Source of the DNA: Lepidodermella squamata | Taxonomy: Eukaryota > Animalia > Gastrotricha | Assembly (NCBI GenBank): GCA_047495785.1 | Contig: JBLDXI010000099.1 | Span: 8,531-72,530 of the forward strand | DNA: 64,000 nucleotides | Direction of reading: 5' to 3' | Shown: positions 1-64,000 of the stretch, piece after piece | How the letters are laid out: every line of letters begins with the position of its first letter | How positions within the stretch are numbered: position 1 is the stretch's first letter | Made by a program: the position numbers and the translations under genes | The notes under the pieces: model-generated | What the model saw: only the letters and a program-made list of their open reading frames with translations | Database searches by the model: none | What the model was told of the DNA's origin: nothing

Positions 1-849
1 GCATCACGGCCAAGTCCGCGGCGGATGACCCTGCGAGTTCTCTTATCCCAGGTTAGCGATGGACTTGGCTGCAGTCTGATCGCGTATTCAAAAACCTTAA
101 AATTGGAACTGTAGTAATTCTTCATTTTCAATGAAATCCCCGCTCAGAATGAGCGCTTCTTTCCGGATGTGCGCTCTGCTTGCGTCCCTTCGACGTCTCC
201 TACGGGCTTCACCGGCGAAATAGTGCCGCCGCACAATCGGCGCATGCTAGATTTCAAGGAGGCGTCGTCGATCGCGATCGTCGCACAGCCGAAGGATGCG
301 CTCAGTTTGCCTTCGCCGCCGCCATTCCGGTATTCTGACGATTATCATCGCTTCGTTCGGTCGTTGGACGGTTGCGACGGTGAGGTGAACTTGTCACTAG
401 CTGGTGCCGTTGTCGGTTTCGAGCCGGCCGGCATTGTCCACACCCAAAAGGACAAACGTCCAGTCAGGCGCTGCTATTTGACACTCGAAAGCCCTACTAA
501 GCAGCGCCTACACGTCATCATCTGGGGGCAGCAAGAGTTTGAATTGCTCGAAAAAGTAAATGAAGATTTTATTCTAAAGCGCCGCTCAATCTGGTGCTAT
601 GCGTTCCAGCTTTTGTTTAAGGCTGATGGGCTCGTTCGCACTGGGGCTCGCACGCTGCTTTCTTTCCACCCGCAGCGCGTGCCTGCCCTCATCGGCAGCC
701 GCCCGCTAAGCGCCTGTCGAACGAAGCGCCCCCGGACCAACCGTTCATCTGTTAACGACATCAACACACCCGGCGGTCGGTTAGCGCATATCCTCACCAT
801 CGGCGAGGACGCGCAGGACGCTCTCTTCATCAACTGTTGCGTTCATTAG
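1..849 (+). CDS. 3' part of a spliced gene encoding an RPA70-like OB-fold (ssDNA-binding) protein; starts upstream of the window
   Basis: Exon 1-51, GT-AG intron 52-147 and exon 148-849 splice in frame. VNLSLAGAVVGFEPAGIVHTQKDKRPVRRCYLTLESPTKQRLHVIIWG resembles the RPA1 OB-fold pattern (V.l.GvV...........r.l.L.D......vtlWG). Confidence 0.55.
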
Positions 850-2407
850 AACATATTTTTTACTTTTAGTTTTGTTTCTAATTTTTGTACTTAGTTTTTG
901 TCCATGCCTACTACCGTTTAAAGCTAGAGAGCTTGTTTGCTCTCACATCTTATGATGCCGTGATGTCAGCGTTGGCCTGGGCTGCCAAGGCCGCCTATGG
1001 CCCACAGTACCAACAAACCATCAACCAATGGTTCACCCAAAAAGCCGTAGGTGTTCATCTGCTTCCCCTAGAAGGGGAGTTGATCTCGAATGTCGAATGT
1101 CAAAATGTTGGTTATTAATTTGCCTGTGTGGGTTTCATGCTATATACATTTGTTATTTTTACAGATATACGCTGCTGAACTAAGCGGTCTCAATTTGGCC
1201 GTTGAATAATCATCTTTATTCTTTAAGCAATCTTCCTCTACCCAGTCTTTCTCTTTCAGGGACACATTTTCGTCCAATTTGGCGTGGAATTCATGCCGAT
1301 AATTGCAGCTTCCAGTTTTCAGCAGAACAACGGCCAATTTTCAGCAGTTCGCGGCACAATTCATTGGCCGCATAATTACTGTGGTGAGTGGTGGAAGTGT
1401 TTGATTTAGAAGGAACCTTCAGCCTCATTAGCTTTTCCTGTAAACTACCAGCCGGTGAAGATTGTGCTGGAGAAACTGGTTAGACCGCTATACCCCCAAC
1501 TTGCAATAACGTAGTCCGGTTACTACCCTAACTCGAAACATTTTCTTTCTGCTCGCAAGTCCGGTCAAGTGATTCAATTTTGAAAATTCAATTATTTGCT
1601 GTTTGGACTGAATAAGAAGCAGTCAAATCAAACGCAGTGACTACCGAAACTGTTTGAAAGCCCTTCGGTGCGATCTATTCGTTGCTGCGATACCTAGTCG
1701 ATTCCCCTGCGAAAATTGCCTACCGCTGCCGTGAGGTTACTATCAAATGGAATATTCGAATTAAGCTGTTCCTTCATATACCTAATAATATTCATCATAG
1801 CAGAAGTATAGGCGAATGGCATCACAATTCTTATATCATGACAAAATCTGAATTATTGAATCTCGTTGAGTGTGAAAATTTCAATGATTTTAAAGAAGAA
1901 ATTCTTGATAATCTTGATGAGCCATCTTCGCAAAGCGTCAACGCAGTCAAATAAGTATTTTCGTTACTGAAGAAGCCTTAGCTTTATCTGAATGCAATAA
2001 TTATTATTCTATGAAATCTATGAGACGACCAATGTTGATCAAGCGCCTAACATATAACGAAGGCTCGCGCGAGAAGGCTAACGAGCGAGGACGGTGGTGG
2101 TAGTGGCGGTACCCACATACGTCCTCCTTATATATCACTGGTGTACTTACTCCCAAGCTTCATCTCCTGTAGATCCAACTTCAACTGCAAACCGATTCTT
2201 CTTTTTTTTTGAATTTGGACTCAAGTTGTGCAAGTTCAAATTGCAAGTTCCAGCGGAATAAAACGAGCAATTAGTTAACTTTTGGCTATATGTAATTTAC
2301 ATTCAAGATTATTGATGAGTACTCGAGCGGTTGTCAGAGTAATGTTAATAGAAAGATATTAGAAATGATAGCAGCGGCGGCAATAGACGACAATAGACTC
2401 ATCATAC

Positions 2408-4996
2408 CTTGCCATAGGGCACGGCGGGCAGCAGCGTTTTCGACGACAAGTTGTAGTAGGGCGTGTCGAGGGTGAAGACGACCGAGACGGCGAAGTAGGC
2501 GACGGCGCACACCGTCAGCGACAGCACAATCGAGAGGGGGATGTTGCGGCGCGGATTCGCCACCTCCTCGCCGGTTGTCGCGATGCAGTCGAAGCCGACG
2601 AACGAGTAGAAGGCAGCCGACGCAGCCGTCATGACCCCGCCAAAGCCGTACGGCATGAAGCCACCCGTGCCAAACTGTGTTCCATTCGTACCAGTCTCGT
2701 ACTGAACCTGTTGTGCACATCATAATATTCAACAGTTAGGTATTACTAAATTTCTCTCAATTTTCATCAATCATTCTCTCACACTGATCATTGATGATGT
2801 ACTTAATTAAATGTTCGAACCTGTTCGAGGGTGAGCGCCCAGTTGGCGGGTTCAGCGTACACCAACCCAACAACAATGACGTAGCCTGTATATTTTGTAA
2901 TATTTCATTGTCATCATCATTGTTTTCTTCTCGTGTCTGATCTGTGCGTGAACTCACATAAAATGCCGGTGTTGATGATGACGAGCACGTTGTTAACGAA
3001 CGTCGATTCACTGACACCCACCGCCAACAGCACTGTTTCAAAATAATAATGTGATAATAATAATAATAAGATCAGGATCACCGCCGGAAACACAGCAAGT
3101 AGTACACAAAATTCAGACGCGGCTTCTAATTATTACTAATTACCGACTTGGTGATTTTATTATCACTCGTTTTTGTGGGTTTTATTAGGCAGCTTGCTGT
3201 TATAACAAACCAGCTAATCGATGGAAATTGTAAAAACGTACGCTTCTCTCGTTGATCTATCTATCAAACGCCGCGTGCCTTACAAGCAACAGCAGCAGCA
3301 GCAGTAGGAAATAGCCTGCAGCGCAGGAAGCGGGAATTCTGCCTAATTAAACGGAGACTTACACCTCCAATAGGAGAACTATGCACGTGGCTCGTTATAA
3401 TTTATCCCCGAAATCATCTAGCTTGCTATGTTAACTCCTAGTAATAGTTTTGTCAAGTTCAAGTATAGCCGCCTGCCGTCGATCACTAACTAATAAGCGC
3501 ACCAATAAGCCAGCGGTAGATCGGCTATTCCAGTGCTAATTCAATCCGTCATTCATTCATTCATTTATGCATTTGTTTTACTACTACTACGAGACTGTGA
3601 AACACGCGGCGGCACGTGCGCCTACCTAAACGAGATGATGACTCCTCGCGCCAACGCATGCCGTCCGTTCGTCTGTCTGTACACAGTTAGTTACTCGGTG
3701 GTTGGTATGTATGTACCAATTGGTGGTAACTCACCCTACCTACATCATCATCATCATCCCAAGTCAGTAGTATGTAGTTGGCCTTGAGGTATCCTTTGCG
3801 AGTCGGTATTATTATTATTATTACTAACAAGCAATAAGTAGTTATCTTTAGCAGCAGACGGCTATATGCGCTGGTACCAACCAACCAACCAACCAACCAA
3901 CCTAGTAGGTACGTACTATTCAGTATCACAAGCAGCAGCAGCAGCATCTTTCTTTCTTATGAAGGTACCTACTACGAGCAAACGTTCAATGTTCTATGAT
4001 CGTTTCAGCGTACGCAAGGCGCATACACATACACAGCACAGCACAGCTAGGCATGAATCGGCAATGCGCAAGCGAGCGAGCGAGCGGCTGAAACAAAAGA
4101 GAAAAACGCAGCGCAGGAGGTACCTCTACTTATATAATAATATTATACATGCGAAATACTACACGGCCCCGCGTTAAAGCCCGCAGATGCCGAATTAGCC
4201 GGGCAATGTTCGACCACTTATATACTACACCAGTAGCAACAGCATTGCTAGTAAAGGTGTTCTCTCAAATCACATTGCAAATCAAATAATACAAATTATT
4301 ATTCCTAAAACACGGTGGACTTCGGTCGGTGGAAAAACAAACTTACCAGTAAGGAACATTGTGATGCCGAAAGCGAGCGGGTCGAAGTAGGCGCCCAAAA
4401 ACGAAATGTTGATGGGGAAGGCGGATGAGAAGGCCGTTTTCAACGCGTCATTCGCCAGGACGTCCACGTAGGTGACACCGGCGCGGGCGACTGACGCCGT
4501 GCCGATGACGTACTCGAGAATCATGTTCCAGCCGACGACGAAAGCCCAGAATTCACCCACAGCCACATAACTAGAATTTGAAAAAAAAATGAATGAACAG
4601 TTGTAAGGTTGATACGAATCAACGTACGAATAGACGTAGGCTGAGCCGGCACGAGGCACTCGAGCACCCAGTTCGGCGTAGCACAGGCCGGAGAGCACCG
4701 ACGCGATGGCAGCGATCAGAAACGAAATGCACATGGCTGGACCGCCCTGTTTTCAAACCAAAAAGCGTAATACATCTGCACCTCAATAGTACAATGTTGT
4801 TGCAGCTTACAGCTGTTCGCACAGAGTCGGGCGTGACGACGTAGATACCGGCTCCGAGCGTGGCGCCGATGCCGAGGGCTGTCAACTCGATGAGGCCGAG
4901 GCACCGCGACAACTGGCTCGTCTCCATGTTCGTCAGATCGAACCGCTTCTTGCGGAACAGCCACTGCATCCGGAAAGACTTGACGTCGAACGACAT
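2408..4996 (-). CDS. Cationic amino-acid transporter (SLC7A1-4/CAT family), first six exons; C-terminal exons not found in the window
   Basis: Exons 4996-4811, 4746-4628, 4570-4347, 3032-2958, 2885-2821 and 2707-2408 have GT-AG junctions. Motifs: [62 protein letters not shown]. Confidence 0.92.
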
Positions 4997-5203
4997 ATCT
5001 GCGATTCGCCTTTTTTCTCTCTTTACTCTCCTCAAGTGTAATCAAGCGCCGATGCTCACACCTATCGAAAACGAGCACGATATAGATCAATCAATCAGTC
5101 GATTCATTAAATCAGTCGCGCGTATAAAAAAGACGATTGCGTGGCAATAAATAGATTAAGCCGATGAAAGCAAGCAAGTGCATATTTTCTTCGTCATCTT
5201 CGG

Positions 5204-5431
5204 CTAGCGTTGCAAAGCCGATTGAGCCTTCTCGAGTTCTTGCAGCATGTGGTAGAACTGCGACACCGTCATCTCCACCCAAAATGCCCGTTTTGCCGAT
5301 GTCGCTGCTTCGGCGGCGAACTTCACGCGGACATACAGTTCGCGCTGCTGTTTGCGAGCGTGATCGGTGGCGCAAATCACACCGAGACGCCAGTCGACAT
5401 CGAGCAGTTCGCCGTAAAACTCATTCACCAT
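5204..5431 (-). CDS. COMM-domain-only protein (COMMD6/COMMD7-like)
   Basis: LLDVDWRLGV...VEMTVSQFYHMLQELEKAQ matches the COMM domain pattern; 75 aa, single ORF. Confidence 0.8.
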   Translation of the reverse strand: MVNEFYGELLDVDWRLGVICATDHARKQQRELYVRVKFAAEAATSAKRAFWVEMTVSQFYHMLQELEKAQSALQR

Positions 5432-6095
5432 TTCACACTTTACTTATTGCTTTTCTAATAGAAAAAAACAGAATAAAAACATTATCAAAGCTCGAGTTTG
5501 GCAGTAGTGTAAATATCAAGTTTATTAATAAATGCATAATAAATACGATAAATTGCATATTTTTCAACAATTTCGGACATCGTCGCAATGACAGTTCCAA
5601 ATAATAAAAATTCGACGAGGAAGCGCAGTCATTTCATGCTCTCTCTCTCTTTTTCAGTCAGCAGAAGTAGCAAACGAGGCACTTCGCAACTACTCGTACG
5701 TTAAAGCGTCGATATAAATAATAGTATTAGAATAGGTAATATTCAATAGCACAAGATTTGAGATGCAAAAAAATTAGCAGAACTTTGCAAAATACTCGAT
5801 GTGAAATTCAACAATAGAGTCAGTCGTACATACAAGTAATTAGTAGAAAATTAGCAGTATCATCAGACAGAGGTGAAAAATGGGCACAGCAACACAGCAA
5901 CACATTACAAAATGAAGATTCCTTTTCATCAATTCAATTACAGTACATTCAGATTAATCCACATAATAATAATAGGTAATTCCAGAAGTGTAAAGCACCA
6001 ATCAGCAGTTTATAATGATAAATAACACTTAGTTATAGAATGAGATTTTCTTCTGCGCACAATCAAGTCGAGACGCTCCCATCAGCAGCAGCAGC

Positions 6096-7166
6096 TTACG
6101 CTGTCGAAGACAACAGAGGCAGTCGTTCCGGCGGCAGAGGCCTGTTGCTCTGCGTCTGCACGTGAACAGCCGTTGATGCGCCAGTCATCGCCGAACCAGC
6201 CAGCCCGGCGGCAATTGACGTCGCGGTGACAGCCGGCGGGATCACGCCCACAACAACAGGGATCGTCAAAATGTGACGCGACCGTCCGTTCGTCTGGATG
6301 ACCAACACGCGCAGGCTGTACTGCAGCTCTATCACCGTGCAGCCGACGAGTTGCGGAACCGCCGTCCACGGCACTTCGATCGGCAGGTTACGGAACACAT
6401 CGCGACAGCCGGCCTTGATTTCGCCACGAGTCGACGACGACAACACGTTCTGCAGCGTGTTCGTCAGCATAATCGACCCGACGAGCTTGTCATATGCGAC
6501 GAACACCACCTTCTCGCACAACGAGATCTGCAGTCCCTTCACCGTCTCCGACGTGTTGTTCACAAACTCGCCGTCGAGCACGATGTCCTCGCCAGGGTTG
6601 AAAGCTGTGCGTTTCATCCTCAGATTAATCGTCAAATTGTTGACCGAACAACAGTTGTCCGATCCGAGTTTGTTGCGGTACTCGATCGGCTTCAGCGCGA
6701 AGCCGAACTTGTTCAGATCGAGACAGCCGCATACGTAAAACGGCATCTCAAACAGTTTGTTATTCTCTGGCACGTTCTCGTCAATGTCGACGGTTACTTT
6801 CAGCGAGTAACGCACGTAACCGAATGTGCCAGGGTCACTTGTAATCTCAGCCGATTGCGGAATATCCTTCGGTAGAGTAAAACCGAACTGGAACGTGTGC
6901 GTTCCCGATGGCATGTGCAGAGGCTCATTCGGCCCTCCTGTCGCCAGCTTCAGCTCGCTGTTAATATAATTTTCGGTGCGTTTGTAAACGACCTTCGAGT
7001 CGCCGTGCTTCTCCGTCCACTGGATGTAACCAGTCCCGACAGCAGCCAGTAGAATTTTGTTCACACGAGCAATATTAGCTGTGCGTAATACAACAGTTCC
7101 AACGACTTCATCTTCCGGCTTGTAAAATCCAAAGATGCAGTTGTCCAACCGAATGTCACAATCCAT
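6096..7166 (-). CDS. Alpha-arrestin / arrestin-domain-containing protein (ARRDC family), apparently intronless
   Basis: GTHTFQFGFTLPKDIPQS, GYVRYSLKVTVD, AFNPGEDI...NNTS and CTVIELQYSLRV...IPVVVG are arrestin N- and C-domain motifs; likely start MDCDIRL at 7166. Confidence 0.88.
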   Translation of the reverse strand: MDCDIRLDNCIFGFYKPEDEVVGTVVLRTANIARVNKILLAAVGTGYIQWTEKHGDSKVVYKRTENYINSELKLATGGPNEPLHMPSGTHTFQFGFTLPKDIPQSAEITSDPGTFGYVRYSLKVTVDIDENVPENNKLFEMPFYVCGCLDLNKFGFALKPIEYRNKLGSDNCCSVNNLTINLRMKRTAFNPGEDIVLDGEFVNNTSETVKGLQISLCEKVVFVAYDKLVGSIMLTNTLQNVLSSSTRGEIKAGCRDVFRNLPIEVPWTAVPQLVGCTVIELQYSLRVLVIQTNGRSRHILTIPVVVGVIPPAVTATSIAAGLAGSAMTGASTAVHVQTQSNRPLPPERLPLLSSTA

Positions 7167-7236
7167 TACTAGTGTGAATAAATATAAATCTATATCTGAA
7201 TAATTCAAGCACTTTATTCTTTCAAGGTTTATCATT

Positions 7237-7367
7237 GATGGGTGTGATCGAAAGATAAACCGTAGCTAACTATAAGTTTAACTAGTAGTTAGGCTATCTC
7301 TCACATACAAAAGTTCATAGTTAACTTATAGTAGTTAGCTACGGTTTACCTTTCGATCACACCCATC
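7237..7367. mobile_element. ~130 bp palindromic MITE
   Basis: Inverted termini gatgggtgtgatcgaaagataaaccgtagctaacta / tagttagctacggtttacctttcgatcacacccatc. Confidence 0.75.
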
Positions 7368-7559
7368 TTTCTCTTTCCCCTCTTTCCGTCTTTCTGGTCA
7401 GCCCTGCACGCAACTCTCTCGGGTCACGGTATTTAATTTGCAAAATTAAGAATCATATGTAATATTAGATAAAAATAATTTACAAAATTCAGGTGAATAA
7501 TTTATTTTAAAAATTAGCGGCACACACACGTGGCGGAGCAACGGAGCAACTTACAGGTT

Positions 7560-8012
7560 ATGTATCAGTACATGTGACGTCTCTGTCCTTTATGTTTTAG
7601 ACCTGTGTCATATTTCCCTATTTCAAATCGATAATGGGGCTCTTAGAAAATGGAGAAGGTTTGCGCAGGCTGAAAAGTCTGTTACGGGCGTGGCGCCTTG
7701 GCTTCTCTCACACCGGTGAGAGAGGACTAGTAAACTCGCGGCTTTTTCTAGTTTCTCGCTCATCAGTTTGTTATATGGAAATCGTCCCATTAGCCTTAAC
7801 TTATGTCCTCTATCTGTCCTACATGAGTGTTTTTACCTAAATCTCTATGTCTACTAAATTTACTATGTATTACTAAATTCTACGCCAGCTGTGGCCAAAT
7901 CTCCGCAACAGGAGCTAGTTTTTCTACTCTTTCTTCCTTTAAACTAACTGTAGGTGTGAGGTATGAATCTGGTTCTACGAAACCGCAATAAAATTTGATT
8001 TGATTTGATTTG
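7560..8012 (+). mobile_element. 5'-truncated non-LTR retrotransposon 3' end
   Basis: Ends in aataaa followed by an (atttg)n tail; flanked by the 7 bp direct repeat acaggtt (7553-7559 and 8013-8019). Confidence 0.65.
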
Positions 8013-8592
8013 ACAGGTTTCCAGCGTTTGCGAAGTATTCGGTTATTCATGGACCCAAACTAGGATTATGACCTTTACAACCCCCCTTCCACATTTCTTA
8101 AGACCTCTTCCGCTTCCTCCGCCGAGGGTTGTGAATCTCTATGTCTGCTCTAATGTAATCGCAGAGTGTGAATAATCTGCGACCGAATATTTCTCAATCA
8201 ATATCATTTATTCTTGGACATCTGAATTTTAAAACACCTGCCACACAGGTAGTCAATGTAAACATCTTCTGTCATAGATTTCGTTCGTAGCTAATTGTTC
8301 CGCTGCAGTTCTATCGAAAGAGGGAGCTCGCAGTCCTGAAGACATGAAAAATGATGCAGGTTTTCGTGTATTAAATATCTTCTCTAATACTTAGGTTAAT
8401 ACGTTCAGACACACTCAGTAATGAAATATCAATCGCCATTTTTATTTTTATTGTTCAGCTTGTCTATTAATCTATCTACAGAGTTCTTCAATATATCTAT
8501 GGTTTCAATTGTTTGAAAGGTTTATCATTTTACTACGATCGTTACGATTGTACTAATGTGTATATATGCTTGTTATAGCTGCCTTTGATTTC

Positions 8593-10096
8593 ATGATGGA
8601 AGACTCCTCGCAACATTCTCAGAAGCGACCAAGAAAAGATGACACAGCGACTGCAGGAACAAACAAGGAATCGCCTCCCAGGAAAGCATCTCCGAGTCTA
8701 AAAGAAATAAAAGCACTGAAAGTGAAGTTGCGCGTTGAGCTGGAGCCACTGCTCGACAAGGACAGGGCACTGAAGGAAAAACTTGGCGAAAAGCGGAGAG
8801 AAATTACTTCACTGCGTAAAGAGCTGAAGAAAACAACTGACAGTGGTGACAGAAACGACTTGCAGGAACAGATTGATACCGGCGTTGAAATAGTGGAGAA
8901 TTTGAAGCTTTCTGTTGCAATGTCCAAAATTGGTATTACCGAAGTCCAAGATAAGTACAAGCCAGATATTCACGAATTGGAGCTTCAAGGTAGTTTTTTT
9001 TATATGCCCTTAGATTAATTTGCGCTATCTTTTTGTATTTCTCAGTTGAGGATAAAGTCAGAGGTAAGAATCAAAACGTTTGTATTCTATATGTATTCTA
9101 CTTGTTCCAACCCATTTTAGCGGGACTTAAACCTGAAGCCATTCCCAAGTATGATACGATCAGCAAACGACTGAAGACTATTGCTGAAATATTGGAAACA
9201 AAGGATTTGAGCAAGTGCTTTCGTTCTCTCTGTGGCAGTATGAACTTACTCGACCTCTGCTATACAAAATCGTGAGTAATTCCGGATATGCAATGCCAGC
9301 AAAATTTATTTTTATTTCTTAGCAATGAACTCTTCCGCCCTTTTGAATCGCCCGTTCCGGATACCGCTTTTAATGATTTTTGTAAAATTCTCGATGTTCG
9401 TTACAGTACTTTAATTCTAATGATCGCTTATGTAATGTTGTACTACATTGTAGCTCTTTCTGGAGCAAATGCCTATTTCTTCTCGTGATCGTGAAGCCAA
9501 AAGGTCGTTTCTCAGCATGCCGTTTTTCCTCTGTGCTTTGCGTTAGTGTTGGCGTTCTCTTTAACATTGTTCGTAATATTGATTAACAAAATAGAAGGAC
9601 TTGATCCTCAATTTTTGTTGGATCTCGAAGTGGGCATCAATGACAAGTACAGCAAGCTTAATGGTGATGCAGACATCGTTATGTTTTGCGGGAATGTCGA
9701 AATAGTAGTAGTTATTGAGGAAAAGCGAGGGGAGACTTCGAGTCAGGACAAGACAGAATCTGGAATACCTCAAGCCATAGTTGAAATGGATTGTCTTTCA
9801 AAGGTATGACCAGCGTAATTCCTACGATTCCATATTTTATCTGCATGTCTCTGTTTTAGAAACGATTGACCGTTGAGCGACAAGGTTTTCAGTTTGGCAA
9901 CCAATTTTCTTTCGGAATTGTGACCGACTGTACTCAGTGGTATTTCCTGAAGCTTCGTATGGATGGCGTCTATTTTGTTTCAGAATGTTACGATCTACCC
10001 GCTAATGTCGTTGGAGAACGCACGCCAGTTCACCTATCCCTGCTTCGTGGACTTTGCAGTCGAATTCGTGGAATGGTCGAAGAAGCCACTAAATAA
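8593..10096 (+). CDS. Spliced gene: N-terminal coiled coil plus C-terminal PD-(D/E)XK restriction-endonuclease-like domain (Crinkler/CR-REase-like)
   Basis: Exons ~8593-8989, 9046-9063, 9121-9271, 9323-9395, 9454-9541, 9595-9803 and 9860-10096 splice into an open frame. Motifs: EAKR...LEV...NGDADIV...VIEEK...Q...FGIVTDCTQWYFL. Confidence 0.7.
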
Positions 10097-10527
10097 GCTA
10101 ACCGTCTCGTTCCATCTATCGGTTTTTGATAATCTAACCCTAAAACAGCATGTTTTCACTTTGCACAACGAATTCGAATAAAAAGAATGACAAGTATTGA
10201 AGTCTCTTATCATTTTCCAATCATTTTCCATTCACCAAGCAAAGAACGAAGAGATAAGGATAATGCACCAACGCAACGAAATAATAAAATGGAAACATGC
10301 GAATGGAAAGTGAAAGAAATATATAAGAAAATAATATAGGAAAATAAAAAGATAGCTTTCTGCTTCCTCGAATTTTTGTACCATCATATTTTTTTTCATG
10401 AATATATTTTTCGAAATAAAATAATAATAATAATAATAATAATAAATCGAATTCGCTCTCAAAGCGCTCTTAGCTTCAGAGTTGCGCTTGACATTCTCAA
10501 GTTTCTTGTAGGCACTCTGAGAGCTTA

Positions 10528-11098
10528 CCGTATTTTCCGTAATAGCTTCAGGGGCATTGAAATTTCAAAGCTTCGAAAAGGGGGGTTGTAAACGGGACGT
10601 GTGACAATTGCTAGCATGCGAGTTTATTGTTTCAAAGCAAGTTTTCAAGTGTTAAAATTGAGTAAAAATGAGAATAAATCGATAATTTGTGAACCAAAGT
10701 CAAGAACTCTTCATCAAAATTCAAAACTTTATTGTTCGATAGCGAGTTCTCAGCCATTTTGATGCAAATTTTTGAAAATTACAAATTCTTGTTTTTTCAA
10801 ATGATGGATGCTAGGAAATCGAACGCTACTTTAGCGCAATTTTCGTTGCCGAATTCTCTCACGCACCTATGTTTCGCCATTTTTTATCAAACATGTCCAT
10901 CAAACGCTTCAGAAATGAAATTTTGTAAAATTATGCGCAATTAATTTTAAATGCGATTTTCAAAAATTGATTTAAAATTTAGATCGCGGGTTGCTATTGC
11001 GAGTATGAGGCTTTATTTTTTCAAAGGCCTTAAAAAGGGGGCTGTAAACGGGACGGGCGGTAAAAACGGGTATATGAAGCTATTACGGAATATATGAA
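10528..11098. mobile_element. Non-autonomous DNA transposon (MITE)
   Basis: Imperfect TIRs ccgtattttccgtaatagcttca ... tgaagctattacggaatatatg; internal direct repeat aaaagggggg(t/c)tgtaaacgggacg at ~10577 and ~11033. Confidence 0.6.
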
Positions 11099-11911
11099 AA
11101 ATGCTAGGGACAGGTTCCTGTCAGAGCAGTACCTTCGCGCGTGGAATAATACAATCAATTTGGCGATTCCTCTTGTGTCATACTATGCTATGGTGGTTTG
11201 GGGTTCGATTCTGAGTTGAAAAACATCGTGTTAATAAATGTTGCCTTTGCGCTCTTTAAATTTTCGACAATTAGAATAGCATATTAATTCGTAATTCATC
11301 CTTTTGTTTCTGTTGTGGAGTGCAATGTCGTCAACTAGGTCATTTAGACAACCACGTGGTCGCTACTCGCACTCACCACGTGGCAGAAGTAGCCATCGTC
11401 ATCGTCGTCGTCATTTCATGATTTTATTGTTGTCGATATTATTTGTTGTGAATTGATGATTTTAAACAATTAATGTGTACTGATAGGGGATGTTTATTAC
11501 GAATAAAATTTCGGGCTGAAAACCGACTGTCTTTGAATACAACAGTTTCAAATATTTCTCCACTTGAAGACCTCTCTCGGACCCCCTACAGAATAAAAAT
11601 GGAAGCTCGCTCGCTACGCTCGCTTCTCTTTGAAACCGCATGACATGTAGTTCAATAAAATGCATTTTTCTGAAAGTGATCCAGCACTAACGAAGCAGGC
11701 CTGAATGACGGAAAGATAGGAAAGAGAAAGGTGAAGTTGAAATAAAATAAAGAGTTTCTTCTTCGCTTTATTCGTTATTTATTATCTTCATTTGCTTCCT
11801 TAACCTGATATAAAAATAACAAAAATACAGTTGATGTTGTTGCGGACATTGATTCATATTCAGTCAGAAACAATCATGATGGCACAAGTGTATGAGAAAA
11901 CATGAAATCAA

Positions 11912-14444
11912 TCAAACAACAGTTTCAAGCACAACTGGAACGATGGCGTTGTTGTTGGCAGCGTCACCGATGCTAGAGCGATTTTTCGTCTTGCGACCCG
12001 CGTGCTCTTTATTCCTGACTAGCGTGTGCGATGCGAAACTGTTGGCTGAATGCGACGCCGAGAGAATAGCCGTGTTAGTGGATGTCGGCGAAATTGGTCG
12101 CGCCGGCAATGTCGGCGTTCGCACTTGCGCAGGCACAGAAGTTTTCGTTAGAAATCGGCTCCAATCCTAAGGTAAAATGCACTTGTAGTTTTGATTTTAA
12201 ATAATTGAATTGGCATCAAACCTGCACGTTGTCCACGCTGATACCGGTGGTGTTACTGCTGAGGTAGCCAGAAGAGGAGTTTTCGTTGAAGTGTACGTAG
12301 CGCTGCTTTAATTGGCTACCACTTGGCCGGCCAGTGGTGGCACTGCGAGTGGAAGAATTGAAGCGTGACTGCGCACCTTCCAACAGCATGTACGACGGTT
12401 CGTCGACAACAATGTCACTGCTCTGCTTGCTATGCCGGTGCGAAATCGTCGCGCTGAATAGGGGGTGAAAACGAACGACAGCAGGCGACTCTTTGTTCTT
12501 TCCATTTTCCTCTTTCCTGTCTTTCTCTTTCCCGCTTTTTATCTCCTTGCCAGCTTTATAAGGAAGATTCCTCACTGTTTTGCTAGTTATTTCTTCGTCG
12601 GAGGACGCTGATACCACGTTTTTAGCTGTTTTCCTACTGCGGCGCGTAGAGACAGACGAAGTTTGACGGGTAGCTGACTTGGATATGAGCCGAGCAGGCG
12701 CGTCGACGTCAGAATCGCTAACGGCCTTGAGCGTTTCATCGTAATGGTACGGCTGGTTTCTAAGCGGCGGCGCCGCCGTAGCGGGAGCATCAGTTGTCTT
12801 CTTCGGCGTCGACTCGGTAGAAGAAGAAGTTGTTGCGGAGACGTGATTGCTCGGCGAGCCGTTGCTGGCACTAGCAGCAGCCGTAGCGAGGGCTTCGTTG
12901 AGCGTAGTACTGTGCAGACTGGCGCTGTTGAAGGGCGACGTGGGCGTGCGGTCACCGGCAGACGGCTTGTTGTACGACTCAGCCGTGTCGAGGCGTGGCC
13001 GAGACAACTCGAACTGCTTCGCGGCCTTCTTGCCGTCGCGGCGCATGCAGCACGCGGCGATGAGGTAGCGCACGAGGGCGATGGACAGCAGCGGCACCTG
13101 CACGAGCAGCGACGCGGCAGTCGGCAGCATCGCGGCGAGGTCGGTCGCCGGCGGTTCCAGGTTGGCTTGCAGCAGTTGCAGCGCGATCGTGACATTCGGC
13201 ATGGCGACCACGACGGCGACGGCGATGACGACGGGCGCCCGTTGTCGCAGACACAGCGCCAAGACCGCGGCGGCTGCGGCGGATGCGAGGCAGAGACAGG
13301 CGCCGGCGAACAGCGTCGACCACGTCGCGTAAGCTAGCACGTGGCCGAGATTTGCCAACCCGTGGGCGACGCACATGTGCACGAGGCCGACGGCAACAAC
13401 AGCTAACAGGCAGCTAGAAAAATAAAATGTAGGTATATTAGAGAGAGCTGATTGCTGAGAGCCGACAAGACTTACGCGTCTAGGCGGGCAGCTGCCTCGC
13501 GCCACCGATGGCGGATGACGGTGCCGACTGCGAACGGCAGCAGCAGGCAGCCGAGCGAGATGGCGAGCGCGGCGTAGGGCAGCACTTCAAAGCCGGGCGG
13601 TGCGGCTTCGAAGAATAGAAACTTGTCGCCGGCATCGTCGATCAGCGAAGCCGGCAGAGATGCGCCCCGTGCGACGTAGACGGCGAGTGGCAGACTGGCG
13701 AGAGCGGCGACGCCTAGACAGGCCGACGCAGCGACCGAGGCTGCGACGGCGAGCGCGTGGCCCAGCTCAGCCTCCGAGGCGGCTAGGCGCAGCGAGGCGA
13801 TGCGTTGCAGGTGGTGGCGGGGCGGCCACGCCTGCGTCAGCGACTGCGACCGGCTCAGTGACTGCGCGGCTGATGACGACGACGAGGCGGTGGGCGCCGT
13901 CAGCAGGACGACGTGCAACACGGCTTCGAGGCCGGAGGGCGCGAACACGGCGGCGAAGAGCCCGGCCGCGGACAGGTCGGGCGCGAACTCGTGCCAGCGG
14001 AAGAGCGCGCCGACGACGAGCGGCGCGACGCCGAGTTTGGCGACGAGGGCGGCGAACACGCCGGCGCCGGTCGAGCGCAGCGCCGCGCGCAACAGAGCCG
14101 CGTCGGTGTGCAGGCCGGCGGCAAGGTTCGCCAGGAACAGCACGACTACGGTCGACTGGTGCAGAGCGAAATGCGCCAGCGGTTGTACGCGAGCAACCTA
14201 GACAAATCATACAGAATCAGATGACAGCTGATAAATTGGCGGGAGATGAAACAATGAGCCTGAAACTTACGGAGATGCGCAGGCGGTAGAGCTCGGCCCA
14301 CGCGGTGGCGTTCTGCTGCAGCTGCAGGGCGACGGTGGCGTAGCCGAGAAAATCGCCGATGAGCTCGGCGCCGAACTCGAGCGCCTCGCCTGCCGTCAGG
14401 TTGAACATCACGCCGCGCTCCATCACCGGCGATGAGGCGCTGAT

Positions 14445-14490
<46 letters not shown>

Positions 14491-16043
14491 AACCAGATAT
14501 CGCCGGGCACCTCAGCGTCCTCGACCATTGTTTCAGGTGCCTCCGCTGCTGATGGATAGTCAACGCCTGGCTCTGGCTGCTCTGGCGCAGCTGCTGCGGC
14601 GGCGCCTGCTGCCGGGGACGCGGGCCTCAGGTAAGCAATGGGCGGCCCTCCGCTCAGGATGTTCAATCGTACGGATGGAAGCGGGGCGCCGGCGACGACG
14701 AGGCGCAGGCGGCAGAAGCCGGGCGCGGCTCGCACGCGCATCTGCACGCGCTGTTGGTCTATCATTAGCACCTAAAATACAAGTGGACCGGTTCAAGTAC
14801 ATTCGGCAAAAAATGCGTCAGAATTAATCGCTTGGGTAGCTTCATTTTACTTGATTTGCAAAATGTTGCCTCCGCCCACTTGGCTTTAAACTGAACATTG
14901 AATACTGAATACTGCCCCGCATGAAATACCCGATAAGTCTTCGAAGGACGTACCTGCAGCGTGGAAAAATTGGCGACGGGCCGGTTGTCGAGGCGCAGCG
15001 ACAGCGCGTGGCACAACGACGACCCGTCCTCCGCGGTCGCCAGGAATCGCTCCACGGCTGTTCGCGTCCCATTGAGCACCTGCGTAAAACAATGAAGGTA
15101 ACTCGAATCCATTGGAGTAACAATTCTAGCATTTCGAATAATTATTTGTGAAAGCAATTCAGCCTATAGAGGGAACACCCGACGATGGGTTACGCCCCAC
15201 ATCGGAAGATCGATATCGATGGGAACGCAAAGCAAGTCCGATTTCTTTTATTCTGCAGACCATTTTTCTAGCTGCAAGTAATTGATGTTCGGAAAATATT
15301 ACTTTGCATCGCAATATTTCATTTACTCCTCAAACATGCGGAATTTTAGAGGTTGTTTTCGCCATTCGATAGATCTATAGTGTGTGGTGAACTTTCTCTT
15401 TAGAATCAGATTCGAGCGGAAAAATTGGTGGTGAAAATGCTTCTTGCGATTTTGGCAAAAAAATATTGTCCGTACGTGACTGTTGGCTTCGCATCATCAG
15501 TCAATACTTCTGGGAATCACAATGCGAATTCGCCTCAGCTGAAAAATGACCACTGGCAAATCTATCATTTACAAATGTTGAAGAATACTCGAAATCCTAC
15601 AATAAAACCTAAAATAAATGACCATTTTCTCGATAATTTTGTTCTATCTTGCTCGTGTAATTTTGCCAATGAGAATATAAAGCTTTTTTTATGCTAAAAG
15701 GTAACAACTGAATGATTATGGTGTAGCGTGTGAGTGTAGCAAAAACGCGTCATCTAGTAAAAAGTACTTGTTCTTCCAGCATCGGTAAATAAACTCAGGA
15801 ATGGGAATTGAAGTATGGCCTGCCGTTTGGCACTAAATTTAGGTAGACGCAAACTTGTTGAGAAATCATTGAGTTTGGACGTACCGCTTCGATGAAAAGA
15901 GATCCAAAATCCGGCGCCGGCGGCGGGGCGGCGGCGAGGAAAGCGAAGCGCGGCTGTTGCGATCCAGCCAGCGTCGCATCGAACAGCAGCAGTAGTAACA
16001 GCAGGCTGAAAAACAGGAGTAGCGAGGTTCCGAGCGGAGGCAT
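11912..16043 (-). CDS. Divergent sodium/bile-acid symporter family (SLC10A3/5-like) membrane protein with signal peptide and long Ser/Thr-rich tail
   Basis: Exons ~16043-15853, 15080-14954, 14771-14271, 14197-13476, 13413-12223 and 12166-11912. N-terminal hydrophobic signal; SBF-like segment LFLANLAAGLHTD...GVFAALVAKLGVAPL...AGLFAAVFAPSG; multiple TM helices. Confidence 0.6.
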
Positions 16044-18452
16044 CAACACCTCTTCTCAACAGCCGATCGAGTCAAAGCATCGATGACTTGTGCATTTCTG
16101 TGCCAGCCAGCTCTGAAAGGCGCCATCAAACCAGGCGATTCATAACGCAAGCATACGTAAGCGTAAAAAAATTATACAGATAAGTATATATGTACCTACT
16201 TGACGTAAAAATCGAGACAAATTATATGCTCTTCGGACACACAAGGACAAACAATAGCAAAAATATAGGCCAGATGATGGTAGTGTACGGCATGAGGACA
16301 CCGGCCACGATCCGAAAAAAGCGATATTGAGAGGGTGGTTGCGGAAGCGCGATTGACCGGCGCTATTCGATACACTGTAAACAAGGCAGTAGAAGATACA
16401 TGATCGCCATGCGTAATGCGACCCAGCCGCAGAAATAGCATGACACAGCGTGAGAAGAGAGAAATAATGTCGCAATACGAAGGCGGAGCAGCCGAGAACA
16501 AGAAAGAACGTATAGAGTCGCGAAAATATAAAGTAAGCGGCGATATCGATATGGCTATCGGCTATCGGAATGTCAAGCCAATTGGCTGGCTCGTTAGCGA
16601 TCGCTTCACGCGTCGTTATTCCGCAATCACACTGTTTTACTTCGAGTCTCGCTATCACGGGCGTTATTCTTGCGTTATATTGGCCGCTACTGCTAATGGC
16701 CGGCGCTAACGACGCAAGCAGCGCCGTTTAACCGGCGAAAAACGAATACTACTACTACTACTAATGCTACTACTACAACTGCCGCAGCTACAACGATATT
16801 TGGGCGACAACAGAAACAGTGATTGCGGCGAACACAAAGGCGAAAGCAGTAGTTGTATAGTATTTGCAAACAAAAAACGCTCAAGTGCGAAGCGGCGAGG
16901 CGAACACGCGAACAGCGAGCAACTAATGCGATTATTACTAAATTCATGCCGGCGCCTTTCTGGTTAATCAAGAAATCGCGACCAAACACTCGAAGCAATG
17001 TCGCGAGGCGTTAATCGAATTGCTGCTGCTGCTGCTGCTGCTGATAACGGCGATGAATTTCGCGCAGAGTCGATTAGTCAACATATTCTTACCACATTCT
17101 TATATATGCTTACATGGCGCAACTACTTGCAACTTCGCGCACCACCGAGCGCACCCTCTCATAGTAATAATTCAAAAATAAAACGAAGAAGCACGATCAC
17201 CCATTCTTTTCGGTAATGGGTCAATCAGTGATCAGCAAGATCGCCTAACGCTGCTCATGCGTAATCGCGAGGCGCCGCACTTTTTTCAGTAGCGATTGCC
17301 GAGCGATTGGCACTACTATACGCTTGTTGATTAGCATGGTAGCCTGCGGTTATCACATCTCACTCGGCCGCAAAACATCTCACCGGTTGAGCAGAAAACA
17401 ATAAGCATCGGGAGATAATTAAAACGAGCGGGCGTGTTTTTTGGCGGCTCATCAGCCGATAATGGCCGGCACCTGGGGCGAGCCCACTGGCTTGTTGCCT
17501 TCGCTAGAGCTATAAGCAGTCTCCGTTTCTCCGCTATTCCCCTCTATAATCAATATGCTTCCAGTTGATGTTTGTTTTCGCGCTTGTTTTCGCCCCACCG
17601 TTTCTCCCTGAAGCTGGTAAGTAACAGTATTCGTTACATTTCGGAGCCACGCAGACAGCGCCCGCCTGCCGCGCATCATCATCCTCATAACGATCATACG
17701 CGATGATGATTTTACGGCCAGGCATAAACCAATCAACCCATAATATTTGTTGTTTCTGTAGGTTGCGCGCTCAGGTAAAGGTATGTATGTATCTGTATTG
17801 TTAGGCGCCAGCAACCTTTCGCCCGTCGTCTCTCTGCGCCCAGGCTTTTAGTGAGGGGTCGGCGCCCTCTTCGAATTTATGCATCTAATTATGTCTATTT
17901 CGAAAGCTATCTAACGATTCGCAACAACTTTTCAGGTTTGTTAAATTCAACCAATTCTGGGCCGAGTTGCCGTTCCTGTGATCAGAGGATTCTGCGGGCT
18001 CGTGCTCTCACGTCACATTGAAAGGGGATCATTCAGCGCAATCTCGCGTTACTTCATCAGATGACGTGGCACGGCAGCACTAGATACTAGATGATAGTGT
18101 CAGCGACGGAGAATAAAGGACGGGGCTGGGAAGGTAACATTTTTTTAAAGTGATGCGTATCAACTCCTGCATCATCATCAATATAGCCTTCCCGGCCGAT
18201 TCGTCCTGAATCGGTTGTTGATCGATGAACCATAACAGCTACTGTTCAACCGCTGTCTCCCTTTCGCATTCGCCTGAATTAGGTCGCCGGCGTGAACAAA
18301 CAGTAATCGGAAAAGCATAACAAAACACTCGTATTGAAATCGCACATGTTATTTTACAAAGTGACGATTTTTATTATTGTTCTAATCACCAAGAACAGTA
18401 TTCGAATGTGTACATTGTTACGTGTATAAAAAGAAGCGAACTGACAGCTCGG

Positions 18453-18970
18453 CTAGATTTGCGGCGTCGCCAGGTTGAACTTGGCCTTGAGTTTCGTCAG
18501 CTCGGCCTGCTGCTTGTCGAGGTCGGCGGCCGCGTACCTGCAAAAAGCCACAGCCAGTCAAACATTGTATCAAACACAGTGAATAAAAAGTGAAGCTGAA
18601 AAACAACTACTTACGCCTTGGTGGGTTGGTAGTAGAGCACGACGAGGTAGCGATCGCAGACGTTGAAGCCGGACAAGTGGTCGCACGCGTTCTTCGCGTC
18701 GAAAATGTCCTCGTAGACGACGAAGGCGGTGCCGCGCGTCTCCGGCGTCGCGCCCAGCCGGATCTGCCGGATCGCGCCGTACTTGCCGAAAATGTCGTAC
18801 ATTTCGTCCGCCGTGATCTTGAACGGCAGGTTCTTCACGTACAAAATGCGGTTCACTTCCGGCGGCAGGCGAATCTGTCAAATAAGCACACACACGTTAT
18901 ATAACTTTTATTGAACTTGATTAAACGCAAAACTTACATTCGCCTTCTTGTTCTGATTCGCAAACGCCAT
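18453..18970 (-). CDS. SF3B6: Splicing factor 3B subunit 6 (p14)
   Basis: Three exons (18970-18938, 18874-18615, 18537-18453); [42 protein letters not shown]...[13 protein letters not shown] is near-identical to p14. Confidence 0.97.
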
Positions 18971-19730
18971 CCAACAACTAACTCTCTAACAAATTTATCT
19001 AAATAAAAACAAACACATCGTAATCGTTAGAAACAAGTTTTTCTTGCGCTTTCTAATAATCAATCGATTGAAACGGAAAAAATTCAATGGAGAGTGAAAA
19101 AAATGAAAGGTCGTCGACAATTCGTTTACAATAATAATCATCATCATCCGCGTCGCATGAGCATCACAACTTTTTGGGAAAATAATAGTAACATGATGCA
19201 GTTTTTTTTGCTGAATAACGGCACAATAATAAGACTAACAATAGCAATAAAGATAATATCAACTCTGCAGTGGTAAGAAAATTAACAGGGCAGCATTATG
19301 ATGGTTAAATAAAACATATACATAATATATAGAAAATGGTAAAATTCATCATTCGACGTCTGTAAAACTGTGCGACTAGACACATTTGCGGGAACAAAAA
19401 TCAACAGCAAAAATGGAAAGTAGCAGCCGATGACATTTCAATGATTTGTAATACAAACTACGCTATGCACCTTTTTCGAACGATATATTATAATACGGGT
19501 ATGATAATATCAATAAATGAGAAAGAAAATCAAGCAGGGCAACAAAGTCGGTTGAGCATCTTCATATTGACAATGGGTCAAAAGAACAACGCTGAGATTT
19601 CAAAATGATTTTTTTCACAAACATAGTCAACAACAAGAATAACCATGAAAAATGAGAGCCGAAATGTTCGCAAGAGCAATTGAGAATACATTCGTAAAAG
19701 AATGTTGATAACAGGCAGGAAATCATGAGC

Positions 19731-20717
19731 TTATTCGCGTTGATAGTAACGAGCGCCTGATATCGCTGAAATCTGACCATTCGAGATCAATGGTGCGTTG
19801 GCCTCGACATTCCCCACAGCATTATTCAAGGCTGGTTCCGAGTTTTGCCGCCGTGAAGCAGTGTTGTTATTGCTCACTAGCGCTGCATCTTCGTCACTGC
19901 TATTTCGCCTGAATGCGGCTCGTCTCGATAGCTGCCTAGCTAGCATTCGAACTAATACGAATACGATGAACAGCGACAAGGCTTGAAGACCCACTAGCGA
20001 GCCAAACACGCCCATGAGAATGTGGTACCGATCGACGAATAGCATTTTCACAAAAGTGTCGTAACATCCAGCGGCGTACGCGCTATCCATCGGGCATTCC
20101 TCCGTAGGCTCTCGGCAACACGATGCTGGAATCGAATCCGAACTGCCGCCCTCAGCCGTCGAAGACTGCCAATCACGAGGCGACTGCACGCCACAGCACA
20201 TCATGCTCGATTGCAGACGATCCCACGCTTTAGCCACTCGCACATCAGCTCGGTAGCGTTGAATGATATCTCGGCTAATTTCGCGTCGCAAAAACGCGTC
20301 AATGTCCTTGCGGAAAATTGCGCCCAGACCTAGCAAGATCAGCTGAGCTGCGACTATCGACGACAGAATAGCAGCATAGGCAAGAAGCATTCCGCGAGAC
20401 GACGTCGCAGCACCACAGCAACCGAGAAAGGAAACAAGGCTGGCGCACGAGCCAGCGGCTATTAAGCAAACCGCGAATGTTGATATCAGTTCAGATTGTG
20501 GGGCTTTTTCAATCGTTCGCGTGTAAATATCTAGATCTCGCAGACCTCCGAGGAGGACGTATACTCCTAGCGCGATAAGCCCGCATCCGATCGAGAACGT
20601 CAAGGTGCTAACGACATAACAAAATTATTTGAATTTTTTTAAATTCAATAAGCGAATGACCTACCTGAAAAAGGAAAAGGACAAACGCAAACATGACAGC
20701 GACGATAACTTTGCCAT
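19731..20717 (-). CDS. Tetraspanin
   Basis: Four TM segments, SFLGCCGA, and a large loop with WDRLQ...CCG...DW...PASCC...GC; short first exon 20717-~20665. Confidence 0.92.
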
Positions 20718-21015
20718 GTCTCACTTATTTATTCTTTCAACTTAATCTTTCTCTTTCCTATCTTTCCGTCTTTCAAGGCCCTGCTGCTCGCAAGTCGCGT
20801 CACGTGATTTAATTTGAGCGAACCGCGAATGTTGATATCAGTTCAGATTGCGGCGCTTTTTCGCTCGTGTGTAAATATCATTAAGTTACACCTAAAATTG
20901 GAAACATGAGAAAAAAACAAGGTTGGTTACGATTGGCAAGCCATTGTAATCAACTGCGTAAAAAGCCTATAATTTAGAGCGTAATTTAGGCGTTTAACAG
21001 CGACGATGCAATGTA

Positions 21016-21267
21016 TCAACCGGCTAATGTATCAAGTTGTTGTTGAATAGCCTCCATTTCGTTGTACAGTTTCACAAGGGAATCGTGGTTCAATTCCATT
21101 TGAAGCTGTTTTTCTCCCGAGCAACAATCAGAACTCAGCTTTAATTGTAAAACGCTGAATGGCTCGGCGTATTTCGCTTGATTGGAAGCAGCCGCAGATA
21201 TGCCCAACTGCCAACCGACACTTTGCAAATTTAAAGTTTGATCCAATGTTTCGTTCTCTGATGGCAT
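21016..21267 (-). CDS. COMMD10: COMMD10-like protein consisting only of the COMM domain
   Basis: LQSVGWQLGI...QAK...LQL...ELNHDSLVKLYNEMEAIQQQLDTL matches the COMMD10 C-terminus; in-frame TGA two codons upstream of the ATG. Confidence 0.75.
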   Translation of the reverse strand: MPSENETLDQTLNLQSVGWQLGISAAASNQAKYAEPFSVLQLKLSSDCCSGEKQLQMELNHDSLVKLYNEMEAIQQQLDTLAG

Positions 21268-21523
21268 TATTCAAACACTTTTTAGCAAATGCACTAAAAG
21301 CAGATTAGAATATTTGGGTATTGGTAAATGTGGCCAACTCGACGGACTCTGTGAGATAGGCGATACGATTGAAAATGGGCGCTTTACACCAACATGCTCG
21401 GTCTTCCTTCTCTTTTTCTTTCAATTAAGGCTGCTTGCTGATGCAGCAAATAATAAATACAGTGTTTTCAAGAAATAAGAAAGAGTTATACCTAAATAGC
21501 TCATCTCTCTCTCATCTCTCCCG

Positions 21524-21567
21524 CTTGACGTCTTGAGACTAAAAAGTTTTAGTCTCAAGCTTGACGT
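21524..21567. mobile_element. 28 bp palindrome with 8 bp flanking direct repeats (mini-MITE or footprint)
   Basis: cttgacgt-[cttgagactaaaa ag ttttagtctcaag]-cttgacgt. Confidence 0.55.
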
Positions 21568-22467
21568 GGGATATGAGTACGCAGTTGCTCCGGGCAAGTC
21601 AGCGCCATGATAAGCGTACTAGGTACTAGGTAGTCAAGAAAAATGTAGAATGTAGTTTGACAATCCTTTTGGCTGGAACTCGTAGCTTTATTGGGATTTA
21701 GGATTTCGATCGCACCCAACAACTCTGTCGCCTGACAACAACAGTAAACTTAATTTATTCATTAATTATTGACACCAAAAGTTTTGCAAATTATAGCTTT
21801 TGCTTTACTTATATTTCAATAAACATTCTAGGTGGTTGTTAGAAATATTTTACGAATGATTTATTGCACGAAATGGAGGGTCCTTGTCCAGAATCAAGTC
21901 CGCGGGAACTTCAATTTTGTTGCATTTTTTTCATGCATCTTTTCTTCATCCAACGAAGTCAGGAGTCATGATCTCCTCACTACTTATCCCTTGACTTGTG
22001 TTAATGCCCATGTTAAATGCCTAGCGATGTGTGTTGGAGAGGCGACAGAGATGATCGAGAGCCATCGATACGGATGCACCCACACCAGCCTTTGCTGTTT
22101 TCTATTTGAAAAGATTTTCTATTTCCAAGGCTTCTCATAATCGCTGTTTTCCCATGCCATGCCAACTGTTATGCAGAATAAAATTGGCCCAATGGCGTTT
22201 ATCGTTTATCCATGTCTTGTTGCTGCTGCTGCTGCTGCTGTAAATGGAGTTATGGCATAACTTGATACATGCTGGTTCTAGTTCATATGAATTTAAGCCA
22301 AACCGCTTAAACAAATGTTTATAAATGCCGAAGGACATTTATGCAGATTTCTAGATTTACCGCATAAGTCAAGATCTTTTTAATGCTTACAAGTCACAAT
22401 ACTAGTTTCTTCCTCCTCTGATTGAGACATAAAACGATACAGGAAAAGCGTTACTGTATGCTTGGGA

Positions 22468-22578
22468 AATAAGGTAATACTCTATGGCAAACCATGGAGA
22501 AATATGACTTCCCCTCGATTCGTTTGGCTGAGCTGAAGAGAGGGGGAAATTCTCTCCATGGAGTATTTCCTTATTTAT
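22468..22578. repeat. Short inverted-repeat element; partial second copy at ~24326-24378
   Basis: aaataaggtaatactc...ccatggagaaat...ttcccctc pairs with gagagggggaaattctctccatggagtatttccttattt; the same left arm recurs in a WAPL intron. Confidence 0.5.
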
Positions 22579-22818
22579 CCATGGCAAAATTTAACCATGC
22601 GTATGTGGGAATACAGAACACTTTATAGCTGACAATATAAGGTGGAATTTTATTTTCGACTTTCCCTTTATAAAATTTGTACTTTATCAGTTTTTCTTGT
22701 CCTTTTCAGCTGCGTAGCTCTGTGTTCACAGCAGATGCTTGATGCTTATTGGGAGGCCTATATAGTTGGCAGTTGAATATGTTGGTTACGTAGGTTTTTA
22801 TGTCAAATATTGATATGA

Positions 22819-25800
22819 ATGGAAAGTCGACGAAGTGCTAAGGCGCCCATAAAAACTTACGGCCGGTCGGCAAAATCAACCGCGGAAACAGTTGCCGACT
22901 CGGGCGGATCGACCTTTAATAGAGCTCAGCGGAAACCCGACTCGTTTGACATGCTTTTCGGCAACAAGCATAAGACAGAGTCGTTTGCGGCTGGCGACCC
23001 ATTCGAATTTTCCTCAAACGATCGACCGCCGCCGCAGAAGCATGCAAAACCTGACCCATTTGCCTTTGACGAAGAGTTTAGCGACAGTAAACCTCAGCAA
23101 CCAACAAGGCGGCAAGCTGAACCAAAGATGAGTGCGAAACCTGTTGCGAAAAGCACGACTCGCAAAAACAGTAGCAAGTCGACGCCGTTATTTGAAGAAA
23201 CTGACACGTTGCTGAAAGCTGATAATCAAATGAAAATCGACTCATTTACCGTGTCTTTGCCTCGGCTGAAAGCATCTTCAGTAAGCAAAGCTGCTGCTGC
23301 TGCTGCTCCGCCGGTAGTGGAACCGGTGGTTTCGACATCACCACCGCTTGTTGAGAAGCAACCGTCACCAAAAGAGTTACCCAACATCGAGGAAGAGTCG
23401 TCAAAAGACGACGACGTTGACGAGCAAGAAGAGAAAATTGCACCACAAGCTGCGAAGAAGCAAAAACTGGACAGTGAAGCAACAACGGCAGCTGTGGTGA
23501 GGCAGCCCGCCGCACCTCAGCCGCGAATTTTTACGACAGTGCGAGGAGAGCGGAAAAAAGTGGCTAATCCGAAATCGTGGTTCGCCGTGGACGACGACGA
23601 CGATGACGACGAAGGCGAAGCTGCTGATGCTTATCGTTTACCGGAGAAGAAGGAAGCATCGGTCGCGATGTCGTCGGTGAGTACGAGTCAAGCAGATTTG
23701 CATAATTCGCGGATCGACCGGCCACGACGCCATGCATCCGGCTCCGGCTCGGACAAATCAGTGGCAGCGGGCGGCGGCGGCGGCGTGTCGACGGTGGTCG
23801 ACGCGGCGACAGGCAAGCGGGTGGTGCGGGTCGCCCGGTCGGAGCGCGACAAGTACGCGGTGGTGCGGCACGTGCGGGGCGTGAGCGAGCTGCAGGCCGA
23901 GTCGACGTCGCTCGAGTTCGACGGCGACTACACGTACCTGATCGAGTGCGTGGGGCCGACGGCGCAGTTGTCGTCGCGCTGCCTGTCCGCCTTCCAGCTC
24001 GCGTCCAAGTGCGCCGACTCGTCCGAGTTCAGGCTCTACCTGAAGTCGACGGGCAAGCTGCCGGAGCTGTTTTCGAAGCTGCACGACGCAGACCAGCACG
24101 ACGTAAATTTTGCATTGGCTCATTTTCAGTATTGCAAGGTTCATGATATATCAGAGGTGATGCTTCATTTCAAGACACTTGATCGATTGAAACCTACTGG
24201 CATTCGAATTTGCTTCGAACCTGGAAAACGGGATAAAGATCATTAGAAATTCTGAATAATCATCCTACTGCGATGTATCGATGTAACCTTTGCAAATTTT
24301 TGTCCGATTTTCTGTTGTTGGCGCAAAATAAGGGAATACTCTATGGCAAACCATGAAGAAATATAAAATTCCCCCCTGATCTGGAACCCGAAATTTCGTT
24401 TTCCGAACCCGAAAAGTAGTGAAAAAATTCGGGCAATTATTCGAGGGGGCCTTTATTCAAGGCAGGCTATTATTTATCCTAAAGCGTGAAATCATCACTT
24501 GAACCGACATTTTTAGTCATCAGCTTGAATATTCTATTCCTATTTCTAGCCACCTTTCCTATTCTTTCCATGAGCTGATCATACCAGACCTATTATTATT
24601 ACCACGTGGCTATTATTCGAGGTGGGCTATTATTAACCTATGGACCCAATATTTGGATGGATTTTTGGGGCTATTATTTGAGGTTGGATACTATTCGATA
24701 AAATACGTAATAATACCAACCCGTCGAAACTGTCTTATTTTCAAGAATGCCTTGATCAATTTTCGCAAACTTCCTTCTAATGAGCAACTTTTTCGATAAT
24801 GCTTTTCCGACAGTTGCTGGCGCTGTGCGCGGCGGCAATGTTCGTGGTGCTGTCGGCGGACCGGTCGCAGGTCGACCTGGACACGCCGGCCATGGCGCTG
24901 CTCGTGCGCCTCGTTCGCCTCGACTCAGCTTCATCAGCTTCATCGCCTTCGAATGCGAAGCCGCCTAGCAGCAGCAGCAGCAACAGCAGTGGTGGCGGCG
25001 GGTGGTCGACGGCGGTGCCTGCGCCGATCGTGGAGCGCGTGACGAGCGGCGTGGCGGCCCTGCTGAAGACGCTGGTGCGCAAGTACGGCGCCGAGCTGTT
25101 GCACTCGTCGTCGTCGGGCGTGAGCGTCGACTCGCCGGCGGTGGTGCGTGATTTGGCGCTGTCGGCGCTGCACACGCTGTGCCAGCGGTGCTCGTCGGAA
25201 GCGGCGCAGGCGCAGTTCCGCGACTCGCACGCCCTCGACGTGCTCGTCGACGACTGCGCGCGCACGCTCGCCTCGGCGACCACCGCAACCGCCTCGAATG
25301 TCGCACTTGGACAGCAGACATCGCAGACATCGCAGTCTCTGGACGCTCGTCGCCTCAAACACGTGCTGTCGGGCATTGGCAAACTGGTGGCGAAGAACAA
25401 GGAGTCGAAGCGCGTGGCGGGCGAGCGCGACAACTCGCTGCTGCCGCGCGCCCTCGCCAACTACGCCACGCAGTTGCTGCCTCCTCTGCAGTTGCAGCAG
25501 CCATCGTCATCGACTTCATGTGAAAACTCAACGCAGCAGTGGTCGGTGAGTGAAGCCGACTCGCGCCTGCTGTCGCAGATCTACAACCTGCTGATGACGC
25601 TGTGCTGTGACACCAGTGAGTTTCTGTTCCTGTGTTTTTTTGATATCCCTTTTTCAATCGTAGGTGAATTGCAATTTGGGAATTTATAACAAAAGCGTAG
25701 AACTGTGATAACTGCTCATTATTTGTTTTTTTGGGCATACGTGAAATCCCAATGATGTCTAGTTAAGTATTTCTGAATTGCTGGCGGAAATCGTTTGGTT

Positions 25801-27536
25801 GGTTGTTCCATGTGCTTTGTGTTAGCCATCAGGTAAACGAAATGGACCCAGAGTTTCATTGCTACGATGAATTGAAGTTAACTTGGGCAGCTTGGTTTAG
25901 TTAACTTGCATTGATTGTACTCTAAAGTTTGGGGTTTGCCGGGCTAGCATACTTAACCGACTTAACTGCGACCTGCGACTCTTTTGTACTCTAATTAATG
26001 ACTGTGTTTTCATCTGCTCGACCAGAAACGACGTGCGGCGTGTTGGCGAGCGAGTGCCCGGACTTTGTGGCGGCGTCGCTGCGGCTCGCCATCGTCGGCC
26101 GCGCCTCCATCGACCAGGTGCACGCGCACTTTGACCTGAGCATCCTCGTAAGTTGTTGTTGCCTGCCTTGCCTTGCCTTGCCTTGGTTTCATTTGACTTG
26201 TATTGCTGCTTAGAGCTTCTTCGTACTCGTGAACATTGCCGAGTTCTCGCCGGTGGCGGCGGCTGTCTCGCGGCCGTACGGCGTCGACGGGCCCGCGCTC
26301 CCGCAACTCCTCATCGACTTTTTCAACCAACTGTGCGCCGCCGCCGCCGAGTGCGAGCGCGAGGCCGACGAACACATCTCGTCATCGCAACAGCAACAAC
26401 AACAACAACAACAGCAGCAGCTACAACAACGCACTGCCGCCTCGGCGTCGTCCTCGCAAACTTCGACGGCGACGTCCGGCATCGGCGGCGGTCTCGACGA
26501 TACTCTGCGACCGTCGTCTTCATCGACAGCGGCTGCTGCTGCGTCTTCGAGCAACCCTCGCCGCCCCTCCTCAACGTCTGCCACAGCAGCAGCAGACACC
26601 CCATTGGCGCGTGGTGGTGGCGGCGGCGCGAGTAGCAGCGGCTTCGGCCTCGGCGGCGATGACGAGGCGCTCGATGCTAGTAAGTCATTTACTTACTGTA
26701 CCGAACATAGGAAGACATGGCGGCATATAATCTTAGAATTTGGACAATTTTAGCTCTGCTTGCAAGTGAATAGCCTGTCGAAAATGAAGCATTGGGTCCC
26801 TCAGTTGGGTTGACGTGTTTGTTAATCAGATGAAAAAAATTCTAAAATGGGTTGGAATGTCACCAGTGACCATTTTTAATGGGAAGTTGGGAATTTCCTG
26901 TCAGCTGGTTTTCTACGTTCAAAATCATTATTATTTCGCTGATGCTAATTGTTGACAATTGATGTCATGCCATTGCATTTTGCAGTGTTGCACGCGGCTG
27001 GCACGCGGCACATGGAGCTCAACTTCCTGGCGGCGTGCTGCGTCATCATCGTGTTCTACGCGAGCGAGGCGCTCGAGGCGAAGCGCGGCGGCGTCGAAGC
27101 GGTGCGGCGCCTCTTCGCTGGTGCGTCCTTCGACGCCGCCGTCGACGTGCTCAAGAAGTTCCTCACGTTCATGGCGCTGGTCAACGGCATGGACGACCGC
27201 ACGCTCGAGACGGTGTCGCGCATCCTCGAGCGCTACGACGCCGCCAATCGCATGCACAACAACAGCAACAACAACAAGCCAGCTGCGGCTGCGACTCAGA
27301 GTCTAGCCACCCCACCAGGAACATCATCATCGTCTTCATCAGGCGAAGACAACGACAACAACATGGCGATTAGCGGCAACAAAAGGGCGAACAAGCAGCC
27401 ATCAGTCGCTACGGCTGCTGCTGGTCTTCGGCCGGCTGTGCGGCAAACGTACGGCCGCCGGGCCAAGGCAGGCACGGCTGGCAGCGGCAGCAGCAGCAGC
27501 AGCAGCACGACAGCCACCAACAGCGATTCAGACTAG
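22819..27536 (+). CDS. WAPL: Wings apart-like cohesin release factor
   Basis: Exons ~22819-24102, 24814-25615, 26025-26147, 26214-26679 and 26986-27536. YAVVRHV...EFDGDYTYL...SRCLSAFQLASKC...FRLYLKSTG and AGTRHME...VLKKFLTFM match the WAPL domain; N-terminal KTYGR and DPFxF motifs. Confidence 0.92.
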
Positions 27537-28285
27537 ATACGGCTTGTCTTTTCGTCGCCGTCGTCTTGGTGAATTTTCTGAAATCTAAGCGTAATTTTTG
27601 TTATAGTAATACATCGGTGCCTCTTTATGTTTTTTTTTCTCCCGTCGAGACTCGCAGTTCTTACGTAATCAGTAATCATGCGTAACTTTTTTTCTTGTTT
27701 TTTTGTACGTGCGTGCGGCAGTCGTCTTTTATGGCTGTGTTCTAACTAATTGTGCGCGTCGCTTTTCGGCGCCTAAATACTACGATGATACGATGATACT
27801 GATGCATTGTCATTATGCTTTTTTTGAATCGATGATTGTTTACTTCTACCTATATGTTCGAATGAACGAATGACGATGATGATATCTGCAAATTAGAAGC
27901 TAACAAATTAAAATCACAATGATGATGCATTTTTTTTACGAATCGACAATGCGCCTTGCCAATGATGATGATGATGCTTATTTCGGGATAATAATAATGA
28001 TCAAGTGTTGAAATCATCATCTTTAATGGTCTTACCTATATGAAAAAAAAGATCTCGCAGCTGCTGCTTCAAGATATACAAAACTAACTTGTATGAGAGA
28101 GAGAGCAGGGCAGCTGCTTTGAAAAATGACAAGAAGAAAAAACACAATTCTCAATAAAGGTTGATCATTCATGACGTTATTGTAGAGATTTTACGCCAGA
28201 ATCTCTGTAGTGTGTCTGTCATACGACTGTTATTGCAACAAGCAAAAGGCTGTGAAATTGGCGAGCATAGCCACTTACTAAATAG

Positions 28286-29404
28286 ATGACGCACAATGAA
28301 CCGCGGAGGTGAGTAGACACACGCGATTGAATGTAAATGTCATGATCATTGATTGCATCGTAGCCACTGGATCCGCGAGGGTGCCATCTCACTGGCGGCC
28401 GGCGTGCTCTACGGCTCCAGCTACGTCATCGTCGCGCACCCGTTCGACACGCTGAAGACGAAAATGCAGGCGCAGGCTGGCTTCGAGAAGCTCGGCATCG
28501 TCCAGGCACTCGGCCGCACCGTCAAACAGGACGGCTTCATCGGCCTGTACCGCGGCTGCATCCCACCGCTGTGGGGCTCCGCCATCTACCGGTCTGTGCA
28601 GTTTGCCGCATTCGAAGCCACTTACACGCTGCTGGACAACGACGCGTGCCGCACCGAAATTCCATATACTGGTGGGCTGCAGTTGCGCGTTCTCGCCGGC
28701 GGCGTCGTCTCCGGCTGCCTGCGCTCCATCGTCGAGTGCCCGCTGGAATACGCGAAAATCAAGCGGCAAATCGGCGAAACGTGGCACTTCCGCGAGTTGT
28801 TCCACGGCTACGGCTCGCTGCTTATCCGCTCGGCGCCCCTCCTCACGTCGTACTTTGTCATTGTCGACACGATGCGCCGCAACTGCCCCGACGCCTTCAC
28901 GTACCCGTTCTTCGGCCCGCTCTTCACGTCAGGCTTCGCCGCCACCTCAGCATGGTGAGGAGTCTATATTTTTGGTCGATTTTGTGAGAAAAACTGAAAT
29001 TATTGGGTTGGAAAGCTTTCTGGAGAAAAGGTTTCTATCGTTACCTCTCTTATTATATAAATGGCCGATCGATTCACAGGGTGTTTGTGTTTGTGTTGTG
29101 TCTCTTGTTTCACCAGGTGGACGGTGTGGCCGCTGGAGTACGTGCGAACGCAGATCCAGGCCGGTTATGGCTCGCCGAACGACTCGACGTGGCGGCGGCT
29201 GTCGAAGCTGTTCCGCGAAGTGGGCTTCTTCGGGCTGTATCGCGGCATGCTGCCCGGCTCGCTGCGGGCTTTCACCGGCGCCGGTAAGTACTTTACTCAG
29301 TTTTCGCCAGGCTGATGACTGACTGACTGTGACTTTCAGGCGTGGCTATGGTTGTGATGCAGGAGGCGCAGAAGAAGGCGACGCAGTGGGGCTGGCGAGA
29401 CTGA
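28286..29404 (+). CDS. Mitochondrial carrier (SLC25 family; carnitine/ornithine-carrier-like)
   Basis: Exons 28286-28308, 28364-28954, 29117-29284 and 29340-29404; three carrier signatures PFDTLKTKMQ, PLEYAKIKRQ, PLEYVRTQIQ. Confidence 0.92.
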
Positions 29405-30930
29405 ACAGCTGAACTCCCTTTAGATGATGATAGTAGTTTTACGAATTGTGTTGCTATAGTTTCTCGAAATGCCTCCTCCTCCTCCTATCTCTCTGTGTCT
29501 CTGTGTCTCTCTCGAATAACAAATCATCAATACTTGATCAGTAATTATTAATAACCAGTTGAGATAAGTACTTACTGCGGATGATATATACGAATAATAC
29601 CTAATAATAATAATATTATCAACCCGGCTGTTATTATTCTTATTTATTATGCGATGAAAATACTGATGAAGATGTGTTCTCGCTCGCTTTCTCTCGCTCA
29701 TGTCTCGGTCTACGGTCTAAGATGTATGACTCGGTTGGTGAGAAAATGCACCAGTGAAAATCAACTCTATGATGTATAAAAAATGATACATGCAAAACAA
29801 GTCTTCTCAATAATCGGGCGGGCTTCTTGTTCGTGTATTATACTGCATTGAATAAGAACAAGTTCAGAAAACGTATTATTTGTCGAGTTATTTTGCGGAA
29901 TGTTGTTGAGTTCATTTATATTAATACTACTAGTAGATTATAATTATATTCTTAATTTGACTATTTTTACGATTCGCCATTCGGTCTATTGCTGTGACGA
30001 CTTTGAACAGTAAATAAAAACACAATCAGTTGCAAGTTCATTTGTTCATTTGTTCATTGGCACTTTGCACCGGTGCTGCAACGGTTTGCATATAGGTTCA
30101 TATGTTCGCTAAGTAGCAGCTAATTGATGCGCACTTGACGTTGCGCACTCGGTTATTGCTGTTACTGCTGTCACGGTGGCTTTGGTTGCTTTTTCGAGTT
30201 GCACAGTTCTCCGTCACCCAATTCAACATCGGCTGGCGCTGTTACACACACAATTTTGTATAATTTTGCATATTATGCAACAAAATCTTACAGTCTCAAC
30301 TAAAAGCACTGCGCAAAAAAGTCTCGTCCACCGTACATCAGAATGGTCATTTTTCGTCGTGAATAATCTGTGGTAGTGAAATTTTGTAAACATTTACCGG
30401 GTTCTTTGAGGTCAAGACACTCCATTTTGCTAAATTTCACGGCCAATCCGATGCCAAAATGTCTCAAAATAAATCACAGTGGTCTACGATCTACGAGAAT
30501 ATGAAAAATGACACACCAGGTAAGAGAAAGACCAACTTTGAGAGAATAAAGAGACTTTTTTGCGCAGTCTAGTGCAAAAGCAGCCAGCCGTTTTCGATCC
30601 GCGTTTTAATCGCATTTAATCGCATGTAATAATTCGAGAAAAAGCGTACATTTTTTACTGGCCGTTAGCGATGCCATCAGTAGCTTAGTAGCGATGTTGG
30701 CCAACGCAACACTCGGCTGCACATCTCGTTGAGAGGCAGCTGAGGTGAGCATCGCGGCACAGGCAGCAGCAAACATTCGTGTAGCTATTGAATGGTCGAC
30801 AACGCTGACGGCAGCGCACAGCTCGGCGACCATGTTTGAGCTGTTTGAGGCTTCCCTTTCGGCCGTAACTATATTGAAAATTATAATACTATTATAAGAG
30901 TATTATTCGCTTTCATTTTATTTTTACGCA

Positions 30931-33900
30931 AGAATTTAAAAGAATTTAAATACCTAGGCGTCTATTTCACGCATAATTTGAATTTCGACAAAATGGTGGA
31001 GGTTATCAATGCGAATACAAAACGTATAACCGCACTGATCCCGAACATGATAGAGAATTTTACTACTTATCTTCCACCGAAAACATTTAATATTTTACAC
31101 AACTCATACGTCATCGGCAACTACACTTATGCCAGTGGCCTCTGGGGCCAGACAAAAAAGAATAAAGTTTTCTCATTTAACACCCATTTCGTGAAACAAA
31201 TTTGTCGAATTCCAACCTCTGCTAGGAATGAACTAGTAAATCGCGAATTCTACCTCGACCCACCTGAACTTGTCCTCACAAAATCAGCCGTCAGGTACTT
31301 TCTACGACTCAAGTTTGAGAACGAGCATGTGCTTATCAAAACTGCCTTTGACGTTATTGACGCAAATAAAAATCTATATCGCCATATTTTCAAACATTTA
31401 CAAAGTAATAATAATAATAATAATGTTTTTATTTATCCTCTTCGGGACTGAGCGTCGTGTACCGTTTCCGGTTTTGAAGAGGGCGAAGGCAGGCGAAGAA
31501 TGATCCTCACCCACGAACCATGTTTTTTCCCGTTCAATTCCAATTCGTAATTTTGAGTGGCTGACTCGTCCCTAGAAATAATCATATATTGAGTTTTTGC
31601 CGCGTTAATTTTCAGACCCAATTCGGTGCAAGCCAAATCGAAAATGTGAAGTAGTCGTGAAATTTCGTCGTGGTTCATGCCTAAAAGTGTTCCGTCGTCA
31701 GCAAACGCTAGTAAATTTAGGAAATCAGTCTCGCTCATAGCGGTCTCGCTGTTTGCGGTCTCGCTAATAGGAAAGCCTAATTTTTCAGCAGATATTTTTT
31801 CGCAAATTTTGTTGAAGGTCGCTATGAATAGCAAAGGAGACAACGGGCAACCCTGTCTTAGTCCCCTGGTAACATAGAAGAAATCTGAGAGCTCAGAATC
31901 GACTCTAACAGCAACTTTATTTACTTTATATAGACTTTGAATAGCTTCAATTAAGCTGGGTTCTACACCCATATTTTGGAGGGCGGCCCATACTTTTTCC
32001 CTGTCCACCAGATCATAGGCTTTTTCGAGATCGATGAAGACTAGGTGGAGTTCCTTCTTAAAGAATATAATTTTCTCAATAATTTGTCGGAGAACGTAAA
32101 TGCAGTCTCTGGTGCCCTTGAGGGGTTGAAAACCAAATTGCAGTTTAGAAATTTTTGACCCAATTAATGCTCTCAATTTTCGTTCGAGAATAATGGCATA
32201 GAGTTTTCCTACAACACTTAAGAGGCTGATGCCTCTGTAATTTTGGCATTTTGATTTCTCACCTTTATTTTTATAAATTGGGGTAATTATAGCCGTTGAC
32301 CATTCTTCTGGGACCCTCTTATCTATCCAAGCTCGATTCAAAATTTCCCTGAGCCATTCAATATTGGCCTCGCTCAGAGCTTTGATCATTTCGGGTCTTA
32401 CTTCATCTATACCCGGGGCTTTACCGTTTTTCATGTGGTCGATGGCATTTTTAATTTCGGTGAGAGTAATTTCCGTTAAATTTGGATTTTTATCTAATAG
32501 AATTTCATCGTCGGGGTTATTGGGTTCCTTTTCAAGTCCTTGTAGAAGATCAATGAAATACTTTTTCATAACTTCTAATATTTCGTCAATTCCGCTGGTA
32601 AGTGAGCCGTCTTCTTTTTCAAGAGGATTGGGTTCGCTTCTCTCTCTATTTTCTCCCCTCAATTTTTTTATTTCCAGCCAGAATTTTTTGATATTATCAT
32701 AATCAGTCGGATTTTCAAGTAATTTGTCCAATTCAGAAAATTCAGTTTGATCCTTAATAATTTTCAAGCGTTCAAGGGCCTGGTTTTTCTCATTTCTAGC
32801 TATTGTATAATTCTCTCGGTCTATGTGGCCCTTGGTGTAGTTTTTAAAATTTTCTTTACCTTTTTGAATGATTTTGTTGGCTAATGGTGTCCACCAGAGC
32901 GGTTTTTCGCTAATTTTGCCTACTTTTCGTTCACCGCAGGAGGATCTGGCAGCATCCAGTAGGTTAGATTTAGTGTTCACCCACTTCTCTTCTATTGAGA
33001 CAGGGTTTTCGTTTTCATTTGCGATGTTGCTAGCTAAAATTTCATTAAACTTGGAACTGTGTTCCTCATTCCTAAGCAAATGATGTTTAATTGATTTTTT
33101 AATGTCAACCTTTTTCCGTTGAAAGTTTGGGCACTTACACCACTTATATAACACCACGAACTAGCCTATGATCTGATTCGAGTATGGGTTCTTCCTGAAC
33201 GTCGCAAACATCAAATTTATCTTTTTCGCTTTTATCGACCAAGATGTAGTCTAAGAAGGATCTACGAAGGGTTTTTCCGTTGCCCCTTTGCCATGTGTAC
33301 CCAATGTTGGGGAAAAACGTATTAATAAAACACAGATTGTTGCTGTTTGCAAATTCAATCCATAAATCTCCTTTATCATTTCTAATGTTATCACCATAAG
33401 GGCCTACAGTTTTTGATTTTTGTGCACTCATCATCCGGCCGTTCAAATCTCCCATTACAATTGTAGTGCCTGTTTTTGAGTTCAAACGCGCATATTCTTG
33501 TTGCAGTACTTGAAGAAAGGCGTCTAATGTTTTGGTGCAATTATTTGCTGGTGCGTAGTCACATTTACAAAGTGATGTCGAAAAACTTGGGGGCACCAAC
33601 ATCTTCACCGCCACTTCTCAATTTGAGGGTTTGGCTCATCTTGGAAAGTGGTACGAAGTGTGGATAACAAACAACAAAAAATCTATAGCTAATGATTTAA
33701 AAACTATATACCAAAATCCTGTTTTTACAGACGAAAATTTCGACAAATTGCTGCTATATTCTAATGCTCATAATGCTTTTTGTCGGTGAAAAATATTAGG
33801 ATACTCAGTATGATTAGGACAAACTCTCTCCATAAACCCTTTTGCTATATCAATAACTTAGGATTAAAATGCATTTTCTGTCTTAAACATGGTGATTCGC

Positions 33901-34419
33901 TTGCTACGCCTATTAGAAATTTCCAAGATACTATAGATCTAATATGCCACCTCTATATTGAATGTAAATTTATCCCGAACCACACTCCTCTAACACAACT
34001 AGCCTCGATCGATAGTATCAATCATAATGCTAATAATTTTGTCAATTCAATTATCGAATCCATAGTAACTTGCAAATCCGTCAACAATATCGCACTGTCA
34101 CACATCTTAACTATAGCTTCTAACTACCGACTCGCTCTTAAATTACACGTTTACCCTAACAGTAATAACAATTAATGCGTAATTCTCCTGTCCTCTCTTT
34201 TCTGTCTTCGCCAATTTATTTAAATAATTCCCACGTCATGATCAGAACTACATGTATTATAACTTATATTATAACTATATGTTATGCACGTGTATGTATA
34301 GATAATATGTATTTTGTCTGTATTTATTGTGTTGATTCGAAAATATTCCAGGACGCGCCCAAAGCCCACCCGTGGCCGGTGCTAGTTAATTTGTTTTGAT
34401 CGAATAAAACATTGCTTGC
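30931..34419 (+). mobile_element. 5'-truncated LINE (post-RT C-terminus plus Cys/His motif), interrupted by a second LINE
   Basis: 13 bp TSD ttatttttacgca (30918-30930 and 34420-34432); begins EFKYLGV; frame resumes at ~33664 and contains C-x2-C...HLYIEC; aataaa plus (ttgc)n tail. Confidence 0.8.
31407..33663 (-). mobile_element. Nested RTE-like non-LTR retrotransposon (APE endonuclease + RT), frameshifted and internally deleted
   Basis: EN motifs MGDLNG, LDYILV, SDH (33144-33614); RT motifs KAPGID, NYRGISLLS, QFGF, FIDLEKAYD, GLRQGCPLSP, FADD (31433-33157); (TAT)n tail. Confidence 0.9.
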
Positions 34420-35749
34420 TTATTTTTACGCACATTTTGACAGGCGTAAAGCTGGGCTCATGCTAATAATAATAATACGGCCAATTTCGCCGGATTTTCC
34501 CTTCTGCTCTTTTTTCTTTGTCGTTCAGTCTAATAGGAATTAGTAGACAAAATGCTGGGGTATGAATGGCGAAATTGTGGCGCTTTTTTACACTGTCACA
34601 GAAAGAGCCATTGGCGGTTTTTGAAAAATTCTTTATATCCAAATCAAGCCCAAATCAACCCCTGCTCCCGGTGTCGTTAATTTTTCAGAATTTTCTTTAC
34701 AAAGTTGCGTTGGAAATGGACAAAATTGTACTCATATACGCTTGAAGGAAAGCAAACCAACCATGCGGTAAAACAGAGTTGAAAAACGCCTCATGCTCTG
34801 CGGTGTCCACTTTCTGTAAGGCAACGTTTCTTCATCAACGCCATCTTCAGCCATATTTCAAAACTAGGCAATCAAAGCTCTAAAAGTAACACACAAAATA
34901 ATGATTGGGTTTTACAGTCTAGAAACAAAGAAAATAATGCAACACTTTTTTATTTCAGTTCTGATGCGATATATAGGTAACCCTAGAGAAAATAATTCCC
35001 CCATGCCATTGCCATTGTAAGAGCAAAATAAAAAAATTAGGTTTACTGAAAGGTTTATCTACAGTTTGAAGAGTTTCATGTTCGCAAAAATTTCTAACAT
35101 TCCTCCGAAATCTACCTTGAATTGAATCTATATTGTTGGGATTGTTTAAATATATCGATAGAGTTTTTATGTTAATTTCACTTTTAATAATAATAATATT
35201 AATATTATTAATAATAATAATAATTTAATTTCGAAATTACTTACAGGATTAGAAGGGCAGGCCACTAACACCAACCTGATTACAATAATAGTTTGCATTT
35301 TATATCGGATTTAAAAAAGAATGATTAGCAAATGAAAATGCATAGCAGATTATATGATGCTCCGCGCATGAAATGAAGAGTCATTTACGAAATTAATTAC
35401 GTGGCTTTGGCCAAATGACTAACGGTCGGCCTGGAGAAAGTTACGTTTTTGTAGGGTAGAACCGGTAAAACGAAAGCAGAAACTTGCTTTAAAACCTTGT
35501 TTTAAAAAATTGCCAGTTAAGCCCGTTGCTCACAGCCGTCGAAATGGCATTAATGACGCGGCGCGGTGTTCGGCACAACTTGTGACGCGCCGCCACCATC
35601 AACGGCTGCTTCTGCGAGGCAAGTCGCGCGGCACACACACACACACAAATAACCACAAATTATAGCCCAAAGGCTTTTGCATTCAGTACGTAGCTTTTGC
35701 GACGCGGTTTACGTCATATTGACCGCGCAAACTAAATCGCATGAGCAGC

Positions 35750-35821
35750 TCCGTGATGGTCTAGTGGTTAGGATTCCGCGCTTTCACCGCGGCGGCCCGG
35801 GTTCGATTCCCGGTCAGGGAA
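35750..35821 (+). tRNA. tRNA-Glu(TTC)
   Basis: Cloverleaf with A/B boxes, anticodon loop ct-ttc-ac, downstream T-run. Confidence 0.93.
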
Positions 35822-35895
35822 AGTTTTTGAGCTTTGCAATGTCAATTGTAGGTTTTGGTACGAAAAAGAGAGCTTGCCGCCGAAAAAGTCAAGCA

Positions 35896-35967
35896 AGGCT
35901 CAGGGGGGGATCGAACCCTCGATCTTCTGCTTACTAGGCAGACGCTCTACCACTAAGCTACTGAGCC
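35896..35967 (-). tRNA. tRNA-Thr(AGT)
   Basis: Reverse complement ggctcagtagcttagtgg...ct-agt-aa...ggttcgatcc. Confidence 0.93.
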
Positions 35968-36043
35968 GAGGCTGGGTATTTTTGCAGCAGTAGCATTATT
36001 TGTAGAGAAGTCTAGCCAGGTTATGAAATTCAGCGAGAAAAAT

Positions 36044-36116
36044 TGGAGGATACGGGCGTCGATCCCGTTACCTCTCGCATGCTAAGCGAGCGCTCTACCA
36101 TTTGAGCTAATCCCCC
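36044..36116 (-). tRNA. tRNA-Ala(AGC)
   Basis: Reverse complement gggggattagctcaaatgg...tt-agc-at; identical to 39140-39212. Confidence 0.93.
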
Positions 36117-36187
36117 GTGGTATTAACTAGACAATTTATTGCTATGATTAAAACTGTGGCTTCGTTAAATTGCTTTGAAAAAGCTTG

Positions 36188-36260
36188 CGCCCTCCGGGGG
36201 ACTCGAACCCCCGACCCTGTGATTAAAAGTCACATGCTCTACCGACTGAGCTAGGAAGGC
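36188..36260 (-). tRNA. tRNA-Lys(TTT)
   Basis: Reverse complement gccttcctagctcagtcgg...ct-ttt-aa. Confidence 0.93.
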
Positions 36261-36331
36261 CATTGCAAATGGCGGCTATTCTCAGAGCGTCATTACATTT
36301 AGCCGGCACTTTCACCTGTTGCAAAAGTAAT

Positions 36332-36404
36332 CGACGCTGATGGGACTCGAACCCACAATCTTCGGATCCGAAGTCCGACGCGATAGCCATTTCGCCACAG
36401 CGCC
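36332..36404 (-). tRNA. tRNA-Arg(TCG)
   Basis: Reverse complement ggcgctgtggcgaaatgg...ct-tcg-ga. Confidence 0.9.
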
Positions 36405-36557
36405 TATCGATAGATGTGGCAATGCAATGCGCTCATCCTGTCAACGGCAGCTTCCACGTGGAGGAGAGGTTTTCTACGCGGAAATGAGCGGCCTAATTTC
36501 TCATATTTTCCCAAATTGCGGGTGGATTACAAAAACCTCCTTGTGAAGCTACATCTC

Positions 36558-36641
36558 GTCAGGATGGCCGAGCGGTCTAAGGCGCCAGACTCAAGATCTG
36601 GTCCTCGAAAGAGGGCGTGGGTTCGAACCCCACTTCTGACA
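36558..36641 (+). tRNA. tRNA-Leu(CAA), intronless
   Basis: gtcaggatggccgagcgg...ct-caa-ga, long variable arm. Confidence 0.93.
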
Positions 36642-36739
36642 CTATTTTTCACATTTTTAGAGCAATTTCCAGTCACTTTCACCACCGATAAGTATAGCAA
36701 CTAAGCTTCGTGAGGATGTTACGCGAAAAAATTGCCAAC

Positions 36740-36811
36740 TGGAGGCATCGGGGATTGAACCCGAGACCTTCACAATGCGAATGAGACGCTCTACCACTGA
36801 GCTATGCCCCC
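36740..36811 (-). tRNA. tRNA-Ala(CGC)
   Basis: Reverse complement gggggcatagctcagtgg...tt-cgc-at; one mismatch in the anticodon stem. Confidence 0.85.
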
Positions 36812-36899
36812 TAGGCTAGTGCAAGAAAATCTTCATAAACTGGTGACTACAACGATCGCAGCAGTGGAGTGCAACGTTTGCTTGAAAAAAATGTTGCCA

Positions 36900-36971
36900 A
36901 GGTCCCATCGAGAATCGAACTCGAGTCGCTGGATTCAGAGTCCAGAGTGCTAACCGCTACACCATGGAACC
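36900..36971 (-). tRNA. tRNA-Gln(CTG)
   Basis: Reverse complement ggttccatggtgtagcgg...ct-ctg-aa. Confidence 0.93.
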
Positions 36972-37039
36972 TCTCGAAAACTGGTTCTGGAAAGGTCAGC
37001 TTTAATTCTGTTACTAGCAGCAATGTTGCTAAAAACGTG

Positions 37040-37111
37040 TGCGTCAGCCGGGAGTCGAACCCGGATCGGCTGCTTGGAAGGCAACCATGCTGACCGTTAC
37101 ACCACTGACGC
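37040..37111 (-). tRNA. tRNA-Gly(TCC)
   Basis: Reverse complement gcgtcagtggtgtaacgg...ct-tcc-aa. Confidence 0.93.
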
Positions 37112-37187
37112 CTCACGAATGTGAGATGAGAGGACTGTTCTGGAGGCTAACTGCAGAATAGAGTGTCAGTCGTTATGCAAAAACTGT

Positions 37188-37260
37188 CGTCGCCAGTACC
37201 TACGCGCGGAGACCGCATCTGATTTCTAGTCAGACCCCTTAACCACTCGGGCATAGCGAC
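37188..37260 (-). pseudogene. tRNA-Ser(AGA) with a 9 bp T-loop/B-box deletion
   Basis: Nearly identical to tRNA-Ser at 38440-38521 but lacks ggattcgaa; anticodon ct-aga-aa. Confidence 0.8.
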
Positions 37261-37417
37261 TTGAGTGGCCCTTCAGCAGTTTCAGAAACGATACACCCGA
37301 ACGACGTTACTGGCTAGTTTTATATTGGCAACTGTTAAACTATTTTGCTAGGCTCGCTTGCGATATGCTAGCTTGGCAAGATGTCGTCTGCGGGATATCA
37401 ATACATTCCAACATCCC

Positions 37418-37501
37418 GTCAGGATGGCCGAGCGGTCCAAGGCGCTGCGTTCAGGTCGCAGTCAGTTTCTACTGGCGTGGGTTCGAATCCCACTTCTGAC
37501 A
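37418..37501 (+). tRNA. tRNA-Leu(CAG)
   Basis: gtcaggatggccgagcgg...tt-cag-gt, long variable arm. Confidence 0.93.
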
Positions 37502-37592
37502 TGACAGTTTTTTAGGCGTATCCACCCAGTACGTAAGTAGCACAGAGACCTGAAGACTTGAAGATTGCTGATCAAAGCTGTGCTAATGTGCC

Positions 37593-37665
37593 GGTTCGGT
37601 GGTGTAGTGGTTATCACATCTGCCTAACACGCAGAAGGTCGCCGGTTCAATCCCGGCCCGAATCA
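37593..37665 (+). tRNA. tRNA-Val(AAC)
   Basis: ggttcggtggtgtagtgg...ct-aac-ac. Confidence 0.93.
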
Positions 37666-37766
37666 GCTGTAAGCTTTTTGGCTATAACAAAAACCAGCTA
37701 AACTGTCTCAATGATAAATTCAAAAAAATTGAACCGCCTGCCACTGTCTCGAGTTCTGTGTGACTC

Positions 37767-37838
37767 TGCCACGGCCTGGAGTCGAACCAGGGTCACCTCG
37801 GCCACAACGAGGAATACTAACCACTATACTACCGTGGC
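37767..37838 (-). tRNA. tRNA-His(GTG)
   Basis: Reverse complement gccacggtagtatagtgg...tt-gtg-gc. Confidence 0.93.
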
Positions 37839-37950
37839 TGATTTCGCGGTTAAACACAAAATTCGACAGCGGTCTATTATCAACATCTAGCTGACCATCA
37901 TCATCTGCAAAACATCAGGCAGCACTTGTCAGATGGCTTTTACCTGAGAA

Positions 37951-38032
37951 GACGCGGTGGCCGAGTGGTTAAGGCGATGGACTGCTAATCCATTGGGCTC
38001 TGCCCGCGAGGGTTCGAATCCCTTCTGCGTCG
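37951..38032 (+). tRNA. tRNA-Ser(GCT)
   Basis: gacgcggtggccgagtgg...ct-gct-aa, long variable arm. Confidence 0.93.
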
Positions 38033-38117
38033 TGAATAATTTTGCCGACAAGTTCAAAGCCGACGCTAGTTTTTCTGGCTTTAAACATGATGACATAAAT
38101 TTCTTTAAAAATTAATG

Positions 38118-38189
38118 CTCCTTGGCAGGGAATCGAACCCTGGTCTCCCGCGTGACAGGCGGGGATACTAACCACTATACTACCAAGGA
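38118..38189 (-). tRNA. tRNA-Asp(GTC)
   Basis: Reverse complement tccttggtagtatagtgg...ct-gtc-ac. Confidence 0.93.
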
Positions 38190-38279
38190 TTGCACGAATG
38201 TTGATGGTCTTCGAATAGCTTCTCCCTCGCTTCCACGCCAACAGAAGGCCATTCCGTCAAAAATGTGACTTGGCGCAGA

Positions 38280-38350
38280 TGCATCGGCCGGGAATCGAAC
38301 CCGGGCCTCCCGCGTGGCAGGCGAGAATTCTACCACTGAACCACCGATGC
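38280..38350 (-). tRNA. tRNA-Gly(GCC)
   Basis: Reverse complement gcatcggtggttcagtgg...ct-gcc-ac. Confidence 0.95.
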
Positions 38351-38439
38351 GCTGCTTGATGACTAGCTCATGGGCGCCATGTAGAGGCGTTCAAATCATA
38401 ATGTCGAGCCGCAATTGAGGCCGAACGCCAAAAACTAAG

Positions 38440-38521
38440 CGTCGCCAGTAGGATTCGAACCTACGCGCGGAAACCGCATCTGATTTCGAGTCAGACCCCT
38501 TAACCACTCGGGCATAGCGAC
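38440..38521 (-). tRNA. tRNA-Ser(CGA)
   Basis: Reverse complement gtcgctatgcccgagtgg...ct-cga-aa. Confidence 0.93.
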
Positions 38522-38655
38522 TGTTCTAAGATACAATGATACGCCTTTTCAGGCATATCCCAAATTCGAGCAGTCGCGTATTTCAGACGAGCTAACTCTG
38601 ACAAGGATATTACTACAGTTTGCAACCATCACCACGGGTAATGCTATTTTGTCAA

Positions 38656-38728
38656 GCCGAGATAGCTCAGTTGGGAGAGCGTTAGACTGAAGATCTAAAG
38701 GTCCCTGGTTCGATCCCGGGTCTCGGCG
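38656..38728 (+). tRNA. tRNA-Phe(GAA)
   Basis: gccgagatagctcagttggg...ct-gaa-ga. Confidence 0.93.
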
Positions 38729-38780
38729 ACTTCAAACCTTTTTCCCAATAAGCAGAACGTATAGCCAAAAATGTTACAAC

Positions 38781-38866
38781 TCCCGCGAGGCGGACTTGAA
38801 CCACCGACCTAAGGATTGCTGCCTTTCATCTACAGTCCTCCGCTCTACCAGCTGAGCTATCGCGGG
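38781..38866 (-). tRNA. tRNA-Tyr(GTA) with 13 nt intron
   Basis: Reverse complement cccgcgatagctcag...ct-gta-g[atgaaaggcagca]atcctt; canonical intron position. Confidence 0.93.
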
Positions 38867-38958
38867 TTAGTTACGCTTACATTGGGTGTATACTATTATA
38901 ATTCTGTGGAGCGGAGATTGCTCGTAATTCTATTACGGCTGGGCTTTGCAAAAACATG

Positions 38959-39032
38959 TGGCCACTGGGAGGATCGAACTCACGACCTTCGCGTTATTAG
39001 CACGACGCTCTAACCAACTGAGCTAAGCGGCC
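38959..39032 (-). tRNA. tRNA-Ile(AAT)
   Basis: Reverse complement ggccgcttagctcagttgg...ct-aat-aa. Confidence 0.93.
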
Positions 39033-39139
39033 AGTTGAACTTGTACGTCGAAACCTTCAACTTGCTTGCCGGTGATGGTCTGAACGTCGCCGTGAAGTGA
39101 AAAATGATCACAATCAACAATTGAAACTCGCAAAAAGAA

Positions 39140-39212
39140 TGGAGGATACGGGCGTCGATCCCGTTACCTCTCGCATGCTAAGCGAGCGCTCTACCATTTG
39201 AGCTAATCCCCC
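39140..39212 (-). tRNA. tRNA-Ala(AGC)
   Basis: Identical to 36044-36116. Confidence 0.93.
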
Positions 39213-39291
39213 GATGTTGATGCTATGCCATTGTGTATACCCTTTTGACAGCGTCTCACATTGTGCAGTATAGCTTGAATGCCAAAACAGA

Positions 39292-39364
39292 TGACCCCGA
39301 CGTGACTTGAACACGCAACCTTCTGATCTGGAGTCAGACGCTCTGCCAATTGAGCTACGGAGTC
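39292..39364 (-). tRNA. tRNA-Trp(CCA)
   Basis: Reverse complement gactccgtagctcaattgg...ct-cca-ga. Confidence 0.93.
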
Positions 39365-39442
39365 GATATTTTTAATTTCGGCTTAGACACCCCTTGCGAG
39401 CCATTTTTGGCTAACGAACTCCAACCATTGACAAAAACGCAA

Positions 39443-39514
39443 GGGCCTGTCCGGGAATTGAACCCGGGACCTCTCGCACCCTAAGCGAGAATCATACCAC
39501 TAGACCAACAGGCC
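39443..39514 (-). tRNA. tRNA-Pro(AGG)
   Basis: Reverse complement ggcctgttggtctagtgg...tt-agg-gt. Confidence 0.93.
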
Positions 39515-39597
39515 AAGTTAAATTCCCAGTCTGGTACCTGAAATCCACTGGAATGAGTAAGGAACGAGTGAGCCTGTAAATTTATCAAAAACTAACT

Positions 39598-39632
39598 AGG
39601 TCCTGCCGAGAGTCGAACTCGGGTCGCTGGAT
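39598..39632 (-). pseudogene. 3' half of a tRNA-Gln gene, disrupted at the anticodon loop by an insertion
   Basis: aggtcctgccgagagtcgaactcgggtcgctggat aligns with the intact tRNA-Gln at 36900-36934 (aggtcccatcgagaatcgaactcgagtcgctggat); T-run terminator at 39587-39591; 5' half absent. Confidence 0.85.
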
Positions 39633-42600
39633 GGGGGCGCGATATGAGAGTTCCGAAGGAACGTAGTTCCTTACAAGTGTTTTACACATACGCCGTAGAT
39701 TACCACGAACGAAGTGAGATACCTTCCGAAAGGCACCCCCCGGGAACGAGTTGGTTAATAGGACATACTCAGATCAACTTACCCGATTTATGGTGGTATC
39801 CTGGACCCCTCAGGACCTCCCAGAAGTTTTTTCAGCTCAATCGGAGCTTCCGTTGATTTTCTAGAAATTAGGACGGTTTTTTCTTATTTTACCGTATTTT
39901 TTGGTCACGTGACCTGAAATGGGTAGTATATGAGGGGACAGTAGGAGGATATGATAGGTACACCAAAAAACAAACCACGCTGACCAAAGCTTCCCAGCCA
40001 GCTGACAGGCTGGCCCCTCGCCCCTGGGGGAGAGGGGCCCACAATAGATCAACAATGCAAGCTCGCGACTAAAGAGCAAACGACAAAAAGGCAATATAAA
40101 TAAAATGCAAGGTCAATTGAAAAGACGTGAGGCAAATAAATTGTGAATTATGCATTTAAAGCAACAGAATTACCCGTAATCGACTACGGAGAATCCGAAT
40201 ACGACATTCATTTTGTTAAAGCAATGATAATCCAATGATAATCACTTCAACAAATTTCGCGCTCGAGCAGCTGCGTTACGGACTACGGAGAATCCGAATA
40301 TGACATTTATTTCATTATCGAAATATGATAACCCATGATAACCCTTCAAACCATTTTCGCCCTCCTTTTACCCACTTTCGCCGCGCCACTTGCGTATTTT
40401 CACCACGAGTTGCGTATCTTTCACCACCTAACAACTTACGACGCATCACTGTTGAGGTAAGAAACTTCGAACAAGCACTTCAAATTATGCGCCACATCGA
40501 CCCATCGACATCGAGCTGCGTATCGCTGAGGACCATCTCATCATTGTTGTAAATTCAGTCATTCATGTACACTGATGATTGTTATACGTTATACGTATGT
40601 GTTCCTTGTGATATGAGTTCTTTGAGAACCTTGTGGAATATGTGTTAAACGTGATTCACCACAAAAGATCCGCCTTGAAACACAGCTAACTTACACTGCC
40701 TTTTTGTGTCCATTGCCATAGAAGGTGCATTTTGCACATTAATCTATGGGTTTACCCGTAATCGACTACGGAGAATCCGAATATGACATCCATTTTATTA
40801 TAAAGCAATCCTAACCCCATGATAATCCTTCCAATAATTTTCCAAAAATGTTCCGGCTCGCGCGGCTGCGCCGCACTCGCTGAAAGAGTTGCGTAACTTT
40901 AACCACCTTACAACTTAACGAATCCTCACCGATGAGGTAAGAAACTTGCAAGTGTGAATATGCACAGTTTCACATAGCAAAAACCAGCAAGTTGGACATG
41001 GCACCCCATTAAAAAACCAAATTAGCCAAATTAGCTGAACATGTTCTTTACGAAGAAATGTTTCATATTTCGACGTTTTCGTCATCAACAATTTTTTATA
41101 TTATTTAATTCAACCCTGCTTGATATTTTACAAACATTATTCGAAACTTCTAAGAAAGGTCCATAAAGTTTCACATTTCACAAAATGCATTTTTATTTTT
41201 CATTCATGCTACTACGAAGTACTAATGATAGCGCGGTACAATAACAAACACGTTGACATATGATATCTCAACGAAGCCGTCATTCACCAGATCTGGATAC
41301 GGAATCCTCGCCACTTAATTCAACGTTGATTAATATTTTGCAAACATTTTTCGAAACTTTTAAGTATCCCAGTAGGGTCCAAAAAGTTCAACATTTCCCT
41401 TGACAATACCCTCGGGAAGTAGCTGTAGCGCCAGTTTTTTCGAGCTGTACGGCTCTGTGATGCATTACTCAAATTTCGAACTCGTAAATGGGAGGGAAAC
41501 CAGATCCTTCACAACTTCACTGGTCTTCTTTTTATAACAAAATCATTCCATCCCATATCTTGCGTCACACGCCGCGTTCGCACGCGCATGATTGAGGTTG
41601 GAGGTCTTCGACTTTAAAATGATAACCCTACCAGCAATCCGTGCTAACGATTACGTCAGCCGGGAAAGTTCATCTTTTTCGGACCTTCATCAGCGGGAAC
41701 GATTACGTCTCATAAAAAAACTAGTTGTTCCCTTCCACGGTCCCGTATATTTCGCGTTGCAGAGATTGTGGATGTTCCCCAGGCAAAATTGAACTTTAAA
41801 GTACAAGTTCCCAACTGCCGTATCGCGCGGAATAATTACTGCAAAGGTTTACCTGCCATTCTCGTTATCACTTCTAAATAACGTAAAACAGTCTCGTATC
41901 AATTTCGTTGATTTTCGATTTTCACTACATTTAAGGAAAATATATAGTTGGTGCTTGACGTACCGAAAAATGAGTGTGTAGTCTGATTCAATGTTAGGGT
42001 TCGTATTGTTCGCTTTTAGAGCGGCGTCCTTTTCAAGCTTCACTTTCCGCCCCGTTCACTTTCAAAGGAAGGTCGAGGGTTCGAACCCAAGCTTTCGTTG
42101 AACTGCTCTCTAATGATTTCTGTCAACATGCTCTCGCTGTTGGCGATATTTGGTCATCGACTTCAATTCAACTTCAATTCAATCCTTGTCATTCAATTGT
42201 AACCTCAACAATTTGTTTTTCAAGAAATTACCGAAACTTCGGATAGTCGTTGGTTCGAACCCAAACCCTCGTTCAACTGCTCAGCAACGATTTCTTTCAT
42301 CCGTATGCTCTCAATCTTGGCGTTAACGTCGTTACCGAAATCGATTTACCTTGTACATGTTATTCAATCGCACCCTGCTTGAATTAGTATGCCAATTTTT
42401 TGAAAATTTAAAAGTTAAAAGGTCGAGGTTTCGAACCCAAGCTTTCGTTGAACTGCTTTGTGATGATTTCGTTCTCCTTCATGCAGCCAGAAGCTCTTGA
42501 CGTCTAAATGCTCTCGTTTTCGGCGTCAACGTCATTACCGAGATCGATTCAGTTTGTACATTCAATCGCTCCCTCCTTCAATTTTTATAACAATCTCGTC

Positions 42601-45600
42601 ATCAGTGACATGGATTCTACCAATTCATGTCATTCAATTGTTACCCCGATTAATTTTTACAACAAACCTATCGAAACTTCGAAACTTAACTTAAATTATA
42701 TTATCCAACCTTCATGTTTTGTTATTTGCGTTCTCGTCATCAGTGTCATCGATTCTCCCAATTCATGTCATTCAGTTGTTACCCCGATTAATTTTTACAA
42801 CAACCTCTCGAAACTTCGAAACTTTAGCTCAAACCTTCTTGTTTTGTTCTTTTTGCGTTCTCGTCATCAGTGACATGGATTCTACCAATTCATGTCATTC
42901 AATTGTTACCCTGATTGTTTTTTTACAACAAACTCTCGAAACTTCGAAACTTCAAAACATGGTCGTGGGTTCGAACCAGATTTCTCCTTTTTCTACTCAT
43001 CAATTTGTTCTTTAACCTTCACGCATTCGTTGTTGGCGTTTTCGTCATCAGCTACATCGATTCTACCAATTCATGTCATTCAATAGTTCTTTTGTTTGTT
43101 TTTCACAACAAAGTCTCACTTCAAAACATGGTCGTGGTTTCGAATCCGATCTCTGGTCGTTCCGCTCTCAAATTTTATTCTTCAACCTTCCTGTTTTGTT
43201 ATGTGCGTACTCGTCATCAGTGACATCGATTCTCCCAATTCATGTCATTCAGTTGTTACCCCGATTAATTTTTACAACAAATTCTCGGAACTTCGAAACT
43301 TGACTTAAATTATATTATCCAACCTTCATGTTTTGTTATTTGCGTTCTCGTCATCAGTGACATCGATTCTCCCAATTCATGTCATTCAATTGTTACCCCG
43401 ATTAATTTTTACAACAAACTCTCGAAACTTCGAAACTTCAAAACATGGTCGTGGGTTCGAACCAGATTTCTCCTTTTTCTACTCATCAATTTGTTCTTTA
43501 ACCTTCACGCATTCGTTGTTGGCGTTTTCGTCATCAGCTACATCGATTCTACCAATTCATGTCATTCAATAGTTCTTTTGTTTGTTTTTCACAACAAAGT
43601 CTCACTTCAAAACATGGTCGTGGTTTCGAATCCGATCTCTGGTCGTTCCGCTCTCAAATTTTATTCTTGAACCTTCCTGTTTTGTTATGTGCGTACTCGT
43701 CATCAGTGACATCGATTCTCCCAATTCATGTCATTCAGTTGTTACCCCGATTAATTTTTACAACAACCTCTCGAAACTTCGAAACTTTAGCTCAAACCTT
43801 CTTGTTTTGTTCTTTTTGCGTTCTCGTCATCAGTGACATGGATTCTACCAATTCATGTCATTCAATTGTTACCCTGATTGTTTTTTTACAACAAACTCTC
43901 GAAACTTCGAAACTTCAAAACATGGTCGTGGGTTCGAACCAGATCTCTCCTTTTTCTACTCATCAATTTGTTCTTCAACCTGCACGCATTCGTTGTTGGC
44001 GTTTTCGTCATCAGCTACATCGATTCTACCAATTCATGTCATTCAATTGTTAACTCGATTTTACAACATCTTCTCGAAATTTTATGAAAGCGAATAAATG
44101 TTCAACTACTCTTTAACGTGCATTCTTCTCTAAATATTTCCAAGCCATTCAAAAATACGTTGGACGGTTCCTGAGCGAACCCGAAATTACTACTTATCTA
44201 TAAACACCTAATCCGGAGAACATTCAAATTTACAATTCAATTTCATGTTTCATCAACATTGGGGTGAGGGGGAAGCACCGTCCCCTCCAACGACGTGGAG
44301 GGGATCTCGTAGGGGTGGTTCGAGTCCGTACCCATTACCCAGGAGAGTAGAGAAAAAGAAAGAAAAGGCTAGCGCAGCGTAAGCCTTGTCGAACTCTCCT
44401 GGATGGGGGCGCGACTCTGGGAGTTCCGAAGGAATGGGGGCGCGATATGAGAGTTCCGAAGGAACGTAGTTCCTTACAAGTGTTTTACACATACGCCGTA
44501 GATTACCACGAACGAAGTGAGATACCTTCCGAAAGGCACCCCCCGGGAACGAGTTGGTTAATAGGACATACTCAGATCAACTTACCCGATTTATGGTGGT
44601 ATCCTGGACCCCTCAGGACCTCCCAGAAGTTTTTTCAGCTCAATCGGAGCTTCCGTTGATTTTCTAGAAATTAGGACGGTTTTTTCTTATTTTACCGTAT
44701 TTTTTGGTCACGTGACCTGAAATGGGTAGTATATGAGGGGACAGTAGGAGGATATGATAGGTACACCAAAAAACAAACCACGCTGACCAAAGCTTCCCAG
44801 CCAGCTGACAGGCTGGCCCCTCGCCCCTGGGGGAGAGGGGCCCACAATAGATCAACAATGCAAGCTCGCGACTAAAGAGCAAACGACAAAAAGGCAATAT
44901 AAATAAAATGCAAGGTCAATTGAAAAGACGTGAGGCAAATAAATTGTGAATTATGCATTTAAAGCAACAGAATTACCCGTAATCGACTACGGAGAATCCG
45001 AATACGACATTCATTTTGTTAAAGCAATGATAATCCAATGATAATCACTTCAACAAATTTCGCGCTCGAGCAGCTGCGTTACGGACTACGGAGAATCCGA
45101 ATATGACATTTATTTCATTATCGAAATATGATAACCCATGATAACCCTTCAAACCATTTTCGCCCTCCTTTTACCCACTTTCGCCGCGCCACTTGCGTAT
45201 TTTCACCACGAGTTGCGTATCTTTCACCACCTAACAACTTACGACGCATCACTGTTGAGGTAAGAAACTTCGAACAAGCACTTCAAATTATGCGCCACAT
45301 CGACCCATCGACATCGAGCTGCGTATCGCTGAGGACCATCTCATCATTGTTGTAAATTCAGTCATTCATGTACACTGATGATTGTTATACGTTATACGTA
45401 TGTGTTCCTTGTGATATGAGTTCTTTGAGAACCTTGTGGAATATGTGTTAAACGTGATTCACCACAAAAGATCCGCCTTGAAACACAGCTAACTTACACT
45501 GCCTTTTTGTGTCCATTGCCATAGAAGGTGCATTTTGCACATTAATCTATGGGTTTACCCGTAATCGACTACGGAGAATCCGAATATGACATCCATTTTA

Positions 45601-48600
45601 TTATAAAGCAATCCTAACCCCATGATAATCCTTCCAATAATTTTCCAAAAATGTTCCGGCTCGCGCGGCTGCGCCGCACTCGCTGAAAGAGTTGCGTAAC
45701 TTTAACCACCTTACAACTTAACGAATCCTCACCGATGAGGTAAGAAACTTGCAAGTGTGAATATGCACAGTTTCACATAGCAAAAACCAGCAAGTTGGAC
45801 ATGGCACCCCATTAAAAAACCAAATTAGCCAAATTAGCTGAACATGTTCTTTACGAAGAAATGTTTCATATTTCGACGTTTTCGTCATCAACAATTTTTT
45901 ATATTATTTAATTCAACCCTGCTTGATATTTTACAAACATTATTCGAAACTTCTAAGAAAGGTCCATAAAGTTTCACATTTCACAAAATGCATTTTTATT
46001 TTTCATTCATGCTACTACGAAGTACTAATGATAGCGCGGTACAATAACAAACACGTTGACATATGATATCTCAACGAAGCCGTCATTCACCAGATCTGGA
46101 TACGGAATCCTCGCCACTTAATTCAACGTTGATTAATATTTTGCAAACATTTTTCGAAACTTTTAAGTATCCCAGTAGGGTCCAAAAAGTTCAACATTTC
46201 CCTTGACAATACCCTCGGGAAGTAGCTGTAGCGCCAGTTTTTTCGAGCTGTACGGCTCTGTGATGCATTACTCAAATTTCGAACTCGTAAATGGGAGGGA
46301 AACCAGATCCTTCACAACTTCACTGGTCTTCTTTTTATAACAAAATCATTCCATCCCATATCTTGCGTCACACGCCGCGTTCGCACGCGCATGATTGAGG
46401 TTGGAGGTCTTCGACTTTAAAATGATAACCCTACCAGCAATCCGTGCTAACGATTACGTCAGCCGGGAAAGTTCATCTTTTTCGGACCTTCATCAGCGGG
46501 AACGATTACGTCTCATAAAAAAACTAGTTGTTCCCTTCCACGGTCCCGTATATTTCGCGTTGCAGAGATTGTGGATGTTCCCCAGGCAAAATTGAACTTT
46601 AAAGTACAAGTTCCCAACTGCCGTATCGCGCGGAATAATTACTGCAAAGGTTTACCTGCCATTCTCGTTATCACTTCTAAATAACGTAAAACAGTCTCGT
46701 ATCAATTTCGTTGATTTTCGATTTTCACTACATTTAAGGAAAATATATAGTTGGTGCTTGACGTACCGAAAAATGAGTGTGTAGTCTGATTCAATGTTAG
46801 GGTTCGTATTGTTCGCTTTTAGAGCGGCGTCCTTTTCAAGCTTCACTTTCCGCCCCGTTCACTTTCAAAGGAAGGTCGAGGGTTCGAACCCAAGCTTTCG
46901 TTGAACTGCTCTCTAATGATTTCTGTCAACATGCTCTCGCTGTTGGCGATATTTGGTCATCGACTTCAATTCAACTTCAATTCAATCCTTGTCATTCAAT
47001 TGTAACCTCAACAATTTGTTTTTCAAGAAATTACCGAAACTTCGGATAGTCGTTGGTTCGAACCCAAACCCTCGTTCAACTGCTCAGCAACGATTTCTTT
47101 CATCCGTATGCTCTCAATCTTGGCGTTAACGTCGTTACCGAAATCGATTTACCTTGTACATGTTATTCAATCGCACCCTGCTTGAATTAGTATGCCAATT
47201 TTTTGAAAATTTAAAAGTTAAAAGGTCGAGGTTTCGAACCCAAGCTTTCGTTGAACTGCTTTGTGATGATTTCGTTCTCCTTCATGCAGCCAGAAGCTCT
47301 TGACGTCTAAATGCTCTCGTTTTCGGCGTCAACGTCATTACCGAGATCGATTCAGTTTGTACATTCAATCGCTCCCTCCTTCAATTTTTATAACAATCTC
47401 GTCATCAGTGACATGGATTCTACCAATTCATGTCATTCAATTGTTACCCCGATTAATTTTTACAACAAACCTATCGAAACTTCGAAACTTAACTTAAATT
47501 ATATTATCCAACCTTCATGTTTTGTTATTTGCGTTCTCGTCATCAGTGTCATCGATTCTCCCAATTCATGTCATTCAGTTGTTACCCCGATTAATTTTTA
47601 CAACAACCTCTCGAAACTTCGAAACTTTAGCTCAAACCTTCTTGTTTTGTTCTTTTTGCGTTCTCGTCATCAGTGACATGGATTCTACCAATTCATGTCA
47701 TTCAATTGTTACCCTGATTGTTTTTTTACAACAAACTCTCGAAACTTCGAAACTTCAAAACATGGTCGTGGGTTCGAACCAGATTTCTCCTTTTTCTACT
47801 CATCAATTTGTTCTTTAACCTTCACGCATTCGTTGTTGGCGTTTTCGTCATCAGCTACATCGATTCTACCAATTCATGTCATTCAATAGTTCTTTTGTTT
47901 GTTTTTCACAACAAAGTCTCACTTCAAAACATGGTCGTGGTTTCGAATCCGATCTCTGGTCGTTCCGCTCTCAAATTTTATTCTTCAACCTTCCTGTTTT
48001 GTTATGTGCGTACTCGTCATCAGTGACATCGATTCTCCCAATTCATGTCATTCAGTTGTTACCCCGATTAATTTTTACAACAAATTCTCGGAACTTCGAA
48101 ACTTGACTTAAATTATATTATCCAACCTTCATGTTTTGTTATTTGCGTTCTCGTCATCAGTGACATCGATTCTCCCAATTCATGTCATTCAATTGTTACC
48201 CCGATTAATTTTTACAACAAACTCTCGAAACTTCGAAACTTCAAAACATGGTCGTGGGTTCGAACCAGATTTCTCCTTTTTCTACTCATCAATTTGTTCT
48301 TTAACCTTCACGCATTCGTTGTTGGCGTTTTCGTCATCAGCTACATCGATTCTACCAATTCATGTCATTCAATAGTTCTTTTGTTTGTTTTTCACAACAA
48401 AGTCTCACTTCAAAACATGGTCGTGGTTTCGAATCCGATCTCTGGTCGTTCCGCTCTCAAATTTTATTCTTGAACCTTCCTGTTTTGTTATGTGCGTACT
48501 CGTCATCAGTGACATCGATTCTCCCAATTCATGTCATTCAGTTGTTACCCCGATTAATTTTTACAACAACCTCTCGAAACTTCGAAACTTTAGCTCAAAC

Positions 48601-49236
48601 CTTCTTGTTTTGTTCTTTTTGCGTTCTCGTCATCAGTGACATGGATTCTACCAATTCATGTCATTCAATTGTTACCCTGATTGTTTTTTTACAACAAACT
48701 CTCGAAACTTCGAAACTTCAAAACATGGTCGTGGGTTCGAACCAGATCTCTCCTTTTTCTACTCATCAATTTGTTCTTCAACCTGCACGCATTCGTTGTT
48801 GGCGTTTTCGTCATCAGCTACATCGATTCTACCAATTCATGTCATTCAATTGTTAACTCGATTTTACAACATCTTCTCGAAATTTTATGAAAGCGAATAA
48901 ATGTTCAACTACTCTTTAACGTGCATTCTTCTCTAAATATTTCCAAGCCATTCAAAAATACGTTGGACGGTTCCTGAGCGAACCCGAAATTACTACTTAT
49001 CTATAAACACCTAATCCGGAGAACATTCAAATTTACAATTCAATTTCATGTTTCATCAACATTGGGGTGAGGGGGAAGCACCGTCCCCTCCAACGACGTG
49101 GAGGGGATCTCGTAGGGGTGGTTCGAGTCCGTACCCATTACCCAGGAGAGTAGAGAAAAAGAAAGAAAAGGCTAGCGCAGCGTAAGCCTTGTCGAACTCT
49201 CCTGGATGGGGGCGCGACTCTGGGAGTTCCGAAGGA
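39631..49236 (+). repeat. Tandem duplication of a 4,803 bp non-coding unit (39631-44433 and 44434-49236); probable non-autonomous rolling-circle element copies
   Basis: ORF track repeats identically at offset 4803; no credible protein; each unit starts atgggggcgcgatatgagagttccgaagg. Confidence 0.9.
42065..44090 (+). repeat. Complex tandem repeat of ~125-180 bp subunits containing B-box-like GGTTCGAACC (second copy 46868-48893)
   Basis: Repeated cgtcatcagtgacatcgattctcccaattcatgtcattca...cgaaacttcgaaac...ggtcgtgggttcgaacc. Confidence 0.85.
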
Positions 49237-50032
49237 ACGCCAGTTCCTTTACACGTGTTTTACACATACGCCGTAGATTACCACGAACGAAGTGAGATTT
49301 CATCCCAACAGGGGGGCCCGAGAACGCGTTGGTTAACAGGACATTCTCCGATGAAGCCGCCCGATTTATGGTAGTATCCTGGACCCCTCAGGACCTCCCA
49401 GAAACTTTTTCAGCTCTAACGGACCTTCCGTTGATTTTCTAGAAATTAGGACGGTTTTTTCCTATTTTACCGTATTTTTTGGTCACGTGACCCGGAATGG
49501 GTAGTATATGAGGGGACAGTAGGAGGATATGATAAGGACACCAAAAAACTAACCACGCTAACCAGAGTATCCAAGCCAGCTGACAGGCTGGCCCCTCGCC
49601 CCTGGGGGAGAGGGGCCTACAATAAATCAACAATGCTAGCTGGCGACCAAAGAGCAAACGACGAAAAGGCAATATACGTAAAAGTCAAGGTCAATTGAAC
49701 AATTCTGCGGCGAATAAATTGTGCATTTTCCATATACAACAATAGGTTTACATGTAATCGACAACGGAGAATCCGAATATGACGTTCATTTTGTTATGAA
49801 GCAATTATAACCCAATGATAGCCCCTCCAACTAATTTTTCTGTTCACTGCTATGGAGTTGGCATGGTTATATTTTTTATTAAATAACATAATGCAGTTCA
49901 AGTTTCAGGGCTCGAAGTTTTAAAGCACATTTTCAAGTGAGCGGTTCAATAACGCACTGTCTTATTTCCATATTCATATGCATGCGCAGAAACAAAAAAA
50001 AATAATAATAACAATAAAAAATTAAAAGAAAA

Positions 50033-50108
50033 TGTGTCGCGGCCGGGACTCGAACCCTCCATTAACTGCATTTCACAACGTTACACTGAAACCACTCGGC
50101 CACAACAC
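50033..50108 (-). ncRNA. tRNA-like Pol III small RNA gene (non-canonical)
   Basis: Reverse complement GTGTTGTGGCCGAGTGG (A box)...GGTTCGAGTCC (B box)CGGCCGCGACAC; ~12 bp terminal stem, then T-runs; no proper anticodon stem. Confidence 0.5.
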
Positions 50109-50841
50109 ATCTGACATATCCATCGCAAATTAAATTTCAATTAAATATTCAACGAAATTATCAAAACAGTTTCCAGCGCCTTCCGGGAATCGGACGCGTC
50201 TCTATATAATTTATTCACTATATAATTCGCTACGCAGTGGTTCGGAAGGCAGTGGTTCGATTGCTGCTCACATCACATTTTTCCTTCTCATTTTTTCTTC
50301 TTAAAATCAGATTTATTTCTGTTTAATTTTTTTGCAGAGTGAGCAATAAAAAATAAACGTTTACCATTCACGTGAATCTTCATGAGTACAAAGTGCATGC
50401 CTGTCATATGGCCGACACGCGATTCAGCATCAGCTGTTTCACGGCGCAGCGGCGGCAACAGCAAGCAGACGGTTCGATCCGGTATTCAACCATCATTCAC
50501 AACGATTTATTTCTCTTCAAAACAACCTCTATTTCCCTAATCATTAGAATTACTTATGCTGCCAGCTCCTATCAATCTATCTTCCGCTCGAATCGATAAC
50601 ATTGTGACAATGTTGCTCTCTCAGGTTTGCTAGTATATTATTCCCAGTTCATATCACCATTCCCACTATAATTACAGCTACTGGATGAAATGGCGATTTC
50701 AACACTGTTGTCCACTTTGGTTTTCCATGGTCACTACTCCCTACCAGAAAGCGGTGAGTACATTATTTTCCTCATTCATTTTTTTTACTATTGTAAAATT
50801 TATTGATTTTTTCATTCATTAACACGTTTTTTTTGCTCCCC

Positions 50842-52785
50842 AATATTTTCTTTCGTCGTTATGCTCCCGTATTCGACGTTTTCGCCATCAGCAACGTCGA
50901 TTCCACTAATTCATGTCATTTAATTTTACCCTGATTTACTTTTTTCAAGAATTTTTTCAAACTTTGAAATTCCAAACCAAGGTCGTAGGTTGGTGCCCGA
51001 CCTCTCATTTTTTCGCCCTCAAATATTTTCTTTCATCGATATGCTCCCGTTCTCGACGTTTTCGCCATCAGCAACGTCGATTCCACTAATTCATGTCAAT
51101 TAATTTTACCCTGATTTACTTTTTTCAAGAATTTTTTCAAACTTTGAAATTCCAAACCAAGGTCGTAGGTTGGTGCCCGACCTCTCATTTTTTCGCCCTC
51201 AAATATTTTCTTTCATCGATATGCTCCCGTTCTCGACGTTTTCGCCATCAGCAACGTCGATTCCACTAATTCATGTCAATTAATTTTACCCTGATTTACT
51301 TTTTTCAAGAATTTTTTCAAACTTTGAAATTCCAAACCAAGGTCGTAGGTTGGTGCCCGACCTCTCATTTTTTCGCCCTCAAATATTTTCTTTCATCGAT
51401 ATGCTCCCGTTCTCGACGTTTTCGCCATCAGCAACGTCGATTCCACTAATTCATGTCAATTAATTTTACCCTGATTTACTTTTTTCAAGAATTTTTTCAA
51501 ACTTTGAAATTCCAAACCAAGGTCGTAGGTTGGTGCCCGACCTCTCATTTTTTCGCCCTCAAATATTTTCTTTCATCGATATGCTCCCGTTCTCGACGTT
51601 TTCGCCATCAGCAACGTCGATTCCACTAATTCATGTCAATTAATTTTACCCTGATTTACTTTTTTCAAGAATTTTTTCTAACTTTGAAATTCCAAACCAA
51701 GGTCGTAGGTTGGTGCCCGACCTCTCATTTTTTCGCCCTCAAATATTTTCTTTCATCGATATGCTCCCGTTCTCGACGTTTTCGCCATCAGCAACGTCGA
51801 TTCCACTAATTCATGTCAATTAATTTTACCCTGATTTACTTTTTTCAAGAATTTTTTCAAACTTTGAAATTCCAAACCAAGGTCGTAGGTTGGTGCCCGA
51901 CCTCTCATTTTTTCGCCCTCAAATATTTTCTTTCATCGATATGCTCCCGTTCTCGACGTTTTCGCCATCAGCAACGTCGATTCCACTAATTCATGTCAAT
52001 TAATTTTACCCTGATTAACTTTTTTCAAGAATTTTTTCAAACTTTGAAATCCCAAACCAAGGTCGTAGGTTGGTGCCCGACCTCTCATTTTTTCGCCCTC
52101 AAATATTTTCTTTCATCGATATGCTCCCGTTCTCGACGTTTTCGCCATCAGCAACGTCGATTCCACTAATTCATGTCAATTAATTTTACCCTGATTTACT
52201 TTTTTCAAGAATTTTTTCAAACTTTGAAATTCCAAACCAAGGTCGTAGGTTGGTGCCCGACCTCTCATTTTTTCGCCCTCAAATATTTTCTTTCATCGAT
52301 ATGCTCCCGTTCTCGACGTTTTCGCCATCAGCAACGTCGATTCCACTAATTCATGTAAATTAATTCTACCCTGATTTACTTTTTTCAAGAATTTTTTCAA
52401 ACTTTGAAATCCCAAACCAAGGTCGTAGGTTGGTGCCCGACCTCTCATTTTTTCGCCCTCAAATATTTTCTTTCATCGATATGCTCCCGTTCTCGACGTT
52501 TTCGCCATCAGCAACGTCGATTCCACTAATTCATGTCAATTAATTTTACCCTGATTTACTTTTTTCAAGAATTTTTTCAAACTTTGAAATCCCAAACCAA
52601 GGTCGTAGGTTGGTGCCCGACCTCTCATTTTTTCGCCCTCAAATATTTTCTTTCATCGATATGCTCCCGTTCTCGAAGTTTTCGCCATCAGCAACGTCGA
52701 TTCCACTAATTCATGTCAATTAATTTTACCCTGATTTACTTTTTTCAAGAATTTTTTCAAACTTTGAAATTCCAAACGAAGGTCA
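50842..52785 (+). repeat. 180 bp tandem repeat (~10.8 near-identical copies)
   Basis: Sequence lines recur every 180 nt (ttcgccatcagcaacgtcgattccactaat...). Confidence 0.97.
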
Positions 52786-53039
52786 TTTTTTTGAATTTTA
52801 GAATTTCGGAAATTTATATTAGCATTTCATTTTTTTTTATTTTTTCTCTTTTTTACCAGTTTGCGAATCGAATGACCGATGTTGCACATGCTGTAATCAA
52901 ATGGCTGAAAACGATTTCAAGACGAAGTGATTTGTGATTTTTCAAACGTGCTACTTCATTTGAACGTTGTTTACCAGCTTTGCTGTATGATGCTTTTTAA
53001 ATTATATTGTTCCAAACCCCATTTTCGCTGACCCAGGCA

Positions 53040-53325
53040 GTAATAGGGTAGAGATGCCGTCTCAATGCCCGGCTATGCAGTTAAATAGCCAACCGACGTT
53101 GGAATAGTCGGTATAAACTTCCACCGTCCCGGCTCAGACGGCGAAAACGACCACGTCTTGGTGAGACGGTAAAAAAAACTCCGACAAGGCAAGGTCGGTA
53201 AAAAACTTCCAAAATGTCCGCAGGGCTGAGCGACCAGCGCCCTCACTGTGATTCGTCACAAATACTAAGCTGGAAGGGAACCTATGACGATCTGTCAGGC
53301 ATCTTCGGATCCGAGGTTTCTCCCC
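53040..53325 (+). ncRNA. Unclassified, highly structured RNA (or ssDNA) element upstream of the RepHel gene
   Basis: At least eight adjacent GC-rich hairpins, including two UUCG tetraloops, within AT-rich flanks. Confidence 0.55.
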
Positions 53326-53484
53326 GATATTTCAATTATTGATGTGCATTGGTAATTTCAATAAAATATGTTTTTCATTTCAATATATTTTTTTTAATTG
53401 ATGTTCTTCATTCCATTCGCATATGGTGTTATTTTTTATTTATCTAGTTTTATGATGACAATTTTGTGATTATGAACTGGAATC

Positions 53485-56400
53485 ATGGTGAAACCGCCTA
53501 ATTGGAAGCCAAAATCGAAGGGATCGCGTAAGTGTTCCTTTTGCAAACGGAAAGGTGTTCGAATCTCAACCCACTGCGGACTACTCAATTGCTCTAAAGC
53601 TAAAGGGCAACACCATCCCAAGCCGTGCATTAAGGTTCAACCTCCACAGTCCGCTTCTCAGTCCAATTGTATGTTTTCCTAATCAATCAGTTATATATGT
53701 TTCATCTGTTTTTACACAGCCACGTCGTGTTCGCATGTTGGCGAATCTTTATCGGTAGCTCCATCCTCACTCACTGTTCAGAATACGTCTCAGCAGTCGT
53801 TGATATCTCAAGGCTTGTTCTTGTTATTCATCCTCAAATTGTATAAATTTGCGATAAAATTTCCCCATAGGTAGCGGCGCTGTTCTGACTGCTTCGGAGC
53901 AATTGTTGGATTCTCAAGGTCAGTAATTTTTATTTCTCAACTATAACTTGACATGTGGCTGTGCCGTTCCAGCTGTTCCGGCTACCCGGGAAGATCCGCT
54001 GCCACCTCCGGGTTAGTTGTTAGATTGAGATTTATTTCATGTCTTGAGCGAATACCACTAAGCTCTTTTAAGAATTATAAGAATTGAAGAGGTGTTAACA
54101 TATGATTGTTATGTCATTTAGTCTTGTCAAATAATATTTTCAGGCGCTTCTTTGAACGAACGGCAGGAATCTAGCGCGCCTGCAACACGTCAGCCAGTAA
54201 CTCAGCCATCTTGTCCAGTATGCGGCGCAAAAGGCAGGAAGTATCTGACCCACTGCGACAATGAGGAATGCCGGATTAGTGGCCGCGGGCATCACGCTAA
54301 TCCCTGTTTCCAGTTGGAACGACCCGGGCTACAGGCCGGTGTAAATCTTGAGCAGCAACGTAAGTATTATCCACCGGGTAACAACCTTTCATAAATAATG
54401 ATTCATTTAGCTGTGGCGTCCTCTGGAGCTGTTGCTGCTACGTCACAACGGTCGCTGCCATCTATAGGTTAGTTATTTAATCAAGAATTGTGCTGCCTGG
54501 TGTTAACTAAAACTGCTGTTTGTTGCAGCTAGTGGTGGTTCTTCTAATGCACCTATTCTATGTGACAACTGCAGAAGACGATCGGTGCCCTTTTTCGACA
54601 TCGACATTGCTGTCGTGGAAGAGCCGGTATCTGGACGCAGCTATGGTGCTCTAGGACTAAGGAAAGTCTATGAAAACTGCTCGTTATGCCGTTGTTGCCG
54701 TCACTATTTGCGCAACGGCGATGCTCGTTTTCCCGCCGGATGGCCAGCCCTTGTTTATAGCCTTTTCTTCAAAGCAGCGAATAGGCACCTAGCAGAGGCC
54801 CTCTCTAACTACATATCGCCGCTCATGAAAATGATGTGGAGCGAGGTCGACGGCTCAAATGTTATGCGGGACTCGCAGCCGTGTTTCGTTGACAAGACAC
54901 GTGATCTGGCTGATTTCATGGCCAATATCTACAAAGACGCAGGTATTCTATCAACCTACTAAATGAGTATACGAATGCAGTTTTTTTTTTAATTGCAGGA
55001 GGATTCAGTTACGCGCTAAACATGTACCCAGTGCCCGACGTGATATGTCCGCAAGGTTGCCTCGCTTTCATGGAGAAGTGCCAGCTAATCCCGTACCATC
55101 ATTTGATCCAACATGTCACTGGCAGCAATTTCTTCGATTCCGACTTGCGCTGGTTCGAGTCAAGGAGACCCGACTGGCCGTGCAACCCAGTGCCTTTCCT
55201 CGCTTGGGATTTCGCTGCTGCAATGGTCATGGACGAGACAAAGGGCCTATGCATCCTTGCCTGCATTGACCACAGCAAGCCGGACCTGTTTTCCATGTAC
55301 CTGCATCTCCCTGCGAATCCCGAGTTCGACCGGTTCCACGATCCGCAGCAGACCGAAATCTATGCACCCGTGCACGTGCAGCCCAATTTCGTCAGAGGCG
55401 GGCGAGTCGGTCAGTCGAACGCATCAGTGCCAGTGACAAAAACTCTGGGTGATCAATTAGGTGTCGGCAGCTTTACATTGCGTGGTGCTCACTCGGCAAA
55501 TCGCAAGGCTTTGAGCATGTACGCCAGCGCCTTTAAGCCACACCTTTTGGCCTTGCGATATCGTCCTGAGATTCGCAACACCGCGATCAGCAGATTTGGC
55601 GAGGAACACGTGGCTCACGTTCTTGCTGATTTTGATCAGCATTGCCCAACTGCTGTCGTGAGAAACCATGTCAAGGGTGGCACTTTCATCGAGCTAGCTG
55701 ACTGTTACTTCACCTGGGCTATTCGCCGCAAAATCGCGACAGGTCAGTACATTTCATTCTTAATCTACTACTATAGATTAGACTCAACAGAATTAGCACT
55801 GCATTAATTTTGCTGATAGTGATAGCCTTGTAATCGGGCCCTGCACTGAATTTTAGATGCGTTTTGTCCAATATAAAATTCTCCAATATAAATGGTCAAA
55901 GAACGGATGTAGCAACTGTAGTAGAGTATCGCGCGGGATAACCACTGCAAATTATTATGTAGTGTACTTCGGGAGGATAAGATTAGGCCGATCGAACTGC
56001 TCCAAATTCTCGATATAATAAACAAATATAGAGATACTAAGATTCAAGCGCATTAACAATTCATCATCGATTCCTACGAATTGTCTCATTTCGTCCTTCT
56101 TTATTTTAGGAAGTGATTCGTCGAAAAAAGGGAAAACACCTTCAGAAGCCGTGATCTTCAATCCGGTTCACCCGAACGATGATCATGGCTTAATCCCCTG
56201 GGCGTTCAAGTCGGGTCAAGGCGACAACCCTAGTCAGCTCCTGACACTGGTTGCCAACGTCGTTTCGTTGTGCCGCCCTGTGTACCGTGCGGCGTTGAGT
56301 CATCTAGTGCTTGGCAGTCCCGATTTAACACGCGTCGACATCGGTGACTTGCTCAGTCATACTGTTTCGCTGCCGCGCCCGAAAACCCCTCGTACTCTGA

Positions 56401-59400
56401 ATTTGTCGCATCTGGCAAGGGACTTCTGGTCACTGACAGAACCCGAAAGTGATAGCGGATCTGACGATGACGAAGAATCCCCCGATGTCGTTACGCGGGC
56501 ATTAACTTTGATTGGGAGAGTTACTGCGCCGATTAATGATGTCGAGTTGTCGTTTGCTGGATCTCATCTTTTAGCGATAAGAAAGGGGCAAACCATGGAC
56601 GGCGAAAGAAGGAGTCTCCGAAGTCATGGTGAGTGTTTTATTCATATTTTGGCAATTATTGCTGCATTATTAGACGTTGTGGTGATACATATCATGATCT
56701 TGGGTCCTGAATTTCAAAATTTACTGGTTTTAATCAAAAATTGAAACAACAAAAAATTGAGGGCTCCCATTCAAGTTATAATGACGTAAATCTTGAAATA
56801 TTGAGTAATTTTCAAATCGTTTGATTCATACCTAGATAACCCTTGTTTATTTCGTGTTGACAGTGGGTAGGGTGCTGGTCATCCACGGAGGTCAATCTCA
56901 GCTGCTGACCGAATACCAGACTTCGCATGAGCTGCTGATGTGCCGACCCGAAGGTGCCTTGCCGATCAATTGGCCCGCATTGCCCTTGTCGCTGAAAGCT
57001 GGTCATCACCTGCTACTTGCCCGCGTCAAGTTTGGCTCGAAATCCTACATCGTTTTTCGATGGTCGCCTAGCTTCAGTGGCTGGTGGACAGTAGAGCCTA
57101 GCGGGCGAGTGGTTCGTGGTGTCAGTGATCAGCACATGCGCTCTGACGTCCAATTTGCGATTTACGCTCTGCCTGGCAACCAGACGTTCTGCAATCAAGC
57201 CGTCCGTCAATCGCTCGGTGGTCAAAGCAAGGCTGCCTGCGAAATGCATTTCGACTCTGTCGAGTTCAACTTCACTCTTATGAAAGTGCCGGTGAAACAT
57301 AAGGTGAAGTGTTGCATGCGATCACCGGGAAGAGCCAATCAATGCGGCAAACCTGCTCAGTTGCGCTGTCCTGCGGGCTTGCAGAATGGCAGCTTGTCGT
57401 GCAGTGTCGGCATCTGCACGCGGTGCTTCAAGAAGCTTCCAGCGGACGGTATCACCAAGCTCTCAGCGCCTGACTTTCTGCCTGATGTGCCTGAAGATGC
57501 TGAATTGCAACTGTCAGCTAGCAGGGCATCGAACTTGGAAGCTCAAGCCGACGAGGTTCCGCCGCAGCCTGAGCAGCTTCATTTGGCTACTGATATTCAA
57601 TTTCCTCGAGGCGATGCTGAGCCGCTGTATGATCCGACCAAGGGTATTCTCGCCAAGTATCTCTGGCAGCACTTGGGAATTCTGCAGCGAACCAGGCTCG
57701 CTTTCGATTCTGCCCAGAAGTCTTTTCTACTGCAGCAGATGGTTGCCTTCGGAGATGCCCCTGCTACTTCCATCTTGTACCCGGAGGGTGCTCTGTTTCC
57801 GTCACTTTTCTATTGCCAACGTGATGGCAGTGTTGTTGGTGCTTTGCCTCACCATCACTACTCGTCCTACAACTCCGACTATACAGGTGGAATCGGCTCC
57901 CTGTCTGATCATGTCAAAGTCAGGTTGCGCAACTTCTTCTTGGCAACAAGCTGGTCGTTTGCGTCAATCTACTTCTCCTTTGACATGAAGCTATCGGCGC
58001 AGCTGAACAAAAACAGCACTGCAATCTTCATGAAGCGTGGGACAGAAGGCCTGGCAGGTAAAGGCGCTGTTGGCTGGTCTCCTCCTGGCACGGCTCTCGA
58101 ATACGAGGAGTTCGACAAGGAGTCGAGGCTGAAAGAGCTTGGCGCCCTAATCAAGCATGAAGAATGGAAGTGGTTCGGGACAATTACTTGTAATGATACA
58201 GGTTAGCACAAGTTTTGGTATTCAATCTCACTCAATTGTAGACTGAATAATTTCTCCAAGAATTGTTTGAAATTTGAAATTTTACCACCTCGACCTACAC
58301 AATGCATTATTTTTCAATTCCAGGCACACCTGGTGTATGTGAAATCGTCAAAGCCCTTATGATAAACGCTCAAAGGCACCATGGTCCACGCCCTGTTCTG
58401 TCGAAGGCCGACTATCAGCGAACTTTTCGTCAGCGTCTGCTCCTTGTTTCAAGGCTTGACGAGACCGAGTACAAGCGGCTGTACTACGCCCATTTCATCC
58501 TCATCAGCATGGCTTGGCAACGAGTGCAGGAGCATCTGATCGAGTTCCTGAAGCGCACGAATGTTGTTGGCACTGTCACCACTATTTTCGTCAGGAACGA
58601 ATTTCAGAGCGAATCACTCGTTGGCAACAAAAGTCATCTGCATATGGGCATTTCAGTACGCGAAAGCCGGGCAGAACTGCTGGAGAAAGTTTGCTGTGAT
58701 CCTCGTGAATTCTTCTCGGAGCGGTACGGCACGTCATTCGACGAGCTTCAGCGCTTGAGGTTGGTCGAGAGCCGAGATCACTTCGAGCTGCTCAAGGAGG
58801 TCCATTACCCCTTCCAACGTCACGAATGCGAGAAAGCGTTTTGGAAATGTCAAGTTCCACGCGGCGAAGGAGGGGAAATGGTTTGCCGAGTTCGCCAGCA
58901 CGGCGTCTCCAGCAGCGGCTATTTCGAAGAATTCCGCAACGTGTACTCCGAGGATACCCTGAAAGAGCTGCAATCCCTAGACCTCGCCAGAGAAGTGCCC
59001 AATCCCACTGGCGACTTTGACTGGGAATTTCTGGCTGATCAGCTCAAGTCGGGCGTGTACCACTACGCGATCAAGCATCTCGAGAAGGGCGTGAAGTTCA
59101 TTCCGCAAATCCCGATCATCGCGGCAATGATGGGCGGCTCCACGAACTTTCAGATATGCGATTCTCATTTCAGCGTATCTTACCTGACGAGCTACGTTGC
59201 CAGCTCCGACGCTCGCCCTGAAGCTTACGCTGCAACGACAGATGTTCCGGGCCAAGTCGTTGCTTTGTTCCCTGCTGGTTTTGAGCGAGGTCAAAAGCTT
59301 GCTAGTGTTCGGTGAGTAATATCTTTGCACTTCAATTGACTTGAAAAACTTTGATGTTTTTAGGAAAGTGATGGAAGCGAAGCTGAAGCATTTCCGTCGA

Positions 59401-62400
59401 GAAAGCATGCAGAGCTTTATCTTCATCGCCTTGACAGAAGTTGCTTGGTTCGCGTTGGGGTTTCCCTACACCATCACGAATGTCGGTTTCGTACACATCA
59501 ACACACACCCACCAGCTTCGCGGCTAATGTTGTGGCGACCGAAAGAAGCAGTGAAAAAGCGACTACCGGGTATGCTCTTGAGAATAGTTATTGTGATTAT
59601 TTTCAAATAATATTCCAAAAACAGGTACAGATGTAGTTGCTGTCGACCCAAACTACAATCGCCGGGGCCTGCCTCAGTGGCGCTTGTTCACGGAAGCATG
59701 CATTCGTCTGATCATGAAAATGAGAGGCACGAATCTGCTAGCTGGCCCTGTCGAGAAGTTCGAGATTCGACCTCCCGAGGCTCGTATCTTTGCGTCACCT
59801 GCTATCTATCACGCGGTGTTCGTCATCGACCGGAAAAACCGACGACCATACAACCCGATGGTCGATCCTTACATCCGTTTTTTCGACGGCTTCAAGCGGG
59901 AGGTCCGAATCAACGATTGCAGTTTGCGCATCGCGCTCGACTATCTGGCTCAGCAGGACCAATCCAATGCAGCCGTTCAAGCACTCACGGAAATTTTCGA
60001 ACTCTTGGTCGAAGGCGATCCTGTCTATGTTGACCGGTAACGATCTTTACGTTTTTATAATTTTCGGAATATTTCAAATGTACGCTGAACTAGGTACTTG
60101 CACGTCACAAATAAGGCGGCGATAATTCCAGTCCTATCCACCATCTCTCCGCTCAACCGCTTCAACTTCTTGTATCACGTCGTCATGACGTTTGGTCGAA
60201 TCGAAGATGAGGCTACTACCTTTCCGGCTGGGCATCTCCGGGCGGCATTTGTTCGATCGGGGCTCATTCGGGTCAATCCTGAAGGCGAGCCGACCAACCT
60301 TCCTGCCGACGTGAGGTCTCTGAAGCGTCGCGTCATTCTCGAAATCTTCGCTTTCCTGCCAATCGGTGTCAAGAGATTCGATTTTTACGTCGCCACTCTG
60401 AAATCCATGTTCGAGCAGTTTTTCTTTGGCGATGGAGGCACCGACAATCTCTCGGCACTGACTGACTGGGATGCGATTGAACGGGAAGTTGACGAGGATA
60501 TTGTCCGAGCGGAAGGAGAAATGAAGCGGTCTGTGGTTGAGGTGACGCATTCGCAGCTTGTCGGGAAATTGCCGCTACCACCGCTGTCGGATTTCACTGA
60601 CGCTACATCGTGTCAACCTTTGGAATGGATTCCGAGTCTTCAACGACAACCAGGTCAGTCGGACCAGTCTTTCCAGGAGCAGCAGGCGGCTCTGGCTTTC
60701 GGTATGAAGACACTCGAACGCTTCCGAAGCAGAGCTAGCTTCAAGCACATCGCACTGGTTGGTCCTCCTGGGGCTGGAAAGACAACGCTGGCGCAGATCC
60801 TTGCCATGGTTGCCGTTTCTAAGGGACTACGAGTTGTCATTACTGCTTTGACCTCGGAGCGAGCACGAGTTCTTGGCGGTCGGCACATCCACCTGCTTTT
60901 TCCTTTGCCGGTTAAGCAAATACCGTACAAAAATGTAATGGCGTATGCTGACGGCTGCCTCAAGAATCTGTGTTTCAAGACTACGCCGTCTGTTGTCCTA
61001 TATCGGGCTGACGTCTTCATCATCGAAGAAATTGGGCTGGTCTCTGCTGAAACCCTGGAAATCTTGGACACAGTTATGAGGAGTCTTACAGGTAAGCAAA
61101 CCAGCATTCAATTATTACTGGTATTTATAGTTTTCATTAGGAGTCGATGCGAAAATGGGTGGCAAATTGATCATTGCTACCGGGGACTTTGCTCAGCTCG
61201 AGACGATCAATGGTGAGAGTTGATTTATTGCAATACTAACATGTATATTGTATTTGTTTTTTTTAATTATCCCAGGTCGATCCTTTTGGGAATCAACACA
61301 ATTGTACCTCAGCTACGACGTCGCATTGTTGAAACATTTCGTTCGGGCTGCCACTGACCCGCTACTCCAGCGGGTGCTGTTGATTTTGCGGCAAGGCGTT
61401 CTTGACGAGATTGACCGGGACTTCATCCTCAAAGCTGTGACTAGAACGTGCAACTTTTACGACACTTGGGACAACGTTCCGTTCCTTGTCCAGCGGATCG
61501 TCCCAACAAGAGAAGCTGAACAAGAGGTTAGTTGGAAACGGAAAATTTTGGTGATCACTCTTGCCTTTCATTAATTGATCAGGTCATTCGGAAGTTCCTG
61601 CAAGACGCTAGTCTCAGTGGCAAGACTTTGAAAACAGCTCTATGCATCGACGAAGTAAACACGCGTGGTGCCTGGGAACCTCTTCACCGTCCCGAATGGA
61701 AAAAAGCTATCAACAAACAGTCACTCAAGCCCGAGAACTTAACGCTCTTTGTTGGTGCTGTGGTTGCTATGACCTACAATCACGTAGCGTCGAACCCGCA
61801 ACACTCCTTCTCCCAAGGGCAGCTAGCTCTGGTGACGCAGTTGCCGGAAGACATGGCCGCACCGGATGCCAAAATTTCTGTCCGCTTGGTTCCTCCAGGG
61901 CTGCGTGACATTGCACCAGATGAGGCTTGGCCAGAAATAAGTGTGGGCCGGCATCGGGACGATAACATTGTTGTTGGCGACAACAAAACGCACCTGCGTC
62001 GTGTTCAGTTTCCGCTGCGGCATTACATTGCCTCGACTATTCATCGTGAGTGCTAACCTTGTTTTTATATTCAAGTATATAAAAATGTTAATTGTTTTCA
62101 GGAATCATGGGTTCTACCTGCGAGAACGGCGTTGCAGCCAAGATTGCTTCCAACGAGAAGGTACGTATTGCGAACAATAACTGTGGATATTGATATGTTC
62201 AATGTACTGTAATGAAGGGCTACGTGCTATGGGAACGGGCGCAGCTTGCTGTCATTCTCTCGCGGTGCCGTTCACTTGACCGTGTGTCATTTGTTGGCGA
62301 ACGCGCAGACATCACTGTGGCCATCGAAAGGCTGTTGATGGCAGTCGATGAGCCATACGAGGCTATCGTCGCATCGCTGCAAACGCTGGACGTGCTGCCT

Positions 62401-63352
62401 ACCTCAACAGTCGCCAGTAACTGGTCAGCCGGACGACAGCAGCAGGTCAGCGACCCCGACGAACTGCCCGACATCACGTTCCGCGTTTTACGAACAACTT
62501 CCGGGTTAGTCCACTTACTTATTTGGCTCTTTGTATAGTCAACTCACTAATTGCGTATGTCCCATTATATATCGAGTCTTGACAGTTCATATTTCTATAA
62601 CCATTTTATTATATTTCAAAATAGAATAAGTCGAACGTTTTCAAGAAAATTTTTCTTATAGATCATTCACGATCGAGCAGCTTGGCGATGCTCAAACTTC
62701 CATCCCATTGTAAGTATGGCATTGTTCATCTGCTTTATATACTATTCAAAACTTCTTCATAGCCCTGCAACCGTTGACCAGGCAAGCTCCTCCGATGCGC
62801 CTGTTGTCCCACGGTTAGTATAACCTATCAATTCCATTTCATTGCTTCAAATTCTGCTCAATTTATCAGAGTGCCGACATTGTTGGACTTCTACCGCGTC
62901 GTCGGTCCTGATTTGTCGGAACGCGAGCCCAATGGCGTCGTTTATCAATTGGTGGAGGTGGCTCAGCCGTGGGCCAGCTACTTTGGCGAAACCGAGCAAG
63001 CGCCTCTACAGCGACTTTATGACCACAATCACAGTAAATACAAGAGAGACTAAAAAAATCGAACTGCTAACATTTGATTTCAGATGCAGGGGCCGCGATG
63101 ACTCGCGGCAAGCAATGGCATTTGTACGCCGTCGCTCGTGGCTTGCCTGATGACGAAACCAGGTTGAACCTGGAGAAAAGGTGCCAGGACCTAATTACAG
63201 CGCAACCTGAGCTTTTGCCGTGGCAAGTTAGGACCAAGTTTGAGTCCTACGTGGACGACATCAACGCTCGCCTGCATGGGTCCACTGCTGTAATTCGTTA
63301 CGGCGAGTTGGACGAGGCTAAGGTTCACCGCCTGCGTACGATCTCCTTGTGA
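53485..63352 (+). CDS. Large intron-rich RepHel-like transposase: Cys/His zinc motifs, HUH Rep endonuclease, Pif1/RecD-type SF1B helicase and C-terminal GIY-YIG nuclease (~2,600 aa; exact 3' end uncertain, may extend to ~63460)
   Basis: Rep motifs WFGTITCN, RNEFQ...SHLHM, QRHEC...C, NFQI...YLTSYVA. Helicase motifs GPPGAGKTT, IIEEIG, GDFAQL, QFPLRHYIASTIHRIMG, LAVILSR. GIY-YIG motif GVVYQL...YFGET...RLYDHN...GAAMT. More than 20 exons with GT-AG introns. Confidence 0.85.
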
Positions 63353-64000
63353 GTCAGCTGATGGATGTCATTCTTTTTACTCAATCCTTTCACTTTTCAG
63401 CACGTCGACAATTAGAGTAGCACCGGCGCCACCGTCAGCGCAAGAAGAAGCAGGTGAACTAATCGACCAAGATCCGCCCCCAAAGCGGTAAATAGATTTA
63501 AGTTCACATTTGCTTGTAGCTTTTTACTATTATTTTCAGAATTCATCTCGCAAATAATTGTTCGCCGTCTTGATGTTTCTGCCGATCTTCCGATAAATGA
63601 AATGTTCCAATTCAATGTTTTTCCTAGTAGTAGCCAATAAACGTATTGCACTTTTTCTAATAGTGTTTATTGAATCAGAGTTATCAGATCGACTTGACTT
63701 AATATGAATCAAATCGCCACGAAACCGTAATTTGTCTGATCCTTGTGCTTCGTCCATTATATAATTTTTCTAAAAGATTACCTAAGCTGATTGCCATGCT
63801 CTTGGCTCTGTGGCAACCGAACCATATTCATCTCACAAGTTGGCACTACAGTTGCTTCCGGAACCCACCATAAAGATGACAGGTCTTAGTTTCAAGTTTT
63901 TCCATTGCATCACCATTGCTAAATCAAAATCCATCAAATAAAAATGCTTCCCTGCGTAAATCTATAATTTCAAATCTTAATCACGGAAAATAAGGTTTAT

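Follow-up and report, generated by a model that had tools for sequence, protein, structure and literature searches.

Three Helitron-like rolling-circle elements stacked at one position of a tRNA-Gln gene in Lepidodermella squamata, a possible case of targeted insertion

In the 64,000-nucleotide stretch of the Lepidodermella squamata genome analysed here (the window), a cluster of tRNA genes ends in a tRNA-Gln gene cut at its anticodon loop, and what follows the cut is an array of three Helitron-like rolling-circle elements, placed head to tail at one exact position of that gene. Helitrons are thought to choose their targets by little more than a dinucleotide, and targeted insertion would, if true, be new for the Helitron-like class. 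Three elements at one position hint at such targeting, of which a single locus is no proof. The first-pass annotation had described element-type sequence from the tRNA break to the end of the window, and positions 39632-64000 are indeed entirely of this kind; it was also right to place rolling-circle elements in tRNA-Gln, but its single element resolves into two identical 4.8-kb units and one longer coding element. The layout is as follows.

35750-39514, mixed strands (minus for each of the last five genes): 22 host tRNA genes in a cluster (ARAGORN and Rfam)
39598-39632, minus strand: 3' half of a tRNA-Gln, cut at the boundary of anticodon loop and stem, which ends the tRNA cluster
39632-44403, plus strand: non-autonomous unit A1 (4772 bp), with a left end common with element B, a unique part, satellites and a right stem-loop up to CTGGA
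44404-44434, plus strand: copy of the B left end, variant b, between A1 and A2 (30-31 nt)
44435-49206, plus strand: non-autonomous unit A2 (4.77 kb), identical to A1
42693-44051 and again 47496-48854, plus strand: satellite block of unit A, periods 127-169 bp, higher-order repeat of 486 bp
44339-44403 and again 49142-49206, plus strand: right terminal structure of unit A, a stem-loop ending in CTGG-A
49207 to beyond 64000, plus strand: autonomous element B, its right end outside the window
49207-49837, plus strand: left-end region of B, matching the first ~630 bp of unit A at 87% identity
50036-50108, minus strand: tRNA-derived sequence within B, bearing A and B boxes and a paired acceptor stem, with a T run downstream
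50828-52784, plus strand: 180-bp satellite of B, 10.9 copies that are 98% alike, ~74% related to the unit A satellite

The host side of the array is well defined. ARAGORN located 21 tRNA genes in the cluster, to which Rfam added an intron-bearing one at 38781-38866, and the cluster tRNAs scored 54-70 bits with Rfam. The final tRNA-Gln, earlier noted as a 3' half that stops at the anticodon loop, was confirmed as such: it retains the 3' strand of the anticodon stem (TCCAG) and the variable loop, its T arm is paired (CCGAG/CTCGG), and the acceptor strand with the discriminator T is there too; a TTTTT terminator follows, and in alignment the half differs at 5 positions from the intact tRNA-Gln-CTG at 36899-36972. 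Its homology to tRNA ends at 39631/39632, where the left end of the element starts. That the half might belong to the element was considered and rejected, since it is complete and properly paired, carries its terminator and keeps the usual spacing and orientation of the cluster; it is the remnant of a genuine tRNA-Gln gene interrupted at the anticodon loop. When the 5' half was sought across the 64-kb window only the intact gene matched, and the expected right flank lies beyond 64000. The host genes of the window reach at best 55-60% identity to mollusc, bryozoan and brachiopod proteins, which rules out a human origin of the contig. For the arrestin ORF of the window, an exact-protein look-up meant to extend the contig and a word-indexed search at an overly strict E-value gave no match.

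Within the array, A1 and A2 lie in two repeat units of 4803 bp (39631-44433 and 44434-49236) that match at 100% identity, with 0 mismatches. A1 and A2 are identical copies of a 4.77-kb non-autonomous derivative of B. A right end for B resembling that of unit A was sought within the window and none was found. The satellite monomers of unit A contain a motif resembling a tRNA T arm. Together with the tRNA-derived sequence in B, they would testify to past contact with tRNA genes; this sequence in B is too degenerate for a call by ARAGORN or Rfam, and a permissive Rfam scan of 39500-54500 returned no tRNA-like matches.

Element B carries the coding capacity of the array, in a multi-exon gene that comprises the following parts.

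54122-63349, plus strand: gene of ~14 open segments, in the same order as in the relatives P0001, P0003, P0004 and P0011
58165-59312, plus strand: Rep (HUH nuclease) domain, identified by alignment, profile and predicted structure
60089-62053, plus strand: Pif1-like SF1 helicase domain, identified by Pfam (AAA_30, PIF1), by PDB matches to Pif1 and to the Helraiser helicase, and by tblastn
62934-63349, plus strand: GIY-YIG nuclease domain, interrupted by an intron of ~50 nt (63034-63083)

An in-frame GT-AG intron can span each gap between the segments, and the gene is plausibly intact. B is an autonomous element that encodes Rep and a Pif1-like helicase, with a GIY-YIG nuclease at the C-terminus. 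In the Rep domain, motif I (TITCN) lies at the end of the exon 58165-58203, the HUH histidines (HLH) at 58635-58643 and the tyrosine motif (YLTSY) at 59181-59195, all three aligning to invariant or nearly invariant columns among 20 relatives. A profile search matched Helraiser with an E-value of 4e-4 and the same motifs aligned, and the predicted structure of Rep had Helraiser (7lcc) as its top Foldseek match (prob 0.99). The window protein did not reach the gathering score of Pfam Helitron_like_N, with no match at all. This is a limit of sensitivity and not evidence against homology: 19 of the 20 relatives match that family (best E-value 4.9e-9), and four of the relatives tested pass its cut-off. 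The helicase, with a Walker A motif GPPGAGKT near 60740, is fused downstream of Rep in one gene and is colinear with full-length relatives in tblastn. The rolling-circle RepHel gene reported earlier is thus borne out by alignment, profile, fold and colinearity, and so is the extra nuclease: the GIY-YIG of the window is weak by Pfam itself (E-value 0.12) and aligns by BLASTP (E-value 7e-7) with the Pfam-significant GIY-YIG of the relative P0003.

The same domain occupies the same C-terminal place in 15 of 30 relatives tested, the AP nuclease (Exo_endo_phos) is found in 0 of the 39 relatives scanned, and some relatives bear an OTU domain at their N-terminus. Those with the RepHel-GIY-YIG arrangement include a tunicate and environmental eukaryotic contigs from metagenomes. 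The relatives of B make up a small, divergent Helitron-like clade in which GIY-YIG replaces the AP endonuclease. Rep itself has diverged so far that only 123 matches were retrieved from 1.84 billion proteins in a single-sequence search, and a search for related loci with 6 Rep sequences found two short contigs only. Other copies of the element family of the window were not found in the protein and metagenome collections searched: an exact-protein look-up of the Rep exon and a word-indexed search with a 450-aa exon returned nothing, and a scan of metagenomes for the left-end pattern gave 0 matches. Ten related places elsewhere (11 fetched loci) had no tRNA or tRNA fragment within a flank of ≤10 kb, a test that would miss the present case, where the tRNA half lies 14.5 kb upstream of the B gene. 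Two copies of a relative from one sample (L002 and L011), compared in search of its ends, both sit inside 1.3-kb repeats that reach out to the edges.

The junctions of the array bear on its origin. The string CTGGA|TGGGGGCG is present three times, at 39627, 44399 and 49202, and the left ends of A1, A2 and B (TGGGGGCGCG...) each follow directly after CTGGA. At 39631/39632 three limits coincide, namely the end of tRNA homology, the start of the homology between A and B, and the border of the 4803-bp duplication. At the left junction, A|T, the uninterrupted tRNA would read GGA|TTC; the first T of the left end may equally be the T of the tRNA loop, which would give GGAT|T. At its right end, unit A has an outer 10-bp stem pairing 44339-44348 with 44393-44402 and an inner hairpin at 44367-44385; folded as DNA, this stem-loop has a z-score of -4.1, and 0 of 200 shuffles fold as well. 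Adjoining the junction, the 9-mer GTCGAACTC is common to the right end of A (44388) and to the tRNA half (39612), with p ~3e-4 by simulation, and it fits the unusual T loop of the broken tRNA, not the other Gln copy. Through the 9-mer and CTGGA, the right end of A mimics the tRNA flank.

Between A1 and A2, positions 44404-44433 repeat the first 30 nt of B without a difference and stop at a hairpin, TTCC-GAA-GGAA. We read this stretch of 30-31 nt (44404-44434) as a probable 3' transduction carried by A1, and the boundary of A1 exactly at the tRNA/element junction fits a read-through that would have been followed by re-insertion at the identical bond. Alternatively, A2 may have entered the left end of B and duplicated a 30-bp target. 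An origin of A1 and A2 by homologous unequal crossover between the left ends of A and B was also considered and is ruled out, since the junction is out of register and not an in-register hybrid.

The explanation that we favour, with a confidence poised evenly between acceptance and doubt, is that all three elements entered a single phosphodiester bond of the tRNA-Gln gene under a rule in which the target mimics the element end, CTGGA|T, and that stacking follows from this rule. On the plus strand, antisense to the tRNA, the bond would have the CTGGA of the anticodon stem on one side and the loop's first T on the other. B would have entered the tRNA first, and A would then have inserted between the CTGGA of the tRNA and the first T of B. 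Replication from A would have passed the right end of A and halted 30 nt into the left end of B, at the small hairpin, and the resulting product, A plus 30 nt, would have returned to the identical bond as A1. The Rep nuclease would cut and join single-stranded DNA at CTGGA|T, the junction of its own right and left ends, and would therefore prefer targets that resemble its own right end, a hairpin and then CTGGA. Read antisense, the T arm and anticodon stem of tRNA-Gln would be such a mimic, and a preference both for tRNA-Gln genes and for the junctions of resident copies would build stacks. The possibility that a tRNA hairpin acts as a Helitron terminator has been raised (PMC10701932), and head-to-tail Helitrons in maize and bats arise by insertion at the junction of a host A and an element T (PMC2267711). 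Several observations count against this explanation: there is one host site only and its three junctions are mutually dependent, 12 other CTGGAT sites in the window, and the intact tRNA-Gln-CTG besides, are empty, the relatives have no tRNA in the flanks fetched (≤10 kb), the Helitron termini are non-canonical (a start with TG, not TC, and an extra A after the right-end CTGG), and inverted repeats were not found, the left 200 nt and right 435 nt of A having nothing in common beyond 8-nt chance matches. The broader proposition, that the RepHel-GIY-YIG lineage is truly specific for tRNA-Gln through the antisense T-arm hairpin and the CTGGA mimic of its right end, we advance only tentatively.

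Chance followed by local stacking is a possible, if doubtful, account of the same array. A first element would have inserted at an A|T that happened to lie in tRNA-Gln, and later copies would have been attracted by the left end already in place, because it is there that the transposase binds and nicks and that the host A and element T re-create A|T; there would be no preference for tRNA, and the likeness between the right end of A and the tRNA would be coincidence. The re-use of a host-A/resident-T junction is already known for ordinary Helitrons (PMC2267711), the insertion junction here is A|T, the neighbouring intact tRNA-Gln-CTG, with its CTGGAT at 36929, is empty at a distance of 2.7 kb, and the related places fetched have no tRNA nearby. 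What this account explains poorly is the 9-mer and CTGGA common to the right end of A and the broken tRNA, at the probability given above; moreover, a random first insertion would seldom hit targets as small as tRNA genes, and tRNA-derived sequences recur within B and the satellites.

An unlikely reading makes the element a dedicated tRNA-gene homing element, whose GIY-YIG nuclease would recognise tRNA-Gln DNA and pick the site; multicopy tRNA genes would offer the element a safe harbour. Homing endonucleases of the GIY-YIG type can be specific for a site, whereas Penelope-like elements, with the same nuclease type, have only a weak target preference. The insertion does sit in a tRNA-Gln gene, GIY-YIG is a conserved part of the transposase of the clade, and Dada provides a precedent for DNA transposons that target tRNA genes (PMC3706591). 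Against it, there is one locus and no second host site, and the GIY-YIG relatives are free of tRNA in their flanks, within the reach of that test. The first-pass annotation had proposed the GIY-YIG as a possible chooser of the target; nothing links it to site choice, and the CTGGA common to right end and target points to the Rep nuclease instead. Under the end-mimic explanation, the GIY-YIG probably nicks the other target strand, as is assumed for the AP endonuclease in Helentrons.

That no transposition took place is very improbable. The tRNA break would then stem from a rearrangement or from a join made in assembly, and the A1/A2 pair from a repeat that was collapsed or expanded, or from duplication by replication slippage. 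The identity of A1 and A2 could indeed reflect an assembly artefact or a tandem duplication through the GGA microhomology at its boundary, and the right flank lies beyond the window, but the tRNA break matches to the base an element terminus set independently at 44434/44435 and 49206/49207, with which a random break would coincide at about 1 in several thousand positions.

Compared with known systems by domains and ends, the element of the window has features of both the HLE1 and the HLE2 types. With canonical Helitrons (HLE1) such as Helraiser, the best PDB match of the window Rep in both sequence profile and fold, it has in common motif I, HUH and two tyrosines followed by a Pif1-like helicase, a hairpin near a CTRR-like right end (CTGG), and, if the first T belongs to the element, a host A next to an element T on the left. 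Read-through (3' transduction) and head-to-tail stacking, apparent in unit A, are also known from canonical Helitrons (PMC2267711). It departs from them in its ends, which are 5' TC and 3' CTRR in the canonical type, in falling below the Helitron_like_N threshold and in its GIY-YIG; three insertions at one site in a tRNA gene are not canonical Helitron behaviour either. Like Helentron/Helitron2 (HLE2) elements, it has RepHel with an extra nuclease after the helicase, an N-terminal OTU in some relatives and a terminal palindrome at the right end, seen in unit A, and the T|T insertion of that group is possible given the ambiguous junction base. Unit A resembles the HINE derivatives DINE-1 and oyster Cg_HINE, with their common ends and central satellite arrays (PMC7492417). 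The AP endonuclease that defines HLE2 is replaced here by GIY-YIG, and the short terminal or subterminal inverted repeats of that group were not found in unit A.

In the literature searched, a GIY-YIG Helitron is mentioned once only, HelenSM92 of Sphagnum magellanicum, a single plant family that inserts at TT and has short inverted repeats, and whose GIY-YIG is described as a captured domain (PMC11417382). Compared through its description in the HELIANO paper (PMC11417382), HelenSM92 has the nuclease in common with the element of the window, for which 15 of 30 relatives tested, some of them from a tunicate and metagenomes, bear it at the C-terminus. Dada elements are eukaryotic DNA transposons found at fixed positions of multicopy tRNA and snRNA genes (PMC3706591, PMC8869645). 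Their DDE transposase, inverted repeats and target duplications belong to a different chemistry, and their targeting is proven from many copies as against the one host site described here. In prokaryotes, IS91/ISCR and IS200/IS605 (IS608) use single-strand HUH chemistry, their short target matches the sequence cut at their own end, and, on reading through the terminator, they take flanking DNA along; the likeness is one of mechanism only, these elements having a small transposase without fused helicase or GIY-YIG.

If the targeting is true, this would be the first target-specific Helitron-like element, and only Dada would have preceded it as a class of DNA transposon that finds a safe harbour in tRNA genes. 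It would mean that eukaryotic HUH/RepHel transposases can be sequence-specific, and that a natural single-strand rule based on mimicry of the element end exists, which would be of interest for targeted DNA insertion. Independently of targeting, RepHel-GIY-YIG is a candidate third way to open a rolling-circle target, beside the use of no nuclease and of an AP endonuclease. In one locus, the array displays how such elements may accumulate in tandem, carry satellite DNA about and acquire sequence from their flanks.

A Helitron-like element encoding a RepHel–GIY-YIG protein and two copies of its derivative all sit at one and the same bond of a tRNA-Gln gene, with CTGGA and a further 9-mer common to the target and the right end. 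The relevant features are listed below, A1 and A2 being identical copies of a non-autonomous unit (A) and B an autonomous Helitron-like element on their right.

31433-33614, minus strand: LINE whose reverse-transcriptase and AP-endonuclease ORFs are long and open, about 2 kb left of the tRNA cluster
35750-39514: tRNA cluster, 22 genes in 3.8 kb, from ARAGORN and Rfam
39598-39632, minus strand: 3' half of tRNA-Gln, clean, directly after the last tRNA of the cluster
39632-44403: unit A1
44404-44434: 30-31 nt between A1 and A2, identical to the first bases of B
44435-49206: unit A2
from 49207, past the window end: element B

The host genes left of the array encode an arrestin-domain protein, a tetraspanin, WAPL and a mitochondrial carrier, an exon of which reaches its best identity (55-60%) with proteins of mussels, a bryozoan, a brachiopod and similar animals; the DNA is that of an invertebrate animal and not of a human. 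A GC-rich block (12200-14300, about 60% GC) contains long ORFs overlapping on both strands; it shows neither a Pfam match nor tandem repeats. Within the tRNA cluster, a tRNA-Ser(AGA)-like pseudogene (37186-37260, minus strand), followed by a terminator T run, was missed by both ARAGORN and Rfam; its first 63 nt are 97% identical to the Ser-CGA gene, and its T loop has an 8-nt deletion. An intron-bearing, Tyr-like tRNA with a GTA anticodon (38781-38866, minus strand) was detected by Rfam and not by ARAGORN in bacterial mode.

As the first-pass annotation had proposed, the cluster ends in a 3' half of tRNA-Gln cut at the anticodon loop. With a spacing normal for the cluster and the orientation of the last tRNA gene, this half keeps the TCCAG strand of the anticodon stem, the variable loop, a T arm with perfect pairing, and the acceptor strand with the discriminator; a TTTTT terminator comes next. 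It differs at five positions from the intact tRNA-Gln-CTG (36899-36972) and is therefore a separate paralogue. The 5' half of the broken gene (expected antisense TTCA[A/G]AGTCCAGAG...) was found nowhere in the 64,000-nt window. The same annotation had described an element array reaching the window end; this is indeed rolling-circle element sequence, and self-comparison divides it into three elements instead of one.

The left ends of A and B have about 630 bp in common, with 87% identity, and their satellite blocks are related to each other, with 127-169-bp monomers within a 486-bp higher-order repeat in A and 10.9 copies of a 180-bp monomer in B. Lacking coding capacity, unit A is thus a non-autonomous derivative of a B-like element. 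No sequence after 63349 resembles the right end of A, so that the right end of B does not lie in the window. In the non-coding element parts (40000-54000), GC skew is strongly and persistently negative (-0.09 to -0.29) and AT skew mostly so, a pattern absent from the host part of the window and from the coding region of B.

CTGGA precedes all three left ends (TGGGGGCGCG...), at 39627, 44399 and 49202. At the first junction it belongs to the anticodon stem of the tRNA, and at the second and third it constitutes the final five bases of unit A. An uninterrupted tRNA-Gln would read GGA-TTC, the hyphen marking the bond, which places the insertion in an A-T dinucleotide, or T-T if shifted by one base. 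The final 65 nt of A form a stem-loop (z = -4.1) that closes one base before the end and consists of a 10-bp outer stem around an inner hairpin. Just upstream of CTGGA, the 9-mer GTCGAACTC is common to the right end of A and to the tRNA half, where it is the antisense of the unusual T loop of the broken tRNA-Gln; simulation gave a chance of about 3e-4 for such a match. With CTGGA, the 9-mer and a hairpin in common, the antisense tRNA therefore resembles the element's own right end (hairpin, short spacer, CTGGA).

These observations suggest a mechanism in which Rep would cut and join at CTGGA-T, at the target as well as at its own end junction. A Rep acting there would prefer sites mimicking its own right end, such as tRNA-Gln genes and resident copies. 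In bacteria, IS91 and IS608 prefer targets that mimic their own right end, and the choice of sites predicted here is of the same kind. By analogy with the Helentron endonuclease, the GIY-YIG domain would nick the second strand.

The gene of B comprises about 14 open segments on the plus strand (54122-63349), colinear by tblastn with four full-length relatives (P0001, P0003, P0004 and P0011). All gaps between segments can be closed by in-frame GT-AG introns, several of 50-60 nt, so the gene is plausibly intact. The RepHel gene and the extra GIY-YIG nuclease read from the sequence in the first pass were both confirmed, and the first-pass reading as a whole is supported in part. The 337-aa Rep exon (58302-59315), searched with HMMER against 1.84 billion representative proteins, gave only 123 matches, many 1500-3600 aa long and the best 34% identical. 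In an alignment of 20 of these relatives, the HUH histidines are invariant, accompanied by a zinc-finger-like H/C cluster and a tyrosine motif Y-x-x-K-Y, which in the window reads YLTSY; Rep motif I (TLTCN in relatives) reads TITCN at the end of the preceding exon. The profile of this alignment matched Helraiser in the PDB (E 4e-4) with the Rep motifs aligned, and Pfam Helitron_like_N was matched by 19 of the 20 relatives; four lower-ranked relatives also passed its cut-off. The sole credible fold match of an AlphaFold model of Rep (pLDDT 76.8) was Helraiser bound to its left end (prob 0.99). The following exons encode a Pif1-like helicase and the last two a GIY-YIG domain. The Pfam match of the latter within the window is weak (E 0.12), but the domain aligns to the Pfam-significant GIY-YIG of a Styela clava relative. 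Upstream of Rep, about 1200 aa without any Pfam domain are nevertheless colinear with relatives. Stretches rich in cysteine and resembling zinc fingers lie in the N-terminal exons (54152-54394 and 57300-57500).

The A1-bearing and A2-bearing copies of the 4803-bp repeat (39631-49236) show zero mismatches in self-comparison, and reflect either a very recent event or a wrong assembly. The duplicated unit starts at 39631/39632, the same base where tRNA homology stops and left-end homology starts, and stops 30 nt into a copy of the B left end, at a small hairpin (TTCC-GAA-GGAA). The simplest reading of A1 is Helitron-style read-through: replication from A would run past its right end and stop at a cryptic terminator in the left end of B, and the A+30 product would re-insert exactly between the CTGGA of the tRNA and the resident A. 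Alternatively, A may have entered the left end of B with a 30-bp target duplication, or A1/A2 may represent a microhomology duplication or an assembly artefact. An in-register homologous crossover between the left ends of A and B is ruled out by the junction structure.

Whether tRNA genes are targeted as such must be weighed against a chance first insertion, with later copies drawn to the resident left end. Head-to-tail Helitrons through re-use of a host-A/element-T junction have already been described (PMC2267711), a precedent showing that stacking by itself needs no tRNA recognition. The 9-mer common to the right end of A and the tRNA is the sole observation that stacking alone leaves unexplained. 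We consider a chance hit followed by stacking, with no preference for tRNA genes, rather unlikely. The intact tRNA-Gln-CTG, 2.7 kb away, has the same CTGGAT and no insertion, and a further 12 CTGGAT sites in the window are likewise empty. No other copies of the element family were found in the collections searched. At 11 loci of distant relatives (10 distinct places), flanks of up to 10 kb contained no tRNA, tRNA fragment or other Rfam RNA gene, a weak negative given that the tRNA half lies 14.5 kb from the gene of B.

Element B also contains a degenerate tRNA-derived sequence (50036-50108, minus strand), with A and B boxes, a paired acceptor stem and, downstream, a long T-rich run; the sequence may be a tRNA gene captured from a cluster. 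The satellite monomers of A and B carry, at a fixed place, 26 T-arm/B-box-like motifs (GGTCG..GGTTCGAA..; 42069-43973, 46872-48776 and 50979-52650), which could be tRNA gene relics or TFIIIC-type sites. Both would fit a history of acquiring tRNA-cluster flanks.

Taken broadly, the element works like a Helitron, and its Rep and helicase have the features of that group. The defining nuclease of Helentrons is an AP endonuclease, whereas the window element has GIY-YIG instead. It differs from canonical Helitrons in having no TC start, and a search for terminal inverted repeats turned up none. Unit A has satellite arrays, as do the Helentron-derived HINEs (PMC7492417). Among DNA transposons, targeting of tRNA genes is known only for Dada, whose chemistry is unlike that of the window element (PMC3706591).

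Relatives come from the ostracod Cyprideis torosa, the tunicate Styela clava and eukaryotic contigs of JGI, ENA and Logan metagenomes. GIY-YIG was found in 15 of 30 relative C-termini, an N-terminal OTU domain in some relatives, and AP endonuclease in none of the 39 scanned. Among the papers searched, one Sphagnum family was the only Helitron-like one with GIY-YIG, its domain described as captured (PMC11417382). In one sample (ERZ25074608), a related RepHel–GIY-YIG element is present in two copies (L002 7863-20106 and L011 4776-17052), colinear over 12.3 kb with about 90% identity. Both have repeats of about 1.3-kb period on each side, and several relatives are flanked by tandem repeats. The window element is Helitron-like, its site specificity suggestive but unproven, and belongs to a barely described GIY-YIG-bearing clade whose elements may often be embedded in repeats or arrayed.

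Follow-up and report, generated by a model that had tools for sequence, protein, structure and literature searches.

A hairpin array in the putative control region of a divergent Helitron-like transposon from the gastrotrich Lepidodermella squamata

Genes and Repeats of the Locus

The window analyzed here, by which we mean the whole stretch of 64,000 nucleotides (64 kb) from a Lepidodermella squamata contig, contains a short GC-rich island that lies between a tract of tRNA genes and tandem repeats and the start codon of an intron-containing, Helitron-like gene (Table 1). The island comprises 295 nt with a GC content of 52%, as compared to 31% and 23% in the sequence that flanks it on the 5' side (52785-53030) and on the 3' side (53326-53484), respectively, and its compositional boundary is sharp. 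Relative to the ATG of the gene, the island spans positions -160 to -450. The exons of the gene have about the same GC content as the island (52%), and the island flanks are similar in composition to the short, AT-rich introns of that gene and to intergenic DNA. The + strand of the island contains four A runs and no T4 run; a T5 run occurs ~45 nt downstream of the island and a TTTT run at 53022-53025. Upstream ATGs are frequent, with five within the island and seven more ahead of the start codon, or twelve counted from 53031.

A second copy of the island was not detected in the 64-kb window (blastn of 52700-53500 against the whole window). Two scans of metagenome contigs yielded no match to the island, and two scans of viral collections and one of prokaryote collections returned only chance 19-mers, none of which extends.

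On the 5' side of the island, 22 eukaryote-type tRNA genes are encoded on both strands in a dense 3.8-kb cluster (35750-39514); one of these (38781-38866) was detected by Rfam only and not by ARAGORN. Beyond the cluster, a 4.8-kb unit occurs twice in tandem in essentially identical form (40000-44802 and 44803-49577) and is followed by a partial third, which has in common with the others only positions 49000-49837 (~87% identity) plus satellite. The 4.8-kb units hold satellites of 127-180 bp whose monomers include tRNA T-arm-like strings (GGTTCGAACC), and GC-rich palindromes with stems of 6-9 bp are found at the unit borders (39994-40039, 44266-44304, 44797-44842, 49069-49107, and 49575-49617). 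A 62-nt piece (58220-58281) that is 77% similar to the 180-bp satellite upstream of the island sits in a putative intron of the Helitron-like gene. A tRNA-like sequence on the - strand (50035-50110), with clear A-box-like and B-box-like strings, was called by neither ARAGORN nor Rfam; it is probably a tRNA pseudogene or the head of a SINE.

Elsewhere in the window, ORFs encode a tetraspanin, a TXNIP/ARRDC-type arrestin-domain protein, and the domain of the cohesin regulator WAPL. For the first two of these, the similarity to solved vertebrate and nematode proteins is only distant. An ORF on the - strand (31433-33157) encodes a reverse-transcriptase domain (RVT_1; E 1e-32) and probably belongs to a non-LTR retrotransposon. 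The region from 13000 to 15000 is unlike the contig elsewhere: its GC content is 63-68%, and long ORFs that overlap one another occupy both strands and match no Pfam model.

Table 1. Position, strand, and basis of the features at the island, in the gene downstream, and in the repeats upstream (coordinates are those of the window).
Feature	Position	Strand	Basis or statistic
Cluster of stronger GC-rich palindromes (6-9 bp stems) at border of 4.8-kb units	49069-49617		Candidate true element terminus
180-bp satellite, 10.9 copies, 96-98% identical, directly upstream of island	50828-52784		Monomer with 8-bp palindrome TCGACGTT..AACGTCGA and T-arm-like hairpin
TATA-like AT stretch, ~30 nt 5' of island edge	52996-53010	+	Sequence reading only
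GC-rich island between AT-rich flanks	53031-53325		Composition; blastn of 52700-53500 against window, self-match only
Imperfect 10-bp hairpin, GGGUAGAGAU / GUCUC..UGCCC, requiring + strand G-U pairs	53046-53070	+	-9.4 kcal/mol, z -2.6
Perfect 6-bp hairpin GGCTAT/ATAGCC, 8-nt loop	53071-53090		-8.7 kcal/mol, z -3.4
Repeat unit 1: (A)CCGAC, 9-nt loop with GG, GTCGG(T), A-rich linker to TTCCA	53092-53123		-8.9 kcal/mol, z -2.4
Repeat unit 2: CCGTC, 8-nt loop with GG, GACGG, linker to CCA	53124-53153		z -1.5
Repeat unit 3: CGTCT, loop TGGTG, AGACG, A8 linker; stem slipped one base relative to unit 2	53154-53180		z -1.1
Repeat unit 4: CCGAC, 8-nt loop with GG, GTCGG, A6 linker to TTCCA	53181-53215		z -2.7
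3' part of island: agggc/gccct, two TTCG loops, proposed three-way junction; GC-rich, no excess structure	53216-53325		z +0.27
AT-rich spacer (23% GC), island to ATG	53326-53484	+	Composition, intron style of gene
Divergent Helitron-like transposase gene, intron-containing	53485-63414	+	Homology to relatives, collinear over 54555-62523
Putative HUH and Y motifs	58302-59315	+	Sequence of Rep ORF
PIF1/AAA_30 helicase	60098-61216	+	Helicase ORF matches AAA_30 and PIF1
GIY-YIG half-motif, weak	62778-63050	+	E 0.12

The Downstream Gene and Its Relatives

The start codon of the gene downstream is located ~160 nt 3' of the island. Its Rep ORF (58302-59315) reached no Pfam model and had no relative in the PDB or by word search. 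An exhaustive, profile-free search with the same ORF identified 123 relatives with an identity of 34% at best, among them many metagenome proteins 1500-3600 residues in length as well as proteins of Cyprideis torosa (an ostracod) and Styela clava (a tunicate). The relatives encode OTU, Helitron_like_N (weak), PIF1, and C-terminal GIY-YIG domains, and tblastn alignments of these proteins are collinear with the window (Table 1). The preliminary description of this DNA had labeled the gene RepHel-GIY-YIG, and the domains of the relatives together with the weak GIY-YIG half-motif in the window bear this label out.

Judged by its homologs, the gene is a real, very divergent Helitron-like transposase that combines a putative Rep with a PIF1-type helicase, the pairing that marks the HLE2/Helentron type. 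The element that it belongs to is, on the same grounds, of the HLE2/Helentron kind with a GIY-YIG domain replacing the AP endonuclease of Helentrons. We found one mention in the literature of GIY-YIG in such elements, as a capture in an HLE2 family of Sphagnum (moss; PMC11417382). The branch of Helitron-like elements with the order OTU-Rep-PIF1 helicase-GIY-YIG is widespread and barely described.

The first exons of the gene (53485-53667 and 54152-54394) encode two similar Cys/His knuckle-like motifs (CxxC..KG..THC....C). This motif is absent in all 128 family proteins that were retrieved (P0001-P0128).

The DNA upstream of the gene was compared among four distant relatives (L001, L002, L003, and L005) by GC profile, motif search, and sliding z-scores over the 1.5-2 kb before the start codon; a second copy of the L003 locus (L004) was subjected to the GC profile and motif search only, and three further loci (L006-L008) included too little upstream DNA. 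Neither a GC island, nor the unit motif described below, nor a consistently low z-score was found within 2 kb upstream of the gene in the four distant relatives. The conservation of the element upstream of homologous genes that the preliminary description had looked to was thus not observed, in a comparison that bears on long-range conservation only. The relatives' loci also contained no tRNA genes and no Rfam matches, and tRNA targeting was rejected as a family trait because of this lack of tRNA genes.

GC-rich palindromes, by comparison, cluster in the flanks of several relatives, as they do in the repeat units that adjoin the island. Two copies of one relative (L002 and L009), which are 88.6% identical across 13.3 kb, have the gene embedded in 1.28-kb tandem units, every one of which contains GC-rich palindromes with conserved stems and variable loops, and the collinear block of the two copies begins 17 nt ahead of one such palindrome. 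Three or four palindromes, for example CATCTCCC..GGGAGATG, are shared among these units (L002 1-4200 and 15400-18800; L009 1-5100 and 16300-17400). In further relatives, palindrome clusters are found a few kb away from the gene. The palindromes at the borders of the 4.8-kb units in the window resemble in style those that flank the relatives' transposase genes. In the closest relative, from C. torosa, kilobases of short tandem repeats (AGCAATT-type; L001 5000-13000) are present upstream of and inside the annotated gene, and these parallel the satellites upstream of the transposase gene in the window.

A Degenerate Tandem Array of Short Hairpins

The preliminary description had presented the interval upstream of the gene as a dense multi-hairpin element, and all of the strings that it quoted are present where it had placed them. 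Seven perfect hairpins (stem of at least 5 bp, loop of 3-10) were identified in the island as compared to 1.6 +/- 1.3 in dinucleotide shuffles, and seven were reached in only 3 of 2,000 shuffles. This density places the island in roughly the top 3% of 300-nt windows on the contig, which is high but not unique. The structured feature proper is a run of six consecutive short hairpins that spans ~160 nt (53043-53200) rather than 285 nt.

Four of these hairpins, which had been described as similar and as separated by A-rich linkers, indeed constitute a degenerate tandem unit of 27-31 nt (starts at 53093, 53124, 53154, and 53181) with a mean column identity of 63%. The consensus of this unit is CCGWC, a loop that includes GG, GWCGG, and then an A-rich linker, in most cases with TTCCA or CCA at its end. 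Of the four matches to the motif CCGWC-N4-10-GWCGG in 64 kb, three are within 53093-53198. The loops had been characterized as variable, which is accurate for their length (5-9 nt) and most of their sequence but not for a central GG, which all four retain. This suggests that the loop is read.

All four stems are perfectly paired, but the base pair at the stem center differs: units 1 and 4 have A-T in this position, and units 2 and 3 have T-A. This two-sided switch represents weak internal covariation, seen among only four units. Collectively, variable arm spacing and a stem pair that changed on both sides point to selection for a hairpin in single-stranded nucleic acid and fit poorly with a double-stranded dimer site of fixed geometry.

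Fold Stability and RNA Families

RNA folding of the whole element yielded a modest z-score of -2.46 relative to dinucleotide shuffles. The excess in fold energy was confined to the 5' half (53040-53215; RNA z = -3.87), where none of 200 shuffles was as stable, whereas the 3' half (53216-53330) folded no better than shuffles (z = +0.27). The idea of a dense structured element that is more stable than shuffled controls therefore holds for the 5' part and fails for the 3' part.

Several of the features that had been emphasized previously are in the 3' part. The proposed three-way junction (53272-53325) had a z-score of -0.15 when folded alone, and its MFE fold is another structure. The UUCG loops had been taken as pointing to function as RNA; the part that contains them is no stabler than shuffles. 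Three long-range pairs had also been suggested, and these are at the level of chance: the island contains 13 long-range complementary 6-mers as compared to 6.7 +/- 3.2 in shuffles (49 of 1,000 shuffles reach 13), and the majority of the 6-mers arise from the repeated CCGTC/GACGG motif.

In the 5' half, the z-scores of RNA from the + strand (-3.87), RNA from the - strand (-3.15), and DNA of the + strand (-3.28) are nearly equal, and no strand-specific or RNA-specific fold signal was detected there. Near-equal RNA and DNA z-scores are expected of perfect Watson-Crick palindromes and thus provide no argument for RNA. Two of the island helices require G-U pairs that are possible only on the + strand.

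Rfam 15 was used to scan the whole window at gathering thresholds and positions 52800-53600 at E<=10. At gathering thresholds, only the 22 tRNAs at 35.7-39.5 kb were identified. Even at E<=10, the Infernal/Rfam scan produced no match on either strand of the island, and the three hits in 52800-53600 were chance matches located off the island. Known RNA families, including hammerhead, HDV, RNase P/MRP, SRP, snRNA, IRES, and riboswitch, were dropped on the basis of this empty result, and we found no positive evidence for the ribozyme, IRES, or guide RNA that had been proposed.

An identity as a tRNA-like sequence or tRNA-derived SINE was rejected in turn, as the island is called by neither ARAGORN nor the Rfam tRNA model. 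Local alignments of the island with all 22 tRNAs of the window and with the tRNA-like sequence at 50035-50110 scored at the level of shuffles, and a 10-mer (ATGCAGTTAA) common to the island and the latter sequence is not significant.

Position Relative to the Element Terminus

Helentrons and other HLE2 elements feature palindromic subterminal repeats, stem-loops, and carried tandem repeats, and a stem-loop is located at the 5' end of HLE2-reverse elements and proto-Helentrons (PMC4067079; PMC11417382). The palindromes and tandem repeats of the window and of the relatives agree with this published anatomy. An inverted-repeat partner of 12-16 nt was not found beyond chance 10-mers when 49500-53500 was compared to 63000-64000, an interval that extends 590 nt past the gene; the 3' end of the element may lie outside the window. 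HLE2 insertion falls between T and T, and in this respect only the TTTT run at 53022-53025 was noted. Island sequence was detected in neither the neighboring 4.8-kb units nor the satellites, that is, a terminal sequence common to non-autonomous copies was not found at this site. We also considered homology of the island with the satellites and with the border palindrome clusters of the 4.8-kb units and rejected both, as neither was significant.

Since the island is single copy, missing from the adjacent units, and not homologous to the border palindromes, the true 5' end of this element copy may be near 49.0-49.6 kb, where the stronger palindromes cluster, rather than at the other candidate end, ~53.03 kb. 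The island would then be internal to the element and proximal to its promoter. The palindrome clusters consequently cut two ways: hairpin modules are a trait of such elements, yet the true terminus may be elsewhere.

Interpretation of the Array

Rep-helicase enzymes act on single-stranded DNA and recognize hairpins. This property, together with a stem and loop pattern that favors a single-stranded hairpin, leads us to propose, tentatively and as the foremost of several possible readings, that the island acts in cis as a hairpin array within 5' non-coding DNA of the transposon and provides single-stranded DNA docking sites for the transposase. Specifically, the island would be part of the 5' non-coding region of a transposon of the HLE2/Helentron type, with a GIY-YIG nuclease at the end of its transposase, and the active part of the island would be the ~160-nt run of six short hairpins. 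These hairpins would form on single-stranded DNA during rolling-circle transposition, as the helicase of the element unwinds the DNA, and would act in the manner of iterons, offering the Rep-helicase protein of the same element a series of docking sites. A single-stranded DNA cis element, the last of the alternatives in the preliminary description, agrees best with present knowledge of Helitron-like elements.

The main weaknesses of single-stranded docking are the short stems and the occurrence of the island as a single copy that is not repeated in the neighboring units. At no more than 5-6 bp, the island stems would make weak hairpins in DNA; the stems of the palindromes in known Helitron-like elements, in the relatives, and at the unit borders measure 6-11 bp. 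The lack of an inverted-repeat partner, the finding of nothing comparable in four distant relatives, and fold statistics that do not separate DNA from RNA also argue against it.

A transcribed leader ranks second and is, in our assessment, a doubtful but serious competitor. In this case, the TATA-like stretch at ~53000 would drive transcription of the transposase mRNA, the island would be the non-coding first exon (~53031-53348) of that mRNA with an intron at ~53349-53446 after it, and the hairpins would be 5'-UTR structure that is possibly protein-binding or IRES-like. The TATA-like stretch could represent a promoter with a transcript start at ~53031-53040, and the AT-rich spacer before the ATG could house the core promoter or, alternatively, a short intron of the 5' UTR, with GTAATT at 53349 and a CTAG whose last base is 53446. 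Weak hints of a + strand transcript are the location of the TATA-like stretch ~30 nt before the island, plausible donor and acceptor sites in the spacer, a GC content like that of the gene's exons between flanks that are like introns or intergenic DNA, the two hairpins with G-U pairs on the + strand only, and a + strand free of T4 runs. However, the upstream ATGs, both the five in the island and the seven that follow it, are contrary to a scanning leader, the IRES and cis-regulatory families of Rfam have no match, RNA of the - strand folds nearly as well, and a structured leader is not seen in the relatives.

We consider it unlikely that the island is a non-functional relic, either a captured fragment or a short, degenerate minisatellite whose unit is palindromic, in the 5' region of the transposon. 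Helitron-like elements frequently pick up foreign fragments and tandem repeats and carry them along (PMC11417382; PMC4067079), and a relic is consistent with a single-copy island that has no relatives among the sequences searched, with the modest fold statistic of the island as a whole (z of -2.5), and with a hairpin density that is matched elsewhere on the contig. Perfect pairing in four of four units despite loop divergence and a compensatory stem change, as well as the sharp compositional boundary, would not be expected of such a relic.

Less probable still is an independent host gene for a small non-coding RNA, or a SINE-like retroposon, that merely adjoins the transposon. The discrete GC island with its T5 run downstream and no T4 run on the + strand, weak A-box-like (~53044) and B-box-like (~53098) strings at tRNA-like spacing, units that end in CCA, and a neighborhood rich in tRNA genes and T-arm satellites are compatible with this explanation. 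It is opposed by the absence of any Rfam family at E<=10 on either strand, by the lack of significant similarity to the tRNAs and the tRNA-like sequence of the window, by a 3' half without excess structure, and by the single copy in 64 kb and the lack of matches in metagenome, viral, and prokaryote collections.

Tandem repeats are common in transposon promoters, and the least likely of the alternatives is a promoter or enhancer module that acts as double-stranded DNA, in which the four ~30-bp units would bind a host or element factor that drives or silences the transposase gene; the position of the island ahead of the ATG, a unit spacing of 27-31 bp (about three helical turns), and conservation of the linker (TAAAAAAC-TTCCA) and the stem arms would suit such a module, but an arm distance that varies from 5 to 9 bp and a central pair that flips in both arms jointly are unexpected for a fixed dimeric site, and no candidate factor is identifiable.

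Single-stranded DNA docking sites thus remain our preferred explanation of the array. A function of the array within this divergent Helitron-like transposon is plausible, and as a structure it is at most a variation on transposon ends or leaders that are already known. If the array is a real cis element, it would open a first way into the question of how Helitron-like elements of the GIY-YIG-bearing branch recognize their own DNA, and its four short hairpins would be compact substrates on which binding and nicking could be assayed. As a mere leader exon or relic, the array would be ordinary. A bolder proposal, which we regard as improbable, is that the GG-loop array is a dedicated recognition module of the GIY-YIG Helitron-like clade, either as a single-stranded DNA docking site that sets the start or end of transposition or as a transcribed scaffold RNA to which the transposase is recruited by way of the zinc-knuckle-like motifs at the N terminus of this protein. 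Such a module, if true, would be a cis or RNA component that has not been described for Helitron-like elements. The transposon family is of more interest than the island itself.

Comparison With Known Systems

Structured RNAs of mobile elements include hammerhead ribozymes in Penelope-like elements, HDV-like ribozymes in non-LTR elements, and omega and bridge RNAs. The island is similar to these in being a structured non-coding segment beside a mobile-element gene with a GIY-YIG nuclease. It differs in having no Rfam match and no conserved catalytic core, and the part of it that the preliminary description had taken as most like RNA is without excess stability. To our knowledge, there is no RNA step in Helitron-like transposition.

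The HIV-1 packaging signal comprises four stem-loops that are bound by zinc knuckles through loop guanines, and the Xist A-repeat is likewise a hairpin array. Both share with the island short GC stems, G-containing loops, and homopolymer-rich linkers, and the likeness to the HIV-1 signal extends to the two Cys/His knuckle-like motifs in the first exons of the transposase gene. However, the HIV-1 and Xist arrays are RNA, whereas any transcript of the island is putative, and the knuckle motif is missing from the retrieved family proteins.

Among HUH systems, the TnpA transposases of IS200/IS605 recognize subterminal hairpins, and the origins used by geminivirus and circovirus Rep consist of a stem-loop and iterons. 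In these systems an HUH nuclease acts on single-stranded DNA, hairpins are recognized, and motifs are reiterated near the gene, all of which resembles the island if its putative binding by the transposase is accepted. The stems of these systems are longer and a conserved nick site is located in or beside the loop, whereas no nick motif can be named in the island.

The closest parallels are the subterminal palindromes of Helentrons and HLE2 elements (PMC4067079; PMC11417382). The island is unlike these in that it consists of four 5-bp hairpins in tandem plus two more, rather than one palindrome of 5-10 bp near a defined end, in that a terminal position of the island is only putative and no 12-16 nt inverted-repeat partner was found, and in that the endonuclease is GIY-YIG rather than AP-type. 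In common with them, it features short, GC-containing palindromes in non-coding DNA beside a Rep-helicase-endonuclease gene, accompanying tandem repeats and satellites, T-rich surroundings, and a hairpin on the 5' side as in HLE2-reverse elements.

Follow-up and report, generated by a model that had tools for sequence, protein, structure and literature searches.

A locus in the genome of the gastrotrich Lepidodermella squamata raises the question of whether an HUH Rep endonuclease, a helicase, and a GIY-YIG nuclease encoded next to one another belong to a single transposase, and if so, to what kind of element. We analyzed the 64,000-nucleotide stretch of DNA that contains the locus (hereafter, the window). 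The locus is likely to encode the transposase of an autonomous rolling-circle element that is part of a distinct Helitron-like lineage, one in which RepHel always has an SLX1-type GIY-YIG nuclease at its C-terminus. Positions below are those of the window, and all features of the gene and its element are on the + strand.

Gene structure and transcripts

The whole RepHel-GIY-YIG gene (53485-63573) is described by a frame-continuous model of ~24 exons and ~2,647 codons, with introns of 49-367 nt that are GT-AG throughout. Upon translation, Rep, the Pif1-type helicase, and GIY-YIG fall within one spliceable frame, and every motif quoted for these three domains in the initial annotation was found there. 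The exons are colinear with relatives across ~1,600 residues, and an uninterrupted frame of 1,095 codons runs through the exon chain at 54144-58201. The long open reading frame at 60098-61216 continues across a genuine intron (61092-61140), and correct splicing at this place yields the helicase motif GGKLIIATGDFAQL. The gene extends past 63352, the end given in the initial annotation. Two further short exons (63401-63487 and 63540-63573), preceded by RNA-supported introns (joints 63348>63401 and 63486>63539 in run X1), encode a Pro/acidic tail with PPPKR and extend the gene to a stop codon at 63571-63573. An AATAAA sequence is located at 63636-63641, and RNA contig cover ends by ~63670.

Transcript evidence came from X1, a public run whose RNA status was guessed by a tool and is argued for by its spliced joints. 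Nine GT-AG joints in X1 spliced contigs (99-100% identity) link the helicase, linker, GIY-YIG, and terminal exons. The RNA contigs contain helicase introns 61092-61140, 61527-61582, and 62161-62217, joints 62503>62661, 62709>62763, and 62812>62869 in the linker region, and the intron inside the nuclease (63034-63083). At least the 3' half of the gene is spliced and transcribed. The 5' third has no RNA support (X1 holds 9% of the sampled words there), and the first exons (53485-54011) are predicted, with an ambiguous splice pattern. Joints in X1 reported as being on opposite strands were set aside, as they look like contig-assembly artefacts.

Domains of the predicted protein

The N-terminal region has two copies of a Cys/His motif, CxxC-x10-HC-x4-C-x6-HH-x3-C, identified by translation. 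The first (53533-53628) is in predicted exon 1, which is without RNA support, and has no Pfam match; the second (54212-54307) is in exon 54144-54359. These are followed by a lineage-specific Cys-rich domain (54529-55742; exons 54529-54942 and 54999-55742), which was identified by tblastn with the N-termini of relatives (E down to 1e-31) and whose Cys, His, and Trp columns are near-invariant in alignment A3. An AlphaFold model of the domain has pLDDT >90 at residues 10-240. The model has no structural neighbour in the PDB by Foldseek, no match in the ESM Atlas (TM no higher than 0.30), and no match in a wide VIA-align search (best Z 2.3), and the domain was undetected in 121 Helentron-group proteins. 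Further downstream is an acidic low-complexity segment (56110-56628), a predicted exon that has well-formed splice sites and an uninterrupted frame as its sole support and is not conserved among relatives.

The HUH Rep endonuclease core (58138-59311) was identified by exhaustive phmmer, alignment A1, and a profile match to Helraiser (PDB 7LCC). Its motif 1, WFGTITCN (58171-58194), precedes an intron (58202-58323) and corresponds to the lineage consensus YFxTLTCN, which aligns to LFITMTCN of Helraiser. The HUH stretch RNEFQSESLVGNKSHLHM (58593-58646) has its H-L-H at 58635-58643; within EFQ...SHLHM (58599-58646), all 32 sequences of alignment A1 have the Glu and the two His. A His/Cys zinc-type insert is located 3' of H-L-H. 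The Tyr motif YLTSYVAS (59181-59204) retains both catalytic tyrosines (codons 59181-59183 and 59193-59195), with Ser replacing the Lys of YxxKY that is found in >90% of relatives. The initial annotation had described these Rep motifs as divergent, with an insertion in motif 2 and YxxSY. Both features are present. The insert of two to four residues before the HUH His is lineage-wide (EFQS-xx(xx)-GN-x-PHVH), and YxxSY is shared with the tree neighbour P0013 and is thus not a lesion of the gastrotrich copy.

The Pif1-like SF1B helicase (60650-62504) is encoded by six exons and identified by Pfam, the family profile, and RNA-supported introns. It has a Walker A motif, GPPGAGKT (60761-60784), and a Walker B motif marked by the EE of FIIEEIG (61025-61030), which is lineage-wide. 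GDFAQL is encoded in exon 61141-61212 and continues as QLETI in the gastrotrich copy where relatives have QLPP(I/V). The unspliced helicase open reading frame scored 34 bits with Pfam AAA_30 and 23 bits with PIF1, and relatives matched Pfam PIF1 at E values of 1e-10 to 1e-12. The family helicase profile detects both Helraiser (2e-25) and Pif1 structures (1e-27), with E values ranging from 1e-28 to 1e-21. Between the helicase and the nuclease, X1 joints place a linker of two short exons (62662-62709 and 62763-62813).

The SLX1-type GIY-YIG nuclease (62870-63348) is split by the intron at 63034-63083 and was assigned by alignment A2, profile, and fold. Its motifs GVVYQL (62934-62951), YFGET (62979-62993), and RLYDHN (63012-63029) are evident by translation. 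Alignment A2 places the catalytic Tyr at 62943-62945, a second Tyr at 62979-62981, Arg at 63012-63014, His-Asn at 63024-63029, and the catalytic Glu of NLEKR at 63173-63175. In the 4XLG alignment, residues 14, 26, 36, and 79 of C. glabrata Slx1 (our own numbering) are the counterparts of VVY, YFG, the R of QRL, and the E of NLEKR, respectively, and the tail profile matches SLX1 4XLG at E 1.2e-11. The tail that was modelled is that of relative P0028, in an alignment including the window exons, since the window's own tail is split by an intron; it has a pLDDT of 96, and the 11 best Foldseek matches in the PDB are all SLX1 or its plant homologue HIGLE (TM up to 0.76). The C-terminal GIY-YIG fusion put forward in the initial annotation is borne out, with the catalytic Tyr, Tyr, Arg, and Glu aligned in this copy, and both the profile and the fold predicted for P0028 match SLX1. 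The protein terminates ~100 residues past the nuclease core in a Pro/acidic tail; no RING/PHD finger, Cys cluster, or Pfam match is present there.

Family profiles support both the HUH and GIY-YIG folds, whereas general profiles are less sensitive to this copy. Pfam Helitron_like_N (PF14214) gave no match at E<=1 on the window's open reading frames, and Pfam GIY-YIG was weak (E 0.05). Among relatives, P0004 reaches 31.8 bits with PF14214 (cut-off 28.9), this family is precomputed in 16 of 25, and Pfam GIY-YIG passes in 17 of 27 tails at E<=0.01. The family Rep profile matches Helraiser (7LCC; E 6e-4) exactly at motif 1, HUH, and the Tyr motif; this and the other family-profile matches indicate that the motifs are beyond chance. 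Because of this support, the raw-frame Pfam results (P-loop hits and a sub-threshold GIY-YIG) were not counted against the domains. As standard Pfam thresholds miss Rep and the nuclease here, such elements are probably under-counted.

As judged from its sequence, the gene is intact and retains the catalytic motifs of all three enzymes. These properties bear on whether the copy is recently dead, that is, with a frame left open by chance, impaired catalysis, and mobility, if any, supplied by other copies. Such a state would fit YLTSY at the YLxKY site, GDFAQLETI at the GDxxQLPPI site, and the presence of some 5' exons that are non-conserved or ambiguous. We nevertheless consider it improbable, given ~7.9 kb of coding sequence over ~24 exons with zero stops or frameshifts, the presence of all metal-binding and nucleophile residues, and a gene that is transcribed and correctly spliced.

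The element and its target site

The upstream part of the element (49208-53484) contains a head (GGGGGCGCGACTCTG...), a 180-bp satellite (50828-52927), and a leader before the ATG, and includes repeat families D1 and D8-D9. The head of this autonomous element (GGGGGCGCGA...) directly follows CTGGAT, so that its left end can be read to the base (CTGGAT|GGGGGCG). Two 4.8-kb non-autonomous relatives are located head to tail upstream of the gene's element and end in ...CTCCTGGAT; its head is homologous to theirs. CTGGAT precedes all three heads in the window, including those at two internal junctions. At the first head, a tRNA-Gln is broken between two T residues, and the element array starts inside the resulting half tRNA-Gln (39598-39632); the other half is absent from the 64-kb window. 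Inspection of 63574-64000 by eye revealed no CTNGAT-type right end; the autonomous element runs past 64000 before reaching its right end.

The initial annotation had suggested that the GIY-YIG nuclease may nick the target, for example a hairpin-forming tRNA gene. Because the heads in the window all come directly after CTGGAT, recognition of a short word by the transposase accounts for the site with no need for tRNA structure, and this is the simpler account of the tRNA-Gln insertion.

DNA run X2 holds variant contigs and deletion derivatives, and most copy differences are synonymous, in keeping with a mobile family under selection. The surroundings of the gene also bear on whether a transposase of this kind has instead been domesticated here as a host gene and has lost its mobility. 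An intact frame, expression, and copy differences that are mostly synonymous (14 of the 20 listed differences among diverged paralogous copies) could be read in this way, as could the replacement of Lys by Ser in the Tyr motif, which might signify lost strand transfer. However, the gene lies inside a repeat-bounded element that shares its head with two neighbouring non-autonomous units, DNA run X2 contains variant contigs, diverged copies, and internal-deletion derivatives, and the Ser variant recurs in relative P0013. Domestication is therefore very improbable.

Relatives, known systems, and a possible mechanism

The architecture is not singular: exhaustive phmmer identified at least 125 related clusters at 50% identity, with an amphipod, an ostracod, and a tunicate among the sources. 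A full GIY-YIG tail is present in 33 relatives, with partial tails in truncated proteins, and in all 23 of the 23 aligned relatives that have at least 100 residues after the helicase. Word-indexed searches with P0004 and P0124 returned lineage members and two outgroups only. In an IQ-TREE analysis of Rep plus helicase (44 sequences), 31 GIY-tailed proteins, including the gastrotrich copy, were split from 12 Helentrons and one Helitron with a UFBoot value of 100; the tree is unrooted, sampled close Helentrons and a single canonical Helitron, and gives no sister-group order. This split and differing Rep motif signatures uphold the initial view of a lineage distinct from Helitrons and Helentrons, and the gastrotrich protein falls outside the sampled Helentrons, in the clade of GIY-tailed proteins. 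RepHel joined to an SLX1-type GIY-YIG nuclease is the build common to a whole, barely described Helitron-like branch.

Searches of the literature on Helitrons, Helentrons, and rolling-circle elements with GIY-YIG or SLX1 yielded no account of this lineage. A GIY-YIG domain in a Helitron-like element was mentioned in passing by HELIANO (2024), as 'captured' in HelenSM92, a moss element from Sphagnum magellanicum (PMC11417382). HelenSM92, which we compared by description only, is reported as Helitron-like with GIY-YIG beside RepHel; the report is one sentence long and treats the domain as captured in a group-2 family (PMC11417382). That the GIY-YIG exons of the gastrotrich locus are likewise a captured passenger or a separate downstream gene, rather than part of the transposase, is highly improbable: the HELIANO wording (PMC11417382), the weak Pfam score (E 0.05), and the separation of nuclease from helicase by an intron of 157 nt and two very small linker exons would agree with it, but six consecutive RNA joints connect the nuclease exons in frame with helicase exon 62218-62504, contradicting a separate gene, neither a stop nor a start intervenes, and the fusion occurs at the same position in at least 33 relatives of only 25-35% identity with catalytic residues kept.

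Helentrons (Helitron-like group 2) resemble the lineage in layout, with Rep followed by a Pif1 helicase and an extra C-terminal endonuclease. They often carry an N-terminal OTU protease, which is also present in some relatives in the lineage (P0004 and P0052), insertion between T and T, as seen here, is a further point in common, and the lineage Rep and helicase profiles score them above the sole canonical Helitron sampled. The AP endonuclease of Helentrons, however, is Exo_endo_phos (PF03372/PF14529 in the Helentron references), whereas that of the lineage is SLX1-type GIY-YIG; Pfam and PDB profiles show GIY-YIG/SLX1, and not Exo_endo_phos, after the helicase. The Rep signatures also differ, being TLTCN, a 2-4 residue insert before the HUH His, and YLxKY in the lineage, and TLSAAD and YVAAY in Helentrons. 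Helraiser and canonical Helitrons share with the lineage a TCN-type motif 1, a two-Tyr YLxKY-type motif, and a Pif1-like helicase. In contrast, canonical Helitrons are without an extra nuclease, and the gastrotrich protein is ~1,150 residues longer. Canonical Helitrons have 5'-TC and CTRR-3' ends and an A^T target, whereas the gastrotrich element has the head GGGGGCGCG and a T/T cut.

The tail itself is similar to SLX1 and to bacterial UPF0213/YhbQ in having a GIY-YIG core with the RRLxxHN..G..T..PW signature. SLX1 has a C-terminal RING/PHD finger that binds SLX4, whereas the tail lacks such a finger and is fused to a transposase; hence, no SLX4 partner is expected. Penelope-like retroelements also have a fused GIY-YIG nuclease where their sister groups use an AP endonuclease, providing an analogy to the lineage, although these elements have a reverse transcriptase in place of HUH and helicase and are otherwise unrelated. 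AP-endonuclease LINEs and GIY-YIG Penelope elements form a striking parallel to Helentrons and the lineage.

By analogy with Helraiser and IS91-type HUH enzymes, the Rep tyrosines would cut the transferred strand after CTGGAT, both at the element end and at the target. The Pif1-like helicase would peel this strand off 5' to 3', and the strand would rejoin after CTNGAT elsewhere, here at T/T in the tRNA-Gln anticodon loop. The GIY-YIG nuclease, a structure-selective nickase by ancestry, would most likely cut the opposite strand, or else an intermediate with a branch or flap, in the donor or target. Such a cut would let second-strand synthesis start, the same job that is presumed for the AP endonuclease of Helentrons.

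A broader reading, which we offer tentatively and hold to be somewhat unlikely, is that the GIY-YIG-tailed proteins form a third major lineage of eukaryotic HUH-helicase transposons beside Helitrons and Helentrons, in which the SLX1-like nuclease cuts the second strand or branch, the fold-less Cys-rich N-terminal domain recognises DNA, and Rep reads CTNGAT at the end and target. If this were true, the elements would be short-word-specific integrators, able to land in tRNA-Gln anticodon loops and to build head-to-tail arrays.

The occurrence of a different, structure-selective nuclease at the same place in a deep, diverse lineage of sister type suggests that the additional nick is required and not incidental. 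The gastrotrich copy is natural, intact, and expressed, with a left end known to the base, and could be used to address the role of the nuclease. The lineage would constitute a second, independent system for how Helitron-like elements handle the second strand and double-stranded targets.

Gene model and catalytic modules

The transposase gene (53485–63573, plus strand, about 24 exons) lies in a window of eukaryotic character, with short GT-AG introns of ~50–60 nt and T-rich acceptors ending in YAG, and occupies a joinable row of open frames on the plus strand between 53.5 and 63.6 kb. The 3' model, built under the two demands of GT-AG introns and an open frame, runs from 56864 to the stop codon at 63571–63573 (16 exons, 1,906 codons). 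An upstream exon chain (54144–58201) is open over 1,095 codons, and the predicted first exons (53485–54011) can be joined in several alternative ways. The simplest full gene model has 7,944 coding bases and encodes 2,647 residues.

Transcript evidence came from X1, a public run kept as contigs, whose RNA nature is a guess. X1 contains 22% of the words sampled from 58.0–63.4 kb and 9% of those sampled from 53.4–58.2 kb. X1 contigs match 57900–63850 at 99–100% identity with nine GT..AG joints, corresponding to plus-strand introns 61092–61140, 61527–61582, 62161–62217, 62505–62661, 62710–62762, 62814–62869, 63034–63083, 63349–63400, and 63488–63539. Through these joints the final helicase exons connect, by way of two small linker exons, to the pair of GIY-YIG exons and on to two terminal exons; cover ends close to an AATAAA (63636–63641). 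The contigs are short, with zero single records covering the helicase-to-nuclease span, and we assign helicase and nuclease exons to one transcript because the in-frame X1 joints form an unbroken chain. The GIY-YIG exons thus belong to the helicase chain, as the initial annotation had proposed, and are very unlikely to be a separate gene. This splice evidence is confined to the 3' part of the gene, the 5' third being prediction. Small minus-strand ORFs (73–79 aa) overlap the last exons and 3' UTR (63412–63757).

The transcribed frame holds three intact catalytic modules. When the Rep exon was searched exhaustively with phmmer against 1.84 billion cluster representatives, no more than 125 proteins reached E<=1e-3, the top one at 36% identity. 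Many are 1,500–3,600 residues long, and the relatives are colinear with the window protein across about 1,600 residues. The Rep alignment of the lineage has the consensus YFxTLTCN at motif 1, RxEFQS..GNxPHVH in the HUH region, H.C...RC...CRVP in a His/Cys cluster, and STNVQxCD..F..YLxKY at the Tyr motif; the Glu, the His pair, and the first Tyr never vary across the alignment. The window copy carries the Rep motifs initially ascribed to it (WFGTITCN, EFQSESLVGNKSHLHM, and YLTSYVAS), and its Ser for Lys in the Tyr motif is common to P0013, a neighbor in the tree. The lineage Rep profile matches one solved structure, Helraiser (PDB 7LCC), exactly at the Rep motifs (E 6e-4). Pfam Helitron_like_N is passed by relatives, whereas the window copy does not pass the threshold.

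The helicase, claimed to have an EE Walker B, was borne out as well. It carries GPPGAGKT as Walker A, FIIEEIG as Walker B, and GDFAQL as motif III, the last readable only once intron 61092–61140 is removed. EE is the rule across the lineage, with DE in about a quarter of members, and the lineage helicase profile matches Helraiser at E 2e-25 and Pif1 helicases at E 1e-28 to 1e-21.

An N-terminal domain rich in Cys, His, and Trp (54529–55742, about 340 residues) is conserved throughout the lineage and is a candidate DNA-recognition module. AlphaFold models it confidently, with pLDDT above 90 across residues 10–240; no structural neighbor was found in the PDB or ESM Atlas, and the domain was not detected among 121 Helentron-group proteins. 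At the predicted N-terminus, the motif CxxC-x10-HC-x4-C-x6-HH-x3-C occurs twice (53533–53628 and 54212–54307), the copies having no Pfam match and their exons no X1 RNA support; some relatives carry an OTU protease in place of this pair.

The nuclease tail and its lineage

The nuclease is retained lineage-wide. An HMM built iteratively from the C-terminal tail recovers 33 relatives at E below 1e-16, with partial matches in proteins ending prematurely there, and the tail is present in all 23 aligned relatives having at least 100 residues past the helicase. Its consensus is G.VY.L.S...Y.GET...RRL..HN.G.G...T...PW...GF...R..FE..W. The tail profile matches SLX1 structures (4XLG, E 1.2e-11) and bacterial UPF0213 proteins, and Pfam GIY-YIG matches 17 of 27 tails at E<=0.01. 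The predicted model of one relative's tail, made from an alignment that included the window's two exon pieces, has a pLDDT of 96, and every one of its top eleven PDB matches is SLX1 or the plant homologue. Two tyrosines, Arg, His-Asn, and Glu are kept in the window copy. No RING finger was found beyond the nuclease core of the window protein, so the likeness is to the SLX1 nuclease core alone.

For comparison, we used P0157, a typical Helentron (OTU, Rep, PIF1, and Exo_endo_phos), with 119 added relatives, and P0156, a canonical Helitron with LFITMTCN-type motifs. The lineage HMMs score 94–129 bits (helicase) and 25–53 bits (Rep) against Helentrons, and 89 bits and 16+16 bits, respectively, against P0156. 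In an IQ-TREE analysis of Rep plus helicase (44 sequences, 772 columns), 31 GIY-tailed proteins, including the window protein, split from the rest at UFBoot 100, on a stem of comparable length to the stems of the remaining two groups. P0001, a relative whose predicted protein lacks motif 1, was excluded. The tree, which has a single canonical Helitron and lacks an outgroup, leaves the sister pairing among the three groups undecided. The signatures combine a likeness to canonical Helitrons, in TCN and YLxKY, with a likeness to group 2, in the T^T target, the place of the endonuclease, and the OTU that some relatives carry. The distinctness initially proposed for this lineage stands, but the architecture is not unique to the window protein. 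In the literature searched, which excluded subscription papers and Repbase reports, the only mention of GIY-YIG in Helitron-like elements is one sentence in the HELIANO paper (PMC11417382), describing that of Sphagnum HelenSM92 as a captured domain.

Element ends and insertion site

The head of the gene-bearing element starts at 49208, downstream of two 4,772-nt non-autonomous units (39633–44404 and 44436–49207) whose tested heads match each other at 100% identity and the third head at 80–89%. CTGGAT, the terminal word of these units, directly precedes each of the three heads (39633, 44405, and 49208), and the left junction after it is exact to the base. At 39633 the head sits within a half tRNA-Gln whose anticodon loop is cut between T and T (compared with the intact gene at 36899–36972); at 44405 only the first 30 nt of a head of the third type are present, then T, then the second unit.

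The head-to-tail array (39598–49240) thus reads half tRNA-Gln ending in CTGGAT, unit 1, 30 nt plus T (44405–44435), unit 2, and autonomous head. With its period of 4,803 nt, it resembles what rolling-circle transposition would produce by read-through or re-insertion. Between head and gene, the element carries a satellite of its own (50828–52927; 11 x 180 bp, 96–100% identity); related repeats in the non-autonomous units (42552–43914 and 47355–48717) are spaced about 127–181 bp apart and about 64% alike. The right-end region of these units contains a T-arm-like GGTTCGAGTCC (44310–44345), and the tRNA-like stretch GTCGAACTC recurs immediately before their terminal CTGGAT. At 35750–39514, 21 tRNA genes lie densely clustered on the two strands, among them near-identical tRNA-Ala(AGC) copies 3,096 nt apart. 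The element extends beyond the window end, so further cargo is possible.

Since CTGGAT precedes all three heads, reading of this word by Rep would account more economically for the tRNA-Gln site than nicking of the tRNA gene by GIY-YIG, as first suggested. In IS91-type elements, target and element end share one word, and by analogy the hexamer may be read at the target.

Copies, constraint and proposed mechanism

X2, a public DNA run that is probably the source DNA of the assembly, contains extra contigs about 6% diverged from the window copy. One X2 joint deletes 1,764 nt (58652>60417), from Rep into the pre-helicase region, and another deletes 97 nt of intron (58222–58320); the contigs with these losses are deletion derivatives of the same family. 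Among exon differences between copies, 14 of 20 listed are synonymous, a share that, in this small sample, is far above neutral expectation and therefore indicates protein-level constraint.

In the mechanism we propose, Rep would cut element end and target alike, each after CTGGAT, and the helicase would displace the cut strand. The SLX1-like domain would nick either the complementary strand or a flap or branched structure, priming second-strand synthesis or opening the duplex target; we assign it this role tentatively, as somewhat short of an even chance. The gene itself is real, intact, and expressed, and belongs to a scarcely described lineage of Helitron-like elements with a GIY-YIG tail, an identity we hold with good confidence.
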